In this document: piece after piece, positions 1 to 64,000 of the stretch | Layout of the letters: each line of letters begins with the position of its first letter | How positions within the stretch are numbered: position 1 is the first letter of the stretch | Assembly (NCBI RefSeq): GCF_004010195.1 | Contig: NC_057758.1 | Span: forward strand, 2,306,417 to 2,370,416 | DNA from: Chiloscyllium plagiosum | Lineage: Eukaryota | Length of the DNA stretch: 64,000 nt | Direction: 5' to 3' | Program-made: the position numbers and the translations under genes | The notes under the pieces: generated by a model | Told to the model about the DNA's origin: nothing | Seen by the model: only the letters and a program-made list of their open reading frames with translations | Database searches by the model: none

Positions 1-1126
1 CTTTTGATACAAACTCTACCCGTATGAGTTGCTGTCCCACTTCCGTCTCAGGGTCCACCCCAGCGAACTGCTGCAAGTTCTTCCTAATCCTGTCTAGGAA
101 GTCTGTAGGGGTTTCTTCCGGGTTTTGATGATTCCCAAAGGCCTTGGTAAAATTGTGCCCCTTCTGGGCTGCCTGCCTTATTCCTTTTATCCAATATTCC
201 CGCATATCCCTCATGTTGCGTCTTCCTTCTTCAGTTTGTTTATCCCACTCGGGGTCGGTGAGGGGAAATTTCTGCTCCCCTCCTGCTCCTCTCTCTCTCT
301 CCCAGACCAACAGCGCAGCTTGTCGTATCATCTGTCGCTCCTGGCTAGAGAACAATGTTCCCATGATGGAATACATCTCATCCCACGTGTAAGTATTTGG
401 CCCCAGGAACTGATCTAATTGTTCAGCCAGGCCCATGGGGTCCTCCAGGAGGCCCTTCATCTCCCTCTTGTAATTCCGTACTTCAGTACTCGTTAAGGGG
501 ACGTTCACATATCCCGTCCCTCCTTCCGCGCCTCCCATGGGCACTTCCCGGGGTGGATTCATTCTTGCAATCGGGACAGAGTTTCGTCTGCGACTCTTTT
601 CAGCTTGAGATCTAGTCTGTACTCCTGAGGCACCGGGTGGTTCCTCCCCGCTTTCTTCCCCTTCCCCTGAATCGTCGCCACCCGAAGGACTATTTTGTGG
701 GGCAGACGGGGTCACGTAGGGCGGCGGTAAGTGATCTAAAGGTTCCCAATCTTTCTGCCCTTTCGAGTCTTCATTGGCTACCTTCATTTTGCAAGATAGT
801 GCGACTGGTAGCCAACAAAGGGCGTAATCACTTTCCTCCCGAGTAACATTAGGTTTCGAATTGACATATAAAATTAGAGCTTGCCGGACCCAGTGTGCAT
901 CAGTGCCGAATTTAGGCCACCACACTGAGTCTCCCTGAATAGGTTTTTGGGACAACGTTCGACAGTATTTCACCATCTTCTGTCTAGATTTTCCTTTTTC
1001 CCTACCCTGACCCCAATTATTTAACATTATACCTAACGGACTATCGGCAGGTACCCCGGGGTATTTTTCATTGTCTACGCTCAAGCCTACCTCTCCCTCA
1101 TCCGCCTTGGATCCCTTATTTCCCAT
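1..1126 (-). CDS. gag: Class I (gamma/epsilon-like) endogenous retrovirus Gag (MA, late-domain region, CA); open frame running off the window edge
   Basis: Manual translation from ATG at 1126 (gcaATGG) has no stop in 375 codons: MGNKGSK (MGxxxS myristoylation)...PADSPLGIMLNNW...WWPKFGT...LPPPYVTPSAP...PPREVPMGG...YVNVPLTSTEVRNYKREMKGLLEDP...PNTYTWDE...FPLTDPEWD...HQNPEETPTDFLDRIRKNL (MHR)...VDPETEVGQQLIRVEFVSK. Confidence 0.93.
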   Translation of the reverse strand, partial: MGNKGSKADEGEVGLSVDNEKYPGVPADSPLGIMLNNWGQGREKGKSRQKMVKYCRTLSQKPIQGDSVWWPKFGTDAHWVRQALILYVNSKPNVTREESDYALCWLPVALSCKMKVANEDSKGQKDWEPLDHLPPPYVTPSAPQNSPSGGDDSGEGEESGEEPPGASGVQTRSQAEKSRRRNSVPIARMNPPREVPMGGAEGGTGYVNVPLTSTEVRNYKREMKGLLEDPMGLAEQLDQFLGPNTYTWDEMYSIMGTLFSSQERQMIRQAALLVWERERGAGGEQKFPLTDPEWDKQTEEGRRNMRDMREYWIKGIRQAAQKGHNFTKAFGNHQNPEETPTDFLDRIRKNLQQFAGVDPETEVGQQLIRVEFVSK

Positions 1127-1870
1127 TGCCGAGGACTTTGTAAAATCGGAAATTCCTGTATTATCCCGTGATAATCTATCACTATTTAGCCAATTCCCGG
1201 ACTTTCAGTCCTGTGATCGCCCAGGTCCCTTTGCAGGCACCCCCGGTCTTTGGATTCCTGTGTCCCACGTCTCTGTAGAAAAATCTACAGGCACCCCGTA
1301 GGTCCACGTTCCTCCGCAAACACAGTCTCTGCAAAATCTCGCACAGACGAGCCCCGGTCTCTAGATTCCGGAGTCCCACGTCTCTGTAGAAAAATCTACA
1401 GGCACTCCGCAGGTCCCCAGTCCTGCGCCGAGGCTAACAATGTCTTCTGATTAAATACAGGACAAGTCCCTGCCCTCTGTGGCTCTAAAGAGTCACAAGG
1501 TTCACATTCTAAACCGTTCAGCAATTTTCCATTCTATATCCTTATCTTAAAGTCTATAGCAGATGTCTCCCGAGTTGTTTTTTTTCTTCTTACCCTGTCG
1601 TCTTATCAGTCAAGGACTTATTCTTCTCTGTCAGAGTTAGTTGTCCTATTAATCAAGGACTTGTTTTTCTATTCTGTGTGAGTGGTCTTATCAATAAAGG
1701 ACTTGTTTTTCTACTCTGTCAATGTGAGTGGTCTTATCAACCCGTAGCAGCAGATGTCTCGTCTTTTATTACAGAGAAGCATGTTTTACCCTACCCCTAT
1801 GGCTCTATTCCCCTTAGACTCTGAAGTCATGCACATCCCAGTTGTTTGTACCGAAATCGTCTCTCACAGA
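1127..1870 (-). mobile_element. ERV 5' leader (untranslated); no PBS or LTR seen
   Basis: Lies directly upstream of gag. Contains direct repeats with a CTGTAGA-AAAA-TCTACAG hairpin at 1273-1290 and 1384-1401, about three ~43-bp repeats at 1600-1740, and a candidate splice donor CAGGGTAAGA at ~1588-1597 (minus). Confidence 0.65.
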
Positions 1871-4800
1871 GGATAAGGGCTTCAGGAGGTTTTTACAGAA
1901 ACGGCGAAGGTGTACGGAGAAGGTTATTGCAATGAATGATTACTACAATGCATTGATTAGGGAGGAGGAGACAGATGTGGAGGTGCTTGGTGTCAGCAGG
2001 ATGCTGCAGAAACAGGGAGGTGTGTAGGTACTGGAGAAAGTTACAGAGACAGGGAGAGATGCAGATTCTGGAGAAAGTTAATATCCTTTTTAAAGATGAT
2101 GTGCTTTTTCCTATGCTCAGAGACTCAGAAAGACGTTTGAAATGGAGAAAAAAAGAAAGAAGCAAGGGAACTTTAACAGCTGAATTATGGTTACAAGCAA
2201 AAGAAAGCCATAAAGAAACAAGATAAAAAGTTTGAACTTCATAATTTGTTAATTAGACTGGATAGCCGACAGAAAATGATGAAAATTATGCTCAGAGACT
2301 CAGAAAGACGTTTGAAATGGAGAAAAAAAGAAAGAAGCAAGGGAACTTTAACAGCTGAATTATGGTTACAAGCAAAAGAAAGCCATAAAGAAACAAGAGA
2401 AAAAGTTTGAACTTCATAATTTGTTAATTAGACAGGATAGCCGACAGAAAATGATGAAAATGAAGATAGAGGATAGGAGGAGAGTGATGATAAGCAAAAC
2501 CATCATATCCAAAGGCCTTGTAAGCATGTATGCAACTATGTCAAAACATTCCTAGAAGTCAATGAAACAGGATGCAGAAGCATTTTTCATTCCCTTGAGA
2601 AACTGGCGAGGCGGATGAACTAGCCAAGACTGTGTGGGCAATGTTAATTCAGACCAAGTTGGTTGGCCGGGCTAGTGAGGTGTTTGCAGCGCTTTCGAGG
2701 TGGTGTAACAAGGCTACGTGAAGTAAAACAGTCTATTTGAGTAACGAAGAATTGAAACAGGAGCCTGAATACAAACGTTCAGAAATGAGAAACTGGCGAG
2801 GCGGATGAACTAGCCAAGACTGTGTGGGCAATGTTAATTCAGACCAAGTTGGTTGGCCGGGCTAGTGAGGTGTTTGCGGCGGTTTCGAGGTGGTGTAACA
2901 AGGCTACGTGAAGTAAAACAGTCTATTTGAGTAACTAAGAATTGAAACAGGAGCCTGAATACAAACGTTCAGAAATGTGTTTCCCAAAGATCAGTCTTAT
3001 TTCCAGTTTGAAAAAAATAAAACAGAGCAATTTCGATAGATGGATGAGAGAATTAAAGATAGAAAATGCATATGAGGATCTTAGAGATGTCATTCTGGGA
3101 TAGGAGAAGTGATATGATCTCATGTTGAGGAATAGAAAGTTAAATCAATGAGATGAACTGCAGAGAGGGCAGATGAATATAAACAATATGAATTTAACTT
3201 TAGCTTCCGACAGCAAACTCATTCTGTGTGGTATAGAAACTGAGTAGGAAGCATACACTTCAATGGAAAACAAAACTTGGATCACACTGAGAACTGGTAA
3301 AAGATTACCACATCCAAAAAACAAAAGAAACCTAAGAGAATGCAAAGAGATAAAACACCTCAGGTCGTGTGGGGCACACAAAGTCATTGTGCTGGTGGTT
3401 AAAGAACGGATGTGTTGAAACTGGACGTACCAGTGGCATTATTTCGTTGAGTGAAGAACATCCCAAGAGAATTCGAGGATCTGGAGGAAAGTGCACAGCC
3501 GAAACACCGGCTGGATAGAAACATTCCACTGAATCCCTTCGAAGATTCCACTTGTGTGGGTAGGTTTTAATGAAATGGAATAAGAGATGCAGGTAAAGAG
3601 ATTACAATATTGAGAGGTACAGGAGCTAGTCTGTGTATAATACTAAGAGCTGAGAATATTTGTACTCCTTCTGAAATGTTAGCGAGAGAGTGGCAATCTG
3701 TGTAATAAACGGAGAGAACATTATTGTTCCCATGAGTAAGATAAAACTAGAAAGTCCAGTTAAGACTGGAAAAATGATGGTGGGAGTGATTGAAAGAGTG
3801 GCTATTCTAGGACAACAGTTTTGCCTTGGAAACGATATAGCTGGACCACCGTTGGGAGTGATGCCCCTTCCCGTGGAGAAACAAAAATAAAGCAAGGGAA
3901 CTCAGCCACATCAGAGTAAAATACACTGGAAGTTGTCCAGAATATGTGGTGATAACATCCCATGGTAATAACTTAAAACAATAAAGGAAAAAAAAAAGAA
4001 ACGTTAAGGTGTTGAGGTTCAATGGGCTGACACTCTGCTTTATGAAATGGTTAATAAAAGACCTGAACAGGCAGAGGATCAGGCTGAAGATTATTGGTTT
4101 TTCAACGAACCAAGATAAGGTGACAAAATAGTTGCATTATAAAGCCTTCTCAGAGAATGAATCATAATGAATTCCAGAATGCTTTTCCCTTAATGATAAA
4201 AGCTTAAAGCGGAAGTGAAGACCTCGGCATGTTTGTGTTGATGGAAAAGAGTGGAAGTTCACCAGATATTGTTTGTGGCGCAATATGGACAAGCGATATG
4301 GCGAGTAGCGCACAAATTATCTAGAAGAATACATATAGCAGTGACGAAGACTCAGGTTAAGATACAGCAGCCTGGATAACATAATGATGTAGTTGCATTT
4401 TGCTGTGCATATCATACGTATCAAATGGTCGGTAAGCCACAGACAATGAAAAGGTCAGGCCTTGGAGGCGAGTTCCCGCATTTGAGAAACATCTGAAGGG
4501 TTATAACTGATAGTGTAAATTCCCTCATTAAACTAAACGCAGAAATCATTGTTTGCTAGCAATGACGGATGTGTCTACCAGACTTCAGGACGCAATTTTA
4601 TGATGCTATATCAAGAAAAAATAAAGTCGGGGAGGAATCGTTTCCCTTCTTTACCCATTGTAGATTACCCAGGGAGATTCAGTCATACCAAGAGCCTAAT
4701 TTTCCTGCCGAAGAATTGAATGTGGCCATGGAAATCGAAACTTTAAATCAAGTGCGTAATGTCCTGCATTCCAGCGTGCATTGGAACTGGACATTCTGTT

Positions 4801-6092
4801 TCGATGGAACTGATTGGGAAAGAGGCTAGCAAGAATGGTTATGCATAACTTGGAAATAAAGCAATTAAAATCTACTTCGTCCCATCCAGAATCACAGGGA
4901 GCACTGGAAAGTTCAAATACTAATGACCTTGTTGAAGGTTTGTGATCAAGATTAAACATATGATTGGGATAAGGCAGTTTTGGTTGTACGTTTGCGATCA
5001 GAGATGCATCGAAAGAATCCACCAAATTCTCTCCATTTGAAGTAATGGTTGGGCAAGAAGTAAGAGGAGCGTTAAAACTGACATAGGAGATATTACTAAA
5101 TCAGAACTCAGAGACCTCACATTTTGATGATGTGTCAATTTTTAGAGAACGATTGAATAGAGTTGGAGAGTTTGCTAGACAGCAATTAAAATTATCAGAG
5201 CATACAAAGCAACAAAATCGCAAGTTTATAATTAGAAATAACATATTGATGTTACCTTCAGTAACAGCTTAGTCTTTACAAGCAAGATTTTTTTGGAGCG
5301 TTATCAAATCGAGAGGAAATTAAGTGAGGTGAATTACTTGATAAGGACTCCAGACAGGAAGAAATCTCACAGACTGTGTCATGTGAATATGCTCAAAGAT
5401 ATTTTGATAGGGAAGGAAAGCAAGAGGGGAAGGTGTTAATGATAACAACATAGCAGGTAGAATCAAGTTCAGAGGCTTCTGAATTGCACCCTCCTCATAT
5501 CAAATTGGACAATGAGGAAGTTGTCAAAAATTGAATAAATTATTGAGTTAACTTCCTCAAGAAAATCGAAATGACCTGAAAGAGTTATTATTACCACAAT
5601 GGGAGGCATGTGGAAATAAACTGGGAAGTACTAGCCTAATTGTTCATGATGTAAATATAGGAGATGTTGTTCTGATTAAGCAACATCATTTTAGGCAGAA
5701 CCCCAGAAGGTTGGCACAGGTTCAGAAGGAGATAGAGCGCAAGCTCCAAGAATGCAAAATCGAAGTGGGTTACAGTGACAGGAGCCAGCCATAGTTATGG
5801 TGCCAAAACCAGATAGTACGTAAAGGCTTTGTGTGGACGATCGCGAATTATACACCATTACAAAAACTGATGTAGATCTAATTCCACGATTGGATGACTG
5901 TGTCAAAAAGGTGGGAGAAGAAACTTACATTTCTAAGTTGGAGTTTCTCAGAGGCTCATTGCAAGTACCTCTGTGAGAGAGAACAACGGCTGTTTCGGAT
6001 TTCGTAACGCCAGATGGATTAAATCAGTTCAACGTCATTCCAGCCACTAACTAATACAATCATTGCCGGATTACCAAACTATGTAGTGCATA

Positions 6093-6577
6093 CAGTCATA
6101 GAGTCATAGCGATGTACAGCATGGAAACAGACCCTTCAGTCCAACCTGTCCATGCCGACCAGATATCCCAACCAATCTAGTCCCACCTGCCAGCACCCAG
6201 CCCATATCCCTCCAAGCCCTTCCTATTCATTTACCCATCCAAATGCACCTTCAATATTGCAATTGTACCAGCCTACACCACATCTTCTGGCGACTGATTC
6301 CATACACGTACCACTCTCTGCTTGAAAAAGTTGCTCCGTATGTCTCTTTTATATGTTTCTCCTCTCACGCTAAACCTATGCCCTCTAGATCTGGACTCCA
6401 CGACCACAGGGTAAAGACTTTGTCTATTTATCCTATCTGTGCCCCTCATAATTTTGTATACCTCGGTAAGGTCACCCCTCAGCCTCCGACACTCCAGGGA
6501 AAACAGCCTCAGCCTGCTCAGCCTCTCCCTACAGCTCAAATCCTCCAAACCTCACAACATCCTTGTCAATCTTTTTG
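6093..6577 (-). mobile_element. 5'-truncated CR1 LINE 3' end inserted in the Gypsy RT
   Basis: ORF 6273-6548 RRLRGDLTEVYKIM...SRGHRF...FFKQRVVRVWN is the CR1 ORF2 C-terminus; (GTCATAGA)-type tail; flanking direct repeat GTGCATA at 6086-6092 and 6578-6584. Confidence 0.9.
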
Positions 6578-6759
6578 GTGCATATTGATGGACTGGTGAT
6601 TTTTAGGCACTAATGGACACAAATATTTACAGCAATTATCGGACGTATTTGATCGACTTCAGAAGGCAGACTCTGTGATAAACCTAGCCAGAAGTGAATT
6701 TTCCAAATCCTAAGTCACCTTCCAGGGCCATGTTATTGGACATGGACAAATGGTCTCCC

Positions 6760-6912
6760 CACCCCCACCCTCCCCTAGCTTATCTCTCCACGCTTCAGGC
6801 TCTCTGCCTTTGTTCCTGATGAAGGGCTTTTGCCCGGAACGTCGATTTTGATGAAACTCCTCGATGCTGCCTGAATTGCTGTGCTCTTCCAGCACCATTG
6901 ATCCAGATCCTG
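6760..6912 (+). mobile_element. Penelope-type tail fragment with a degenerate hammerhead core
   Basis: CTGATGAAGGGCTTTTGCCCGGAACGTC at ~6816-6843; same tail family as the GIY-YIG Penelope at 16890-17680. Confidence 0.75.
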
Positions 6913-7576
6913 CATGACAATGACGAGGGGATAGAAAGACACATCGTTTTTTTTTCCAGGATGTTGAACGTTCTTCAACAGAAATTTTCAACGGTGGAGA
7001 AAGAAACTTTAAATTTAGTTTGAGCATTACAGCACTTCAGTGTGTATATTGCCAGCACCAGGGGATAGAAAGTTATATCGAGTTTTTTTTCCGGAATGTT
7101 GAACCTTCTTCAACAGAAATTTTCAACTTTGGAGAAAGAAACCTTAAACTTGGTCGTAGCATTACAGCATTTCAGTGTGTATATTGCCAGCAATGCAGCT
7201 GAGACAATCGTATGCACTGATCATAACACATTGACATTGTGGAAAAAATTATGGACAAAAATGTCAGACTGTTTAGACGGAGCTGTTGTTGCACCCATTC
7301 AATTTGACAAGTGTGCATGAGGCAGGTCAGGAAAACGTGATTGTTAATGCGTCATTGAGACTTGAATGAGATACGGGAACGTCGGTGGAGGGTATACAAT
7401 GGCCTGAATTTGCATGTAATTGTGTATGTCTACATGTGTAGATTCTGCATAGTATCTTTGCTTTTTTCATCTTCTGTACTGGTCTCAAACTTCTTTCTGA
7501 AATTACAACTGTTTAAGGATCGACAATTTGCCAGACTAGTTTAAATCCTCTCGAGCAACTGCAGCAATTCTGTCGA

Positions 7577-9500
7577 CTAGGACATGGGTCCATGTGCCCC
7601 CAGTTCAGGTACCTTCCCCGCTCTGTCTATTTGTGCTGACGCTGTCAGGGTTCTGTGCACTTGTCCACTGAGTTCCCTTTGTTCCTCAGTAATCCGCAAG
7701 AACGAAAATTTCATTCTAAATATCCTTTGCGTACATACCTCCGACAGGGTATTACCACACAATGATCGTAAGTAAAATCTATCTGCCTTTACTCTGCTCA
7801 GTTTATCATCTGATTGATACCAGACAGTGGCCTGAGACCATCTGCCTCACTGTAGCCAACACCCACACCTTTCATGTCATCTGGAAACTTAACATTGAGA
7901 CTGTCTGTTTTCACATGCGCATCATTAATGTACATAACAACAACAATGATTCCTGTGCAGATCTCTGTGGTACTAAACAAAGGCTTAAAATCAGGAAAAA
8001 AAAAACCTTTCACCAGTTTTGGATCCAATTTGCCAACTTGCCTTAACTTGTATTGACTTTTCCCTTTTCGACCAGCATTCCAAATGACATCTTGTCAATT
8101 GCTTTACTGAACTCCATTTTAACCACATCATTTGCATTTCCCTCATCAATATTTTCCATCATAACTTCACCAAGACTCAATTGCATTTGTCAGATAAGAT
8201 ATCCTTGCACTAAATCCGTGCTGACTACTTCAAATCGATCCCTCTTTTTCAACATATTAATTCATTGTGTCCTTCAGAACTGTTTCCAATAATTCCTCTC
8301 CCATTGATTCGATTAGATTACCTGCAGTGTGGAAACAGGCCCTTCGGCCCAACTAGTCCACACCAACACTCCGAAGAGTAACCCACCGAGACCTATTTCC
8401 CGAACACTATGGACAAATTAGCATGACCTGCACATCTTTCGATTTTGGGAGGAAACTGGACAACCCGGAGGAAACACACACAGACACAGGGAGAATGTGC
8501 AGACTCCACACAGACAGCCGCCCGAGGCTGGAATTGAGCCTGGGACCCTGGTACTGTGAGGCAGCAGTGCTAACCTCTGTCCCACCGTGCCGCCCGAATG
8601 TCAGACTATCTGCATTGTAATTAAATGGCCAAACTCTGCTGCTTTTTGAAACAAGGGAACCAATATTAAATATCCTCCAGTCATTAATATACATAACAAC
8701 AACAATGATTCCTGTGCAGATCTCTGTGGTACTCACGCTAAACAAAGGCTTAAAATCAGAAAAAAATAAATACCTTTCACCAGTTTTGGATCCAATTTGC
8801 CAACTTGCCTTATCTCCTATTGACTTTTCCCTTTTGCACCAGCATTCCAAATGACATCTTGTCAATAGCTTTACTGAACTCCATTTTAACCACATCATTT
8901 GCATTGCCCTCATCAATATTTTCCATCGTAACTTCACCAAGACTCAATTGCATTTGTCAGAGAAGATATCCTTGCACTAAATCCATGTGGCACTATACCT
9001 GTGGCCACCAAAATGTTAAATATATCCACCATGGCCCAGCAATCTCTTCCTTACCTCGCATAGCAGTGTGGGATACATTTCATTGGGCACTGGGATTTTT
9101 CCACCGTTATGCCTGTGAAAACATTTAATACCTCCGCCTTATTGATAATAATATATTCTAGAATCTTACCATCCCAACTGAAATCCTCGGCCACAATACC
9201 TTTCTCTTGTGTTAATACAGATGAGATGTATTCAATTAAGACTTCACTTATTTCCTCTGACTCCATTCCCAGATTGTCCATTTGGGTTCTACTCTTTCCC
9301 TGGTAAAACTCCTCAATGCTTGGAAAATACCTTGTGGCTTTTCCTTAAGGATGTTTGCCAGAGATAATTTATGGCTATTGTTTGCTCTTCATTTCTGCCA
9401 TCCTCTTGCACTCCCTATATTCTTGAAAGCCTTCAGCTGTTTTTAATGCATTTTATTTACTTTGTCAAAATTTAGACATCACTTGATCAGTATTCGCTGG
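7577..9500 (-). mobile_element. Old CR1 LINE ORF2 fragments, with a ~300-bp block duplicated (7919-8220 and 8680-8980)
   Basis: Degenerate RT and tether similarity on the minus strand (e.g. EEISEVLIEYISSVLTQE in ORF 9051-9281); near-identical duplicated block flanks a SINE. Confidence 0.7.
8308..8595 (-). mobile_element. HE1-type V-SINE (elasmobranch), near full length
   Basis: Minus strand tRNA-like head GGGCGGCACGGTGG...GGCTCAATTCC, V-domain GTCTGTGTGGAGT.TGCACATTCTCCC.GTGTCTG, CR1-derived tail GGCCGAAGGGCCTGTTTCCACACTG with (TAATC)n. Confidence 0.85.
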
Positions 9501-9649
9501 GATTGTTGCCCTTGCTACTCACTCTTTGGGAGCACACTGGTCCTGAAAGCTTATTGTATCAACTTAAAATTAATCCACTTTCTAAATTTGGACATAACTG
9601 CAAGTAATCCTTCCCTGTCTATGTCTGTGACACCCTGGCTAATGATAGC

Positions 9650-11220
9650 AATACTGATAGGATACTCATCTTTGAAAGGGACACACAGTAGGTTCTGTGG
9701 CGACAGAAGAGACACCAGGATGGCTTGCTGCCTCCGCGTGCCAGTTTAAGGATGTTTCTGAACGTTTGTAGAACATTCTGAAGGGGGAGAATAATCAGCT
9801 AGGTGTCATTTTGCATATCGGTACAATTAACATATGTAGACAAAGGGATGACGTACAGTGAAATGGGAATAGGAAGTTAGGTAAGAAGTTATTAACCAAG
9901 ACCTCAAGGGACTTGATCTTCGATTTACTCCCAATGACACATGACAGTGAGGACAGAAATAGAAACAGAAACCAGATGAATGCATGATTGAGCAGCTAGT
10001 TTCAGCAGCAGGATTTTCAGTTCTTGGATCATTGGGAACTCCTCTGGCGTTGAGGTGACATGTACAACGGTGATGATTTGCACTTGAACCAGAGGGGCAC
10101 CGTCAACTCTTCGGGGCGATTTGCTGGTGTTATCCAGGATGTTTTAAAATAATTTGGCGGTGATGAAGTCGGGGCCGGTTCTCCTCAGAATAAGGGAGGG
10201 ACCATCGAATGTCAGGACAAAATATATCCGCCATCGGGAACAGGTTTACTCTTCAGGATAGCCAGGGGCACAGTAAAGGGAAGGAAAGCACTTGTGGTTT
10301 AAGTTGCATTAATTCAACGCTTGAGGCCGGACTGGTAATGCAGAAAAGCTCAGTGGCTTTGGGGATTAGGCTATTTATAGCAATAACTGAAATGTGGCTG
10401 AGAGAAAGGCAGGAGTAGTATTTCAGTACTCCAGGATACATACGCAACACGCGTGACATAAGTGCACGTAAGCGAGGAGGGGGATTGCCTTTCGATAATG
10501 GAGGACATAACAGCAGTGATTAGAGAGAATACTCTTTAGGGGGTCACCAAATGAGGCGATATGGTTAGAACGTAGAAAGTAGGAGGTGATAGTGATTCTG
10601 TTGAAAGCGTAAAATAGACCCACAAATAGCCAATGGGAATGAGAGAAGCAGATGTGTAGCGCGATTGCATATTCCTGTAGGAATAATAGAGTAGTGCTGG
10701 TTGGATATTTTAACAAACCCTGTAATGATTGGGCCAACCAAAGTGTAAGAGGTCCGGATAGGGTGAATTTGTCGGATGTGTCCAAGGAAGGTTCCTAAAA
10801 TTATACGTAGAGAGCTCTACTCAGGCGGGTGAAACACTGGACCTCCCTTTGGAAAACAAGGGCGCGCAAGTGTCTGTCGGAGATCACTTGTGGTCCAGTG
10901 ACCACAGCTGTCTCAGTTTAAACATAACTATGGATAACTATAGGAGAAGTCCATAGGTAAACGTTGCCATCTGGAACAGGGCCAGTTTTCTGGTCATTAG
11001 GCAGCATCGAGCAGAGGTCGATTGGGTGAGTCTGCTTGAAGGAAAAGGAATGACTGGCAAATGGAATGCTTTTCAAAATGTCATATCAAGGATCCAGGGC
11101 CAGTATGCCCCTGTTAATCTGAAGAGAAAAGCTGGCAGGTTTAGGCATCCCTGACTGACGTGGGATATTGAGGATCTGGTCTGGAAAACGAATAAGACAT
11201 ACTTTGGGTTTAAGCTATCC
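9650..11220 (+). mobile_element. Decayed CR1 LINE: ORF1 SGNH-esterase region and ORF2 AP endonuclease
   Basis: RFCGDRRDTRMACCL (ORF 9462-9749 end), HIGT motif ~9815, IAITEMWL (ORF 10209-10418) and SDH ~10900. Confidence 0.75.
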
Positions 11221-11224
11221 ATAT

Positions 11225-12100
11225 CTACGTAACATCTTTCAGTCGTGAAGACATGATCAATCTGTGGAGACCTTACAATCCTCCCTATTTGTGTAATACT
11301 CTCAGATCCGTGCAACACTGCCAATCAGTATAACTCACTCGAATGTCTGTGACTCTCCCGATCCAGTTTCTACATGACTCACTCTCGATGAAATATCCTC
11401 ACGTTGTAATAACCCACCTTGTCAATGTTAGCTCCTCCAGACTCTGCAACTCCATAACGTGCTCCAGCCTTCACACCCCTATCTGTGTATCCTGGATCTC
11501 CCCTGCAATTTCCCACTTTGACCAAACTGAAGGATTTTTCAATGCTCCCTGATCTGGAAACTGTCTCCTTCCAAAATTGCTCTCCTCATCCACAAGAAAA
11601 TCTGTAAGACATCAATCCTTCATATCTAAATAACCTGCAGAATGTATACCTTCCTATATCTATAAACACCTTCAGTCACATCTACCCTGCATATATGAGT
11701 TTGTTCTTTGATCTACACAACCCACTTTATCTCTGTACTCTGTTCCATTCACATAAATCACTCCCAAACTACCAACAATCTTATGCTCAGAAACTGTTCC
11801 ATCTCTCACAACCATCCCAACTCAATGACCTTCTGTAGGCCCTACATCTCTCCACATTTCTGTAGCCTCCTGTGATTCTATGGTGCTCCCTCCCTGTTAA
11901 AGAACATCCCGAACCCTGAAAGCCTTCCAATCTCGGTCGTCTGGTCAAGTCAAACCACTTGGTCTCTGTAAACTCCGATACTTCAAACAACACTTCCTAT
12001 TGGTGTCTCTTCCTTCAGACACCATACTCTCCAGCTTACCAAGATCTCTTCTTGCCATTACCCTTCAATATTTGCAACATAGATCAGTGCAATATAGTAG
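11225..12100. repeat. C/T-skewed decayed repeat tract (ccctatctctgtaa...ctccag-like units)
   Basis: Strong G depletion on the + strand and recurring degenerate units such as CTCCCTATTTGTGTAATACTCTCAG and TTATCTCTGTACTC. Confidence 0.4.
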
Positions 12101-12169
12101 AGACACATCAGTCCTCGATATTGTAGTGACCGCAGGACTAACCATGTAAGAACACAGAAGAATCCTTTC

Positions 12170-13140
12170 TGTTTTAATAAAAATACCTCGATTTCTAAAT
12201 TCTAATGGGTTCAAATTCAATCTTATCAACTTCTCCTCGTCAATATCCCTCCATTGTGAGGATCGGTCTGATTAATCTTGTCTGAGCTGCCTTCATTGAA
12301 GAACATTTGTGCATCCAGTTGGTGGCCAAACGTGTTCACAGTGTTTTCAGTGTGGGCTGAAAGGAACGGCCACAGTTGTTGCAAGCCTTCCCTATTTGTA
12401 TTCTCCATTCTGTCTGAAATCAATGCTGGCGTTCCATTTGCCATCTCTATGTCCTGCTGACCTTGTATGACACCTTTCTGCGATTTATACACAAGGAATC
12501 CCAAGTTACTGTATAGAGCATGTTTCTGCAGTTGGTCTGAAACCAAGAGGTAACAATAATAATCAGGAACGTGCTGGAATGTATGATGAACAGTATGCCA
12601 GAAATGGTGACTGCACAATTGAAAAAAACGCTGGAATAAGCCTAGTCCATACGAATAACTGATTTGGAGTAGAATTATGCCATTGAGAACATAGAGTCTG
12701 CTCCACCATTCGATTATGGCTGAATTGCTTCTCAACCCTACTCTCTGTAACCCCAACACACTCCCTGTAACCCTTTATCCTATTACTCATCAAGAACCTA
12801 TCTGTCTGTGAGTTAAATGCGTTGAATTACTTAGCCTCCACAACCCTATGGTAGTGAGTTCCACAGATTCATCACCTCTTGGCGGAATAACTTCATCCGC
12901 ATCTCTAAAGTGAAGGGTCGTTCCTTCACTCTAACGTTGTGCACTTAGGCCCTAGTCTCTTCGACTCATGGAAATGTCTTGCCCTCGCCTACTCTATGTA
13001 GGCATCCCAGTACTTTGTAAGTTTGAATGAAATTCCGCCCCCTCCTCCTAGACCTCTTCGAGTAGAGACCCCGAGACTTCAACTGCTCCTCCTATATCAA
13101 GCATTTCATCCCTGGGATGTTCTTGGGAAACCTTTGTCCT
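12170..13140 (-). mobile_element. Two old CR1 3'-end fragments
   Basis: Degenerate CR1 C-terminal coding and 3' UTR motifs on the minus strand. Confidence 0.6.
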
Positions 13141-13153
13141 GGAGAGGGAGCTG

Positions 13154-13387
13154 GAGGATTATACATACCTAGGAGTCAGAGACGGTGATCCTGTGAAGGT
13201 ATAGAGTGGAGTGAGAAACAGAGGATTACACCTACCTGGGAGTTACAGAGACACTGACCCGGTGAGAGATCAGAGTGGAGTGCGAGCTCGAAGATGACAC
13301 ATGTCCAGTAGTCACATAGATTGTGACCCTGTGATGGAGGAGAGGGGACCTCGAGGATTACACTTACCTCCGAGTAACAGAGACACT
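13154..13387. repeat. Diverged ~65-bp minisatellite, about 3.5 copies
   Basis: Units start GAGGATTAYAC.TACCT..GAGT..CAGAGAC at ~13155, 13221, 13290 and 13353. Confidence 0.65.
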
Positions 13388-13699
13388 TCTATTCTGCTGC
13401 TGGGAGCTACCTGCAGTGAGTTTGAAAGAAGTGCAAGAGACATCGCAGATAAAGTTATAAGTTCACTGGTGCACAATGCACTGGGATCAGCAATTGTCTC
13501 CAATTTTCTATAAATTAGCAAATTATTGGTCCACATCTGACAAAAAAGGATTAAACTCAGAACTAAGAAGAATATGTGAAAGTCTGAGCCAATATGATAA
13601 ATTAATAACGATCCACAGTTGGATAACGACATATCACTAACGATATTTCCCTGATGTTAACTTTATACGAAGCAATTAGGTAAGTAAGACAACGTACGT

Positions 13700-15150
13700 G
13701 GCAGTTTAAGACATGACAGCACATATTTGTCAAGTGGAAAATGTGTGTGGTATATTTGGAAATAATAGCCCCTGCTGATGTTCTGAACGAACATTAGGTC
13801 TTGGAGCTCAGACTTTGTGGGACAACTGTGATGCTGAGGATTAGTGGATAGCTTATTTTGAGAAAGCTGGGAGCCAACGTATGGCTCTACCAGAATCTTC
13901 TTTGGGCACCTAATAGTAAGTGTATTTTGTGCAATCGATTAGAACATTTTATTCTCTCATGAGATCATTGCCCATTATGGCGCCCACAGCATTTTGGAAT
14001 ATGTAGAATCTCATGTTTATTTCTACCAGGGTATTTTCGCTCGGGTATGCTGGTTTTATATCTCCTCCTACCAGGTTAAGTGATTGTGTTGGGTAAAGTT
14101 ACCTTTGTGAAAGATACAACCATTCTGGTGCCTACTAACATTTCACATAACCTCCCTTCTATTTTGCAGGCACGTAAATTATCCCCTCTCCCTTACCCTC
14201 ACGAATGGCGGTAGCTTATTTTCATCTCTGCTGACCTCGGGAATACCGCGGTTCTGTGTTGTTCTGGGTAGTGTTTGGGGTGCCCTATGCTTTTCCCAGC
14301 ATCCAGCTTCGATGTGTCTTATTCCGTTGTAGTGGCTACAGTATTTTATATTGTTCCCTGTTCTATTCCCTGCTCTTGGGGCACGGAATTCTGTATCAAA
14401 GTGCCCATTTCGGCCACAGTTGTGACATGATAGTTATACTCTACACTCGCCTCCATTCCAGTAAGATGTTTCGTGAGATCTTGCCTTTATTGCAGGAGCT
14501 TCTGCCTCCTCGCCACCCCACTCAACTAGATAATTATAATCCTGGGACATTATTAGTCCCACTTTCAATTTGGCTTGGTGGGTGCGAGAGGGACCGTTTC
14601 TCAAAGTTTGGATGAATGTCCGGGACCCCTGACTTGGGTTTGCTTGTCCTGAGCATTACTGATAGATACTAAGTAATTGTTCCCCATACTCAGAGGCTCC
14701 ATCTCCTTTACGTTGCTTAGTGGTCGTGATCTTGCCCCAGTTCGTGGGAGCATTTCCCGGCACCCTCTGGTTTTCCACTTTAAAACTGGCGAAAAGGGCC
14801 TGCTGGACATCTATCTCGGCTGTAAGGACGACAGCATGTGTCCGCTATCCTCCTTTAAAGTCTCGGGCGACTATGTCATCGGGTCCGCCAGTTACCTGTC
14901 TCCTATTGTCCGCTGGGCAAGCTGCCCAGACGAGCTGGTGTAGTTGGAGCCCTACCCATATATTTTCCAGCTCTTTCGATAGCTTGATTTTGTGCTTCTG
15001 GGCTGTGATTTTCCCTGGGAGGCCATAGTTTGCTATTTCTCCCCTGGGGCGAAGGCTTTATAATTCACACTGGGCCCTAAGTCTGTTCCTCCTCTATTAA
15101 CTTGCGCCAAGTTGCACTCTTGGACGGTTTATGAAACAGAGGGAGATGTT
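13700..15150 (-). mobile_element. Decayed second retroviral-type gag-protease fragment
   Basis: Minus-strand translation gives NWGKITTTKQRKGDGASEY (MHR-like, ~14690-14745), CHNCGRNGH and CSHYNGIRHIEAGC (two knuckle remnants, 14295-14430) and ACKIEGRLCEMLVGT (protease-like, ~14130-14170). Confidence 0.55.
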
Positions 15151-15559
15151 GGTCACTGCTGGACAGCCTCTGTCAACCTCTGTCTGTCTGTCTTGTATTT
15201 CTCTATAAGCGAACCTGCAGTCGCCCCCTTAAAACGTTGATCTGCCCTTTAGCAGATTGTGTACCCCAAGAATCGTCCGGTTCGTCACAGTGTCGGGAGA
15301 GAACATTCATTGCACAAGGAAATACCGGAGCCAAGGGGAAAGAAAAACACCAACAACACAGTGGTCAGCTGCGATTCTTCTCTCAACCCGGAACACCTGT
15401 CAAGATACTTCTTAACGTTTTGTAATAATAGGTCAGTGATAAGGTCTTTATAACATTGTTTGTTTATTATAAACACTGACGATTCCTTGATAGCTTCAGT
15501 GCAGTCATTGGCACTTCCAGCGTGTGTCCATGTGCGTAGTGTCACTCTTCTCTGTGTCA

Positions 15560-16650
15560 TCTCCCATTAATTGTTTCTATTAGCGTTGGTGCGGGTAGCA
15601 GAGGCCAGTAGTCAGTCCGTCCACAAAACCGGTCCAGAAGTGGGATCGAGGATACACAAGATTGCAGTTTATACAGATGATTTCCTTCTGTTTTTACCGG
15701 ATCCGACGACGTCTGTACTCCATATGATCCAACGTATCTATGCATTTTGAGGCTATTTCAGGATATGATGTTTACGTTCCAAAATCGGAAGCAATGCCTT
15801 TGGGGACCGCAAGGACGTGCCAAATTTTAGAGGTGGCCCTGGGAACCCCTTTACTTGGTCACGGGCGGGTTTCCGATAATTAGGGATCTTTATTTTCCCC
15901 ATGCTTGATCGGCTATTTCAGAATAATTTTGTTAGTCAGGATCTTCAGGATTAGTCAGGATCTTCAGAGGTGGGAGGTACTTCCAATTTCGTGCTTGGGA
16001 CAAATAGTACTTTTTGAGATTAATGCCATCCCTCGTTTGCTTTATCTCATGTTTATGCTCCCTGTAATGTTTCCCAGGTCAATGTTGCGGAATCTTATGT
16101 GTTAGTTTAGTTCCTTCTTCTGGGGTCCTGGGCGGCCCCTCATCAAGCTTTCTAAATTGCAGTTGCCTCAAAAATGGGGAGCAGTTGATTTCCCAAAACT
16201 CAGGAGGTACCAATTGAGTTTCATGCTGTTATTTGTGTCCGTTTGGGCAGGTAAGTATCCAGGCCCAATCTGGCTGGATATTGAGACCTCCCAGGCAACA
16301 TGCTTTCTCATTAACCTGTGATCATGGATAAGATGAAGACAGTTATGGATCACTGGTGGGACACCAATGTTATTAGTCTGGTCAAGGCATGGAGGGCAAT
16401 GCGTCAGAGTGACGGTTGTTTATCCAAAAACATCGCCACTCTCTTCCATACTTGGTATGCCAGGGTTCCGAACAGGAATAATGGACTCAGGGTTCAAACT
16501 TGGAGCAAGGAGACGCGTTTCCAGTTTGGAAGACTTGTTTGAGGGCGAGGTAATTATGCCTTTTGATCAACTGATCCCCAAATACTGACTGCCCAGCAGA
16601 GATCTTTTCTGTTTACTTCAACTTAGAGATTTCATCGAGAAAACATTTTG
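15560..16650 (+). mobile_element. L1-clade LINE ORF2 fragment (RT C-terminal half), pseudogenic
   Basis: LYTDDFLLFL ~15668, SGY...SKSEAMP, WEVLPISCLGQIVLFEINAIPRLLYL and LQLPQKWGAVDFP, all typical of fish L1 ORF2. Confidence 0.8.
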
Positions 16651-16888
16651 GCAACTGTCTGTGTGGAGTTGGAACATTCTCTCCGTAATTGCGTGGGTGT
16701 CCTCCGGGTGTTCCGCCTTCCTTCCACAGTCCAATGATGTGTAGGGTAGGTGAATTGACCATGCTAAATTGCCCGTAGTATTAAGTGAAGGGGTAAATGT
16801 AGGGCAATGAGTTTAGGTGGGTTGCTCCTCGGAGAGTCGGTGTGGACTCATTGGGTCGAAGGACCTGTTTCCACACTGTTAGTAATCT
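16651..16888 (+). mobile_element. HE1-type V-SINE, 5'-truncated
   Basis: V-domain GTCTGTGTGGAGTT...CCTCCGGGTG and tail CCTGTTTCCACACTG.TAATCT. Confidence 0.8.
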
Positions 16889-16889
16889 C

Positions 16890-17680
16890 GGAGAAAGTGA
16901 GGACTGCAGATGCTGGAGATCAGAGCTGAAATATGTGTTGCTGGAAAAGCGCAGCATGTCAGGCAGCATCCAAGGAGCAGGAGAATCGACGTTTCGCGCA
17001 TAAGCCCTTCTCCAGGAATGAGGAAGGTGTACCAAGCAGGCTAAGATAAAAGGTAGGGAGGAGGGAGTTGGGAGAGGGGCGTTGGGAATGCCATAGGTGG
17101 AAGGAGGTTAAGGTGAGGGTGATAGACTAGAGAGGGGGTGGGGATGGAGAGGTCGGAAAGAAGACTGCAGGTCAAGAAGGCGGTGCTGAGTCCGAGGGTT
17201 GTGACTGAGATAAGGTAGGGGGAGGGGAAATGAGGAAGCTGGAGAAATCTGCAATCATCCCTTATGGTTGGAGGGTCCCGAGGCGGAAGATGAGGCGCTC
17301 TTCCTCCAGGCATCGTGTTGCCATGGTCTGGCGATGGACGGGGCCAAGGACCTGCATGCCCTTGGTGGAGCGGGGGGGGAATTAAAGTGTCCAGCCACGG
17401 GGCGGTTGGGTTGGTTGGTGCGGGTGTCCCAGAGGTGTTCTCTGAAACGTTCTGCAAGTAGGCAGCCTGTGTCCCCAATGTAGAGGAGGCCACATTGGGT
17501 GCAGCGGATGCAGTAAATGATATGTGTGGATGAGCAGGTGAATTTCTGATGGATATGGAAGGATCCCTTGGGGCCTTGGAGGAAAGTGAGGGGGGAGGTG
17601 TGGGTGCACGTTTTGCATTTGGGTGCACGTTTTGCATTTCTTGCGGTTGCAGGGGAAGATGCCGGGAGTGGAGGTGCTGC
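16890..17680 (-). mobile_element. Penelope-like element 3' part: GIY-YIG endonuclease and tail
   Basis: ORF 17255-17689 contains FTCSSTHIIYCIRCTQCGLLYIGDT...RFREHL...PVAGHFN; the tail has a mutated hammerhead core at ~16985-17020. Confidence 0.92.
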
Positions 17681-17749
17681 TCTGGTCACCCGCCGATATG
17701 ACAGGAGACAGTAGCTAAGTTTTTCCTTTCACTTCCAACCTGCACTGGT

Positions 17750-18750
17750 GATCCAACAGAAACTGGCCTCATGGAGGCTCGTTTAAATTGGAAGAGATTG
17801 ATCACTGGAGGAAAAACATTGTGATTGGGTACAGCGACCCCTATTGGGAAACTGATTACATGTTGCGTTGTTTAGATACATTTAAAGAAGTTGCAAAAGA
17901 CCATCAGACGCCTAAATATAAAGATCGCTGTCAGCCGCCCAACAGCTTTTCATCTGGTGCGTCCTCAGCTTCTGTCACGTCCACCTTATACCCTTCATTA
18001 CTGTAAAGCTTCTTGCCTTTCCTCAGACCCAAACCCTCTTACGGATGAAATCGTTGCCTTTGTCGCCATTCATCCTCACCACTTTCTACCGACAAGCAAC
18101 AAGACACGGTGAGCTGAGGCCTTGTGGCGAAACCATAACTTTGGAAAGCCTCCACTGAGCAACAACAGCCGGGTGCCTACTCCACATCGGCGCCTTACAA
18201 TCGCCGATCTGGGGGCCACAGTCATCAACATCAACTTCCCCGACTGTTGATCGGCAACACGTCTCTCGACAAGACTTTGACTCATGCTGAGGATTGCAAC
18301 ATGCTCCAAGATGCCCTGATCCACTCAAGCGTGCGACACCATTCAACAATTGGCGAAAACAAAGCTGCAGTATTTGCAATTGCTTGCCACAGGACGTCCA
18401 TACTTCAATGCATCTCGTGTACAGGACCCATTGAGCAGCTATAACAGACTCCCGTGCATTCCACAGGTGCCTTGGACTGATCGAGGTGCATGAGCAAATT
18501 GGCTTGTGGCTGCCGTGATGCCTGCCAGTACGGCAGCAGGACAGCAACAGGCGGACTTTGCGGAGGTTACACGCTGTCTACAGAAGTCTAATGAGCCTTT
18601 ACTCGATTTATGTGCCTGCGTTTCAGATGATTAGGATTAGACTGTCCGCATTTATTTTTGGTTTCCGAGAATAATCGTTTTGCTGTACAGACGCTTGCAA
18701 ATTGTATGTTACCCCGCCACGTCCAGACCATCAAATCCTATAACCTCAAT
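17750..18750 (+). mobile_element. Possible very old Gypsy gag remnant
   Basis: Weak similarity only (VAIHPHHF...AEA ~18060-18120); heavily disrupted. Confidence 0.25.
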
Positions 18751-20029
18751 TGGCGGCAAATGCAAAGGGATCCTTGTCTCACTGCCCTGACCAATATGGA
18801 TTGACAGAGGAAAAGAAGCAAGAGAGGCATGCCCCCGATAACCACCGACATGGAATCATGGACAAAGCCCGGGACAGACATACCAAGATAGTGACTAAGA
18901 CAGAGACAGATACAGAGCATGTGAGAAATTATGCCACAAGCCTGAGAATGCTGGTCCAGTCCCCTCAACACGTGTCGCAGCAATAACACCAAGTTCCACG
19001 ACATCAGCATCCTCAACCGTCTGCATTCACACTTCACAACCCTTTATCTCACTTAATGTTTAGGGGCGCTGCATGAAAGTTTTCCAGGCCTTCACGATGC
19101 GCCTGTCCCACGCCCCATTGGAAAACCCGTGATGGACGTTGAGACGCCTGCTTCTGTTTTTCAATTTTGGTGGACTACGGAACCACCCAGTCATCTGTAA
19201 CTCGCTCAGTGACCCTTCCTCTCAGCTCCAACACATTTTCCACTGTGGGTGTCTTTGGAGGACGCATGGTTGAACCCTCTTTCCCACCGCATTTCCTATT
19301 GTCTTTGGTCTATTGGCGGCCCCCGATATTGTTATAATGTCCTCTTCCTGTCTGGTGGCCCTTCTCGGCCTCCAGACTCTCTGCAAACTGAACGATTCCA
19401 TTCACTGCTCTTCACAGACCCTTTCCTTGGAACTCTCTGATTGTAATTACCTCTTTTGAAGGCCGCTGTGGCTACCGTTCCAACTCTGTCCTCTCCTACT
19501 CCTTCCTTTTACGCATGGAGAACCCTGTATGTACTTGTCTTACCGCTTCCCTGCGGCATTTCTTGCGTGCCTTTCCGTGTCCCACAGCCACCTTCCTCCA
19601 CGGGATCATTCACACCAGTCACTTTCTGTCCAAGCTAAATTGCACTTCAGCTTACCTTTCAAACCCGGCCCTCCTCGTCCCGCTATTGGAGACCTTTATC
19701 TCAATGTGCCATCTACATCGACATTGACTGGCCTGTGCTGTGGTAGTAAGGAAGGATTAGCAGCGGATGTTCCGTTCGCTGTCAATCAAAGACCGCTTTT
19801 CCATTGTAACCCCGCCTCATTACCTTGTGTTTTAATCATAGTTAAAGGCCCGTGGCACCCAAAGGTTTTATAGCCCATAGTGCACAGACTCCACGGCCTG
19901 TCAAAGGAATTTGATTCCCTGCACACTGTGGATTCCAAATCCATGCAGGTTGGCCACTTAGGATAGGGATAGTTTCGTGAGTGTTGTTTTCCAATACAGT
20001 GGCTCGGAGAGGAGATCAGCTGCAATGGG

Positions 20030-20262
20030 TAAATCGCCTCCAGGTCCTCCAACATCTGCCCACCACGTACAGTGTGAATGTCCAGAGTGTGATGGAGCAT
20101 TGCACAACTTTTCATGGTTGGGTGCAGCTGCAACACTACTCAAGAAACTTGAAACCATCTCTTTCAAAGCAGCCTCCTTGATTGGCACAACACCCACAAG
20201 CATCTGCTCCCTTCACCGCTGACACTCTGTCACAGCATTGTGTACAATCTACAAGATACAAT
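20030..20262 (+). mobile_element. CR1-group (Zenon/Crack-like) LINE 3' fragment
   Basis: WLGAAATLLKKLETISFKAASLIG...SLHR (ORF 19977-20222); same family as 35195-37830. Confidence 0.7.
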
Positions 20263-20264
20263 GA

Positions 20265-20345
20265 GATAGGGTCAGGCTTCGGGTAAAGTTTAGGGTGAGG
20301 GTGAGGACTAAAGTTATGGTGATGGTTAGTGTTAAGGCTACAGTT
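20265..20345 (+). repeat. Degenerate TTAGGG-like hexamer tract
   Basis: GGGTCAGGCTTCGGGTAAAGTTTAGGGTGAGGGTGAGG...GTTATGGTGATGGTTAGTGTTAAGG with 6-bp periodicity. Confidence 0.5.
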
Positions 20346-21959
20346 AACGTTAAGAATCAGTTTCGCGTTCGGTCCAGGTCACGCCATCTGAGGGCAATCG
20401 AAATCTATTTTCTTTGGGCGACAACTGCACATAGCAGTCCAGCAGACAGCATTGACAGCTGACAGAAGCATTTGCTGCAAGTACATGTTTTTAAGAAGGA
20501 TCTGAGAGTGTCGTGGATGATATAAGGAGGGAATTCCACAAACCTGGAGGCGGACACTTGGACACACAGGTCTACCAGGGACAAAGTCTTGGATTGCTGA
20601 TGAAGGCTGGAATTAAAGGATCGCAGAAGTAGGTAACGCAGAGAAAGAGCTGTCACTCGGGCAATCACAACGAATTTGCTGAACAATTGTATTTTCCACA
20701 ATTTTGAGTTTATTAATTATTTAACTGAGAGGCAGAAATGACTTGCCAGCAATCACCCGCCTGTGTCAAGGTTGTGACTCAGCGTGCAATGTCTTCACCT
20801 CAAACCTAGAAGCTCTGGTTTTTGTCAGCCATCTGGTGTTTCGAATTCCACTGCAGAATTGATTCAAATAACTCGTTCTGGAGGTTAAAAATCAACTGAT
20901 TGCCATGGCACCATTGTTCATTGATGTTCAAAAAAATCAGAATTCACTAATGCAATTTCGGGTAGGACGTGTGCTGCCCTTTTCTATTCTATGTGTATTT
21001 TCAAACCCTGACACTGCTTTGACCGATTCTGAATTGTCCTCTGAAACAGCCATTCATTTCAAGGCGGACAAAGGACAGGTACTAAATGTGGTCTGGCCTA
21101 TTATGCAATAATACTCGATCATCTGGCTCTGGGTCATGTGAGCCCTGGAAAGGCTGGACATAAGATCATTCAACTGTGCTCTCAATAAAGGTTATATTTG
21201 TTTAACACCGTACAAAGTCTTTATTTTCAATTATCCTTTACGAGCCGTGTGTGATGCAATGTCGCAGAATAAAAGAGCAATCCATGTTCTGCCAGAGTTA
21301 AATAGGTCTTCACTCCACTGCCTGCAAATCCCATCCAGTACCTTCAAAACATTCGAGTGGATCGAATTGGCTGAAGTCAGAGACCTTCCGTGCACAAGAC
21401 TTGAGGAAGTGGGGGCCAACATGGATGATCTAATCAATTAATCTGGCTGAAATTCAGTGCAAATGTTTCAGCCTTCACGCATACACCGATGTTGACAGAG
21501 TCACCCCACCCCGCAGGATGAGGTCTGACCATCACATTGCGCACAAAAAGAAGCAGTAGACCATTCAACCCATCGAGATTGCTCCTTCATTTAGTGGTCT
21601 CACGGCCTACCTTATCATCATTTCGTGCACCTTCCTGCTGACTTCCGGTTACTCGTGATTCCACTGTTGATTCCAGATACAGGTGCTGGCGTACTGCCAG
21701 CAAAATAAGGTTCTCCTGCTGACATAGTCTCAGACTAGGTTCCAAAGACAAGGTTGAGGAGTCCAGGGACAAGTGCCTCTGTCTGCTCCAATTTCGACTT
21801 AACTTGTTGGTCTGTCCTGTTAATGCAACATGACAGAATGACTAACTCAGGAGGGGAATTTGACTTTTCAACATGGATGTGTGGGTACAGCAATTTTAGA
21901 ACTTCATAATGCTGAAGGAGCCCTAAATGTTTCGGTCTTCCATCCATTCCTGTTAATAT

Positions 21960-22500
21960 TTTTTATTTAGTTTATACACTCGTTGGACTCGGGCATTAAT
22001 GGCTGTGCCAGTATTTATTGCCCTCTGGGGTTGTCACTTTGAGAAAGTGGTTGTGACCTTCTTCAGCCACAGTCCACATGCTGTCAGTAAATCTATAATT
22101 TCTTTTGGGGTTGAGTTCCAGGATTTTGATCCAGCGACACTAAAAGAATGTAATATATTTCCAAGTTGATGAATGGTTACTCTGGAACTTGCAGCGGTGG
22201 GTGTGGGGTATTCCCATGAATATATTGCCTTTGATCGCTAGGTGGAAATGATTGTGGATTTAGGAGGTGCTGTCTTCGGACCATGGTGAAATTCTGCAGT
22301 CCATCTGAGAGATAGTGCACACTGCTGCGACTGAGCTTCGGTGATGGAGGAAATGGCGGCTTATGCATGTGGTGCCAATCAAGTGGGCTGCTTTGGCATG
22401 GATAGTGTCAAACATATTGAGTGTTATTGAAGCTGTACTCAACCCAAGTGAGCAGTATTCCACCACAGTTCTGGCGTGTCCCTTGCGCGATCTGGGCAGT
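21960..22500 (-). mobile_element. CR1-group (Zenon/Crack-like) LINE 3' fragment
   Basis: VEYCSLG...FDTIHAKAAHLIG (ORF 22260-22466) and tail GGGCAATAAATACTGGC on the minus strand. Confidence 0.7.
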
Positions 22501-22724
22501 CAGAAACCTCGCTACTAGCCTAATTATTGACTGTCTCTGACCTGTCCTTGTAACAAGCCGCTGATCTGAATTACAATCGAAACTGGACAAAACACTACGA
22601 CCAATGCAGTTATTTTAATCTTCATGATTGAAGAAAGTGTACGTCAAATTTCATTGGATCCATACAAAGGAGAAGAGAAAGATTTATAACAAAGTTAATT
22701 TCAGTCAGAGCCTCAGACGCGTCT

Positions 22725-23280
22725 GGTAGAATTAGAATATCCTTTATTGTCACGTGCATTCCTCCAAAATGCAGTGAAAACTGTTCACTGTTCCGTGGGT
22801 GCACTCCAGTCACATTGACTTTGGCGAAATGAACACAAAGACAACTTAAAGAGTTCAACTTTTCTGTCTCCGCTGCTACAGCCAGAGTTGCAATCTGGGA
22901 TTCCGAGCCCAAGCCATGCCGCCAAGATTGTGCTGTCTCGGGCTTTCCACCTCCCACCATGGCGCAAACAGAAGTATTTCAATCATATAAACCAATGCCA
23001 TGCTGCCATCAAGGGCCCACAATTCGCGGAAGTAAGAGTCTCCCTCCAGGCTACACATGCCGACAGACCGACTCTGCAACCACGCTGCTTCTGATAACGC
23101 TGCCGTTGCTCCGGAGCCCAATGTAGCCATCACCTGCTGAAGAGCTCTCTTCATGAGGTCCGTTTGAGAAAAATGAAGGGGAAGAAGGGAAAAGGAATGG
23201 ACAAAAGTTGAAAATTTAGCCAAGATGACAAGACCACGACTGTACACTAGCTCGTCCACCGCCGACTTATTGCTAGCAGG
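22725..23280 (-). mobile_element. Probable non-autonomous retroposon with a Rex1/L2-like tail
   Basis: Minus strand ends TTTTCACTGCA...CACGTGACAATAAAGGATATTCTAATTCT, a LINE-type 3' tail with short repeats. Confidence 0.35.
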
Positions 23281-24604
23281 ATCTCATGCTCCACTTTCTA
23301 ATACAATATGAACTCATGAAGTTGGGTGCATTGCTAGGGTATTCGAGTTTCATCATTTTCAAAATGCTCTCTCTCTCTCGTTCTGCTTGTTCCTCAGTTT
23401 TACTTTGGGAATTCAGCCTGGGGAACTGATTTCCATCATTTATTCACAAAAACACGGCAGTACCATGACGATATAAAGGTAGGCGGACAGCAAACTATGT
23501 GGAAGTAAACTGGGTACAATGCTCCCAGTTGGTGTCCCATGTTATCTGGATCAACACTGTGAGCAGTCGATGTTTCGCATTTATGCAAATAGGGAGAGTG
23601 GTTGACTGATCTCTCTGATTAAGTGAAAGTGATACATTTGTATGACTGTTCGAGGTGATCACCTGATCAAATGATATTTGTTGACTCTGTGATTAAGTCA
23701 ATGTCCCAATGTCATGATAGTTGAGGCACGCTGCGGTGTTCACAGTGATCGTGGGAGCAGCTGTGAAATGTGGGAACCTCGGTAGCAGTGTCCAGCACAC
23801 CGTCAAACACAGCAACGCCATTGCAGTCCCAGATATTTTGCTACCTTCAAAATTCAGGTTGTTTTTCGCTTACAATGAAATAGCAGCACCCTTTCAAAAT
23901 TGGGTGCTTTACTAGCTATCCAAAATGGCCGTATCAGAGTGAGCATATCTGCTCTCCAAACACTTGGTCTGGGATTTTACTTTCTCAGTGGAGACCAGGC
24001 AGGAGATTGAAGTTGAGGCTAAGATGAAATAAGCCATGATTGAAAGTTTGAAACTGAGTTTTAGAAAGAAATGCATACCTGTAAGGCGCGTGGTGATAAC
24101 TAAACGATTGCCAAGACCATTAATGACTGGACTGAGAACTATCCAACTCTAAGACACTTTACGTTCTACAATGTATTCGACTGTGTAAGAACGCATTCTG
24201 TGCTTTAGGGAAAGCAGATTCTAATAACAAATGAACATTTACATCACAAAATATATTGCGTGGATTTGATGATTCCACGTATAATAATGTCAAATAAAAG
24301 ATACAGGTATTCATAATATTATGATTACAAGATCTGCAATCCCGTTCACATCTAGAACCAGTAAAGATGCAACAGACTAAAGGAACATTAGGATGCTCTC
24401 CCATTACAGAGAGAAACGTAATTTTGTTATTATTCTGAGGGTCACCACAACTCAAAGGAGAGGACAAGAGTGAGGAGGTGTGACAGATGGTAAAATAAGT
24501 AGGGGCCAATTTTATTTTTTTTATAAAGTGCATGTTTCACTGTATCAGTTGCAAATCAAGATTGGCATATCTTAATAATTGATGAGGGAGAGGTAGAGAT
24601 GAGA

Positions 24605-24970
24605 TGTTATTATGGACCAGATGAAACCTCCTCTAAGTATATTAATAAAGTAACCGAGACTCTACTCTTTTTCTTATATTAAAGGTAAGTGTAAGGTTTT
24701 GCTTTTCAGATGCAATTTGATTGATCAAACTACTCGATGTTAAGCAAACACACACTTTACTTTTATACTACAATTAAAATCGAGAGACAAAATGAAAATA
24801 AAAGAATTAATTGGCTTAACTAATTAACTGTTCCAATATTTTAAGACTCAATTGCACACCGTGGGTACAATCAAATTCAGTAAAACAGGTTGTCTCACAT
24901 GGAATTCTAACAGCAGGAAGGTAACTCCCAACTTTTAGCTGCAATAGAGATAGGAATTAGAGCTTACTCC
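24605..24970 (-). mobile_element. Partial LTR
   Basis: Starts TGTTATTATGGACCAG, the reverse complement of the end of the solo LTR at 26277-26939 (CTGGTCCATAACA). Confidence 0.45.
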
Positions 24971-25099
24971 CACCACTGAACGCCTCCATTTTGCTTCATC
25001 AATGTCACGACAATACATCAGCAATTAAAAGCTCTTGTCCTGCCATGTACATAATTTTCAATTTGAAAGGCTGCAATAATAAGCTTCACCTAAAACGTC

Positions 25100-26985
25100 G
25101 AGAATGTTTATCCTTTTGTTTTGCCCCGAACTTTAAGGGGTTATGATAAGTATGTACAATTGTCTCAGACACATTAACGGCAATATAAATGCTGAAATGT
25201 CAATTAGAATTATTCAACATGGTTTCGTGCGTGGAAAATCATAGAACATAGAACATAGAAGAATACAGCGCAGTACAGGCCCTTCGGCCCTCGATGTTGC
25301 GCCGATCCAAGCCCACCTGACCTACAGTAGCCCACTATCCTCCATATGCCTATCCAATGCTCACAATGTCTCACAAACTCGAATTGAGTTTTTTTTGAGA
25401 AAGTTTTCAAGGATATTAATGACGGCAGAGCAGTAGGCGATGTTTACTTGGATTTCTGTGAAGCCTTTGACAAAGTTCCACATTGTAGACGAATTCGTAA
25501 ACTTAGGTCGCCTCGGATTCTGGTAGAGTTTGTGAATTGGGCGCATTCGCTTACTGATAGGAGGCAGAGCTTGGTGGTAGAGTGTTGCTTTCCAAACTGG
25601 AGGCCTGTCACTAGGGATGTTCCACAGGGATCGATTCTGGGTTCTCTTTTCTTTGTCGTTTAGAAAAATGATTTATACAAGAATATAGAAGACGTTGTTA
25701 ATACGTTTACAGATGACACCAAAATTGGTAGTCTACTAGAGAGTGAAGAATATTTTCAAAGAGTACAGAGGGATCTTGATCGAATGGTTCCATGGGCTGA
25801 AAATTGGCAGATGGTGTTCAGTCTGGAGAAATGCTAAATTTTGGATTTTATACAATAAACTAAGGTAGTATTGTTAGAATCGATTTATTTGGTACAATTG
25901 CTGATAGGGGCTTGGAAAAAGTTGCAGAACAAAGAGAGCGAGGAGTTCAGGTACATATTTCTTTGAGGATCGCGTTACATATGAACAAATTAGTTAAAAG
26001 GCATTATTAAGTCAAATGAGTATCGGAGTTAGGAATTCATGTTGAGGTATTGCAAGACATTGGTGAAGCCTCTTCTTGAATATCGTATCTAGCTCTGTTA
26101 TCCAGTTATACCAAGGATATTATTGAGTTGGAGAGGTGTCAGAAGAGATTTATCAGGGTATTCCGGCTATAGAATGCTTGAGTTGCAAAAAACCGATTGA
26201 ATCGGCTGGGAACTTCTTTCCCAGGAATATTGGAGGTTGAGAGGCAGCCCGAGAGAAGTTTAATCAATAATAAAGTTGTAATTATGACGCTCCTTCTGCA
26301 ATGTTATTTCTTCCTTGTTTCTCTTTATTTTTTGAGGAGATCATAAAAGACACAGATTCTGCAAAGTCTGGGTTTGAATGATGAATTTTAGGGCCAATTT
26401 AATTGTAGCCAACAGATACTGATTCAGATAAAAGACTTTAAGCTTTCAAAAGAAACATTTTTGTGTAATGCAAAGGGTAGTGTCCGTTTCTCCCAGCTCA
26501 ACAATATTTCAATTTGATTTGATCTGGCTGTTCACTGACGCCAGTCAGGCAGTTGTGAAGTTGCTGGGCCCAAAGAAGCTGATCCATGCTGATCCTCCTC
26601 TCCCTCTCTCTCCCTGATCCTCCTCTCCTGTAAGCACTTATGTCTGAATTCAACTTTGTGCTATGGGGTATTTATGGGGATATTTGGAAGTAGTTGTAAG
26701 AACATCACGAAGGTTAGATAATCTTTCGGATCGTATAAGTTATTCACTATTCGGTTCTCCTTTTTTGTGTTTAATTCGGTAATCTTGTAAATAAAGTTTG
26801 TTTTGTTTCAAATAAGTAACTTGACCAGTTGCATTCCGACAGGAATGTTCACGTTACACCTGCTTGTAACAAATAGCAAAGTTAGGATCTGGACCATTTT
26901 CTTGAAATGTTGTGAGGGGGCCTGGCCTGGTCCATAACAAAGGTTACAGAGTTAATCATTGTTGCCCCGGAATGGCATATATCGA
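25100..26985 (+). mobile_element. Old CR1 RT region interrupted by a short CR1 tail (25237-25360, minus) and a solo LTR
   Basis: DFCEAFDKVPH...VPQGSILG (ORF 25448-25663) and FTDDTK ~25705. Confidence 0.8.
26277..26939 (+). mobile_element. Solo LTR
   Basis: TGTAATTATG...CATAACA termini, AATAAA at ~26790, flanks AAGT/AAGG; interrupts CR1 sequence. Confidence 0.6.
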
Positions 26986-26986
26986 A

Positions 26987-29490
26987 AATAGACAATAGAC
27001 AATAGACAATAGGTGCAGGAGTAGGCCATTCAACCCTTTGAGCCTGCACCGCCATTCAATATGATCATGGCTGATCATTCCTAATCAGTATCCTGTTCCT
27101 GCCTTATCTCCATAACCCTTGATTCCACTATCTTTGAGAGCTCTATGCAACTCTTTCTTAAATGAATCCAGAGACTGGGCCTCTACTACCCGCTGGGGCA
27201 TTCCACACAGTCACCACTCTCTGGGTGAAGAAGGTTCTCCTCATCTCTGTCCTAAATGGTCTACACCGTATTTTTAAGCTATGTCCTCTGGTTCGCCACT
27301 CACCCATCAGCGGAAACATGTTTCCTGCTGCCAGAGTGTCCAATCCTTTCATATTCTTATACGTCTCAGTCAGATCTCCTCTCTGTCTTCTAAACTCAAG
27401 TGTGTACAAGCCCAGTCGCTTCAGTCTTTCAGTGTAAGGTAATGCCGCCATTCCAGGAATTAACGTCGTGAACCTACGCTGTACTCCCTCAATAGCCAGA
27501 ATGTCTTTTCTCAAATTTGGAGACCAGAACTGCACACAGTACTCCACGTGTGGTCTCAACAGGGCCCTGTACAGCTGCAGAAGCACCTCTTTGCTTCTGT
27601 ACTCAATTCCTCTTGTTACAAAGGCCAGCATGCTATTACCCTTCTTCACTACCTGCTGTACCTGCATGCTTGCCTTCATTGACTGGTGTACAAGAACACC
27701 CAGATCTCTCTGTACTGCCCCTTTACCTAAATTGATTCCATTGAGGTAGTAATCTGCCTTCCTGTTCTTGCCACCAAAGTGGATAATCATACATTTATTC
27801 ACATTAAACTGCCATGCATCTGCCCACTCACCTAACTTGTCCATGTCACCCTGTAATCTCCTAACACCCTCATCACATTTCACCCTGCCACCCAGCTTTG
27901 TATCATCAGCAAATTTGCTAATGTTATTGCTGATACCATCTTCTATATCATTAACATATATTGTAAAAAGGTGCGGTTCCAGCATGGATCCCTGCAGTAC
28001 CCCACTGGTCACTGCCTGCCATTCCGAAATGGAGCCATTTATCAGTACACTTTGTTCCCTTTCAGCCAACCAATTTTCAATCCAATCTACTACTTTGCCC
28101 CCAATACCATGCGCCCTAATTTTACTCACTAACCTCCTATGTGGGACTTTATCAAAAGCTTTCTGAAAGTCCAGGTACACTACATCTACTGGATCTCCCT
28201 CGTCCAACGTCAGAGTTATATCCTCAAACAATTCAAGAATATTAGTCAAGCATGATTTCCTCTTCAAAAATCCACGCTGACTCTGTCCTATCCTGTTACT
28301 ACTATCCAGATGTGCCGTAATTCCATCCTTTATTATAGACTCCAGCATCTTTCCCAGCACTGAGGTCAGACTAATTGGTCTAAATTTCCTGCTTTCTGTC
28401 TCCCACCTTTCTTAAAATGTCGTATAACATTAGCCACCCTCCAATCCTCAGGAACCGACCCCGAATCTATCGAACTCTGGAAAATAATCACCAACGCAAC
28501 CACGATTTCCCGAGCCACCTCCTTCAGTCCTCTGGGATGCAGACCATCAGGCCCCAGAGACTTATCAACCTTCAGACCTAACAGTCTCTCCAACACCAAA
28601 TCCTGGCAAATATAAATTCCCTTAAGTTCAGGTCCTTCAGCCACTGTTACCTCAGGGAGATTGCTTGTGTCTTCCCAAGTGAACACAGATCTGAAGTACC
28701 CATTTAATTCCTCCCCCTGCCTCCTCCTGGGGTCTTTCTTCCTTTTAGGAATGAACTGATCCTAAATATCCGCAGAAATATCCGCCATTGTTCCTCCACG
28801 GTCTTCCCTGTTAAAGTATTGCACCATTGAACTTTGGCCAGCTCCTCCCTCATAGCTCCATAATTCCCTTTATTCAACAGAAGTACTGTCACTTCCGACT
28901 GTACCCTCTCCCTCTCAAATTGCAGATTGAAGCTTATTGTATTATGGTCACTACTTCCCAATGGCTCCTTCACTTTGAGGTCTCTGACCAATTCTGGTTC
29001 GTTACACAATACCAGATCCAGAATTGCCTTCTCCCTGGTCGGCTCCAGCACCAGCTGCTTTAAGAATCCATCTCTGAGGCACTCCACAAAGTCTCTTTCT
29101 TGTGGCCCATACCATCCTGATTCTCCCAGTCTACCTGCATGTTAAAATCCCCCATAACAACTGTAGTGACATCTTTGCAACAGGCCAATTTCAGCTCCTG
29201 ATTTAACTTGCATCCGACATTCAGACTACTGTTTGGGGGCCTGTAGATGACTCCCAAGAGGGTCTTTTTACCCTTAGTATTTCGAAGCTCTATCCACACT
29301 GACTCTACATCTCCTGACTCTAGGTCCCCCCGCGCAAGGGACTAAATATCGTCCCTTACCAACAAGGCCACCCCACCCCCTCTGCCCGTCAGTCTGTCCT
29401 TATGATAACACGTGTAGCCTTGAATATTAATTTCCCAGGCCCTGTCCACTTGAAACCACGTCTCAGTTATCCCCACAATATCGTATCTGC
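26987..29490 (-). mobile_element. Young CR1 LINE ORF2 (APE and RT), 5'-truncated, internally deleted near 28703, frameshifted
   Basis: 400-aa ORF 27158-28360 has YLDFQKAFDKVPH, SGVLQGS and FADDTK; APE motifs YRPP, GDFN and SDH at 28950-29480; (TAGACAA)n tail at 26988-27012. Confidence 0.95.
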
Positions 29491-29599
29491 CAAAGATTGA
29501 GAACATTTTTAAGCTGAGAGTAGAGAGATTTAAAAATCTGTATGATGGCCTGCATTTTCTCTTCAACAGAGACCAATTTGCGTGTGGAATGTTGTTGAG

Positions 29600-29815
29600 C
29601 AGCCATAATCATACCAGACCATAAGGGTCTTATCAGAAAGAAGCAACTAATGGTGATTTTAACCTTAACATCACCAGAGCTCAGGCGAAGGAAAAGGTTA
29701 GAAGCAAAGACCTTCATGGGCACTTCAAACCTGTGATGGGTATTGAGCCCACGCTGTTGGTACCATACTGCTCTGCAAATCAAGGATCCAGCCAACTGAG
29801 CAAAACCAACTCCTG
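29600..29815 (-). mobile_element. tRNA-derived SINE
   Basis: Minus-strand A box TTGCTCAGTTGG and B box GGCTCAATACC, followed by a non-tRNA body. Confidence 0.55.
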
Positions 29816-30039
29816 CAGGTGTTGCAACATCTAGAGGAAGCAATCGATGTGGGAATGAAAACAACTGAAAAGACATCCGGTTAGGTACGTGAATACAAAA
29901 GATTTGGAGGGATATTGTCCAGGAGCAGGCATGTGGGGCGAGTTTAATTTTGGATAATGTCTAATATGACAGGTTGGGCCCAGAGGTCTGTTTTCGTACT
30001 GTATGACTCAATGACTCTAAGACCGCATTCCTAAGAGTG

Positions 30040-30480
30040 TAACATTCGGCACTGCACTCAGATTCTTCTTTGATGTATGATTTTTGATCCAACTGCTTCA
30101 AATTGCTTATCTTTATTCTTCGATTTCTCCTCCTGCTCCAGCATGTGCCTTTGTGAGCATATTGTCACACAGTCATGAAAATCACAAGATTTACTTGAAT
30201 TTCCATTATTTTTTCAACCTGAGTGAGCACCTCTCCCACTTGTGATCCAGTTATATTGTTACAAAGTATAACCCGTAATTTTGGTATTGAGAATTTCTCT
30301 GTTACTCCTGCCACGATCTCTCCACATTTCACCAGACTCTCCAACCACACTTTACAACTATGGCCTCACGAACTGCATATTCTAGTGGTTGTGCATAGGT
30401 TTCTCAGCACGTCTGCCTGAAAACTTGTTAACAAACAATAACACAGGATAAAATGCATCCATTAAAACCATCGTATCATC
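30040..30480 (-). mobile_element. Gmr1-like Gypsy protease-region fragment
   Basis: WLESLVKCGEIVAGV...VILCNNITGSQVG (ORF 30165-30350) resembles KLESPVKTGKMMVGV...LGNDIAG at 3690-3890. Confidence 0.6.
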
Positions 30481-30559
30481 GCAGGCACCTCTCTATGAGA
30501 AACTATTGCCTCACCTCAGTTCTACCACGTCTCCTGTACTGTATCCCCTTGTTCTATAA

Positions 30560-31260
30560 CCCCTTAACTCGGAATCATCCTCACTGTAACTACTCCGTTT
30601 AAATATGATAGAATTTTGAAAATTTAGTCAGATTCTTTCTTATGCTTCTCAACACACGAGAATACTTAGTTGACCAAACATCCCCTTATGGGATAGATCT
30701 GTCATTGCCAAAATCAGTCCCATGAACCTCTCAACAGAAGTGAATACACAGTTGACCAAACCTTTTCTCATGGGATAGACCTGCCATTCCCAATATCAGC
30801 CTCATAAACCACCGCTGCAATCCCTCAATGTCATGGATATCCTCTCTTCCTTACCTTAGGGAGGCCAACGTTGTATGCACTACTACAGACCTGATCGCTA
30901 AAGGCTCTGCAAAACTGCTGTAAGGTATCCCTACTTGTTAACTCCAATCCTCTTGCAATGAAGACCCATGCATTATTTATCTTCTCATTGCTTGCTGCCC
31001 CACATATCTATTTCCAGTGACTGTTGTAGGAGGGCACCCAGATCGATCAGAGCATCCACATATTGCAATTTATCGTCATTTCTACAATGGTCCTCCTTTC
31101 TATTTTTCACACCGAGCCATAAAACTTCACATATAGCCACTTTGGACTGCAGCTACCATGTGTTTCCCGACTCACTCAACTTGTTGAGAAAACTTCGACC
31201 CCTCCTTGCCACATCCCCACACTGCAACACAGTTCTGTGCTTTCAGAAACTTGGAAAATT
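30560..31260 (-). mobile_element. Old CR1 RT 3' fragment
   Basis: Degenerate minus-strand CR1 C-terminal sequence. Confidence 0.55.
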
Positions 31261-33566
31261 TGTGAATCGTTCTATCATCAGGTCATCTCTACAAACTGAG
31301 AATACCTGGTGTACAAGTGGTGTTTATGGCAAAGGGATGCCTCACTGGTAGAAGCTTTCATTTAAAAAAAAACCTGACAGATGGTCCTGTTAATGGAGGA
31401 CACGAAGGTTCATGAAATTACAATGCTTAAGCTGCCGAGGCTTTTGTTGAAATGCAAAAAGTGAAATGAAGACAATGAGCTGAATCACCTCTTTTGGAAC
31501 CTGAATGGAAAATACTCTAAATTTCTTGCTATCACGTCATCTTATCCATTTGAGTTTATTTACAAAAGAGTTTAACTGAACAGCCATAATAATATTATAG
31601 GGATGAGCCGGCTGCAAAATCTGTGTGGGCTCCTCGTGCTCTGAGTTTCTTTGCTTCATGTCCGAGGCTAAAGGAATCAAAGAGAGAAAGCAGGAGCAGG
31701 AACTGATTTATCTGACCATGTTGTGATTACATTGAACAGCAGGTCAGTTTCGAAGGTGAAATAAACAGCGACTACTCCTCTTCTATATGGAACTGGAGAA
31801 GTTGTGACAGGTAGCCACTCGTCAAGGGAGGAGAAGAGTAGATGTGACAGTAGCAGTCAAGATGAGGGGCGTCAACAGGATCGGTAGTCGTGAGGTTATT
31901 TCCAAAAGTTAGGATATGCAATCTCCTTATGACTTCGGTCACTCAGAAAACAACCAGAGATTTCCTCTGGAAGAAAAACATTTGTAGCTATGTGGGGAAA
32001 CGTCAGTGTCGTGGGGAAAGGGAGAAAATCGATGCAATAAAAATGTTTTTTTTTGAGAGGCCGAATAGTCTTTCTTTAGTGCTGCATGATTCTGGAAAAC
32101 TTGCATTGTCATTGGCAAAGGAGCGAGAATGTTATGGAATGTGAAATGTGGTTGGGGAGGAAATTCCAAATTGATCGACGTTCTTCTTTTAGTAAATGAC
32201 CTTCAGGCCATTAACCTTCAAAATGCTGATCCTACTCTGGCATTCCAATGATGGCCAGCCTGACAGTTCTTAAATTCATGATGCCTAATGGCATTATAAA
32301 TGGCTGCCCTGCTTGTTTGGTTGACTGTGATTGGCAACAGGCTGCACTGCAAATCAGTATCATTTCCATGGAGTTGAAAGCATTGCTTACTCAGCTGAAA
32401 AATTCGGATTTTTCTACTCAGATCTCCTCCATGAACAATCACACACCACTACGAATCTTCATCACTTTAATTATGCAAGCATCCAAGAAGCATGGAGATG
32501 AGGAACAGGTGTAGACCATTTGGCTGTTTAAGCGTTGTAACAATAGTAATTATTTCTGCAGTTTTTGCGATTGTTATCCAAGTACTGAATTCTGGAGAGA
32601 CTTCCAGGTACATGGTTTTAACAATTTGGACAGTTTATTTGTGGAACAAGTAAATTTTCCTCTCAGGTTGAGGATCATAATGGAAAATAAAGACTTTTGC
32701 TTTTGTTTTAGGGGAAACAGCTGTCACCTGAGAAACACACATTTCCTGCTTGATTAGTCAGTCTTGCAGATGACTTGGCGGTTGGTGTATCTCGACCCAT
32801 AGAGTCATCACCACGTAAGCAGATCCTTCCGTCCAACTAGTACATGTCAAACATAATCCCACATTAAACCAGCCCCACCTGCCTAATCCTTGCCCTCCAA
32901 ACCTTTGGTATTCTTTGATCCATCCAAATGTCGTTTTAGTTGTGATTGCACGCAAATCGTCCACGTGAGAAATAACCTCGGCATTAAAAAAAGACTCTTG
33001 CCTTTTTAAAAATCTTTCTCCTCTCTTCTTAAAAAATGTGCCCACTAGTATTGAAATACCCCAACCGAGACACAAGACAACTATCATTAATGCCAACAGT
33101 TTAGGGCCGGGAGGAAGCGATTCAGTTTTGAAGTTCCAGACCAGGACGCATTGCTTAAATCTGGAAGTGCTTGTGTGAAATCGATTAACTTTAAGCTCCA
33201 ATGTTGAAGTCTTCTTAAACATTTGCCATCTATAAGAGCATGTTTGAAAATTTGTGACCAATGCAGCACTATTTTCACAATTCTATTGCTCATTCGAAGT
33301 ACTCTGACAGACTTGAAATATATTCACATGTTTTCTGTTAGACTTTTGGTTAGAAACGTGTTAATTGAACTTGTTTGTTCAAAGATTGCGATTAATGTCA
33401 GTATCTATGAATCCTAACTGTGACATTGGAAGCTGCTCACCTTTTTACAAGAAGTCCCTGCTCTTGACGGGATTATAACACCGTGTGACTGGGAAGCGCA
33501 ACTCTGATGCTATTAGCGACCAGCTATTCCAGACAGAAGGGATTCAGAGATAAGAATCTGAGAACA

Positions 33567-33726
33567 ATGGAACGGAATGCTTCTGCCATGGATAGGGATT
33601 TCACGTATGGTCTTCACTGGCTCTTTGCGGATCGACCTTGGATAACAGTAGCCCATCGAGTTTCATACGCACTTCAGGTTATACAGGGCGGCTATTTCCC
33701 CATGCTTGCGATTTTTGGCATCCCTG
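33567..33726 (+). CDS. GPR139/GPR142-like GPCR, first coding exon (N-terminus to mid-TM1), copy A
   Basis: MERNASAMDRDFTYGLHWLFADRPWITVAHRVSYALQVIQGGYFPMLAIFGIP followed by G|GTAAGT, a consensus phase-1 donor. ATG contexts acaATGG (33567) and gccATGG (33588), N-glycan sequon NAS. The Y(Y/F)P.LA..G(V/I)P end is typical of this family's exon 1. Confidence 0.8.
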
Positions 33727-36021
33727 GTAAGTATCCATAAGCCATGTATAACCTATGTTACAGTTTTTCTTGTAAATATTTATGTATCTGTAGTCATCGT
33801 TATTATAAAACAGATATTTGCACTCCACTGTGAACTAAAACCGAAACACTCAAAGAGGAGCACCTCACCATACGATCTGGAAAAGGAGCATAAAAAGTGC
33901 TTTAGCCTGCTTTTCAGTAACTTCCCGCATTGGAATAAAATTCCTCCTTGACACTTTAAAAATAACAAGTAGTAATTCGCTATTCTGAATCTAACAGTGA
34001 ACAGTTACTAAGACATTAACAAGTAGAATAAATCCCTTCAACTAAATACTGTCCCCAAATAAAACAATATTGTGATGGTATGCTGTTCCACATCACCCCC
34101 GTTCATAAGTATAAAATGAACAACATTTATTCTGTTGAAATTACAGCCAGTATACAAGTCTTCCGGGATGTTCTGTGCTTTCTACGCGTTTCTTCTGTCA
34201 GGAATACCTTCTCAATCATTTGTTGCTCAGATGGTCTTTTCTTGAAGAGAAAGATGAGGCCGTGAGAGCCAACGATTGACACTGGACAGCTGAAGGCCGT
34301 TTACTCTGTCGGATGGCAGCTAGCTCTGAGGTCTTTTTACAACTGTCACCTTCTTTTTTACCCTTGATGACATGTCAATATTTCTTCCAGATGTTGTCAA
34401 AACTATCAGAGTTAAATTTAATAGGTTTTTGGTATCAAAGTGCCTTGAGTAAATTGATTGGCTAAATTCTTCGTAAAAACTTCTGCTTGGCCTGCTAATT
34501 GCACGGTCTTTCGATTCAAATGTCTCAGCTTGGGTTATTTGTGTACTTACAGACTTTCACCTGGTGATCACAGGAATCCATTTTCAATCTCTTAGCACCG
34601 ACAAAACACCATCTCTCAAATAGATCACGCCATGTTTGCCCCCTTCCCTCCAACCCCCCCCCACCAGCATTTGACAACTACAATTTTACAAACACCAAGC
34701 GCTAACTTCCTGCTTCCCAATCTGCAATTGCTCTACCAACTTCGCAACAACTCGCACTTGGAAAGGAACGAACCAACATTATGAAAAGATGGCTTCGTTT
34801 AATTTTTCAACTGTAATTCCATTATATTACTAGATCCAAAGCTCAAACCTAGACCTAACTTGCATGTTTTGTTCACATTATATTTTTTTATAATATTTAA
34901 CACTACCGTTTCTATCCTATATAACCATTTTTCTTTTCGTTTCAGGATAAACCATCCGTGATCATTTTTTTCACGACGGACAATATGTACAATCTGTCGG
35001 GTAAATGCTTGTAACCTGACATTACAACGAAATAATCTGATGTACTTATCGTAAATCTTTGCAGAAATATTAAAGGATTGTGATCAGTATACATAATCAT
35101 CTCTAATACTTTGTTTGCCACGTAAACATTAAAATGTTGCAAGGCCATTACCAGCCTCAATAAGTATTTGTCAATGGCTGAATATATTTCTTACCATTGA
35201 ATACTGCACAATGCAAGGCTGAATTTTTCACAGCAATCTCAATCCAGAAATGCCGAATGGACTATCCATCTTGGCCTCCTCCAGCGGTTCCCAATCTTTC
35301 TGATACCAGATTTCAGGCAATTCAATTAACTCCCCGTGATTTCAAGAAGGTACTGGGTGCTGCAAAGTCTAAGGGCCCTGACAACATTCCGGTAATAATC
35401 CTGAATACTCGTGCTCCAGAATTTGTCTCGCCCCATAGCCAGACTGTTCTAGTAAGGTTACAACACTGGCATCTATTTGACAATGTGGAAAATTGCCCAA
35501 GTCACGTTCTGGACATAAGAAGAGGGCAAAGCCAACTCGGCCTATTACCACCCCCATCGGTGTACTGTCGATCATCAGTCCAGTGATGGGAGGAGACAGC
35601 AACAGTGCCATCAAACAGCACGTACTCACCAACAGCACGTTCAGTGATGCCCAGTTTGGGTTCTGCCAAGGCCACTGAACGCCTTACCTCGTTACAGCCT
35701 TGGTTCAAGCATGGACAAAAGATCAGAATTCCAGAAGTGACGTGAGAGTGACTTAATATCAAGGCTGCATTCGAATGAATGCGGCATTAAGGATTACTCT
35801 AAAAACAGGAATCAACGTGTTACAGGGGATCAAATCTCCCGTGGTTAGAGTTTTGCCTGTCACATAGCACGGCAGGCATGGTTGTTGGAGTTAGGTCATC
35901 TTAGCTTCAGGACGTCCCTGCAGACGTTCCTCAGGGTACAGTCCCCGGGCCAGCCATCTTCAGCTGCTTTGCCAATTACCCAAGATCTGAAGTCGGAATG
36001 CTCGCCAGTGATTGCACGTTG

Positions 36022-36176
36022 AGGAGAAAGTGAGGTCTGCAAATGCTGGAGATCAGAGATGGAAATGTGTTGCTGGAAAAGCGCAGCAGGTCAGGCAGCA
36101 TCTAGGGAACAGGAGAATCGACGTTTCGGGCATTCCTGAAGAAGGGCTAATGCCCGAAACGTCGATTCTCCTGTCC
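36022..36176. mobile_element. Penelope-derived short insertion with a terminal inverted hammerhead-type palindrome
   Basis: Flanked by a perfect 17-bp direct repeat CCAGTGATTGCACGTTG (36005-36021 and 36177-36193); inverted arms GGAGAATCGACGTTTCGGGCAT / ATGCCCGAAACGTCGATTCTCC. Confidence 0.85.
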
Positions 36177-36411
36177 CCAGTGATTGCACGTTGTTCAGCA
36201 ACATTCGTGAATCCTCAGATACTGAAGAAATCCATGTAAAATGCAACAATTCTCGACCATATCCAGACTTGGGCTGAAGAGTGGCAAGTAACATGCGTGC
36301 CACAAAAATGCCAAGCTATGACCATCAACTATAAGCGATGGTCTGAACACTGGCCTTTGACATTCAATGGTGTTACCACGTCTGAAGCCCTATCAACATT
36401 CTGGGAGTTAT

Positions 36412-37178
36412 TGTTACGACATTATGGGGAATCCTTCTGCCAATTAAACCAAGCACGCAGAAAAGCTCACCTCACCTCGAGCTCAGTTAAATTATGAGTG
36501 ACAGAGAACTCTATAATTCCACTGCTTAAAGGAAATAATACCATTTTTTTTAGCTCTAAATGTGAACATTAAATAATAACTATTCACAGCTCCAACCCAC
36601 CCGCCTTCTCTTAACTGCTTATTATCTTCCTCCAACTCCAAAACAATATGCTGTTCCAATAAGACACACAGTAAAATTGCAGCAACTTAATCTCAAAACC
36701 ACACAACCGCTGTCGTCTTTAGTGTTTGCCTTCTTCTCGCTGAAGGTCTCCCTGGGTCGTCTGCTTTCTTTTAACTGTGAATACGTTTCAAATGAAAATA
36801 TGCCTTTGATAGAGAGTGTTTCCTAATGTCTTGGGTTTCTCTCGATTGTAGTTTCTCTCTCTCCAATAATCAAAATGCCTCCACCTTTATATCCAGAACA
36901 CGGCATAGTCTCACTGGTTCGATGTTGGCAAAACAATCAACACAAACTCGGTTAGGTTTTCGGATTCTGGGGCATAATTTAAACGGATTGGTTAAATTCG
37001 AATAGTTGCCAAATAAACAACTAAAACTCAGTTATCACCGTCAAATACAAATATTACATATTTCAAATTTTCCAGTACACTCTGGGACTGCCAACTAGTC
37101 ATATGTACTGCTACTCCCAGTTCAGAGTAGCATTCATTCTCTCTGAAAGGCACAGTACACACTTCCAACTTCATAACA
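36412..37178. mobile_element. Solo LTR (767 bp) inserted in the LINE
   Basis: Inverted termini TGTTACGA...TCATAACA and flanks TTAT/TAAT; removing it restores the LINE reading ...CTGGGAGTTAT|CATTGACCAG. Confidence 0.8.
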
Positions 37179-38169
37179 TAATCATTGACCAGAGACTCAT
37201 CTGGACTCACCACATAAGCACAGTTGTAAGAGCAGGCTGGAGGCTGGATGACCGTGGCGACTAGCTTACCTCCTGACTCCTGAAAGCCTGCCCACTATCT
37301 CCAAAGCAGAAGTGAGGAGTGCGATGGAATACTCCACAATTGTCTGGATGACCGCAGCTCTAACAACATGGAAGAAGCTTGACATCATCCTGGACAAAGC
37401 TGCCCCTTTGATTGGCACTGAGTTGACAACCATCCACTCCCTCAACAACTGGCACTAAGTAACAGCAGTGTGTACTATCTACAGGATGCACTGCAGAGAT
37501 TCACCAAAACTCTTGAGACAACTCCTTCCAAACCCACGACCGCTTGCATCTCGAAGGGCAAATACAGCAGGCATTTGGGAACACCGCCATCACGTTCAAG
37601 TTCCCCTCCAAGTCGCTCACTATCCTGAAGTGGAATTGTATCGGTGTTCCGTTACTGTTGCTCGATTAAAATCCTGGAATTCCTTCCTCAGTGGCATTCT
37701 GGTCAACCTACAGCAAGTGAACTGCAACAGTTCAAGAAGGCAGCTCACCATCATCTTCTCAAGGGCAAGTATTCACGGGCAAAAAATGCTGGTTTGTCAG
37801 CGACTGTCACATCCCAGTGAATGAATAAGTACATTATCGAGTCTATTATTGGTAAATAAACTATAGACCTTTCAATTCCTCCTCGTGTAATCGTCATCCT
37901 GGAGCAATACAGCTCCAAAAACTGCATTGCTTGCGTCAGTGGCGACTTTGTAGATGTTCAAAACATTTGGCATGGCTAAAACTGGTGCGTTGATTAAAAC
38001 GGCTTTTAAAATCTCAGATGTCTCCTGGCCTTGTTCTGTCTACTGAAATTTTGTGCTTTTTTTATGGGTGATGCGCAATATCTCTGCAAAATGAACCTCA
38101 ACTCATTCATCTTTCTTTCTGGTTTTCCCTTCGTTTTGGACTTATTGGTTGTGGCACGTTGTCACAAGA

Positions 38170-41100
38170 ATGTCTCAGAACGTCGACTAGGGGACTGCCA
38201 GAAAGGTGAATCACTGATTTAAAAACTGACTTTGAGCATCGGGGACTTCAATTGTTGGTTCAGCAGCAGGAAGAGCTGGAGGGTCGACCAGTGAGCTGCC
38301 GGGAACGTGAATCACTGACTGAAAAACATACCAAGTGAACAGACAGACTGCACGCTGAGCAGGAGCAAACCCGAGACTGCTGAGTAAGTGAAGTTGGTGA
38401 ATATTTGGGGGGCTGTGTTATCTGATACACTACTTACATACTGTCTCCCACCCATCCTCCTCTAACCAAAACAATATATTCTGTGTGCCGGTTTGGTAAG
38501 GCAATTAGTTTTTCGTTCTTTATTTTTCAGAAGTCTCTTTGGAAATTTAGAATAGTGGGAATTGAAGTTTGGGCACTACAACGCTGCTCCTGCAGAATGT
38601 GGAAGGTAAGGCTCGCCAGTAGCTTCCGTGCTGACTTCATCTGCAGGAAGCGCACCAAACTCCAACTCCTCACAAATCGTGTTCGGCAGCTGGAAATGGA
38701 GCTGGATGAACTTTGGTTGTTTCGTGAGGCAGAGGGTGTTATTAAAAGGAGTTACAGGTAGGTAATCACACCAGGTAAAAGAAAAAAGGCAGATGGGTCA
38801 CAGTCAGGGAATGGAAAGGGAAACAGCAGACAGTGCAGGGATCCCTGCGGCCATTCCCTTCCACAACAATTTTATAATTTTGAATACAGTCGGGAGGGGC
38901 GGTTCACCAGGGGAAAGCCATGAGGTGTCTAGCACAGGGTCTGTCCCTGTTGCTCAGAAGGGAAGTGGGGAGAGGTGTAGTCATTAGGGATTTCATAGTT
39001 AGGCGGACAGATAGGAGATTCTGTGAGAACGAGAGACACTCATGTTTGGTGTGGTGTCTCCCAGGTGTCAGCGTTCGTGATGTTTTTGGGATTGTTGAGA
39101 GTGAGCGTAAACATACCCAAGTCGTGGTCCATGTAGACACTAACAACACTGGTCGGAAAAGGCATAGATATTTAAGGCAGAACTTCAAGGCGCTAGGGTA
39201 GAAGCTTCGAGCTAGAAACAACAGAGTTGCTATCTCTGGTTTATTGCCCGTGCCACGTGCTAGCGAGGTGAGGAATAAGGAGAGAGAGGGGTTCAACACG
39301 TAGCTACATGAATGGCGAAAGAGGGAGGGGTACGGATACCTGGATAATTGGGGCTCATTCTGAGGTAGATGGAACATCTATAAACAGGATGTTCGACACC
39401 TGAACCAGAGAGATACCAATACATTTGGCGGGGAGGAATTTGCTAATGGTCTTCGGGAAGGTTAAAATTAATTCAGCAGGTGGTTGGTAACCGAATCATT
39501 GTTACAGTGTACAGGAGGATGAGAGTGGTGAGGATAGAAATACGGGTTCAAGGTCGCAAGCAGTCAGGTGGTTTGAAGTGTGTCGACTTCAACGCCAGGA
39601 GAATCCAGGATAAGGTGAGTGAACGTACAGCATGGGTTAATTGCTTAGACATCGATGTTGTGGCCATTTCGGAGATGGTTGGTGCAGGTTCCAGGATTTA
39701 GACGTTTCAGAAAGAACATAAAAAATGGTAAAAGAGGGAGAGATATGGCATTTCTCGTTAAGTATAGTATTACCGTGGCAGAAACCACGCTTGAGGACTC
39801 GTCTACTGAGTATGTCGACTCAGGTTAGAAACAGGAAAGGAGAGCTCAACCTTTTGGGAGTTTTCTGCAAACCTCCAGAGCTGTAGCAGAAAGGGTAGCA
39901 AAGATGATTCTGGATAGGAGCGAGAGTAATAGGATAATTGTTATGGGGGTGGTGGCTTTAGGGTGGTTTCCAAACATTGACTGGAAGTAATATAGTTCGA
40001 GTAATTTAGATGGGTCAGTTTTTGTCCTATGCGCAGAGGGGTTTCCTGACACAGTATGCAGACAGGTCAACAAGGGTGAAGCCACAATTGATTTGGCCCT
40101 GGGTAATGAATCCGGCCAGGAGTTCAATCTGGAGGGTCATGAGCACTTTGGTGATAGTGACCACAGTTCGGTTATGTTTACTTTAGCGATGTGGTTTACT
40201 AAAGAATTTGAATCTCTTGTTAAGAGGAATAATAAGGCTTATTTTAGGATGAGACGTGAAGGCTCAGTTGGGGCGTTAGAGAGTTACAAGTTGTCAGGAA
40301 AGACCGAAAGAGAGAGCTAAGAAAATCCAGGTGGTGATATGAGAAGGCATTGTCGGATAGGACTATGGAAAATCCCAAAACTTTCAATAGGTATATCAGG
40401 AATCAAAGAAAGACTAACTAAGATTGGGGCCAATCAATCAGAGCAGTAGCAAGTTGTGCGTGGACACCAAGTAGATAGGCAAGCACTAAATGATTATCTT
40501 CGATCAGTATTCACACAATAACAAGACATTGTGGTCGAGGAGAATACTGTATTACTCGCTGTTACACTAGATGGGATTAAGGTTCACAAGGAGGAGGTGT
40601 TCGCATTTCTAGAAAGAATGATAATCGATATTTCATCTTGGTCGGATATAAGTTATCCCAGCATTTTCTGAAGACTTAGGGAGGAGATTGCAGCATCTTT
40701 GGCTCTGATCTTTATGTCGTCAACGGCGGCAGGAATAGTGCCAGAAGACTGGAGGATTGTAAACGTTGTCCCCTTGTTCAAGAAAGGGAGTAGGGACAAC
40801 CCTGGCAATTATAGACCAGTGAGCCTTACTTCGGTTGTGGGTAAAGTGTGGGAAGGATTACAAGATAAAACATTTATACTCATTTGGAAGGGAATAATTT
40901 GATTAGCGGTAGTCAACACAGTTTTGTGAAGGGTAATTTGTGCCTCACAAACCTTGTGGAGATTTCTAAGACCGTGGATGAGGGCAAAGCGGTTGATGTG
41001 ACGTTTTCTGGATTTCAGACATACATTTGATAAAGTTCCCCGCGGGAGGCTATTGCTGAAAATATAGAGACATGTGATTGAGGGTGATTTAATGGTTTGG

Positions 41101-42310
41101 ACAAAATTGATTGATGGGAAATGTTCATCCTGGAGATGAGTTACAAGTGGTGTTCCGCAGGGATCTGTTTTGGGGGCACTGTTTTTTAGTAATTTTTAGA
41201 AATGGGCAAAGCGGTTGATGTGACGTTTTCTGGATTTCAGACATACATTTGATAAAGTTCCCCGCGGGAGGCTATTGCTGAAAATATAGAGACATGGGAT
41301 TGAGGGTGATTTAATGGTTTGGACAAAATTGATTGATGGGAAATGTTACAAGTGGTGAGTTACAAGTGGTGTTCCGCAGGGATCTGTTTTGGGGGCACTG
41401 TTTTTTTGTAATTTTTAGAAATGATCTGTATGATGCTTTAGGACAGTAAAACTGCAGATGACACTAATGTTGGTAGAGTTGTAGGTTACAGAGGGACATA
41501 GGTGAGCTTTTGTGCTGGGTTGAGAGCTGGCAAATGGAGTTTAGTTAGAAAAGTGGTAGGTAATTCACTTTGGAAGGAACAAAACATTAATAAAGAGCAC
41601 TGGGCTAATGAAAAGATGTTTGGTAGTGTAACTGCGTAGGGAGATGTCAGTGTCCATTTTCATAGATCTCTGAGAGATGCCACCCAGGTTGATAGGTTTT
41701 TTAAGAAAGCAAAAAGTCTGCTAGCTTTTATTGGTCAAGGGATTGAATTTCGGAGTCATGTGGTCATGCTGCAGATGTACAAAATATTGGAGTATTGCAT
41801 GCAGTTCTGGTTTCCGCGTTATAGGAGTAATGTAGAAGGTTTGGAACGAGTTCAGAGGACATTTACTGTGATGTTGCCTGACATTGAGGGAAGGTATTGA
41901 GCAGAAAGCCGAAGGGACTTGAGGCTATTTTCGTCAGAGAGAAGAAGCTTGACAGGTGGCTTAATAGAGACATATAAGATAATCAGAGCATTCAATATGG
42001 TGGACAGTGAGTCTCTTTCCTAAGATGGTGATGGCTCGTATGAGGGGATGTCGCTTTAGTTATAGATATAGGAGTTATAGATATAGGACAGATGTCAGAG
42101 GTAATGTTTTTATTCAGATAGTAATATGCGTTTGGAATACCCTCCTGGCAATAGTAGTAGACTCGCCAAATTTAAGGACATTTAAATGATCATTGGATAG
42201 ACATGTGAATGAAAATGGAAAATTATAGGTTCGATGGGCTTCAGTTTGTTTTCACAGATCTGCACAACATTGAGGGCCAAAGGACCTGTATTGCACTGTA
42301 ATGTTTTATG
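38170..42310 (+). mobile_element. Near full-length decayed CR1 LINE (5'UTR, ORF1 zinc-finger/leucine-zipper and esterase, ORF2, tail)
   Basis: CSCRMW...FICRK..LQLLTNRVRQLEMELDEL (38483-38761); VWCLPG...VVHVDTN (38920-39201); PEDWRIVNVVPLFKKG...NYRPVSLTS (40699-40902); ~220-bp tandem duplication at 40981-41420. Confidence 0.9.
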
Positions 42311-44018
42311 TTCCATTTTCCAATTTCAGCGCATTTCTTTTCTTGTAACTGCTCAGTTCCCCTGTTTTCTTCTGGTATTTCTACGACAATAGGCATCAAT
42401 CCAACGTGTGGTCAAGCTACACCATTTTCAAGAATAAACTATTCCTGGAATAGCCAATTTTTCCAATCCTCATGCTATCATTCCCCAGACTTGACTGTAC
42501 TTTTTAGCCTTAATTTACACAGGAGAACATTACTCTTTTCTCCATTTATACCTCAGATTTCCACTCTCTCGGGCAATATTTCAGAAGAAGTGCAAACCTT
42601 TTCATCTCTTATTATTAGAGACAGATCACCTCCCATAGCTCTCAATGTTTTAACTTATCTTCCTCAGTCCCCTGAATTAATCTTACACACACATGTGAAG
42701 TCTTTGAATACATCGAGTGCTAACATACTATCCAGCCCATAACGAGGCTGTGCATTCTGCTGCAGCTCTTCGAATTCTCGCAATATTTTCTTCATTATTT
42801 TAACTCATCCCATTTGTTCAGCGCCTTTTACCACATTCTTTTTCCCAGTGTCTTTCTTAAACTGCCAGTACTTTGACTTTGTGTGCCCCACCTTATTGCA
42901 ACGAAAACACGAGTTCTTTCATCTCTTTTCCAAACTCCTGGATTTCTTTATTTTTCATTATATGTGATAAATTGTTCCCAGTGTGATCTAATTTTTGCTT
43001 TTCATTGAAGGATCTTCCTCTTTCCCAATTTCTAGCCCTCACGGAATGAAATTCCATTCTGAAGCTAGATTTAGATTTGTGCCCTAATACATATTCATCC
43101 GCCATCGCTGCAGCTCTTCTCGCTGTTATAACTTCCGGCTCCTCAGCATGAGTTCTTATCATTTCTGTAGGTAAGTTTGCAAACTCGATAAGCAGAATGA
43201 TACCTCTAAGAGCCTAAAGCGTCTTTTCTATCTTTAATGCTCTCATCAATTTATCAGAGTTGCTTTGTTTAATTCTTTCAAACTTGATATAAGTCTGACT
43301 TGGTTCCTTTCATAAATGTTTGATACGCTGTTGATGTGCTCTGGTACCAATTCGTAAGTACTCAAAATAGCCTCTTATTTTAAAAAAGTCATTTTTTTAT
43401 CATTCTCTTCTGATACATCTTGCAAAAAAATCATTAGCTCTAACTTTATTTAGATCAACAAAACCCACCTTGTCTCTGGCCAGTTAATCTGTGTCGCCAC
43501 TTTCTCAAAGGCGAACCCTTTGAACCCGATGCAAATAGCAAAATGATAAGAAATTTATTGAGTCTCATAAAACCTCGATTCTCTGTTTATTTCCTATTAC
43601 AGTCCAATCTTAATTATAAAGAAATCTCAATCATCTGCGTTAATAGACACATATTCATACTGATTCTTTACTGAAGCAGGAAACGTGCAACCTAGTTTTA
43701 GTTATTTTTATGCACCGGGAAGAAGAAGGTTGAGGAAGTGAGATCATTAAATCATCGCATCTATTAAGGTTAACAGTTGAATGGAGTCTCACAAGGAATA
43801 CAACCTGACAATGACAAAACTCCAGCAAGCACATATTTAGTGATGTCTGCTCGATTCGAGCGAATCACCCACATGTAGATAATTAACAACGATTGTTCCT
43901 CTCAGTAACAAAATATCAGCGCTCTTAGGTGTGGTACTCTATGTTTGAAAGTAATCAGTGCAATTTGGCATTGACTGACACGCAGTAATGGGCGGAACTG
44001 AGAATTGCAAGTGCTGGA

Positions 44019-44204
44019 GATCAGATTGGTGCTGGAAAATTTAGTAGTTGAGGCAGTATCCAGAAAGCAGGAATATCGACGTTTCGGGCAGGTGCCCCTC
44101 ATCAGGAAAACCCTTCCTGATGAAGGGATCTTGCCTGAAACGTCGATTTTCCTTCTCCTCGGATGCGACCTGACTTGCTGTGCTTTTCCATCACCAATCT
44201 AATC
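44019..44204. mobile_element. Palindromic pair of Penelope tails (MITE-like hairpin)
   Basis: Imperfect ~90-bp inverted arms centred at ~44110; each arm carries CTGATGA...GAAACGTC. Confidence 0.8.
44071..44110 (-). ncRNA. Minimal type I hammerhead ribozyme motif (Penelope-associated)
   Basis: Minus strand UUC-CUGAUGA-G-GGGC-ACCU-GCCC-GAAAC-GUC-GAUAUUC: intact core boxes, paired stem II, GUC triplet and a palindromic ACGU stem III. Confidence 0.6.
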
Positions 44205-44756
44205 GTGACACCCAGTAATACCTACTCTCAGATAACCTCCTGTCCCTGACTTTACAGTACAACCCGTTACATCGAAAGCAATAACTTTTCACAAGAAAAA
44301 CAATGCCTGTGGTCTAGAAAGCATTGAGCCATTATTTTTCTGCAGACAATGTCTTCGAATGAAATGTTCCATTGCCAGTGTAATAACTTTATGCTTTAGG
44401 GGAAGTCCACGGGCATACTGAAGTTGTTTAGTTTTTGCCCCCTTTGAGCACACATTTTACAACAGCCCATAAACTTTCCCATAAACATTCTCTGTATAGC
44501 TGAGGGACTTGTGTGCAGCTGTGGTCTCTGCACGATAGGAAGGATAAGATTTCATTGGAACGGATGCAGAAGAGAATCACCAGACTGTTTTCTGGTCCAG
44601 AGTGTTAGCTATGATGACAGGCTGGATAATATTTGGTTATTTCTCTGAAACAAGGAAGTCAGAGAGCGAAGCTAACAACGGTGCATCTGTTTGCGACAGG
44701 CATGGGTACAGTGAGTAGAAAGCAGCTTCTCCCTGTTGTGAAAGCAAAGGTAGACG

Positions 44757-44875
44757 GGGTACGTGGCTCTTGTGGTGTAGAGACAGTATCCCTTGTTGAG
44801 CTAGGAGGCCTAGGTTCAAGTCCGACTTGCTTCAGAAGTATACACTAGCATCTCTGAACAGGTTGATTAGAAAGA
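44757..44875 (+). mobile_element. Short tRNA-derived SINE
   Basis: A box TGGTGTAGAG and B box GGTTCAAGTCC; no cloverleaf closure; short unique 3' body. Confidence 0.5.
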
Positions 44876-46164
44876 TAGGATATCTTGTTTTAAAAGCAAG
44901 GGGCGCACTTTCAGAGAACAGAGGAGATATAAGGCTATTTTTCGCAAAGATTGGTAGTGGTGTTCTGGAATGTATTGGCTGTGAGGTTATTTGAGGGTTG
45001 CATCCTCACAAAAATAAAGAGCATTTGGATCAGTACTTGAAGTCTCAGAAAATTCAGGGCTGCATCAAACTGATCTTTGTGATGAACACTGAAGCTCAGT
45101 GGTTGCTAGGGGCTTTGAGATGGATATTATCTTTTCCAAACTACTTTAGCAATCGGCAGTGAATGCATTGTTGTGTATATGATAGCAGCATAAGTTTGTC
45201 CAACGTGTTTAGCCCAGAATGCAGTACTACGAATGTTTAGTATTTGGGTACCAGTCCATTACCAACAGAAACATAGAAACTCTGAGCATTCGGCGTTTCA
45301 ATCTTGCTCTGTGAGAACTATATCGAACCCCTTCTTGAATGCTTTCAATGTTGCGCCCTCAATCATTTTCTATGGCAGAGAATTCCACTGACTCATCAGT
45401 GTCTCAGTGAAGACACCTCTCCTGATCTGCCTACTAAGTGTCCTACTTTGTATTCTTCCCTGGTCTGGACTCCAATCACCCCTGGTCTGGACTCCATGGT
45501 TTCTGGGAATATCAAACCAGTGTTAATTCTGTCTAGCCTTGTTGGAGTTTTATCGGTTTGTATGAGACACCCCCATCAATGTGGCAGGACTAGCTCCAAT
45601 GGGAAGTGGCGGGGGCAGTATTTCGTGATCAAATTCTTTGCAGGTCAATCAGCACGACCGTTTGAGTGCCTTCACTGATGGCATCAGGGAGTTAGTGTTG
45701 AATGGGTTGTGGTTTGGGACCCCCTCTTTCTCATGATCTGTTGGATGATAATGACACTTGCTACGTGGAGCGCAGTCTTTACTGTGATACTGTCTCAGTG
45801 CCTTTGCGAACGAACAGTGGAACATGTGTCCAGTATTAAAGAACCCACCATCTTGTTGACCTGTATCCACACGCTGGGCACATCTTGGCAAAACAATTTC
45901 CTTCTTCTCCCGATTCATCTCCAGAAGGTTGGCTACGTTTCCATTTTGGGCGAAATGCTTCTAGTTCTGCAGACAACGACAGGGTCTTTTTCTCACTGTT
46001 GAGTAGCCATTTTCGTGCGCTCTCTCTCTTTCTCTCTCTGTCAAGGTGGTCTCACTCGGATACTGCTTTTAATCCTGCCCTCAGCCCTCTTTTTGACATA
46101 AAAGCCTGGGGTTAAGTAAATGGCCAAAGTGGGGTGAGAGATGCAGGGTTTGTAGGCCATGACC

Positions 46165-46490
46165 GAATGGTTATATCACTAGAGTATTAATCCAGAGATT
46201 CAGGTTAAGCATTGCGTCTCATTTTCGAATCCACCCCTCATGGGTTTTGCAGTGAATAACACTTGGTATGAAGTGTTTAATGCCGGGCACGAAGCCATTG
46301 TTAATCATCTTATAATCCCATCTTGCTCAGTAATGTTACTAGGAAGGCAATGTACCATCGTTAAGCAATCTGGCCTCCAGACCTATAGCAATGGAGTTTA
46401 TTCTTAAATGACCACTCGTGCAATTAGGCTTGGGAACAATAAATGCTGCACTGGCCAGCGATACTCATGTACATGTGATTGAATAAAAGG
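46165..46490 (+). mobile_element. Decayed tRNA-derived SINE sharing the 3' tail of the Zenon-like LINE
   Basis: TTCGAATCC B box ~46226; tail GCAATTAGG...AATAAATGCTG...GCCAGCGA...TGAATAAAA resembles 37760-37828; older copy at ~20780-21110. Confidence 0.5.
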
Positions 46491-47009
46491 AATACGGTAG
46501 CCCTAGTTTGTATAAACATCCTGCACTGTCCAGCAGCTTCATAACATCTCAACAAACATCGTGAGATCCTTTCGTTCTTTCCTTTTAGGAGCCGGTGTTA
46601 TCCATTTCGGAGAGGTCCATGTTTTCACCTCAATGTCATTTTTTTGTGAATGGCGGGTTGCGGGAAGATGTCTCTGTGGCTCCACCACCACACTCCTGAC
46701 TAGTTTCTGCTCCCAATAAACACTTTTTCTCTCGATCTATTCCAGTCGCCAATTTCTCACTTCTCCCTTTCTTGACTTTGCTGTCTATCTTTCTCACCTC
46801 TTGGCTACACCAAGGTAACCGTGTCATCCACTAAGGGGTGAGTTGCGTCCAATTGAGAACAATTTGATTTTACCTGCTGTACCCTATCTTCAGCATTTTC
46901 AAGAACATAAGATTATCCCAGCAACAATCGTTCAACTGGGTGATTGTGTTGTCCGCTTTGTTTCTCCGACCGAGGCGTTTAGCTGTTTTATTTGAGTTCT
47001 AGTGCTCTT

Positions 47010-49275
47010 GGGGGTGGGGGGCTTTAAACTAACTCTGCAGGGGCATGGGAAGCCAGACTGCAGCTTTAGGGTGCAGGACCTGGAGTGTACGGAGGTTAGG
47101 AACATGGCATCAATTTCAAGGGAGGGTGCCCGTAAACAGGAAAGTGGCTTTAAGTGTGTATACTTCAATGCAAGAAGTATACAAAATAAGGTAGGTGAAC
47201 TTGCAGCGTGGGTTGGTACCTGGGACTTCGATGTTGTGGCTATTACGGAGACATGGGTAGAACAGGGACAGGATTGGCTGTTGCAGGTCCAAGGATTCAA
47301 ATGTTTTAGTAGGGTCAGAGGTGGGGGTAAAAGAGGGGGAGAAGACTCGTCATCTGAGGTAGTTTGGACTGAGGTGAGGAATAGGAAAGGTGAGCTCACC
47401 CTGTTAGGAGTTTTTTACAGGCCTCCTAATAGTCCTAGAAACGTAGAAGAAAGAATTGCGAGGATGATTCAAGAGAAGAGGGAAAGTAATAGGGTGGTTG
47501 TTATGGGGGACTTTAACTTTCCAGATATTGACTGGGAAAGCTATAGCTCGATTACTCTAGTGATGGAGAGGGATACGTGTGCACTACAGGGCAAGAGTAA
47601 TAGCTGGGGGCAGGGAAATTATGATGCGGTGAGGCATGACTTAGGATGTGTGGCTTGGAAAAGTAAGCTTCAAGGCAAGGGCGTAATTGATATGTTGAGC
47701 TTGTTCAAGGAGCAACTATTGAGTGTACTTGACAATATGTACCCGTCAGGCAGGGAGGAAAGGGTCGTGTGAGGGAGCCGTGGTTTAATAAGGAGTTGGA
47801 ATCCCTTGTTAAATGGAAGAGGGCGGCCTATGTAAAGATGAGGCGTGAAGGTTCAATTGGGGCGATTGAGAGTTTAAACTAGCCAGGAAGGACCTTAAGA
47901 GAGAGCTAAGAGCAGCAAGGAGGGGACATGAAAGGTCCTTAGTTGGGAGGATTAGGAAAAGCCTAAGGTTTTCTATAGGTCTGTCAGGAATAAAAGAATG
48001 ACTAGGGTAGGAATAGGTCCAGTCAAGGATAGGAGTGGGAAGTTGCGTATGGAGGCTGAAGAGATTGGGGAGACACTGAATGAATACTTTTCGTCAGGAG
48101 TAGTGCCAGAAGATTGGAGGCAAGCAAATGTGGTTCCCTTGTTCAAGAAGCAGAGTAGGGATAAACCTAGTAACTATAGGCTGGTGAGTTTCACTTCTGT
48201 TTTGGGCAAAGTCTTAGAGAGAATTGTAAGGGATAGGATTTATGAACATCTGGATAGGAATAATATGATCAAGGATAGTCAGCATGGTTTTGTGAAGGAC
48301 AGGTCGCGCCTCACAAACCTTATTGAATTCTTTGAGAAGGTGACTAAGGAGGTGGACGAGGGGAAAGCGGTAGATGTGGTGTATATGGATTTTAGTAAGG
48401 CGTTTGATAAGGTTCCCCATGGTAGACTACTGCAAAATATGCGGAGGTATGGCATTGAGGGTGAGTTGGAGGTTTGGATAAGGAGTTGGATGGCTGGAAG
48501 AAGACAGAGGGTAGGAGTTGATGGCAAAGGTTCATCTTGGAGTGCCGTCACCAGCGGTGTTCCGCAAGGATCTGTTTTGGGACCATTGCTGTTTGTCATT
48601 TTTATAAATGACCTGGAGGAGGGGTTAGAAGGTTGGGTGAGCAAGTTTGCGGATGATACGAAAGTCGGAGGAGTGGTAGACAGTGAGGAAGGATGTGGCA
48701 GGTTACAGCGGGATATAGAGAAGCTGCAGAACTGGGCAGAAAGGTGGCAAATGGAGTCCAATGTAGCTAAGTGTGAGGTGATTCACTTTAGTAAGAGTAA
48801 CAAAAAGATGGGGTACTGGGCTAACGGTCAGATACTTGGTAGTGTGGATGAGCAGAGGGATCTTGGTGTCCATGTACACAGATCTTTCAAAGTTATAGTA
48901 AATAGTGCGGTGAAGAAGGCATATGGCGTACTGGCTTTTATTGGTAGAGGAATTGAGTTCCGGAGTACTGAGGTCATGTTGCAGTTGTATAAGACTCTGG
49001 TTCAGCTATTACAAGTGGGCATAGCTTTAAATTAAGGGGGGGGGGGTAGGTATAGGACAGATGTTAGGGGTAGGTTCTTTACTCAGCGAGTCGTGAGTTC
49101 ATGGAATGCCCTGCCAGTAGCAGTGGTGGACTCTCCCTCATTATGGGCATTTAAGCGGGCATTGGATAGGCATATGGAAGATAGTGGGCTAGTGCAGGTT
49201 AGGTGGGCTTGGATCGGCGCAACATCGAGGGCCGAAGGGCCTGTACTGTGCTGTATTCTTCTATGTTCTATGTTC
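47010..49275 (+). mobile_element. CR1 LINE ORF2 copy with several internal deletions
   Basis: ORF 47002-47772 APE (YFNARSI, ITETW, YRPP, GDFN); ORF 47998-49035 RT (DFSKAFDKVPH, GVPQGS, FADDTK); (TTCTATG)n tail. Confidence 0.93.
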
Positions 49276-49861
49276 TCCCAAGTCCAACTGAACTCCTTTG
49301 CCTTCTTTGGCTAGTTTTGTTTACATCTCTAAGATGTATGCCCTCGATTTTAGCCACACTCTTTTTGTCCGCCTCCCATTTTTCAATCAAGTCTGAATTC
49401 TTATCAAGGAGGTGTCTGATTTAATTGGAACAGGATCTGAATGCTTGCTTTATGATGCCAATATCTAACACTTCCTCCACCTTATTCTCATCATCCATGT
49501 TGGTGTTGTTCTGTTACGGGATCTCTGGAGTGTCCATCTATTTCTCAGCTGGAGAGAAAGAATTATCACCTTGCCCCATCTGTGCTGTCTCTGTTTCTAT
49601 AGGTGAACGGGTGGATTTCACCCCTTGTCCCATCATACTCTATTGCTTCATTGGCTGATGTAATCTGTAGTTTGTCGACTGTGGCATTTAAAATTATTAT
49701 CTAAATAATTAAGAAATATCTTCAGGCCTCCCACTTCTGTCAGCCATTTAAGCAGTGAGTTCTGGATACACACATTTAGTTGACGCCTTTCCCTTCGCTC
49801 GCCTAAGGTATTTATTTTCCTTCACTTAAATCAATGCCCTCGTGGTAATTGATTAGAGTCA

Positions 49862-50180
49862 GAGAATCATAGAGATGTACAGCATAGAAGCAGACCCTTC
49901 GGTCCAACGCGTCCATGCCGACCAGATATCCCAACCCAATCTAATCCCACCACTCCATCAAGAGAAATATTTATTCTGTCTACCCAGATAAACCCTGCCA
50001 GATCCTCCAAAGACGATAACCACGATAAATCTAGTCCCATCGGCCAGCATTTGGTCCATTTCCCTCTAAACCCTTCGTTTCTTTTCACCCATCCAGACAC
50101 GTTTTTTAAATGCTGTATTCATACCAGTCTCCACCACTTCCTCTGGTCCTTCATTCCATACACAAATCACCCTCTGCGAA
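49862..50180 (-). mobile_element. CR1 3' tail fragment
   Basis: CATAGAGATGTACAGCA...AGACCCTTCGGTCCAAC, same tail as 6093-6577. Confidence 0.75.
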
Positions 50181-50349
50181 ACGTAGGCGCGCTTATTTTT
50201 GTGTGAGAGAAAAAGAAGCTGTTAATGAAATTATTTACAAGGGATTTCGCCCCACATCTTTGCAAGAACAGAAAACTATCACTGATTAAGCCATTCTACT
50301 TGAAATAGAATGGATATATACTGTTCGAATTTTTAGATATCTCAATTTT

Positions 50350-52712
50350 CTCAATGGAGAAGAATTTGTTAAGTGAGTAAAAGAAACATTTCTGATTCAA
50401 TATGTGTATGTACCTTCTCGAGAAGGTGCAAACCCTGACTTACTCTTGGGAAATAAGGGAGGGTAGGTGAATGAGTTATCAGTGAGGGAGCATTTTGGGT
50501 CCACCGATCATAATTTTATTCGATTTAGAATAGTGATGGAAAAGAATAGACCTCATCCAAAAGTTGGAAGAAGGCTAATTTTGAAGGTGTTACGTAAGAA
50601 ATTTCAAAAGCTGGTTGGGGCAGATATTCGCAGGTTGCCTGGAAAATGGATAACCTTCAGAAATGAGATAACGGGAGTCCTGAGACAGTGTATTCCCGTT
50701 AGGGTGTCTGGAAAGTCTGGTAGGTGTAGCAAATCCTTGAGAATTAAGAAATTAAGGCTCTGGTTAAGAAGAAAAGTAAGCATGTGCCTCAGGTACAGGC
50801 AAGATAAATCAAATGTATCTTGAGAAAAGTATAAAGGCAGTAGGTGCATACTTAACAGGGAAATCAGGAGGCAGAAGGGGACATGAAATAGCTTGGCAAA
50901 TGGAGTTAACGAGAATCCAAAGGGCTTTCACGAATATATTAAGGACAGAAGGGTAAGTAGGATGAGAACAGGACCCCTTAACGATCAGCAAGGCGGTCTT
51001 TGTGTGGAAGCACAGGAGATGGGTGAGATACTAAACGAGTATTTTGCATCAGTGTTTACTGTGGGAAAGGACATGGAACGTATAAAATGTAGGGAAATAG
51101 ATGGTGACATCTTGAAAAATGTCCATATTACAGAGGAGGAACCGCTGAATGTCTTGAGAAGCATAAAATTGGATAAATGCGCAGGACCTGATCGGGGTAC
51201 CCGAGAACACTGTGGGCAGCTCGGGAAATGATTGCTGAGCGCCTTCCTGAGATACTTGTATCAGCGATAGTCACAGGTGAATTGCCAGAAGACTGGAGGT
51301 TGGCTAACCTGGTGCCACTGTTTAAGAAGGGTGGTACGAGATCCTGTCGTCTGTGTTGTGAAAGTTGTTGGAAGGATTTCTGAGGTACAGGATGTATATG
51401 TATTTGGAAATGCAAGAAATGATTAGGGAGAGTCAACATCGTTTGTATATGGGAAATTATGTCTCACAAACTTGATAGAGTTTTTTGAATAAGTAACAAA
51501 GAGGATTTATGAGGGCAGAGCGGTTGCCGTGGTCTATTTGGACTTCAGTAAGGCGTTCGGCAACGTTCCTTATGGAAGTCTGGTTAGCAAGGTTAGATTT
51601 CATGGAATAAAGGAAAACTAACCATTTGGTTAAAGAACTCGTTCAAAGATTGAAGACAGAGAGTGGTGGTTGAGGGTAGTTTTTCAGAGCCCTGTGACCA
51701 GTGGAGTGCCACAAGAATGGGTGCTGGGTCCACTGCTTTTCGTTATTTATATAAATGATTTGGTTGTGAGCGTAAGAGGTATGGTTAGTAATTTGTCAAT
51801 GACACCAAAGTTGGAGGTGTATTGGTCAGCGAAGTAGGTTACCACAGATTGCAACGGGAGTTTGATCAGATGGGCAAATGGGCTGGGAAGTGACAGATGG
51901 AGTTTAACTTAGATAAGTCTGAGGTGCTACATTTTGGGAAAGCAAAATTTAGCAGGACTTATGCACTTAATGGCAAGATCCTAGGGAGTGTTGTTGAACA
52001 AAGATACATTGGATTGCAGGTTCTTGGCTCCTTGAATGTGAACGCGCAGATAGATAGGATAATGAAGAAGGCGTTTGGTATGCTTTCCTTTATTGATCAG
52101 AGAATTGAGTGCAGGAGTTGGGAGGTCATGTTATGGCTGTACACGACATTGGTTAGGCCACTTTTAGAATATTGCGTGCATTTCTGGTCTCCTTCCGATC
52201 GGAAGGATGTTGTGAATCTTGAAAGGCTTCTGAAAAGACTTATAAGAGTGTTGCCAGGGATGGAGGATTTGAGCTGGAGGGGGACGTTGACTAGGCTAGG
52301 ATTTCTTTCCCTGGAGCTTCGGAAGCTGAAGGGTGACCTTATAGAGGTCTATAAAATCATGAGGGATATGGATAGGTTAAATAGACAGGGTCTCTTCCCT
52401 TGGGTCGGGCAGTCCAGAACGAGAGGGCATAGGTTTAGGGTGAGAGGGGAAAGATATAACAGATTCCTAAGGGACAACTTTTTCTCGCAGAGGTTGGTGC
52501 ATATTTGGAGTGAGCTGCCAGAGGAAGTGGTGGAGGCTAGTATGATTGCAACATTGAAAACGCATCTGCGTAGGGATATAAATAGGAAGAGTTTGGAGAG
52601 ATAAGGGCAGAGTGCTGGCAGGTGGGATTAAATTGAGTCTGCATATTTGGTTGGCATGGAGATGTTGGACCAAAGGTTTTGTTTCTGTGCTGTACATCTC
52701 GACGACTCTATG
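50350..52712 (+). mobile_element. Decayed CR1 LINE ORF2 (APE end, tether, RT, tail)
   Basis: EILNEYFASVFT (50893-51231); ORF 51897-52604 with LVRPLLEYCVHFWSP and RTRGH. Confidence 0.9.
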
Positions 52713-53369
52713 AAAATATAGAAGGCATTTGCTATCAACAACGATTTTCTGAATTTGACAACCGCCTATAAACATTGCAAACACAGTAATGTACAAACAT
52801 TCTTAATTCATCAGGTCACATTTAATATTGTATCTCAGTATACAAGAACCACAGTTCACTACAAAATGCAGTGACTTATATTTTCACCGTCCTGGTGATA
52901 ATCCTTTTGAGATTGACTGCTAATTATATTCATATCTTCATTCGTATTTTGCCATGTTCCTTTGGTGTTATTAACTCTTGGTCTTAAATTAAAAGGAGAA
53001 TAGTGTCTTTTTTTGGATATCTTCAGTGCCTCAACACCAACTGCACAGAAGCAGGAATCACAGACGAAGGATTTGGATAGCATTCCAGACTGAGATAAAG
53101 AGAAATTACTTTGCTCAGAGAGAATTCAGTCTGGTGAATACAAGCAGGTGGGCCGAACAGAATGCAATTTCCCTGATTAGAGATGGTGTCAGGAAGCCTT
53201 AGTTGGTAGATATATACAGGAGTGTCAGGTTTTCTGGCACTCTGAAAGCTAGCTCTGAGGGAGATGGACCATTGTCAAGGATTTCCACGCGTAAACAATG
53301 TGTAAATTGTGAATGAGATACTGGCTTCTTGAAGTTATTTTAGTGAGATTATGGTAGCCTCGGCTAGAG

Positions 53370-55570
53370 GTAGATATTGACACGAAAACATTGAATGTTT
53401 ACAAGAGGTAGATTTTTTTTCAGAACTGAAAGTTTTGGGGAGAAAGCGGGAACAGTCATGGAGTTACATCATCAGTCTTCATTGAATTGAATATTGCAGC
53501 AGAATCGAGGGGAGGAATGTTCTACTCCGGCTCCTATTACCTACGCTTTTGCTTTTAATATTGATAGTAAATGGTGTACACCGTTCAAGTGCACATTGGA
53601 ACAGTAAGGTTCATTGCTCAAGGATGGGGAATGAATTAGGAGAGTCGATTTATTCAGTATTGGATGTGTGTGGACCTAATGTCGTCTCAGGTTTTTTTTT
53701 TGGAAGCTAAACCGGTGCTAAATGCAACACCAACATGATGGAGACTTCATTCAGTTTCGAAGTGAGAGGGAGTTTCAAGATTCGCTTGGACGATACACAA
53801 CATGGATAAATTGTTCAATATGCAAAGGTCAAAAAGTTTGGCACTTTACTCACTGAACATTGGAAGAACAAAAGATAATCTCATTGAAACACGTAGCATT
53901 CCTTACATTTATCTTACAGTATAAATGCTGAAAGGACGTTTCCTCTCCTAAGTCAGTCTCAGGCCAGAGGGCCTGGTCTCACTAATAAGGATAACCTTAA
54001 GAGGAATGTGCAGAGGGATTTCTTCTCCTAGTTGTGAGTCTCTAGAACTCCTTGCCGCAGATAGCTGTAGGGTGTGGGGGGCGGGGAGGGGGTAGTCCCT
54101 CTGCAGATTGAAAGCTGAGATAAACACACTCATTATCAGTAAGGGAATGAATCTTTATAGTGTAAAGACAAGGAAGTAGGCATGAAGAATGTCGGATCAG
54201 CTGTGAACCTGATGAATGACGAAGCAGAGAGGAGTGGTTGAACTGCAAACCCTTATTCCTACTTGTTATAATCATATGGAGTTGGTAGCTGGGTAAAGGG
54301 CTCCATCTGTGACAACAGCCAGGGACTTCTCAGTTATGTCATCGGACACATTGTCCCTGGATGCGTGGTGAGAATGAAGAAGAGGTCAATTGGAAACACT
54401 TTAAAGATTCTTCAAAAGAATCTGGACATATGTTTGCAGACATTCGAAAGATATGAGAAGTTGAAAAATGTTGTAATTTCACCATTAAAGGTCATTGGAT
54501 ATTGTGCAAAAATATGAGCGAAACAATCAGCAAGTGATGTTAAATCAAAATCCAACACTTCATAGATGCAAATTAACACACGTGTTTTCAGTGAGACATA
54601 TCTTTCGAATATATTAGAGACAGCAAAGCAAGGAGTGAAATTGAAAACTACCCACTTTCCCGGATGCGTGCTATTCCAACAACACTCAAGAAACATGACC
54701 CGTATCCAATAAAAAGCAGCCTGCTTGATTGGCATCACATCAACAAATATCCGTTCTCACCACCACCGAAGCTCAGTAACAGCAGTGTGCACTATCCACA
54801 GGAGTGCACTGTTTACAGTGTCAGGAAATTGGAAGTTGCTGGCTTCAAATATCTTGAAGGGAGACAGGCACAGAACAAAGAGATATGCCTCATACAGTAA
54901 GTGGTTGGGATTTGAAAGCAACTGCATGGAAACAGTGTGAAAGCATGTTTAAGAATTTCTACCACGGGCAATTTTAAAGGCAAAGCATAGTGGGAGGGGC
55001 TGGGAATGGGTCGAATAAACACAGGTCTGTAAAAATAGCGTGAGGACTCCGCTTTGCACAACATAGAACATAGAACAATACACGCAGGAACTGGCCTTTT
55101 GACCTACGATGTTGTGCCAACCACGATGGCAAATTAAATAAATCCCTTATGCATGTCCTTGGTCCATATTCTTCCATTCCTTACAGAGTCATGTGTTTAA
55201 CCAAACGCACCTGCCTCCTTCACGCCACAGAAGCGCGTTTCCGACAACTGCCAGTGTACAAAATGCACCTCTAATCTTCTTTAAACATTTTCCCCGCACC
55301 TTCAATGCACACTCTCCGTTATTATTCATTATACATGTGGGAAAAAGATTCTCACCACCACCTAATCCATGCATCTCATGAAATTGTAGACTTCTATCAA
55401 GTGTCACTCAGCCCCTGAGTCCCTAGAGAAAAACAAGCCTAGATTTTTGAGCCTCTCATATCCGCATACCCTCTAATCCAGGCAACATCCTGGTAAACCT
55501 CTTCCATATCTTCTCCAAAGCCATCACATAAATCTTCTAATATAGTGTCCAGAAATGAATGCACCTTTTA
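53370..55570. mobile_element. Patchwork of short CR1 3' fragments (both strands) and a Zenon-like fragment (54640-54810)
   Basis: CR1 tail motifs at ~53460-53545, 53830-54275 and 55060-55570 ((CATAGAA)n); TTLKKHD...KAACLIG-like segment. Confidence 0.6.
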
Positions 55571-55928
55571 CTGAAGTTTTGATCCTACCAAGGGGGAAAA
55601 GCTGTTCATAAAAAAACAAAGGTTATGAAAGGAATTTTAAAAACCAACAACTTATCAACACACATTATATGTGTTGTTTACACGCCTGCAAGATATCAAG
55701 GAGAGTAGAACTGTAAAAAATAAGTGTTCTGAAGATGAATCCGATTGGAAAAATATCATCACATCCGAGTCTTTCTTTCAGCAGATTCCACCAACTTGCT
55801 GAGTCCAGTCAGAAGTTTCGGTTTTTTTCTCTTTACATAATTTTCTGGATCACCTTCCTGAGCTACACTGCACTATTATGGCAGTTCAACATCCCTTGAA
55901 AAGTGAAAGTATTGAAAAAGAACATTAC

Positions 55929-56100
55929 CAGGAACACCAATGATAGCCAGGAACGGAAAATAAAAGTGTTGGATAACCTGGAGTAGGTATGTTAGTCGTA
56001 ACTGTAGGTGGATAGTTGTAGAAAAAGAATGAATGGAAGAGGATAAAAGCCTCTCCACTGTCGTACCACTCCAATCTAAAGGTATCAGTTTCTGATCCAT
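55929..56100 (-). CDS. GPR139/GPR142-like GPCR, first coding exon, copy B
   Basis: MDQKLIPLDWSGTTVERLLSSSIHSFSTTIHLQLRLTYLLQVIQHFYFPFLAIIGVP followed by G|GTAATG, a phase-1 donor. Clear paralogy with 33567-33726 (LQVIQ..YFP.LAI.G.P), including upstream nucleotides. Confidence 0.8.
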
Positions 56101-56729
56101 TGCAGTAGCGTTCCAATCTGATGTTACCAGATTCTCTGTCCCTCTCTATATGGAACCGGTGATCTCAGTCTGTGACGGATATTTCTCCAGTTGAATCTGC
56201 AGGATAATTGACGTTATGAAAAGCGTCTACATATTTGTAGAAAAGGAACCCCTCCAGGGACACAATTAGGCTCTGTGGAGACACGCACCCACTGCTCACC
56301 CTTCGCAATCCAATTGTTTTTTTAATATCTCGCTGCAAGGTGTCTCCTGATGCGATGTTTTGGTGGCAACTGTTTGCGACGTTTTTCAGATCTATGAACC
56401 TGAACTCTCAAGTCTCTTTGAACATCAACTGTATTTAACTTCAAACGATTTTGAAAGCGTTATGGTCTGCCATTTTCAGTCCAAAATGATTAAACTTACA
56501 CTTGATCATTTTGAACTCAATCAGCCACAGATTTGTTCATCAACCTATTGTACCGAAATACGTTTGTAATCTTATGCTGTCACTATAATATCAATAATGC
56601 CACCTCCCCTTGTGTCATCAGCAAAATTGAATCCATGACTTCCTATGCCATTTTTCAAAAATACACTAAATAAATAATGCGAATAATTGAGTCTTCTACA
56701 CATCCTTGTGAGTCATCATTGGTCACATC

Positions 56730-57866
56730 CAAACACATTGACACGCAAGATTACGCACATATGCACACCTCCACTCATACAAGTACAGTCACAATGGCAC
56801 AAACACACAATGACATACATTTAGACACACATTCAATAACACGCTGTCTGGTGCATAAGTATACACACACAATTACAGTCTTACAGTGGCACAAACACAG
56901 AGTGAGACAATTGCACTGACACCTCTCACACACTGAACACACACAAACAGGCACATAAAATGCCACTCGCACAGTGACGTGCAGTCAGACACTTGCACAA
57001 AATTAGACACAACAGCATGGTCCCAAGTAAACGTACAATCACATGTCCTCAAAATGATATATGCACACATTCACAATAACTCATTCAGAACGCACAATAA
57101 CGCAGATAGAAACAATCAATGACAACCACAATGACGCAATGACAATGGCACATACAATCACGTGCAAACTCACACAGTAACACATGTTCAGATGCACATA
57201 CAATTATACACACACCCAATTCCATACAAAATTCTGCATGCAAATACAGATGATCAGAAAGAAGGACAATCATTCTCAGAATGACACACACACACAATAG
57301 CACATACAATAACTCACGATAACGCAACACATCAAAAGACACTTTCATACAGAGTATTACATGGACATGCACAGTAGCATATAATCACGCACACACAATA
57401 ATACACATAGCGCACACAGAATTGCACAAAATCAGAAAGACTTACAATTACACACACATGGACAGAATGGCACAAACATAATTACAACATTTCAATGACC
57501 ACATTGATGCTACTCACAATCGTAAACATTCTCCAAGATACATATTGATAGACACACATACAATTACAAACATGCATGCCATAAACATAGGCACATGATC
57601 ACACAATAATGCTTTCAAAATGACACAAACACATATAATGATACTCTCACGATGACACACACAAAACTGCACACTGTAGCACATATTCAGACACATATAC
57701 AATGGCACACTCAGCATGCACACAATCACACGCAATCACACATATTCAGACGAATGTATAATGACACAATGATGCCACACGCATGCAATTTTTCACCAAA
57801 TAGCACATACAACTGCACACGTTCAAAAATATTCACACTGACACCCTCATCAATGACACACACACA
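56730..57866. repeat. ~1.1-kb decayed (CA)n-like low-complexity tract
   Basis: Strongly A/C-biased + strand with pervasive ACAC; the overlapping V/C-rich and T/H-rich ORFs are compositional artefacts. Confidence 0.8.
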
Positions 57867-57964
57867 TAGAGTCATAGAGATGTACAGCATGGAAACAGAC
57901 CCTTCAGTCCAACCCGTCCATGCCAACCACTTATAATGATAAACATTGCCCGTCCATAATAGAA

Positions 57965-58270
57965 CGGAATCCCTACATTGTGGAAACAGACCAATTGGCT
58001 TAAAAGGTCGATATCAAAGAGTGTCCCACCCAGCCCATTCATTTGCCCACGACTGACACATGAAGCCCACACTTTCCAGAACACTCTGGCTAATTTCGCG
58101 TGGGCAATTAACCTGACCTGCACATCTTCAGTTTGTGGCAGGAAACCCACGCAGGCGTGGAGAGATTTGACAAACTCCACACAACCGTCTGAACCTGGAT
58201 TCGAACCTAGGCATCTCGGACTTTGGGCAGGAATGCCAACCATTGATCCTCCATGCCGTGCCATCAGTGC
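57965..58270 (-). mobile_element. Diverged HE1-type V-SINE
   Basis: Minus-strand head GGCACGGCATGG...GGTTCGAATCC and V-domain TGTGTGGAGTTTG...GCGTGGGTTTCCT. Confidence 0.7.
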
Positions 58271-58469
58271 CTGCATTTCCCTGGATCTCTCTCTTTTGTA
58301 AATGCTATGTTATTTTAATATGTTGCAATTTGTTGAACGTGGAGTGAAATGAAAAAGAAATAAACTATCAATATTTCTGAAATATTTGCGTTTTAAAAAA
58401 TAGTTTTTATGTTTTCTTCTCATTCAATACATTGTTTATACAGCTGCTGGCCAGAGCAGTAATGGTTAT

Positions 58470-61400
58470 GTGGGAATGGGGAAAGCATGCAAACAATTTT
58501 GAGCTTGACTACCCGTGACTCCGCTTTCAATAAATTGTTCACCTGAATTCTAAGTTCCCTCTGTTCCACTGCACTCCATCCTGTCCTGCCGTTCAACATC
58601 AACCTCTATTAAAGTCGATTTGTCATTTGTCCGCCCACTGTCCCAGCTGATCAAAGTCCTGTCGTAATTTCTGATCATCTTCCTCACTGTTCATGGGACA
58701 TTCTCTTCTAGTGTAATCTACAACCTTACTAATCATGCCTTGCACACTGTCATCCATATCATTGACAGAGGTAACAAACAGCAATGGGCCCAGCAGCAAA
58801 CCCTGAGGCACTCCACGAGTCAGAGGCGTCTAGTCCGACAAGCAACCTTCCACTATTACACTCTGCTTCTGACCATCAACCAAATTAGATAACTAATTTG
58901 CCAGGTCCACCTGGATTCCATGCAATCTAAACTTCCAATACAGTCTACAATGTTGATCCTTTCCAAAGGCCTGACCTGAACTTATATAGTCTACGTCTAC
59001 TTCCCTGCCATCGTCACATTTCCAGTCCGTTCATCAAAGAACTCTAGCAAAAGGCTATGCTGTGTGCTCTGAACCACAACATGTCTTTTCGAATGCATGC
59101 ATATTTTATTTCTGAGAATATTGTCAAGAAACTTATAAACCACCGTTAGGCTTCTACATCTATTATCCCAGTATTTGCTTTGCAGCCGGTTTTCAATAAG
59201 GGCTCAATATTCGCGTTCTACCCGTCTTCTGGAACCTTATAGTGCGAAAGAGATGCAAAAACCATCAAACAAGGTTCCCAGAATTTGTTCTTTAACCTTT
59301 TGTAGTGATCTTGAATATATCTGTTTAGGACCAGGCGATTTATCCACGTTCACACATTCTCATATGTCCAACACCGCACTAACTGTGATATAGACTGCCT
59401 CCAAGGTATCAGCGAGAGTAGGTCCGATCAGGGATAGTGGAGGGAACCTGTGCCGTGAGTCGGAAGAGGTATGGAGATCCTAAATTAATACTTTGCCCCA
59501 GTATTCAGTAGTGAGCAGTAACTTGCCGTTTGTGAGGACAGTGAAAACTGGCTGATATGCTCAAACAGTTGGATGTTAAGAAGGAAGATATTCTGAAAAC
59601 TTTGCAAAATATAAGGACAGATAAGTCTGCTGAGCGGGAAAGCATTTACGAAGGTTACTATAGGAAATTAGGGAAAGATTGCTGTCCCTTTGGCGATGAT
59701 CTTTACATACTCATTCCCGGATGCTCCGGTCCCCTCTCACAGTCCAAAACATGTGCAGATTAGGTGAATTGGTCACGCTAAATTGCCAGTAGTGTTAGGT
59801 GAAGGCGTAAATGTAGGGGAATGGGTCTGGGTGGGTTGCGCTTTGGCTGGTCGGTGTGGACTTGTTGGGCGGAAGGGCCTGTTTCCACACTGTAAGTAAT
59901 CTAATCTATTCTAATCTAATCATAATAGAGTAGTACAAAGTGATTGGATGGTGGCAAGTGTTATTCCCCTGTTCCAGAAAAGGAACAGGGAAATCCTGGG
60001 AATTACAGACCAGTATGCTTGTGGTATGTTTGAGATGATTCTGAGAGCCAGCATTTCTGATTACTTGGAAAACCTTCGTTTGATGAGGGATAGTCAGTAT
60101 GGTTTTGTATGAGGTCATACTTCACAAGGCACTTCCAGGAAGTAAGGTGGCATAAGATGCAGGGAAATTTGGCTTTCTGAATACAAAATCGGGTAACCCA
60201 TAGAAGACAGAGTGTGGTAGTAGATGGGCAGTAATCAGCCTGGAGCTCAGTGACCAGTGTTGCTCCACAAGGATCTGTTCTGGAATTTCTGCTTGTTTCT
60301 GATTGTTGTAAATGACTTGGACAAGGAAGTGAAAAGGTGAGTTAGTAAGCTCAGTCATGACACAACATTTGGTTGAGGTTACTCAGCAGTTCTACAGAGG
60401 CCAAGTTCGACCACAGTTGGAATATTGTGTTCAGTTCTGTTCACCTCAATTTAGGAAGGGAAGGAGTGGAAATGTGAGAGGGAGTGCAGCGGATACTTAC
60501 CAGGATGCTGCCTGGATTGGAGGGCATGCCATATGAAGAAAGGTTGAGCGACCTAAGGCTTTTCTTATTTGAACGAAGAAGAGTGAGAGGTGACTTGATA
60601 GAGGTATAAAAGATGCTGAAGGACAAGGAGTGATTGAATAGTCAGAGACTGTTTTATACCACCAGGGCAGAAATGGCTATCAAAAGGGGGCAAAACTTTA
60701 AGATGATTGGTGAAAGGTGCATGAGAGATGTCATAGTTTGGTTCTTAGAAAGTGGTGGGTGCGTGGAATGCACTGACAGCAGAGGGACAAGAGTCAGATA
60801 CATTACAGACATTTATGCGACTCTTAGATAGACACATGGATAAGAGTAATTTGAAGGATATCTGGGTTAGTTTGATCTTAGATTACGATAAAGATTCAGC
60901 ACAACATCGAGGTCTGAATGGTCTGTACGGTGCAGTATTGTTCGATGATACATGTCACCATGAACTTCCCACAGATCCCAAGTCTTCATGTCTTTCTCCG
61001 CTCCATCGGACCGTATATTGAGTATAAAAGTTGGCATGTCATGTTGTTATTGTACAAGATAATGGTTTGGCAGCATTTAGAATACTGTGTATAGTTCTGG
61101 TCGCCACATTACCAAAATGATGTGGTCGCTTTGGAGAGGGTGTAGAGAAGGTTTACAAGGATATTGCCTCGTATGGAAGATGCTAAATTTGTCGAGAAAT
61201 TGAGTAGGTTCGGATTATTTTCATTTAAAAAATGGAGATTGAGGGGGGACCTGATTGAGGTTTACAAAATCATGAAGGGTATAGACAGGGTAGATAGAGA
61301 TAATCTTTTTCCCCGGGTGAAGAATTCAATAACGAGAGGTCACGCTTTCAAAGTGAAAGGTGAAAGGTTTAAGGGGGATACATATGGCAAGTATTTTACA

Positions 61401-62020
61401 TACAGGGTTGTAGGCGCCTGGAATGCGTTGCCAACAGAGGTAATAGAGGCAAGCACGGTAGCTTCTATTAAGATGCGTCTGAACAGATGCATGAGTAGAT
61501 GGGGATTAGAGGGATACAGATGCTTAAGAATTGAGAGATAGGTTTAGACAGTAAATTTGGATCGGCTCAGGCTTGGAGGGCCGAACGGCCTGCTCCTGGG
61601 TTGTACATTTTCTTTGTTATTTGGTAAACACACAGGAGAAACATTCATCCAAGACCTCGCCCACCTCCTACGGTTCTACAGATATACTGGCCAAGAATAT
61701 TAAGGAGGATAGTAAGGCTTTTTTAGTTATGTGCAAGGCCAAAAAATGGTGAGGACAAAAATTGGGACCTTGAAGACAGAAACAGGGGAATATATTACTC
61801 GGAACAAAGAAATGGCAGAGGAATTAAATGGGTACTTCAGATCTGTGTTCACTGGGGAAGACACAAGCAATCTCCCTGAGGTAACAGTGGCTGAAGGACC
61901 TGAACTTAAGGGAATTTATATTTGCCAGGAATTGGTGTTGGAGAGACTGTTAGGTCTGAAGGTTGACAAGTCTCCGGGGCCTGATGGTCTGCATCCCAGG
62001 GTACTGAAGGAGGTGGCCCG
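58470..62020. mobile_element. CR1 fragments (58470-59410 minus; 59410-60950, 61020-61620 and 61690-62020 plus) with a partial HE1 SINE (59720-59920)
   Basis: PQGLLLGPLLF (58623-58811); RLRGDLIEVYKIM (61164-61541); 61830-62020 is nearly identical to the reverse complement of 28510-28703. Confidence 0.8.
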
Positions 62021-62285
62021 NNNNNNNNNNNNNNNNNNNNNNNNNNNNNNNNNNNNNNNNNNNNNNNNNNNNNNNNNNNNNNNNNNNNNNNNNNNNNNNN
62101 NNNNNNNNNNNNNNNNNNNNNNNNNNNNNNNNNNNNNNNNNNNNNNNNNNNNNNNNNNNNNNNNNNNNNNNNNNNNNNNNNNNNNNNNNNNNNNNNNNNN
62201 NNNNNNNNNNNNNNNNNNNNNNNNNNNNNNNNNNNNNNNNNNNNNNNNNNNNNNNNNNNNNNNNNNNNNNNNNNNNNNNNNNNNN
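62021..62285. other. Assembly gap (265 N)
   Basis: Run of N. Confidence 1.
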
Positions 62286-62808
62286 ACCTCTATCAAGTCA
62301 CCTCTCACTCTTCTTCGTTCAAATAAGAAAAGCCTTAGGTCGCTCAACCTTTCTTCATATGGCATGCCCTCCAATCCAGGCAGCATCCTGGTAAGTATCC
62401 GCTGCACTCCCTCTCACATTTCCACTCCTTCCCTTCCTAAATTGAGGTGAACAGAACTGAACACAATATTCCAACTGTGGTCGAACTTGGCCTCTGTAGA
62501 ACTGCTGAGTAACCTCAACCAAATGTTGTGTCATGACTGAGCTTACTAACTCACCTTTTCACTTCCTTGTCCAAGTCATTTATAAAAATCAGAAACAAGC
62601 AGAAATTCCAGAACAGATCCTTGTGGAGCAACACTGGTCACTGAGCTCCAGGCTGATTACTGCCCATCTACTACCACACTCTGTCTTCTATGGGCTACCC
62701 GATTTTGTATTCAGAAAGCCAAATTTCCCTGCATCTTATGCCACCCTACCTCCTGGAAGTGCCTTGTGAAGTATGACCTCTTACAAAACCATACTGACTA
62801 TCCCTCAT
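62286..62808 (-). repeat. Inverted duplicate of 60083-60605
   Basis: 523-bp reverse-complement match with only a handful of substitutions; ORFs 60122-60358(-) and 62533-62769(+) differ at 2 of 78 aa. Confidence 0.95.
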
Positions 62809-62959
62809 ACCTGTGGTAATACTAAAAGATGAACGTGCCAACTGCGGTAGCTTACATTAACAACAGCAAAAACAGTGCCAAAAACGCTGCAGTTCTGAGA
62901 CATTGGATGATGCAGTTGGAACTTAAATCCTTTACTCATGGGCTCAGAGAGTATACTAT

Positions 62960-64000
62960 GGTTAAGTAAGGACTGCAGATGCTGGAGATCAGAATCGAAA
63001 TGTTATGCGGGAGAAGCACAGCCAGTCAGGCAGCATCCAAGGAGCATGAGTGACATTCTGAACACAAGCTCTTCATCAGGAATGAGGTGGTGGCCCAATG
63101 GGGCTGCGAGAAAAGTGGGAGTGGGGTGGGGCTGGCGCCGTGTAGCTCAGAATGCGATCGCTAAATGGAGTTGGCGGTTGATTGTGATTGGTCAGAAAGG
63201 ACGGTGGAGTGGATGGGGGGAGGGACGATGAACAGGCAGTACAGTTCAAGCGGGTGGTGCAGAGTTGGATATTTGGATCTGGGATAAGGTGGGGGAGGGA
63301 AAATGAAGAAACTGATGAAATCTACATTGTTACCGCGTCCCAAGGTGGAAGATCAGGCGGTCTTCTTGCAGTCGTCAGGTAGTTAGTGTTTGGCAGTGGA
63401 GGACACTCAAGACTTGCATGTCCTTGGTGGAGTGGGAGGGGGAGTCAAAGTGTTCGTGCATAGTGTATTGGGATTGTTTCATGCATAGCTCCCAGGTATA
63501 TTCTCTGAAAGATTGCACGAGTTTGCGTCCAGTCTCTGCCAAGTAGAACAGTCCATCTTCCTCAACTACAACAGCATGATTCCCCACGTTTTCCCCCACT
63601 ACATCGATGAGCGCATTGCCGCCTCTTCATAGTCCTGCAATGAGTTTGAACAGTTCATCAACTTCAACAACACCTTCCACAATGACCTCAAATTCACCTG
63701 AACCATTTCGGACACCTCTGTCCCCTTCCTCCACCTCTCCGTCTCAATATCTGGCGACAGACTCAACATGGGAATCTACTTCAAACGTACTTACTCCCAC
63801 AGTTGCATGGATTCCATCTCCTCTCACCCTTCCTCTTGTAAGAACGCCATCCAGTGCTCTCAATACCTCCACCTCCACCACGTCTGATCCCAGAGGACCA
63901 ATTCCACCATAGAACAAACAGATATCCTTCTTCTTCAATGACTGTAATTTCCACTCCTACCTGGTATTCGATGCCCTGCAACGCATCTCCTCGATTTCCC
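62960..64000. mobile_element. Decayed Penelope elements: GIY-YIG/tail part (minus, 62960-63580) abutting an RT part (plus, 63580-64000)
   Basis: GLFYLAETGRKLVQSFREY (ORF 63375-63599); on the plus strand YIDE...EQFINFNNTFHNDLKFT...SVPFL. Confidence 0.8.

Follow-up and report, generated by a model that had tools for sequence, protein, structure and literature searches.

Why the gag frame at this locus is open

The stretch of the Chiloscyllium plagiosum genome analysed here (64,000 nt, hereafter the window) begins with an open retroviral gag frame, and the question that it raises is why that frame is open. A preliminary description read it as a hidden, intact gag with tandem late domains, belonging to a young and possibly undescribed shark endogenous retrovirus (ERV) or else kept open by selection. 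The frame itself is real. On the minus strand an ATG at position 1126 is followed by 375 stop-free codons up to the window edge (1126→2); measured from stop to edge the frame spans 401 codons (2..1204) and is still open. The probability of 375 open codons by chance in random DNA of the same composition is 1.7e-9. The frame was missing from the open reading frame track because it runs off the window edge, and is recovered once such ends are allowed. Residues 216-365 match the Pfam Gag_p30 profile (E 1.6e-18; 67.4 bits, where the cut-off is 27.4), and an ESM Atlas search returned Gag clusters only. This frame is the Gag of a class I retrovirus. The word "intact" goes too far, since the end of the capsid (CA), the nucleocapsid (NC) and the stop codon lie beyond coordinate 1; pro-pol-env, the 3′ LTR and the target-site duplication would likewise fall outside the window.

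The proposed myristoylation motif, late domains and major homology region are all present where they had been placed (Table 1). MGxxxS is an N-terminal myristoylation motif, and the ATG that opens it has a strong start context, with G at both -3 and +4. Since just 26 open codons come before this ATG, an upstream start of the glyco-Gag type was rejected. In the alignment-based model (mean pLDDT 56) the protein folds as four helices at residues 30-103, a linker, a hairpin at residues 194-206 (strands 194-196 and 204-206) and a helical capsid. The matrix (MA) part, residues 27-111, matches the MA of MoMLV (1mn8) with a middling score (Z 6.4, rmsd 3.3, 79 aligned), and a poor single-sequence model (pLDDT 50) gave no MA match in the structure comparison. 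The best structural matches of CA are MLV CA (Z 12.6 and 12.3; top match rmsd 3.6, 126 aligned; Foldseek E 1.8e-5), and the best solved relative by phmmer is again the MLV capsid (E 1e-18). MLV Gag thus provides the best structural match for both domains and has the same MA-linker-CA-NC order, with the single CCHC knuckle that is seen in relatives of the window Gag, yet the two capsids are only 25-29% identical. Both late domains lie inside the predicted disordered linker between MA and CA. MLV carries PSAP, LYPAL and PPPY in MA and p12 according to the available portion of PMC8402826, whereas a motif scan found no YPxL-type motif in the 375 visible Gag residues.

The frame had been set against a window in which nearly every other retroelement was said to be riddled with stops. 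It is not unique, however: long open retroelement frames are not exceptional here, since LINE-type reverse transcriptase (RT) frames of 417 and 359 stop-free codons are present. These two and a third LINE frame belong to low-divergence non-LTR elements in the same window (Table 1).

Table 1. Features of the provirus, its flank and the long LINE frames. Positions are those of the window.
Feature	Position	Strand	Basis or remark
gag open reading frame, residues 1-375	2..1126	-	3′ end outside the window; colinear with 508-aa C. punctatum Gags, 88-90% identity
Myristoylation motif MGxxxS (MGNKGS)	1109..1126	-	motif match; predicted
Matrix (MA) domain	794..1126	-	four predicted helices (alignment-based model)
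Disordered p12-like linker, residues about 112-190	557..793	-	pLDDT <50 at residues 108-220; between MA and CA
PPPY late domain, residues 134-137	716..727	-	motif match; activity putative
PSAP late domain, residues 140-143, two residues past PPPY	698..709	-	motif match; activity putative
Capsid (CA) from residue 191: N-terminal beta-hairpin, NTD, most of CTD	2..556	-	model and MLV CA matches
Major homology region (MHR), residues 334-346	89..127	-	pattern match; aligns to MLV MHR
5′ leader with two 77-nt direct repeats (1241-1317, 1352-1428)	1127..1428	-	repeat search
Stem-loops, one per leader repeat	1273-1290, 1384-1401	-	RNA fold
Probable internal deletion junction	1425..1431	-	contigs of other copies diverge from the window there
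U3 part of 5′ LTR, TG start at 1868 (probable)	1432..1868	-	depth boundary and loose contig end
42-nt enhancer-like tandem repeats in U3	1579-1740	-	repeat search
TATA-like box in U3	1457-1451	-	motif scan; ~25 nt upstream of the 1425-1431 divergence point
Host flank: decayed Ty3/Gypsy-type element, right end unmapped	1869..6000	+	Integrase_p58_C, E 1.9e-8, in a stop-riddled frame
LINE-type RT frame, 417 stop-free codons	27161-28411	-	RVT_1
Long stop-free LINE frame	46996-47769	+	LINE set with RVT_1, endonuclease
LINE-type RT frame, 359 stop-free codons	47956-49032	+	RVT_1

Leader, LTR and insertion site

Contigs of three public runs follow the window at high depth from position 1 to about 1868 and then drop, with the depth of the family ending at about 1868-1890. 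Of the runs used, X12 and X17 are putative RNA runs, whose contigs are indistinguishable from DNA repeats. A contig of run X12 continues past 1868 into a purine-rich stretch, resembling a polypurine tract (PPT), that ends just before the TG, as would the 3′ LTR of another copy. Given the end of depth and this PPT-like run before TG, 1868 is probably the true start of the 5′ LTR, a placement that rests on one contig's loose end. The sequence that other copies bear beyond 1868 is absent from the 64-kb window. The flank has a low contig depth (31-196), and the provirus appears to have inserted into a decayed Gypsy-type element. RT-like words, read by eye, lie downstream of the integrase-like sequence in this flank, an order that we take to be Gmr1-type. 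The flank also holds two near-perfect tandem duplications, at 2112-2461 (175 nt) and 2596-2977 (190 nt), and a related piece lies at 42351-43298.

Between the leader and U3, contigs from other copies part from the window to the right of 1424 (runs X1 and X12) and to the left of about 1431-1445 (X1 and X17), a junction that is based on one or two short contigs in each run. By-eye comparison with known tRNA ends gave no PBS-like site at 1127-1868, a tRNA search gave no match, and a motif scan recognised no canonical major splice donor in the interval from the LTR to gag. With the contigs diverging at 1425-1431 and neither a primer-binding site (PBS) nor a splice donor found, the window copy probably lacks the R/U5/primer-binding region. 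The missing PBS is a lesion of this copy and not of its family, other copies having additional sequence at about 1425-1431, and the loss would leave the copy unable to be reverse transcribed on its own.

The RNA fold of 1127-1460 is more stable than expected (z = -4.04; 0 of 100 shuffles as stable), and the leader gave no Rfam match. The leader repeats with their stem-loops are a candidate packaging signal. Repeat number varies between copies, both in the leader (1241-1428), where one X17 contig jumps back 115 nt, and in U3, where repeat units are skipped in others (42 and 85 nt).

Relatives in Chiloscyllium and the paired late domains

A protein search with the window Gag gave 38 matches, 26 of them of named source; these 26 comprise 11 elasmobranch and 15 bird sequences, with none from a teleost, an amphibian or a chimaera. 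Further named Gag representatives came from birds, squamates, mammals and Chiloscyllium. The closest are seven distinct proteins of C. punctatum, colinear with the window Gag at 88-92% identity. Six of them (P0002 and P0040-P0044; e.g. XP_072411426 and XP_072411696) are full-length at 508 aa, have one CCHC knuckle each (6/6), are 92.7-99.6% identical to one another and lie on one 76.2-Mb chromosome. The four whose accessions are visible have neighbouring numbers and several RefSeq records each. These six may therefore form a local cluster, through segmental duplication or as a retained gene family, as opposed to scattered proviruses. The window Gag is 88-90% identical to the cluster and 92% identical to a copy on another chromosome. 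Within C. plagiosum, LOC122544214 (P0004) is 89% identical over 271 columns. All of these sequences belong to the same family as the window Gag and share its late-domain block.

The suggestion of an undescribed lineage is thus doubtful, as close kin are annotated in both Chiloscyllium species, albeit as uncharacterized proteins, and as a 2021 preprint (bioRxiv 10.1101/2021.11.23.469661) named ERV-GA.a-Cpu. In its available text this preprint places ERV-GA.a-Cpu and ERV-GA.a-Ara among gamma-related class I ERVs of cartilaginous fish with a gamma-type Env. We infer that Cpu stands for C. punctatum, Ara for Amblyraja radiata and G for gamma-related. The likeness of ERV-GA.a-Cpu to the window family is one of description, and the supplements of the preprint may already contain this Chiloscyllium family. 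Our literature searches found no paper that describes the Chiloscyllium gag family by sequence.

Both late domains are present, as had been described, but their tandem arrangement is not special to this locus. PPPY and P(S/T)AP occur no more than 8 residues apart in 14 of 16 relatives of the lineage. The bird members of the gamma-like group differ, as the closely paired block occurs in none of the nine named near bird Gags. The same spacing recurs in a distant lizard ERV Gag (P0199, 26% identity in CA). Moreover, the available part of PMC8402826 lists a PPxY and P(T/S)AP pair for HTLV-1, Mason-Pfizer monkey virus (hereafter M-PMV) as well as filoviruses, and the PPPYVEPTAP of HTLV-1 has the same spacing as the LPPPYVTPSAP of the window Gag. 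HTLV-1 and M-PMV belong to other retroviral classes and this likeness is convergent. Since 14 of 16 relatives and these viruses carry the pair, it characterizes the lineage and follows a known design.

C. punctatum and C. plagiosum also harbour more distant gag lineages that belong to the bird-related group of the window Gag (P0082, P0223, P0224 and P0065; 34-41% identity to the window). A complete 543-aa Gag on a 5.5-kb JGI contig (P0010) shares 44% identity across the full query and falls loosely beside a shorebird sequence. In the rays Hypanus and Narcine (P0057, P0021, P0009, P0011 and P0026) the capsid is fused in frame to internal RT/integrase sequence without NC and protease, and this fusion is shared among several Hypanus copies. 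Such proteins may stem from internally deleted elements that were amplified, or from joins made in gene models. When longer forms were sought, eight proteins came up, all of them avian, with no Gag-Pol fusion from an elasmobranch, which is weak evidence. The ray relatives tie this type of Gag to an MLV-like RT, RNase H and integrase. An RT fragment of the same retroviral group (P0282), deposited under Klebsiella pneumoniae on a 770-nt contig, is probably host contamination.

Placement among retroviruses

Two capsid trees were built, the first of 45 rows (one of 46 was dropped for short coverage) and the second of 25. The window CA falls in an elasmobranch clade (support 100/99) inside a clade with bird and squamate Gags (100/100), and apart from the sampled mammalian class I rows. 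It is 45-59% identical to 12 named bird Gags, and the Gag of Alca torda is 45% identical over all 375 window residues. The Pol of a ray relative is MLV-like; among the best 120 of 877 matches, the named sequences that rank first for its RT, which is not the window's pol, are from catshark (70% identity) and birds (60-69%), with named mammalian ones at 49-52%. The capsid had been called gamma/epsilon-like. Class I membership stands, with bird and squamate gamma-like ERVs as the nearest named kin outside elasmobranchs, in trees that contain no named epsilonretrovirus. The family probably belongs to a HERV-I/ChiRV1-related group, a placement that leans on published comparisons, as named HERV-I, HERVIP, ChiRV1 and lemon shark ERV sequences are likewise absent from the trees. 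The lemon shark ERV is reportedly HERV-I-related.

Two such comparisons bear on this grouping. An ERV of the lemon shark lies near a human one (PMC4422223), and HERVIPADP has been linked to the avian ChiRV1 (PMC4724089, available text). The elephant shark CmiERV lineages II and III, which are epsilon-like, group with walleye and amphibian epsilonretroviruses (PMC4422223); they share with the window provirus that they are class I ERVs of cartilaginous fish, a comparison made by description.

The CA of the stingray Hemitrygon shares 84% identity with the window CA, and in the tree it joins Chiloscyllium instead of Hypanus, another stingray. In approximately unbiased (AU) tests of groups that were named after the first tree had been seen, holding Hemitrygon with Hypanus was rejected (p-AU 4e-5), and placing the three rays together gave p 0.02. 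Because the Hemitrygon copy groups with sharks, host switching among elasmobranchs is suggested as the simplest reading; ancient paralogous lineages are the alternative. We do not claim several transfers between tetrapods and fish. Monophyly of all elasmobranch rows gave a borderline p-AU of 0.0435 with a long branch involved, and an earlier value of 6e-7 was confounded, one row that nests among the elasmobranchs having been left out of the group.

Copy number, divergence and age

The family is high-copy in bamboo sharks. For the gag bins in the public DNA run X1, contig depths sum to a median of 3149, while the contig across the 1868 junction has a depth of 20.7 (~150-fold); such depth is not a copy number and supports "many copies" only. 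Run X1 is possibly the source of the assembly. A near-identical contig path (depth about 670) differs from the window at 8 of 811 positions, and at least two subfamilies are seen among the contigs, whose likeness to the window is about 99% in the first and about 91-95% in the second. The best run contains 0.45 of the sampled words of 1-1900, which fits an estimated divergence of about 2.5%. The window copy therefore looks to be about 1-2.5% from its nearest subfamily. Elsewhere in the 64-kb window we found no further gag or pol piece of this ERV family, and in metagenome and viral contig scans 0 of 22 and 0 of 51 pattern matches were confirmed as related loci.

The epithet "young" is right as to sequence divergence, but in years the age may be large. 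At the shark rate of 2.2e-10 per year assumed in PMC4422223, 1% corresponds to 45 million years; at 7e-10 per generation (PMC10587355, available text) with an assumed seven-year generation it corresponds to 99 million years, and at a fast bound of 1e-9 per year to 10 million years. Thus, 1% may mean 10-100 million years at shark rates.

Selection on the frame

To ask when selection acted, we separated differences that segregate among copies from those private to the window, the latter being places where all, or nearly all, contigs that cover them disagree with the window. The best-supported 40 of 122 variable places were used, 31 of them in frame, and the sample is biased by that choice. At the 22 in-frame places that segregate among copies, 13 differences are synonymous and 9 non-synonymous (pN/pS 0.21-0.28, P 0.0003-0.003). 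The nine window-only changes comprise 3 synonymous and 6 non-synonymous (pN/pS 0.6-0.8, P 0.34-0.50), a number that gives little power and with which weak purifying selection is compatible. The differences among family copies thus look to be under purifying selection, and the private changes of the window copy look neutral.

At protein level the window Gag is unlike all seven C. punctatum copies at 21 residues, and at seven of these (33, 49, 58, 77, 78, 192 and 321) all seven close copies and all three distant homologues agree against the window. Residue 192 is the change at the capsid start, the PPREVP that the preliminary description had flagged as a possible lesion; its oddity is borne out, since the 7/7 close Chiloscyllium copies and 3/3 distant homologues from which it differs agree with one another.

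How surprising is an open frame? Depending on the indel rate, it would stay open with a probability of 0.57-0.18 if the divergence is 1%, and of 0.32-0.03 if it is 2%. At 3%, with a realistic indel rate, the probability is 0.02-0.06 for a single copy, which is unlikely singly but not in a many-copy family. With the window just about 1-2.5% from its nearest subfamily, an open gag would be expected by chance. The claim that host selection kept gag open is thus not borne out: the 6:3 ratio of non-synonymous to synonymous window-only changes is compatible with neutrality, and the frame stays open with a probability of 0.07-0.57 at 1-2%.

Origin of the locus

We consider it most likely that the stretch is the 5′ end of one provirus of a high-copy, class I, gamma-like ERV family, and that it is a little-decayed but immobile fossil. 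Retroviral Gag binds membranes through myristoylated MA, assembles through CA and buds by an ESCRT-dependent route that is entered via its late domains. By analogy, the LTR of the ancestral virus would have driven the genomic RNA, and its Gag would have been myristoylated, reached the membrane through MA and assembled through a CA lattice like that of MLV Gag. In budding, PPPY would have recruited a Nedd4-family ligase and PSAP would have recruited Tsg101/ESCRT-I. Purifying selection during replication of the family probably kept the frame open, with too few mutations since (about 1-2.5%) for a stop to be likely, and the copy is probably decaying now, with neutral-looking private changes of which several hit conserved residues, including the capsid N-terminus. 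This reading of selection followed by drift is based on the contrast between purifying-looking differences among copies and neutral-looking changes in the window alone.

The same lesion could be read in the opposite sense, whereby loss of R/U5/PBS fixed the copy and U3 now drives a host-retained Gag, with a role such as that of restriction factor or vesicle-forming capsid. The open frame, the strong start context and a U3 that keeps its TATA-like box though the priming region seems lost are what such co-option predicts, and the six full-length open 508-aa gags on one C. punctatum chromosome, four with several RefSeq records each, might be a retained set. Yet the window-only changes are not skewed to synonymous ones and strike conserved residues, the family has many copies in two or more subfamilies, and the clustered C. 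punctatum set resembles the window no more than the copy on another chromosome does. We therefore regard co-option as very unlikely. It is also improbable, if slightly less so, that this copy inserted very recently and is still a complete provirus, in a family with activity or insertional polymorphism today. The 8 differences in 811 positions to a high-depth contig path, the full Gag frames and high protein identity of the C. punctatum copies and the purifying signal among copies would all fit recent activity. They are outweighed by the apparently missing priming region, by private changes at several conserved residues and by slow shark mutation rates, at which 1% is roughly 10-100 million years. 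Moreover, PMC10435555 screened 13 cartilaginous fish genomes, both Chiloscyllium species included, for invading ERVs (identical LTRs, intact gag-pro-pol-env and insertion polymorphism), and in its available text no cartilaginous order is among the 37 with such ERVs.

Lastly, collapsed repeats or a chimera of copies could have produced the open frame, or the 1425-1431 junction, during assembly. The locus is a high-copy repeat, a run contains at most 0.45 of the words sampled from 1-1900 and, among the contigs listed, none spans 1425-1431 with long flanks. However, a low-depth contig across the junction at 1842-1993 matches the window with 0 differences, and the window carries private changes that are unexpected in a collapsed majority sequence, so that an artefact is extremely improbable.

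Significance

As a locus this is an ordinary fossil. For paleovirology the family has modest value, being a gamma-like lineage with bird and squamate kin that is high-copy in bamboo sharks and little decayed. In an available part of a 2018 survey (PMC6001957) the clade containing gammaretroviruses is described as amniote-only, a view that stands against the later gamma-related ERVs of cartilaginous fish (bioRxiv 10.1101/2021.11.23.469661, available text). The conflict between capsid tree and host tree in sharks and rays makes cross-species transmission among elasmobranchs testable with existing genomes. A caution also follows: since shark genomes mutate slowly, an open retroviral frame in them is a weak sign of youth or of domestication.

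A bolder scenario starts from a gamma-like retrovirus of bird/reptile type, of which an elasmobranch branch passed between tetrapods and cartilaginous fish, later spread between sharks and rays, and is still insertionally polymorphic and coding-complete in bamboo sharks. We hold the whole of it to be unlikely; its host-switching part gains support because the Hemitrygon CA groups with Chiloscyllium (AU p 4e-5). If polymorphic, coding-complete members do exist today, they would amount to the first retroviral invasion shown to be under way in cartilaginous fish, of which the available text of PMC10435555 listed none in 2023.

Elsewhere in the window, two inverted matches were noted. One joins 60083-60605 and 62286-62808 (523 nt, 98.9% identity) near a run of N, and the other joins 28511-28713 and 61818-62020 (203 nt, 96.6%); they are either young repeat copies or a feature of the assembly.

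What the first reader, a model, noticed from the sequence alone, without database searches (positions are those of the whole stretch)
33567..56100. Two convergent GPR139-like first exons with no second exon in the window
Seen: paralogous exon-1 sequences on opposite strands 22 kb apart, both with open frames and good phase-1 donors. I found no trace of the large exon carrying TM1 end to TM7 (N-x-x-x-IVIL, FDRF/Y..IC type motifs) downstream of either, over more than 30 kb for copy A and the whole 56 kb for copy B. Established: vertebrate GPR139 is split by an intron in TM1, and sharks carry many GPR139-like paralogues. Inference offers three options: two genes interleaved in each other's long introns; orphan exons from segmental duplication or inversion; or an array of alternative N-terminal exons spliced to shared 7TM exons, as in protocadherin or UGT1 clusters. 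The last would be a novel receptor-diversification scheme.
Basis: partly seen in the sequence, partly recalled or inferred. Interest (0 to 1): 0.7.

Follow-up and report, generated by a model that had tools for sequence, protein, structure and literature searches.

The report
Stranded first exons, shark receptor family
Two first exons of a very large shark receptor gene family face each other here with no second exon anywhere in the surrounding DNA examined, and they are likely leftovers of genes that lost their main exon rather than parts of a system in which many first exons share one receptor body.

Summary
Observation confirmed. A (33567-33726, +) and B (56100-55929, -) are open, phase-1 first exons of the shark family that databases label 'probable GPR139' (65 and 55 bits on an exon-1 profile). 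An exon-2 profile finds nothing in the window (best 0.9 bits; shuffles up to -0.8); planted whole exons decayed by 10-20% were found in 32 of 32 trials. The shared-exon idea is not supported: exons on opposite strands cannot reach one exon 2 in cis, and across 160 annotated relatives exon 1 and exon 2 vary together (Mantel r 0.51). A and B are old paralogues, not an inverted duplicate. Best reading (0.55): stranded first exons, most simply one deletion of both second exons from a tail-to-tail pair. Rivals: sequence missing from the assembly (0.17), interleaved genes with introns over 28 and 56 kb (0.15), borrowed distant exon 2 (0.08). No genome was held, so nothing beyond the window was searched, and RNA was uninformative. 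The scan has reported this family and stranded first exons before on other DNA, also in this genome. The family is the interesting part; this pair is ordinary debris.

The parts
33567..33726 (+). Exon A: first coding exon (N-terminus and first half of TM1) of a shark 'probable GPR139' family gene; open, 53 codons + 1 nt
   Evidence: 65.1 bits on the exon-1 profile; held whole in an independent run's 902-nt contig with one substitution in the exon
33724..33734 (+). Phase-1 splice donor of A, near consensus
   Evidence: 10 of 11 matches to the recalled U1 consensus; same position as in 13 exon-1 read-through relatives
33360..33428 (+). Upstream element of A shared with other loci; likely the family promoter
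   Evidence: summed contig depth 255-454 against about 32 nearby in run X1 at 82% likeness, 6 contigs diverge before 33360; weak alignment to B's upstream DNA, 31 of 1000 shuffles reach it
55929..56100 (-). Exon B: first coding exon of an old paralogue; open, 57 codons + 1 nt, begins with one family N-terminal repeat unit
   Evidence: 55.0 bits; region held by 8 of 24 listed runs in 2 studies
55921..55931 (-). Phase-1 donor of B, weakened (+5 T)
   Evidence: 7 of 11 U1 matches; 0 of 13 read-through relatives have Asn after the donor codon, all have Lys, Glu or Met, which put a purine at +5
56252..56268 (-). Homeodomain-like site next to an O/E(Ebf)-like site, 152 nt upstream of B's ATG; the aligned site in A is degenerate
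   Evidence: single match in the window; pattern drawn from B itself and from recalled consensus letters, so not an independent test
33727..55928 (.). Interval between the donors: no exon 2, at least 42% repeats, CR1-type LINE pieces mostly on the + strand; would hold the deletion or assembly junction
40982..41423 (.). About 222-nt tandem duplicate (95-99%) inside a CR1 LINE; possible contig join, not tested
62021..62285 (.). 265-N assembly gap downstream of A, flanked by opposed LINE pieces with a 523-nt 99% inverted copy

Best explanation
A and B are open first exons of two old paralogues in a very large shark two-exon receptor family, no second exon lies in the window, and they are likely stranded relics whose second exons were lost from the chromosome. 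Shown: identity of the exons, phase-1 donors, absence of exon 2 in the window, old divergence of A and B under past purifying selection, co-variation of exon 1 and exon 2 in relatives. Inferred: the two genes once stood tail to tail (exon 1A, exon 2A, exon 2B, exon 1B) and one deletion between their introns, probably through the LINE copies that fill the region, removed both second exons (about half of this reading's weight); otherwise two separate partial duplications, deletions or inversions. Inferred: they make no receptor now and look intact because they are short and sharks mutate slowly.
For: No exon 2 in 64 kb, with power shown: whole exons planted after 10-20% decay were recovered in 32 of 32 trials, 8 of 16 at 30%; 20 of 23 thirty-residue pieces of held-out relatives scored 14-62 bits, the 3 misses lying in the integrin part of a chimeric model. 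Since the first exons are intact, an exon 2 of equal age would have been seen: it is absent, not decayed in place. pN 0.23 versus pS 0.68 over 23 codons (Fisher p 0.0016) and unalignable introns (425 of 1000 shuffles) show two long-separate, once functional genes. Relatives duplicate as whole units: Mantel r 0.51, 0 of 999 permutations; 98 of 100 pairs with exon 2 at least 97% identical have exon 1 at least 80% identical. Hints of decay: B's donor +5 T; A and B score in the bottom tail of held-out intact models (42-49 bits, median 62; at most 4 of 58 score lower); A carries Phe where 159 of 160 relatives and another individual's copy have Tyr. Intactness is cheap: both exons stay open with probability 0.36 after 2% neutral change, about 29 million generations at the epaulette shark rate of 7e-10 (PMC10587355, passages; another species).
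Against: Both frames, both ATGs and both GT donors are intact (probability 0.08 after 5% and 0.007 after 10% neutral change); A's donor is near perfect and A keeps an upstream element shared with other loci; B keeps a clean homeodomain/O-E-like site. The low profile scores may only reflect another subfamily, since relatives were picked by likeness to P0004. No deletion scar was identified. Nothing beyond the window could be searched, family intron lengths were not measured here, and contiguity of the assembly between A and B was not shown (no piece spans the stretch).
Confidence: 0.55

Rival explanations
1. Assembly artefact: A and B are first exons of normal genes whose second exons were collapsed, dropped or misjoined in this assembly (between A and B, or in the N gap).
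For: Near-identical tandem duplicates of 175, 192 and about 222 nt, one of them between A and B, and a 523-nt 99% inverted copy at the gap edge look like contig-join scars; near-identical exon 2 copies exist in other sharks (100 pairs at 97% or more), which invites collapse; intact frames and A's strong donor.
Against: No N between A and B; both exon regions are real in independent runs; one run covers all 30 bins of 31000-40900 (though partly by repeats). A and B have no near-identical twin among the proteins found (best hits 40-54%), so their second exons need not be collapse-prone.
Confidence: 0.17
2. Two working genes interleaved head-on, each with its own exon 2 beyond the window (introns over 28-30 kb for A and over 56 kb for B).
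For: Open frames, A's donor and upstream element, past purifying selection; CR1 pieces between 38 and 56 kb are mostly antisense to B (6141 versus 168 bases, but only about 5 elements).
Against: Needs 22 kb of overlapping antisense transcription; B's intron would cross an endogenous retrovirus with an open gag on its own strand and mostly sense LINEs left of A (3655 versus 1470 bases); B's donor is weak. Earlier scan notes give spans of 4.1 and 9.2 kb for intact genes in this genome (unchecked).
Confidence: 0.15
3. Shared or borrowed second exon: surplus promoter-plus-exon-1 modules splice over long range to an exon 2 that also has its own first exon (protocadherin/UGT1-like in effect).
For: All family exons 1 end at the same phase-1 position, so any would fit any exon 2. 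One catshark locus has annotated isoforms in which an unrelated first exon joins the same exon 2 (P0206, P0207). Earlier scan notes report borrowing elsewhere (unchecked).
Against: A and B are on opposite strands and cannot share one exon 2 in cis; 2 exons in 64 kb is no tandem array; exon 1 and exon 2 co-vary, and the 2 exceptions involve a LINE-derived mis-model. Exon 2 is itself highly multiplied (2019 proteins at E<=1e-10, not all of them this family) and encodes TM2-TM7, so swapping exon 1 would change little of the predicted pocket (inference).
Confidence: 0.08
4. Unspliced exon 1 read-through gives short single-membrane-span peptides (57 aa from A, 74 aa from B) with a regulatory role.
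For: B reads on through the donor with Gly-Asn, like TM1.
Against: The read-through tails are not conserved between A, B and 13 relatives; A stops 4 codons after the donor.
Confidence: 0.03

Closest known systems
Shark and ray automatic gene models 'probable G-protein coupled receptor 139' (e.g. P0004 = XP_048419718.1, Stegostoma; 116 of the 120 listed relatives bear this name)
   Same: N-terminal repeat unit, TM1-start motif, exon boundary directly after the TM1 proline, phase 1.
   Different: No exon 2 in the window; A and B are only 40-54% identical to their best hits over the aligned exon-1 part.
GPR139 (human; PDB 7vug, 9m42) and GPR142
   Same: Nearest solved structure to the family; two-exon gene (PMC7318219, passages). 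That its intron sits at the same TM1 position is recalled, not tested.
   Different: True orthologues are 70-96% identical to human; P0004 is about 29% identical over residues 45-169 (my count); A and B alone do not hit GPR139.
Variable-first-exon clusters: protocadherin, UGT1, GCNT2 (PMC1885805, passages)
   Same: First exons with their own upstream elements and a common splice phase; such clusters also hold relic exons.
   Different: There the variable exons stand in a tandem array followed by one set of constant exons and encode the recognition domain; here two exons face each other, the second exon is the multiplied and pocket-bearing part, and the two exons co-vary.
Birth-and-death receptor clusters with pseudogenes and fragments (olfactory, vomeronasal; general knowledge, recalled)
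   Same: Many paralogues, mixed orientation, LINE-rich surroundings, gene fragments.
   Different: This family has a coding intron, so fragments appear as lone exons; its ligands and tissue are unknown.

Membership tests
Chondrichthyan 'probable GPR139' family, first exon | TM1-start motif (R..Y.L..IQ..Y[YF]P.LAI.G[VI]P) matching the family profile | tested here: met
   65.1 and 55.0 bits, background at most -0.5; column table
Chondrichthyan 'probable GPR139' family, first exon | N-terminal repeat unit before TM1 | tested here: met
   B has one unit plus a decayed one upstream, A a partial one
Chondrichthyan 'probable GPR139' family, first exon | Phase-1 GT donor right after the TM1 proline | tested here: met
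   B's donor is weak
Chondrichthyan 'probable GPR139' family, complete gene | Large exon 2 (rest of TM1 to TM7) downstream on the same strand, inside the window | tested here: not met
Chondrichthyan 'probable GPR139' family, complete gene | Exon 2 further away on the scaffold | not testable with these tools
   no genome held; metagenome scans found no relative
GPR139 orthologues | About 70% or more identity to human GPR139 | tested here: not met
   family member P0004 about 29% over residues 45-169 against 70-96% for orthologues
GPR139 orthologues | Activation by L-Trp and L-Phe | not testable with these tools
   pocket is encoded by the missing exon; ligand data
Protocadherin/UGT1-type variable-first-exon cluster | Tandem array of first exons, all able to reach the same downstream constant exons | tested here: not met
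   only 2 first exons in 64 kb, on opposite strands
Protocadherin/UGT1-type variable-first-exon cluster | Few constant exons shared by many variable exons | tested here: not met
   in annotated relatives exon 1 and exon 2 co-vary; no pair of family first exons under 80% identity shares a 97% identical exon 2 apart from one mis-model. Models are automatic and not from this genome
Protocadherin/UGT1-type variable-first-exon cluster | Each variable exon has its own promoter | tested here: inconclusive
   shared upstream element at A, motif at B; activity unknown
Protocadherin/UGT1-type variable-first-exon cluster | Junction reads from several first exons to one constant exon | tested here: inconclusive

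The most novel reading that the evidence does not exclude
The stranded promoter-plus-first-exon modules are still live and splice across tens of kilobases to second exons of other family members (or of unrelated genes), each on its own strand, so that shark receptor clusters hold more promoters than receptor bodies; this would create chimeric N-termini and tune how often each receptor is chosen, a loose, opportunistic form of exon sharing in an undescribed chemosensory repertoire.
Probability: 0.1. Interest if true: 0.7.

Novelty: new member of a known kind. Interest (0 to 1): 0.27.

Why it matters
As relics, the two exons matter little: they mark turnover in a large receptor family and warn that lone first exons in sharks stay open for very long. 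The family itself matters more. One member retrieves 2019 proteins at E<=1e-10 and the 120 listed are all from sharks, while published shark chemosensory repertoires count a few dozen genes (PMC10116579, passages). Four searches found no paper on it, and two shark sensory papers do not mention it in their main text; the library lacks most subscription papers and one supplement could not be read. If long-range borrowing were shown, it would be a new way to diversify receptors.

Tried and rejected
Whole genome: none held, so the +/-300 kb search was impossible. Word-index protein searches with A and B alone found nothing; PDB and ESM Atlas searches with the exons alone gave nothing usable. A weak third-exon hit at 19246-19320 (E 0.042) was rejected: not among the exon-1 profile's scoring places. 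A weak Pfam Srx hit at 41983-42186 (E 0.002, below cut-off) lies in a CR1 tail. A tblastn hit of P0011 on B is the N-terminal repeat read in another frame. RNA: no RNA holder listed for B; no read or contig on exon A in X15 (RNA is a guess), X9 (2% read) or X13 (6% read, nothing laid, no test); the X15 signal near A proved to be intronic repeat. Tissue is unknown and the libraries are poly(A) single-cell, so this is no evidence either way. Selection test on A from one other individual: 1 of 160 exon sites versus 11 of 798 flank sites differ, p 0.70, no power. Metagenome scans for family loci, meant to give intron lengths and donors: 115 pattern matches but 0 relatives, 0 matches. LINE orientation was too sparse to locate a junction. 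'A and B are an inverted duplicate of each other' was rejected. A literature search for orphan-exon precedents gave 0 papers. Rows dropped: 40 of 120 relatives lacked my boundary pattern and were left out of the profiles; 29 of 189 lacked one exon and were left out of the co-variation test; 304 of 452 frames were not sent to Pfam but were covered by the six-frame profile search.
Full report
Observation. The window is repeat-rich shark-type DNA with one 265-N gap at 62021-62285. Exon A runs from an ATG at 33567 to 33726 on + (160 nt), exon B from an ATG at 56100 to 55929 on - (172 nt); both are open and end one base into a codon before GT. They match each other at E 5e-10.

Identity. A profile of the two peptides, scored against 1.84 billion representatives, returned 31 proteins; by inspection 28 are family members and 3 are unrelated repeats. 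Of 10 looked up, 6 are named shark or ray models and 4 are unnamed. The full-length hit P0004 (XP_048419718.1, Pfam 7tm_1) retrieves 2019 proteins at E<=1e-10; the 120 listed are all shark proteins at 62-70% identity to it, and 116 are named probable or putative GPR139. The nearest solved structure is human GPR139, but only at 29 bits and about 29% identity by my count, whereas orthologues are 70-96% identical (PMC7318219, passages). So A and B are first exons of a shark-expanded cousin family, not of GPR139. Thirteen relatives that are exon-1 read-through frames break off at the same position, which confirms the exon boundary.

Absence of exon 2. Profiles were built from 80 of the 120 relatives. 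Exon 1: A 65.1 bits, B 55.0, next -2.1. Exon 2: best 0.9 bits against -0.8 to -4.5 in six null sequences, with stops read as X. tblastn and Pfam on 149 frames agree. Power: whole exons decayed 10-20% were recovered 32 of 32 times, 8 of 16 at 30%, 2 of 16 at 40%; fifth-length pieces 13 of 16 at 10% and 6 of 16 at 20%. Because the first exons are intact, a coeval exon 2 would be seen. It is physically absent from 55.9 kb downstream of B and 28.3 kb of gap-free DNA downstream of A. Nothing outside the window could be searched.

Relation of A and B. Over the last 23 codons pS is 0.68 and pN 0.23 (p 0.0016); the first 500 intron bases do not align (425 of 1000 shuffles reach the score); upstream DNA aligns weakly (31 and 20 of 1000). 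They are old paralogues that were each under purifying selection, not a recent inverted copy.

Shared-exon model. In UGT1 and protocadherin clusters a tandem array of first exons is followed by common constant exons (PMC1885805, passages). A and B face each other, so any exon 2 for A lies on + to its right and any for B on - to its left; they cannot share one in cis (direct from the sequence). At family level, among 160 of 189 annotated proteins with both parts, exon-1 and exon-2 identities correlate (Mantel r 0.51, 0 of 999 permutations); 98 of 100 pairs with exon 2 at least 97% identical have exon 1 at least 80% identical; the nearest neighbour by exon 2 is among the top three by exon 1 for 83 of 160 (3 expected). 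The two exceptions involve P0178, whose start looks LINE-derived. Caveats: the models are automatic, come from other sharks, and pairs are not independent. Against my reading: one catshark locus has an annotated isoform with an unrelated first exon on the same exon 2 (P0206, P0207), so splicing to exon 2 is not rigid.

Alive or dead. For life: open frames, A's donor (10 of 11 U1 matches), an upstream element at 33360-33428 that many other loci share, and a homeodomain/O-E-like site before B (pattern chosen after seeing B; adjacency of such sites in mouse odorant-receptor enhancers from PMC5608512, PMC7804114, PMC12547500, passages; the consensus letters are recalled). For decay: B's donor has +5 T (7 of 11), unlike 13 of 13 relatives; A and B sit in the bottom tail of held-out intact models (possibly a subfamily effect); A has Phe at a position that is Tyr in 159 of 160 relatives and in another individual's copy, though B has Phe there too. 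Simulation gives both exons a 0.61, 0.36, 0.08 and 0.007 chance of staying intact after 1, 2, 5 and 10% neutral change. At 7e-10 per generation (PMC10587355, passages; a different shark) 2% is about 29 million generations. Intactness therefore limits the age of the loss but does not show function. RNA was uninformative.

Assembly. Both exon regions are real in independent runs, but no contig spans the interval. A 222-nt tandem duplicate at 41 kb, two similar ones near 2.1-3.0 kb and the inverted copy at the gap could be join scars, so loss from the assembly stays open.

Mechanism. The simplest history that yields two facing first exons with nothing between is a tail-to-tail gene pair that lost both second exons in one deletion; the interval is at least 42% repeats with several same-strand CR1 copies. 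No scar was found, so this step is inference; separate partial duplications, deletions or inversions would do as well. Long introns are possible but B's would cross a same-strand endogenous retrovirus with an open gag, and earlier scan notes give 4.1 and 9.2 kb for intact genes here (unchecked).

Earlier notes. My first reading gave long introns or misassembly 55% and orphans 30%. Notes on stranded first exons in other sharks and in this genome, together with my own tests, moved me to relics. Those notes are unchecked and are not independent evidence; 799 notes in this genome fit 'GPR139 exon'.

Novelty and score. Lone exons in a birth-and-death cluster are a known kind of thing. The family was not found described in four searches; of the papers listed I saw only listings unless passages are cited above; PMC11979771 and PMC10116579 were searched by term in the main text only, and the supplement of the former, which holds olfactory expression tables, could not be read. 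Interest 0.27: the pair is probably debris, with a 10% chance of long-range exon borrowing.

Noticed in passing
window 2-1126 (-), open at the window's left edge: Open 375-codon gag frame of an endogenous retrovirus (Pfam Gag_p30, E 1.6e-18), on the same strand as B; a 42-nt tandem array lies at 1600-1740.
   Followed up: partly
window 2112-2461, 2596-2977, 40982-41423: Near-identical tandem duplicates of 175, 192 and about 222 nt (95-99%): real duplications or contig-join artefacts.
   Followed up: no
window 60083-60605 and 62286-62808: 523-nt 99% inverted copy, one arm starting exactly at the end of the N gap; orientation beyond the gap may be unreliable.
   Followed up: no
window 31000-34434: Run X1's contigs differ from the window by 0.6-2.9% around A, whereas 80-88% of 31-letter words are shared around B (about 0.4-0.7% by inference): possibly an old divergent haplotype or a paralogous segment around A.
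   Followed up: partly
window 56252-56268 (-) and 33360-33428 (+): Homeodomain-like plus O/E-like site before B, degenerate in A; A's element is shared with many other loci. A lead on olfactory-type regulation of the family.
   Followed up: partly
proteins P0135, P0202-P0207 (catshark, XP_038630088-102): A catshark tandem group with several annotated isoforms per gene, including an unrelated alternative first exon on the same exon 2 and an alternative 3' end: suggests RNA support for this subgroup.
   Followed up: partly
proteins P0033, P0011, P0178: Chimeric database models: receptor fused to an integrin, receptor ending in an out-of-frame N-terminal repeat, and a LINE-like first exon. Annotation of the family is unreliable.
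   Followed up: partly
window about 3000-3800 and 42500-43300: Two inverted, 77-79% alike pieces of one repeat family; the 2-7 kb copy looks like a decayed LTR retrotransposon by eye, not tested.
   Followed up: no
window 38884-52601: CR1 pieces between A and B are nearly all on + (6141 versus 168 coding bases), while those left of A are mostly on -.
   Followed up: partly
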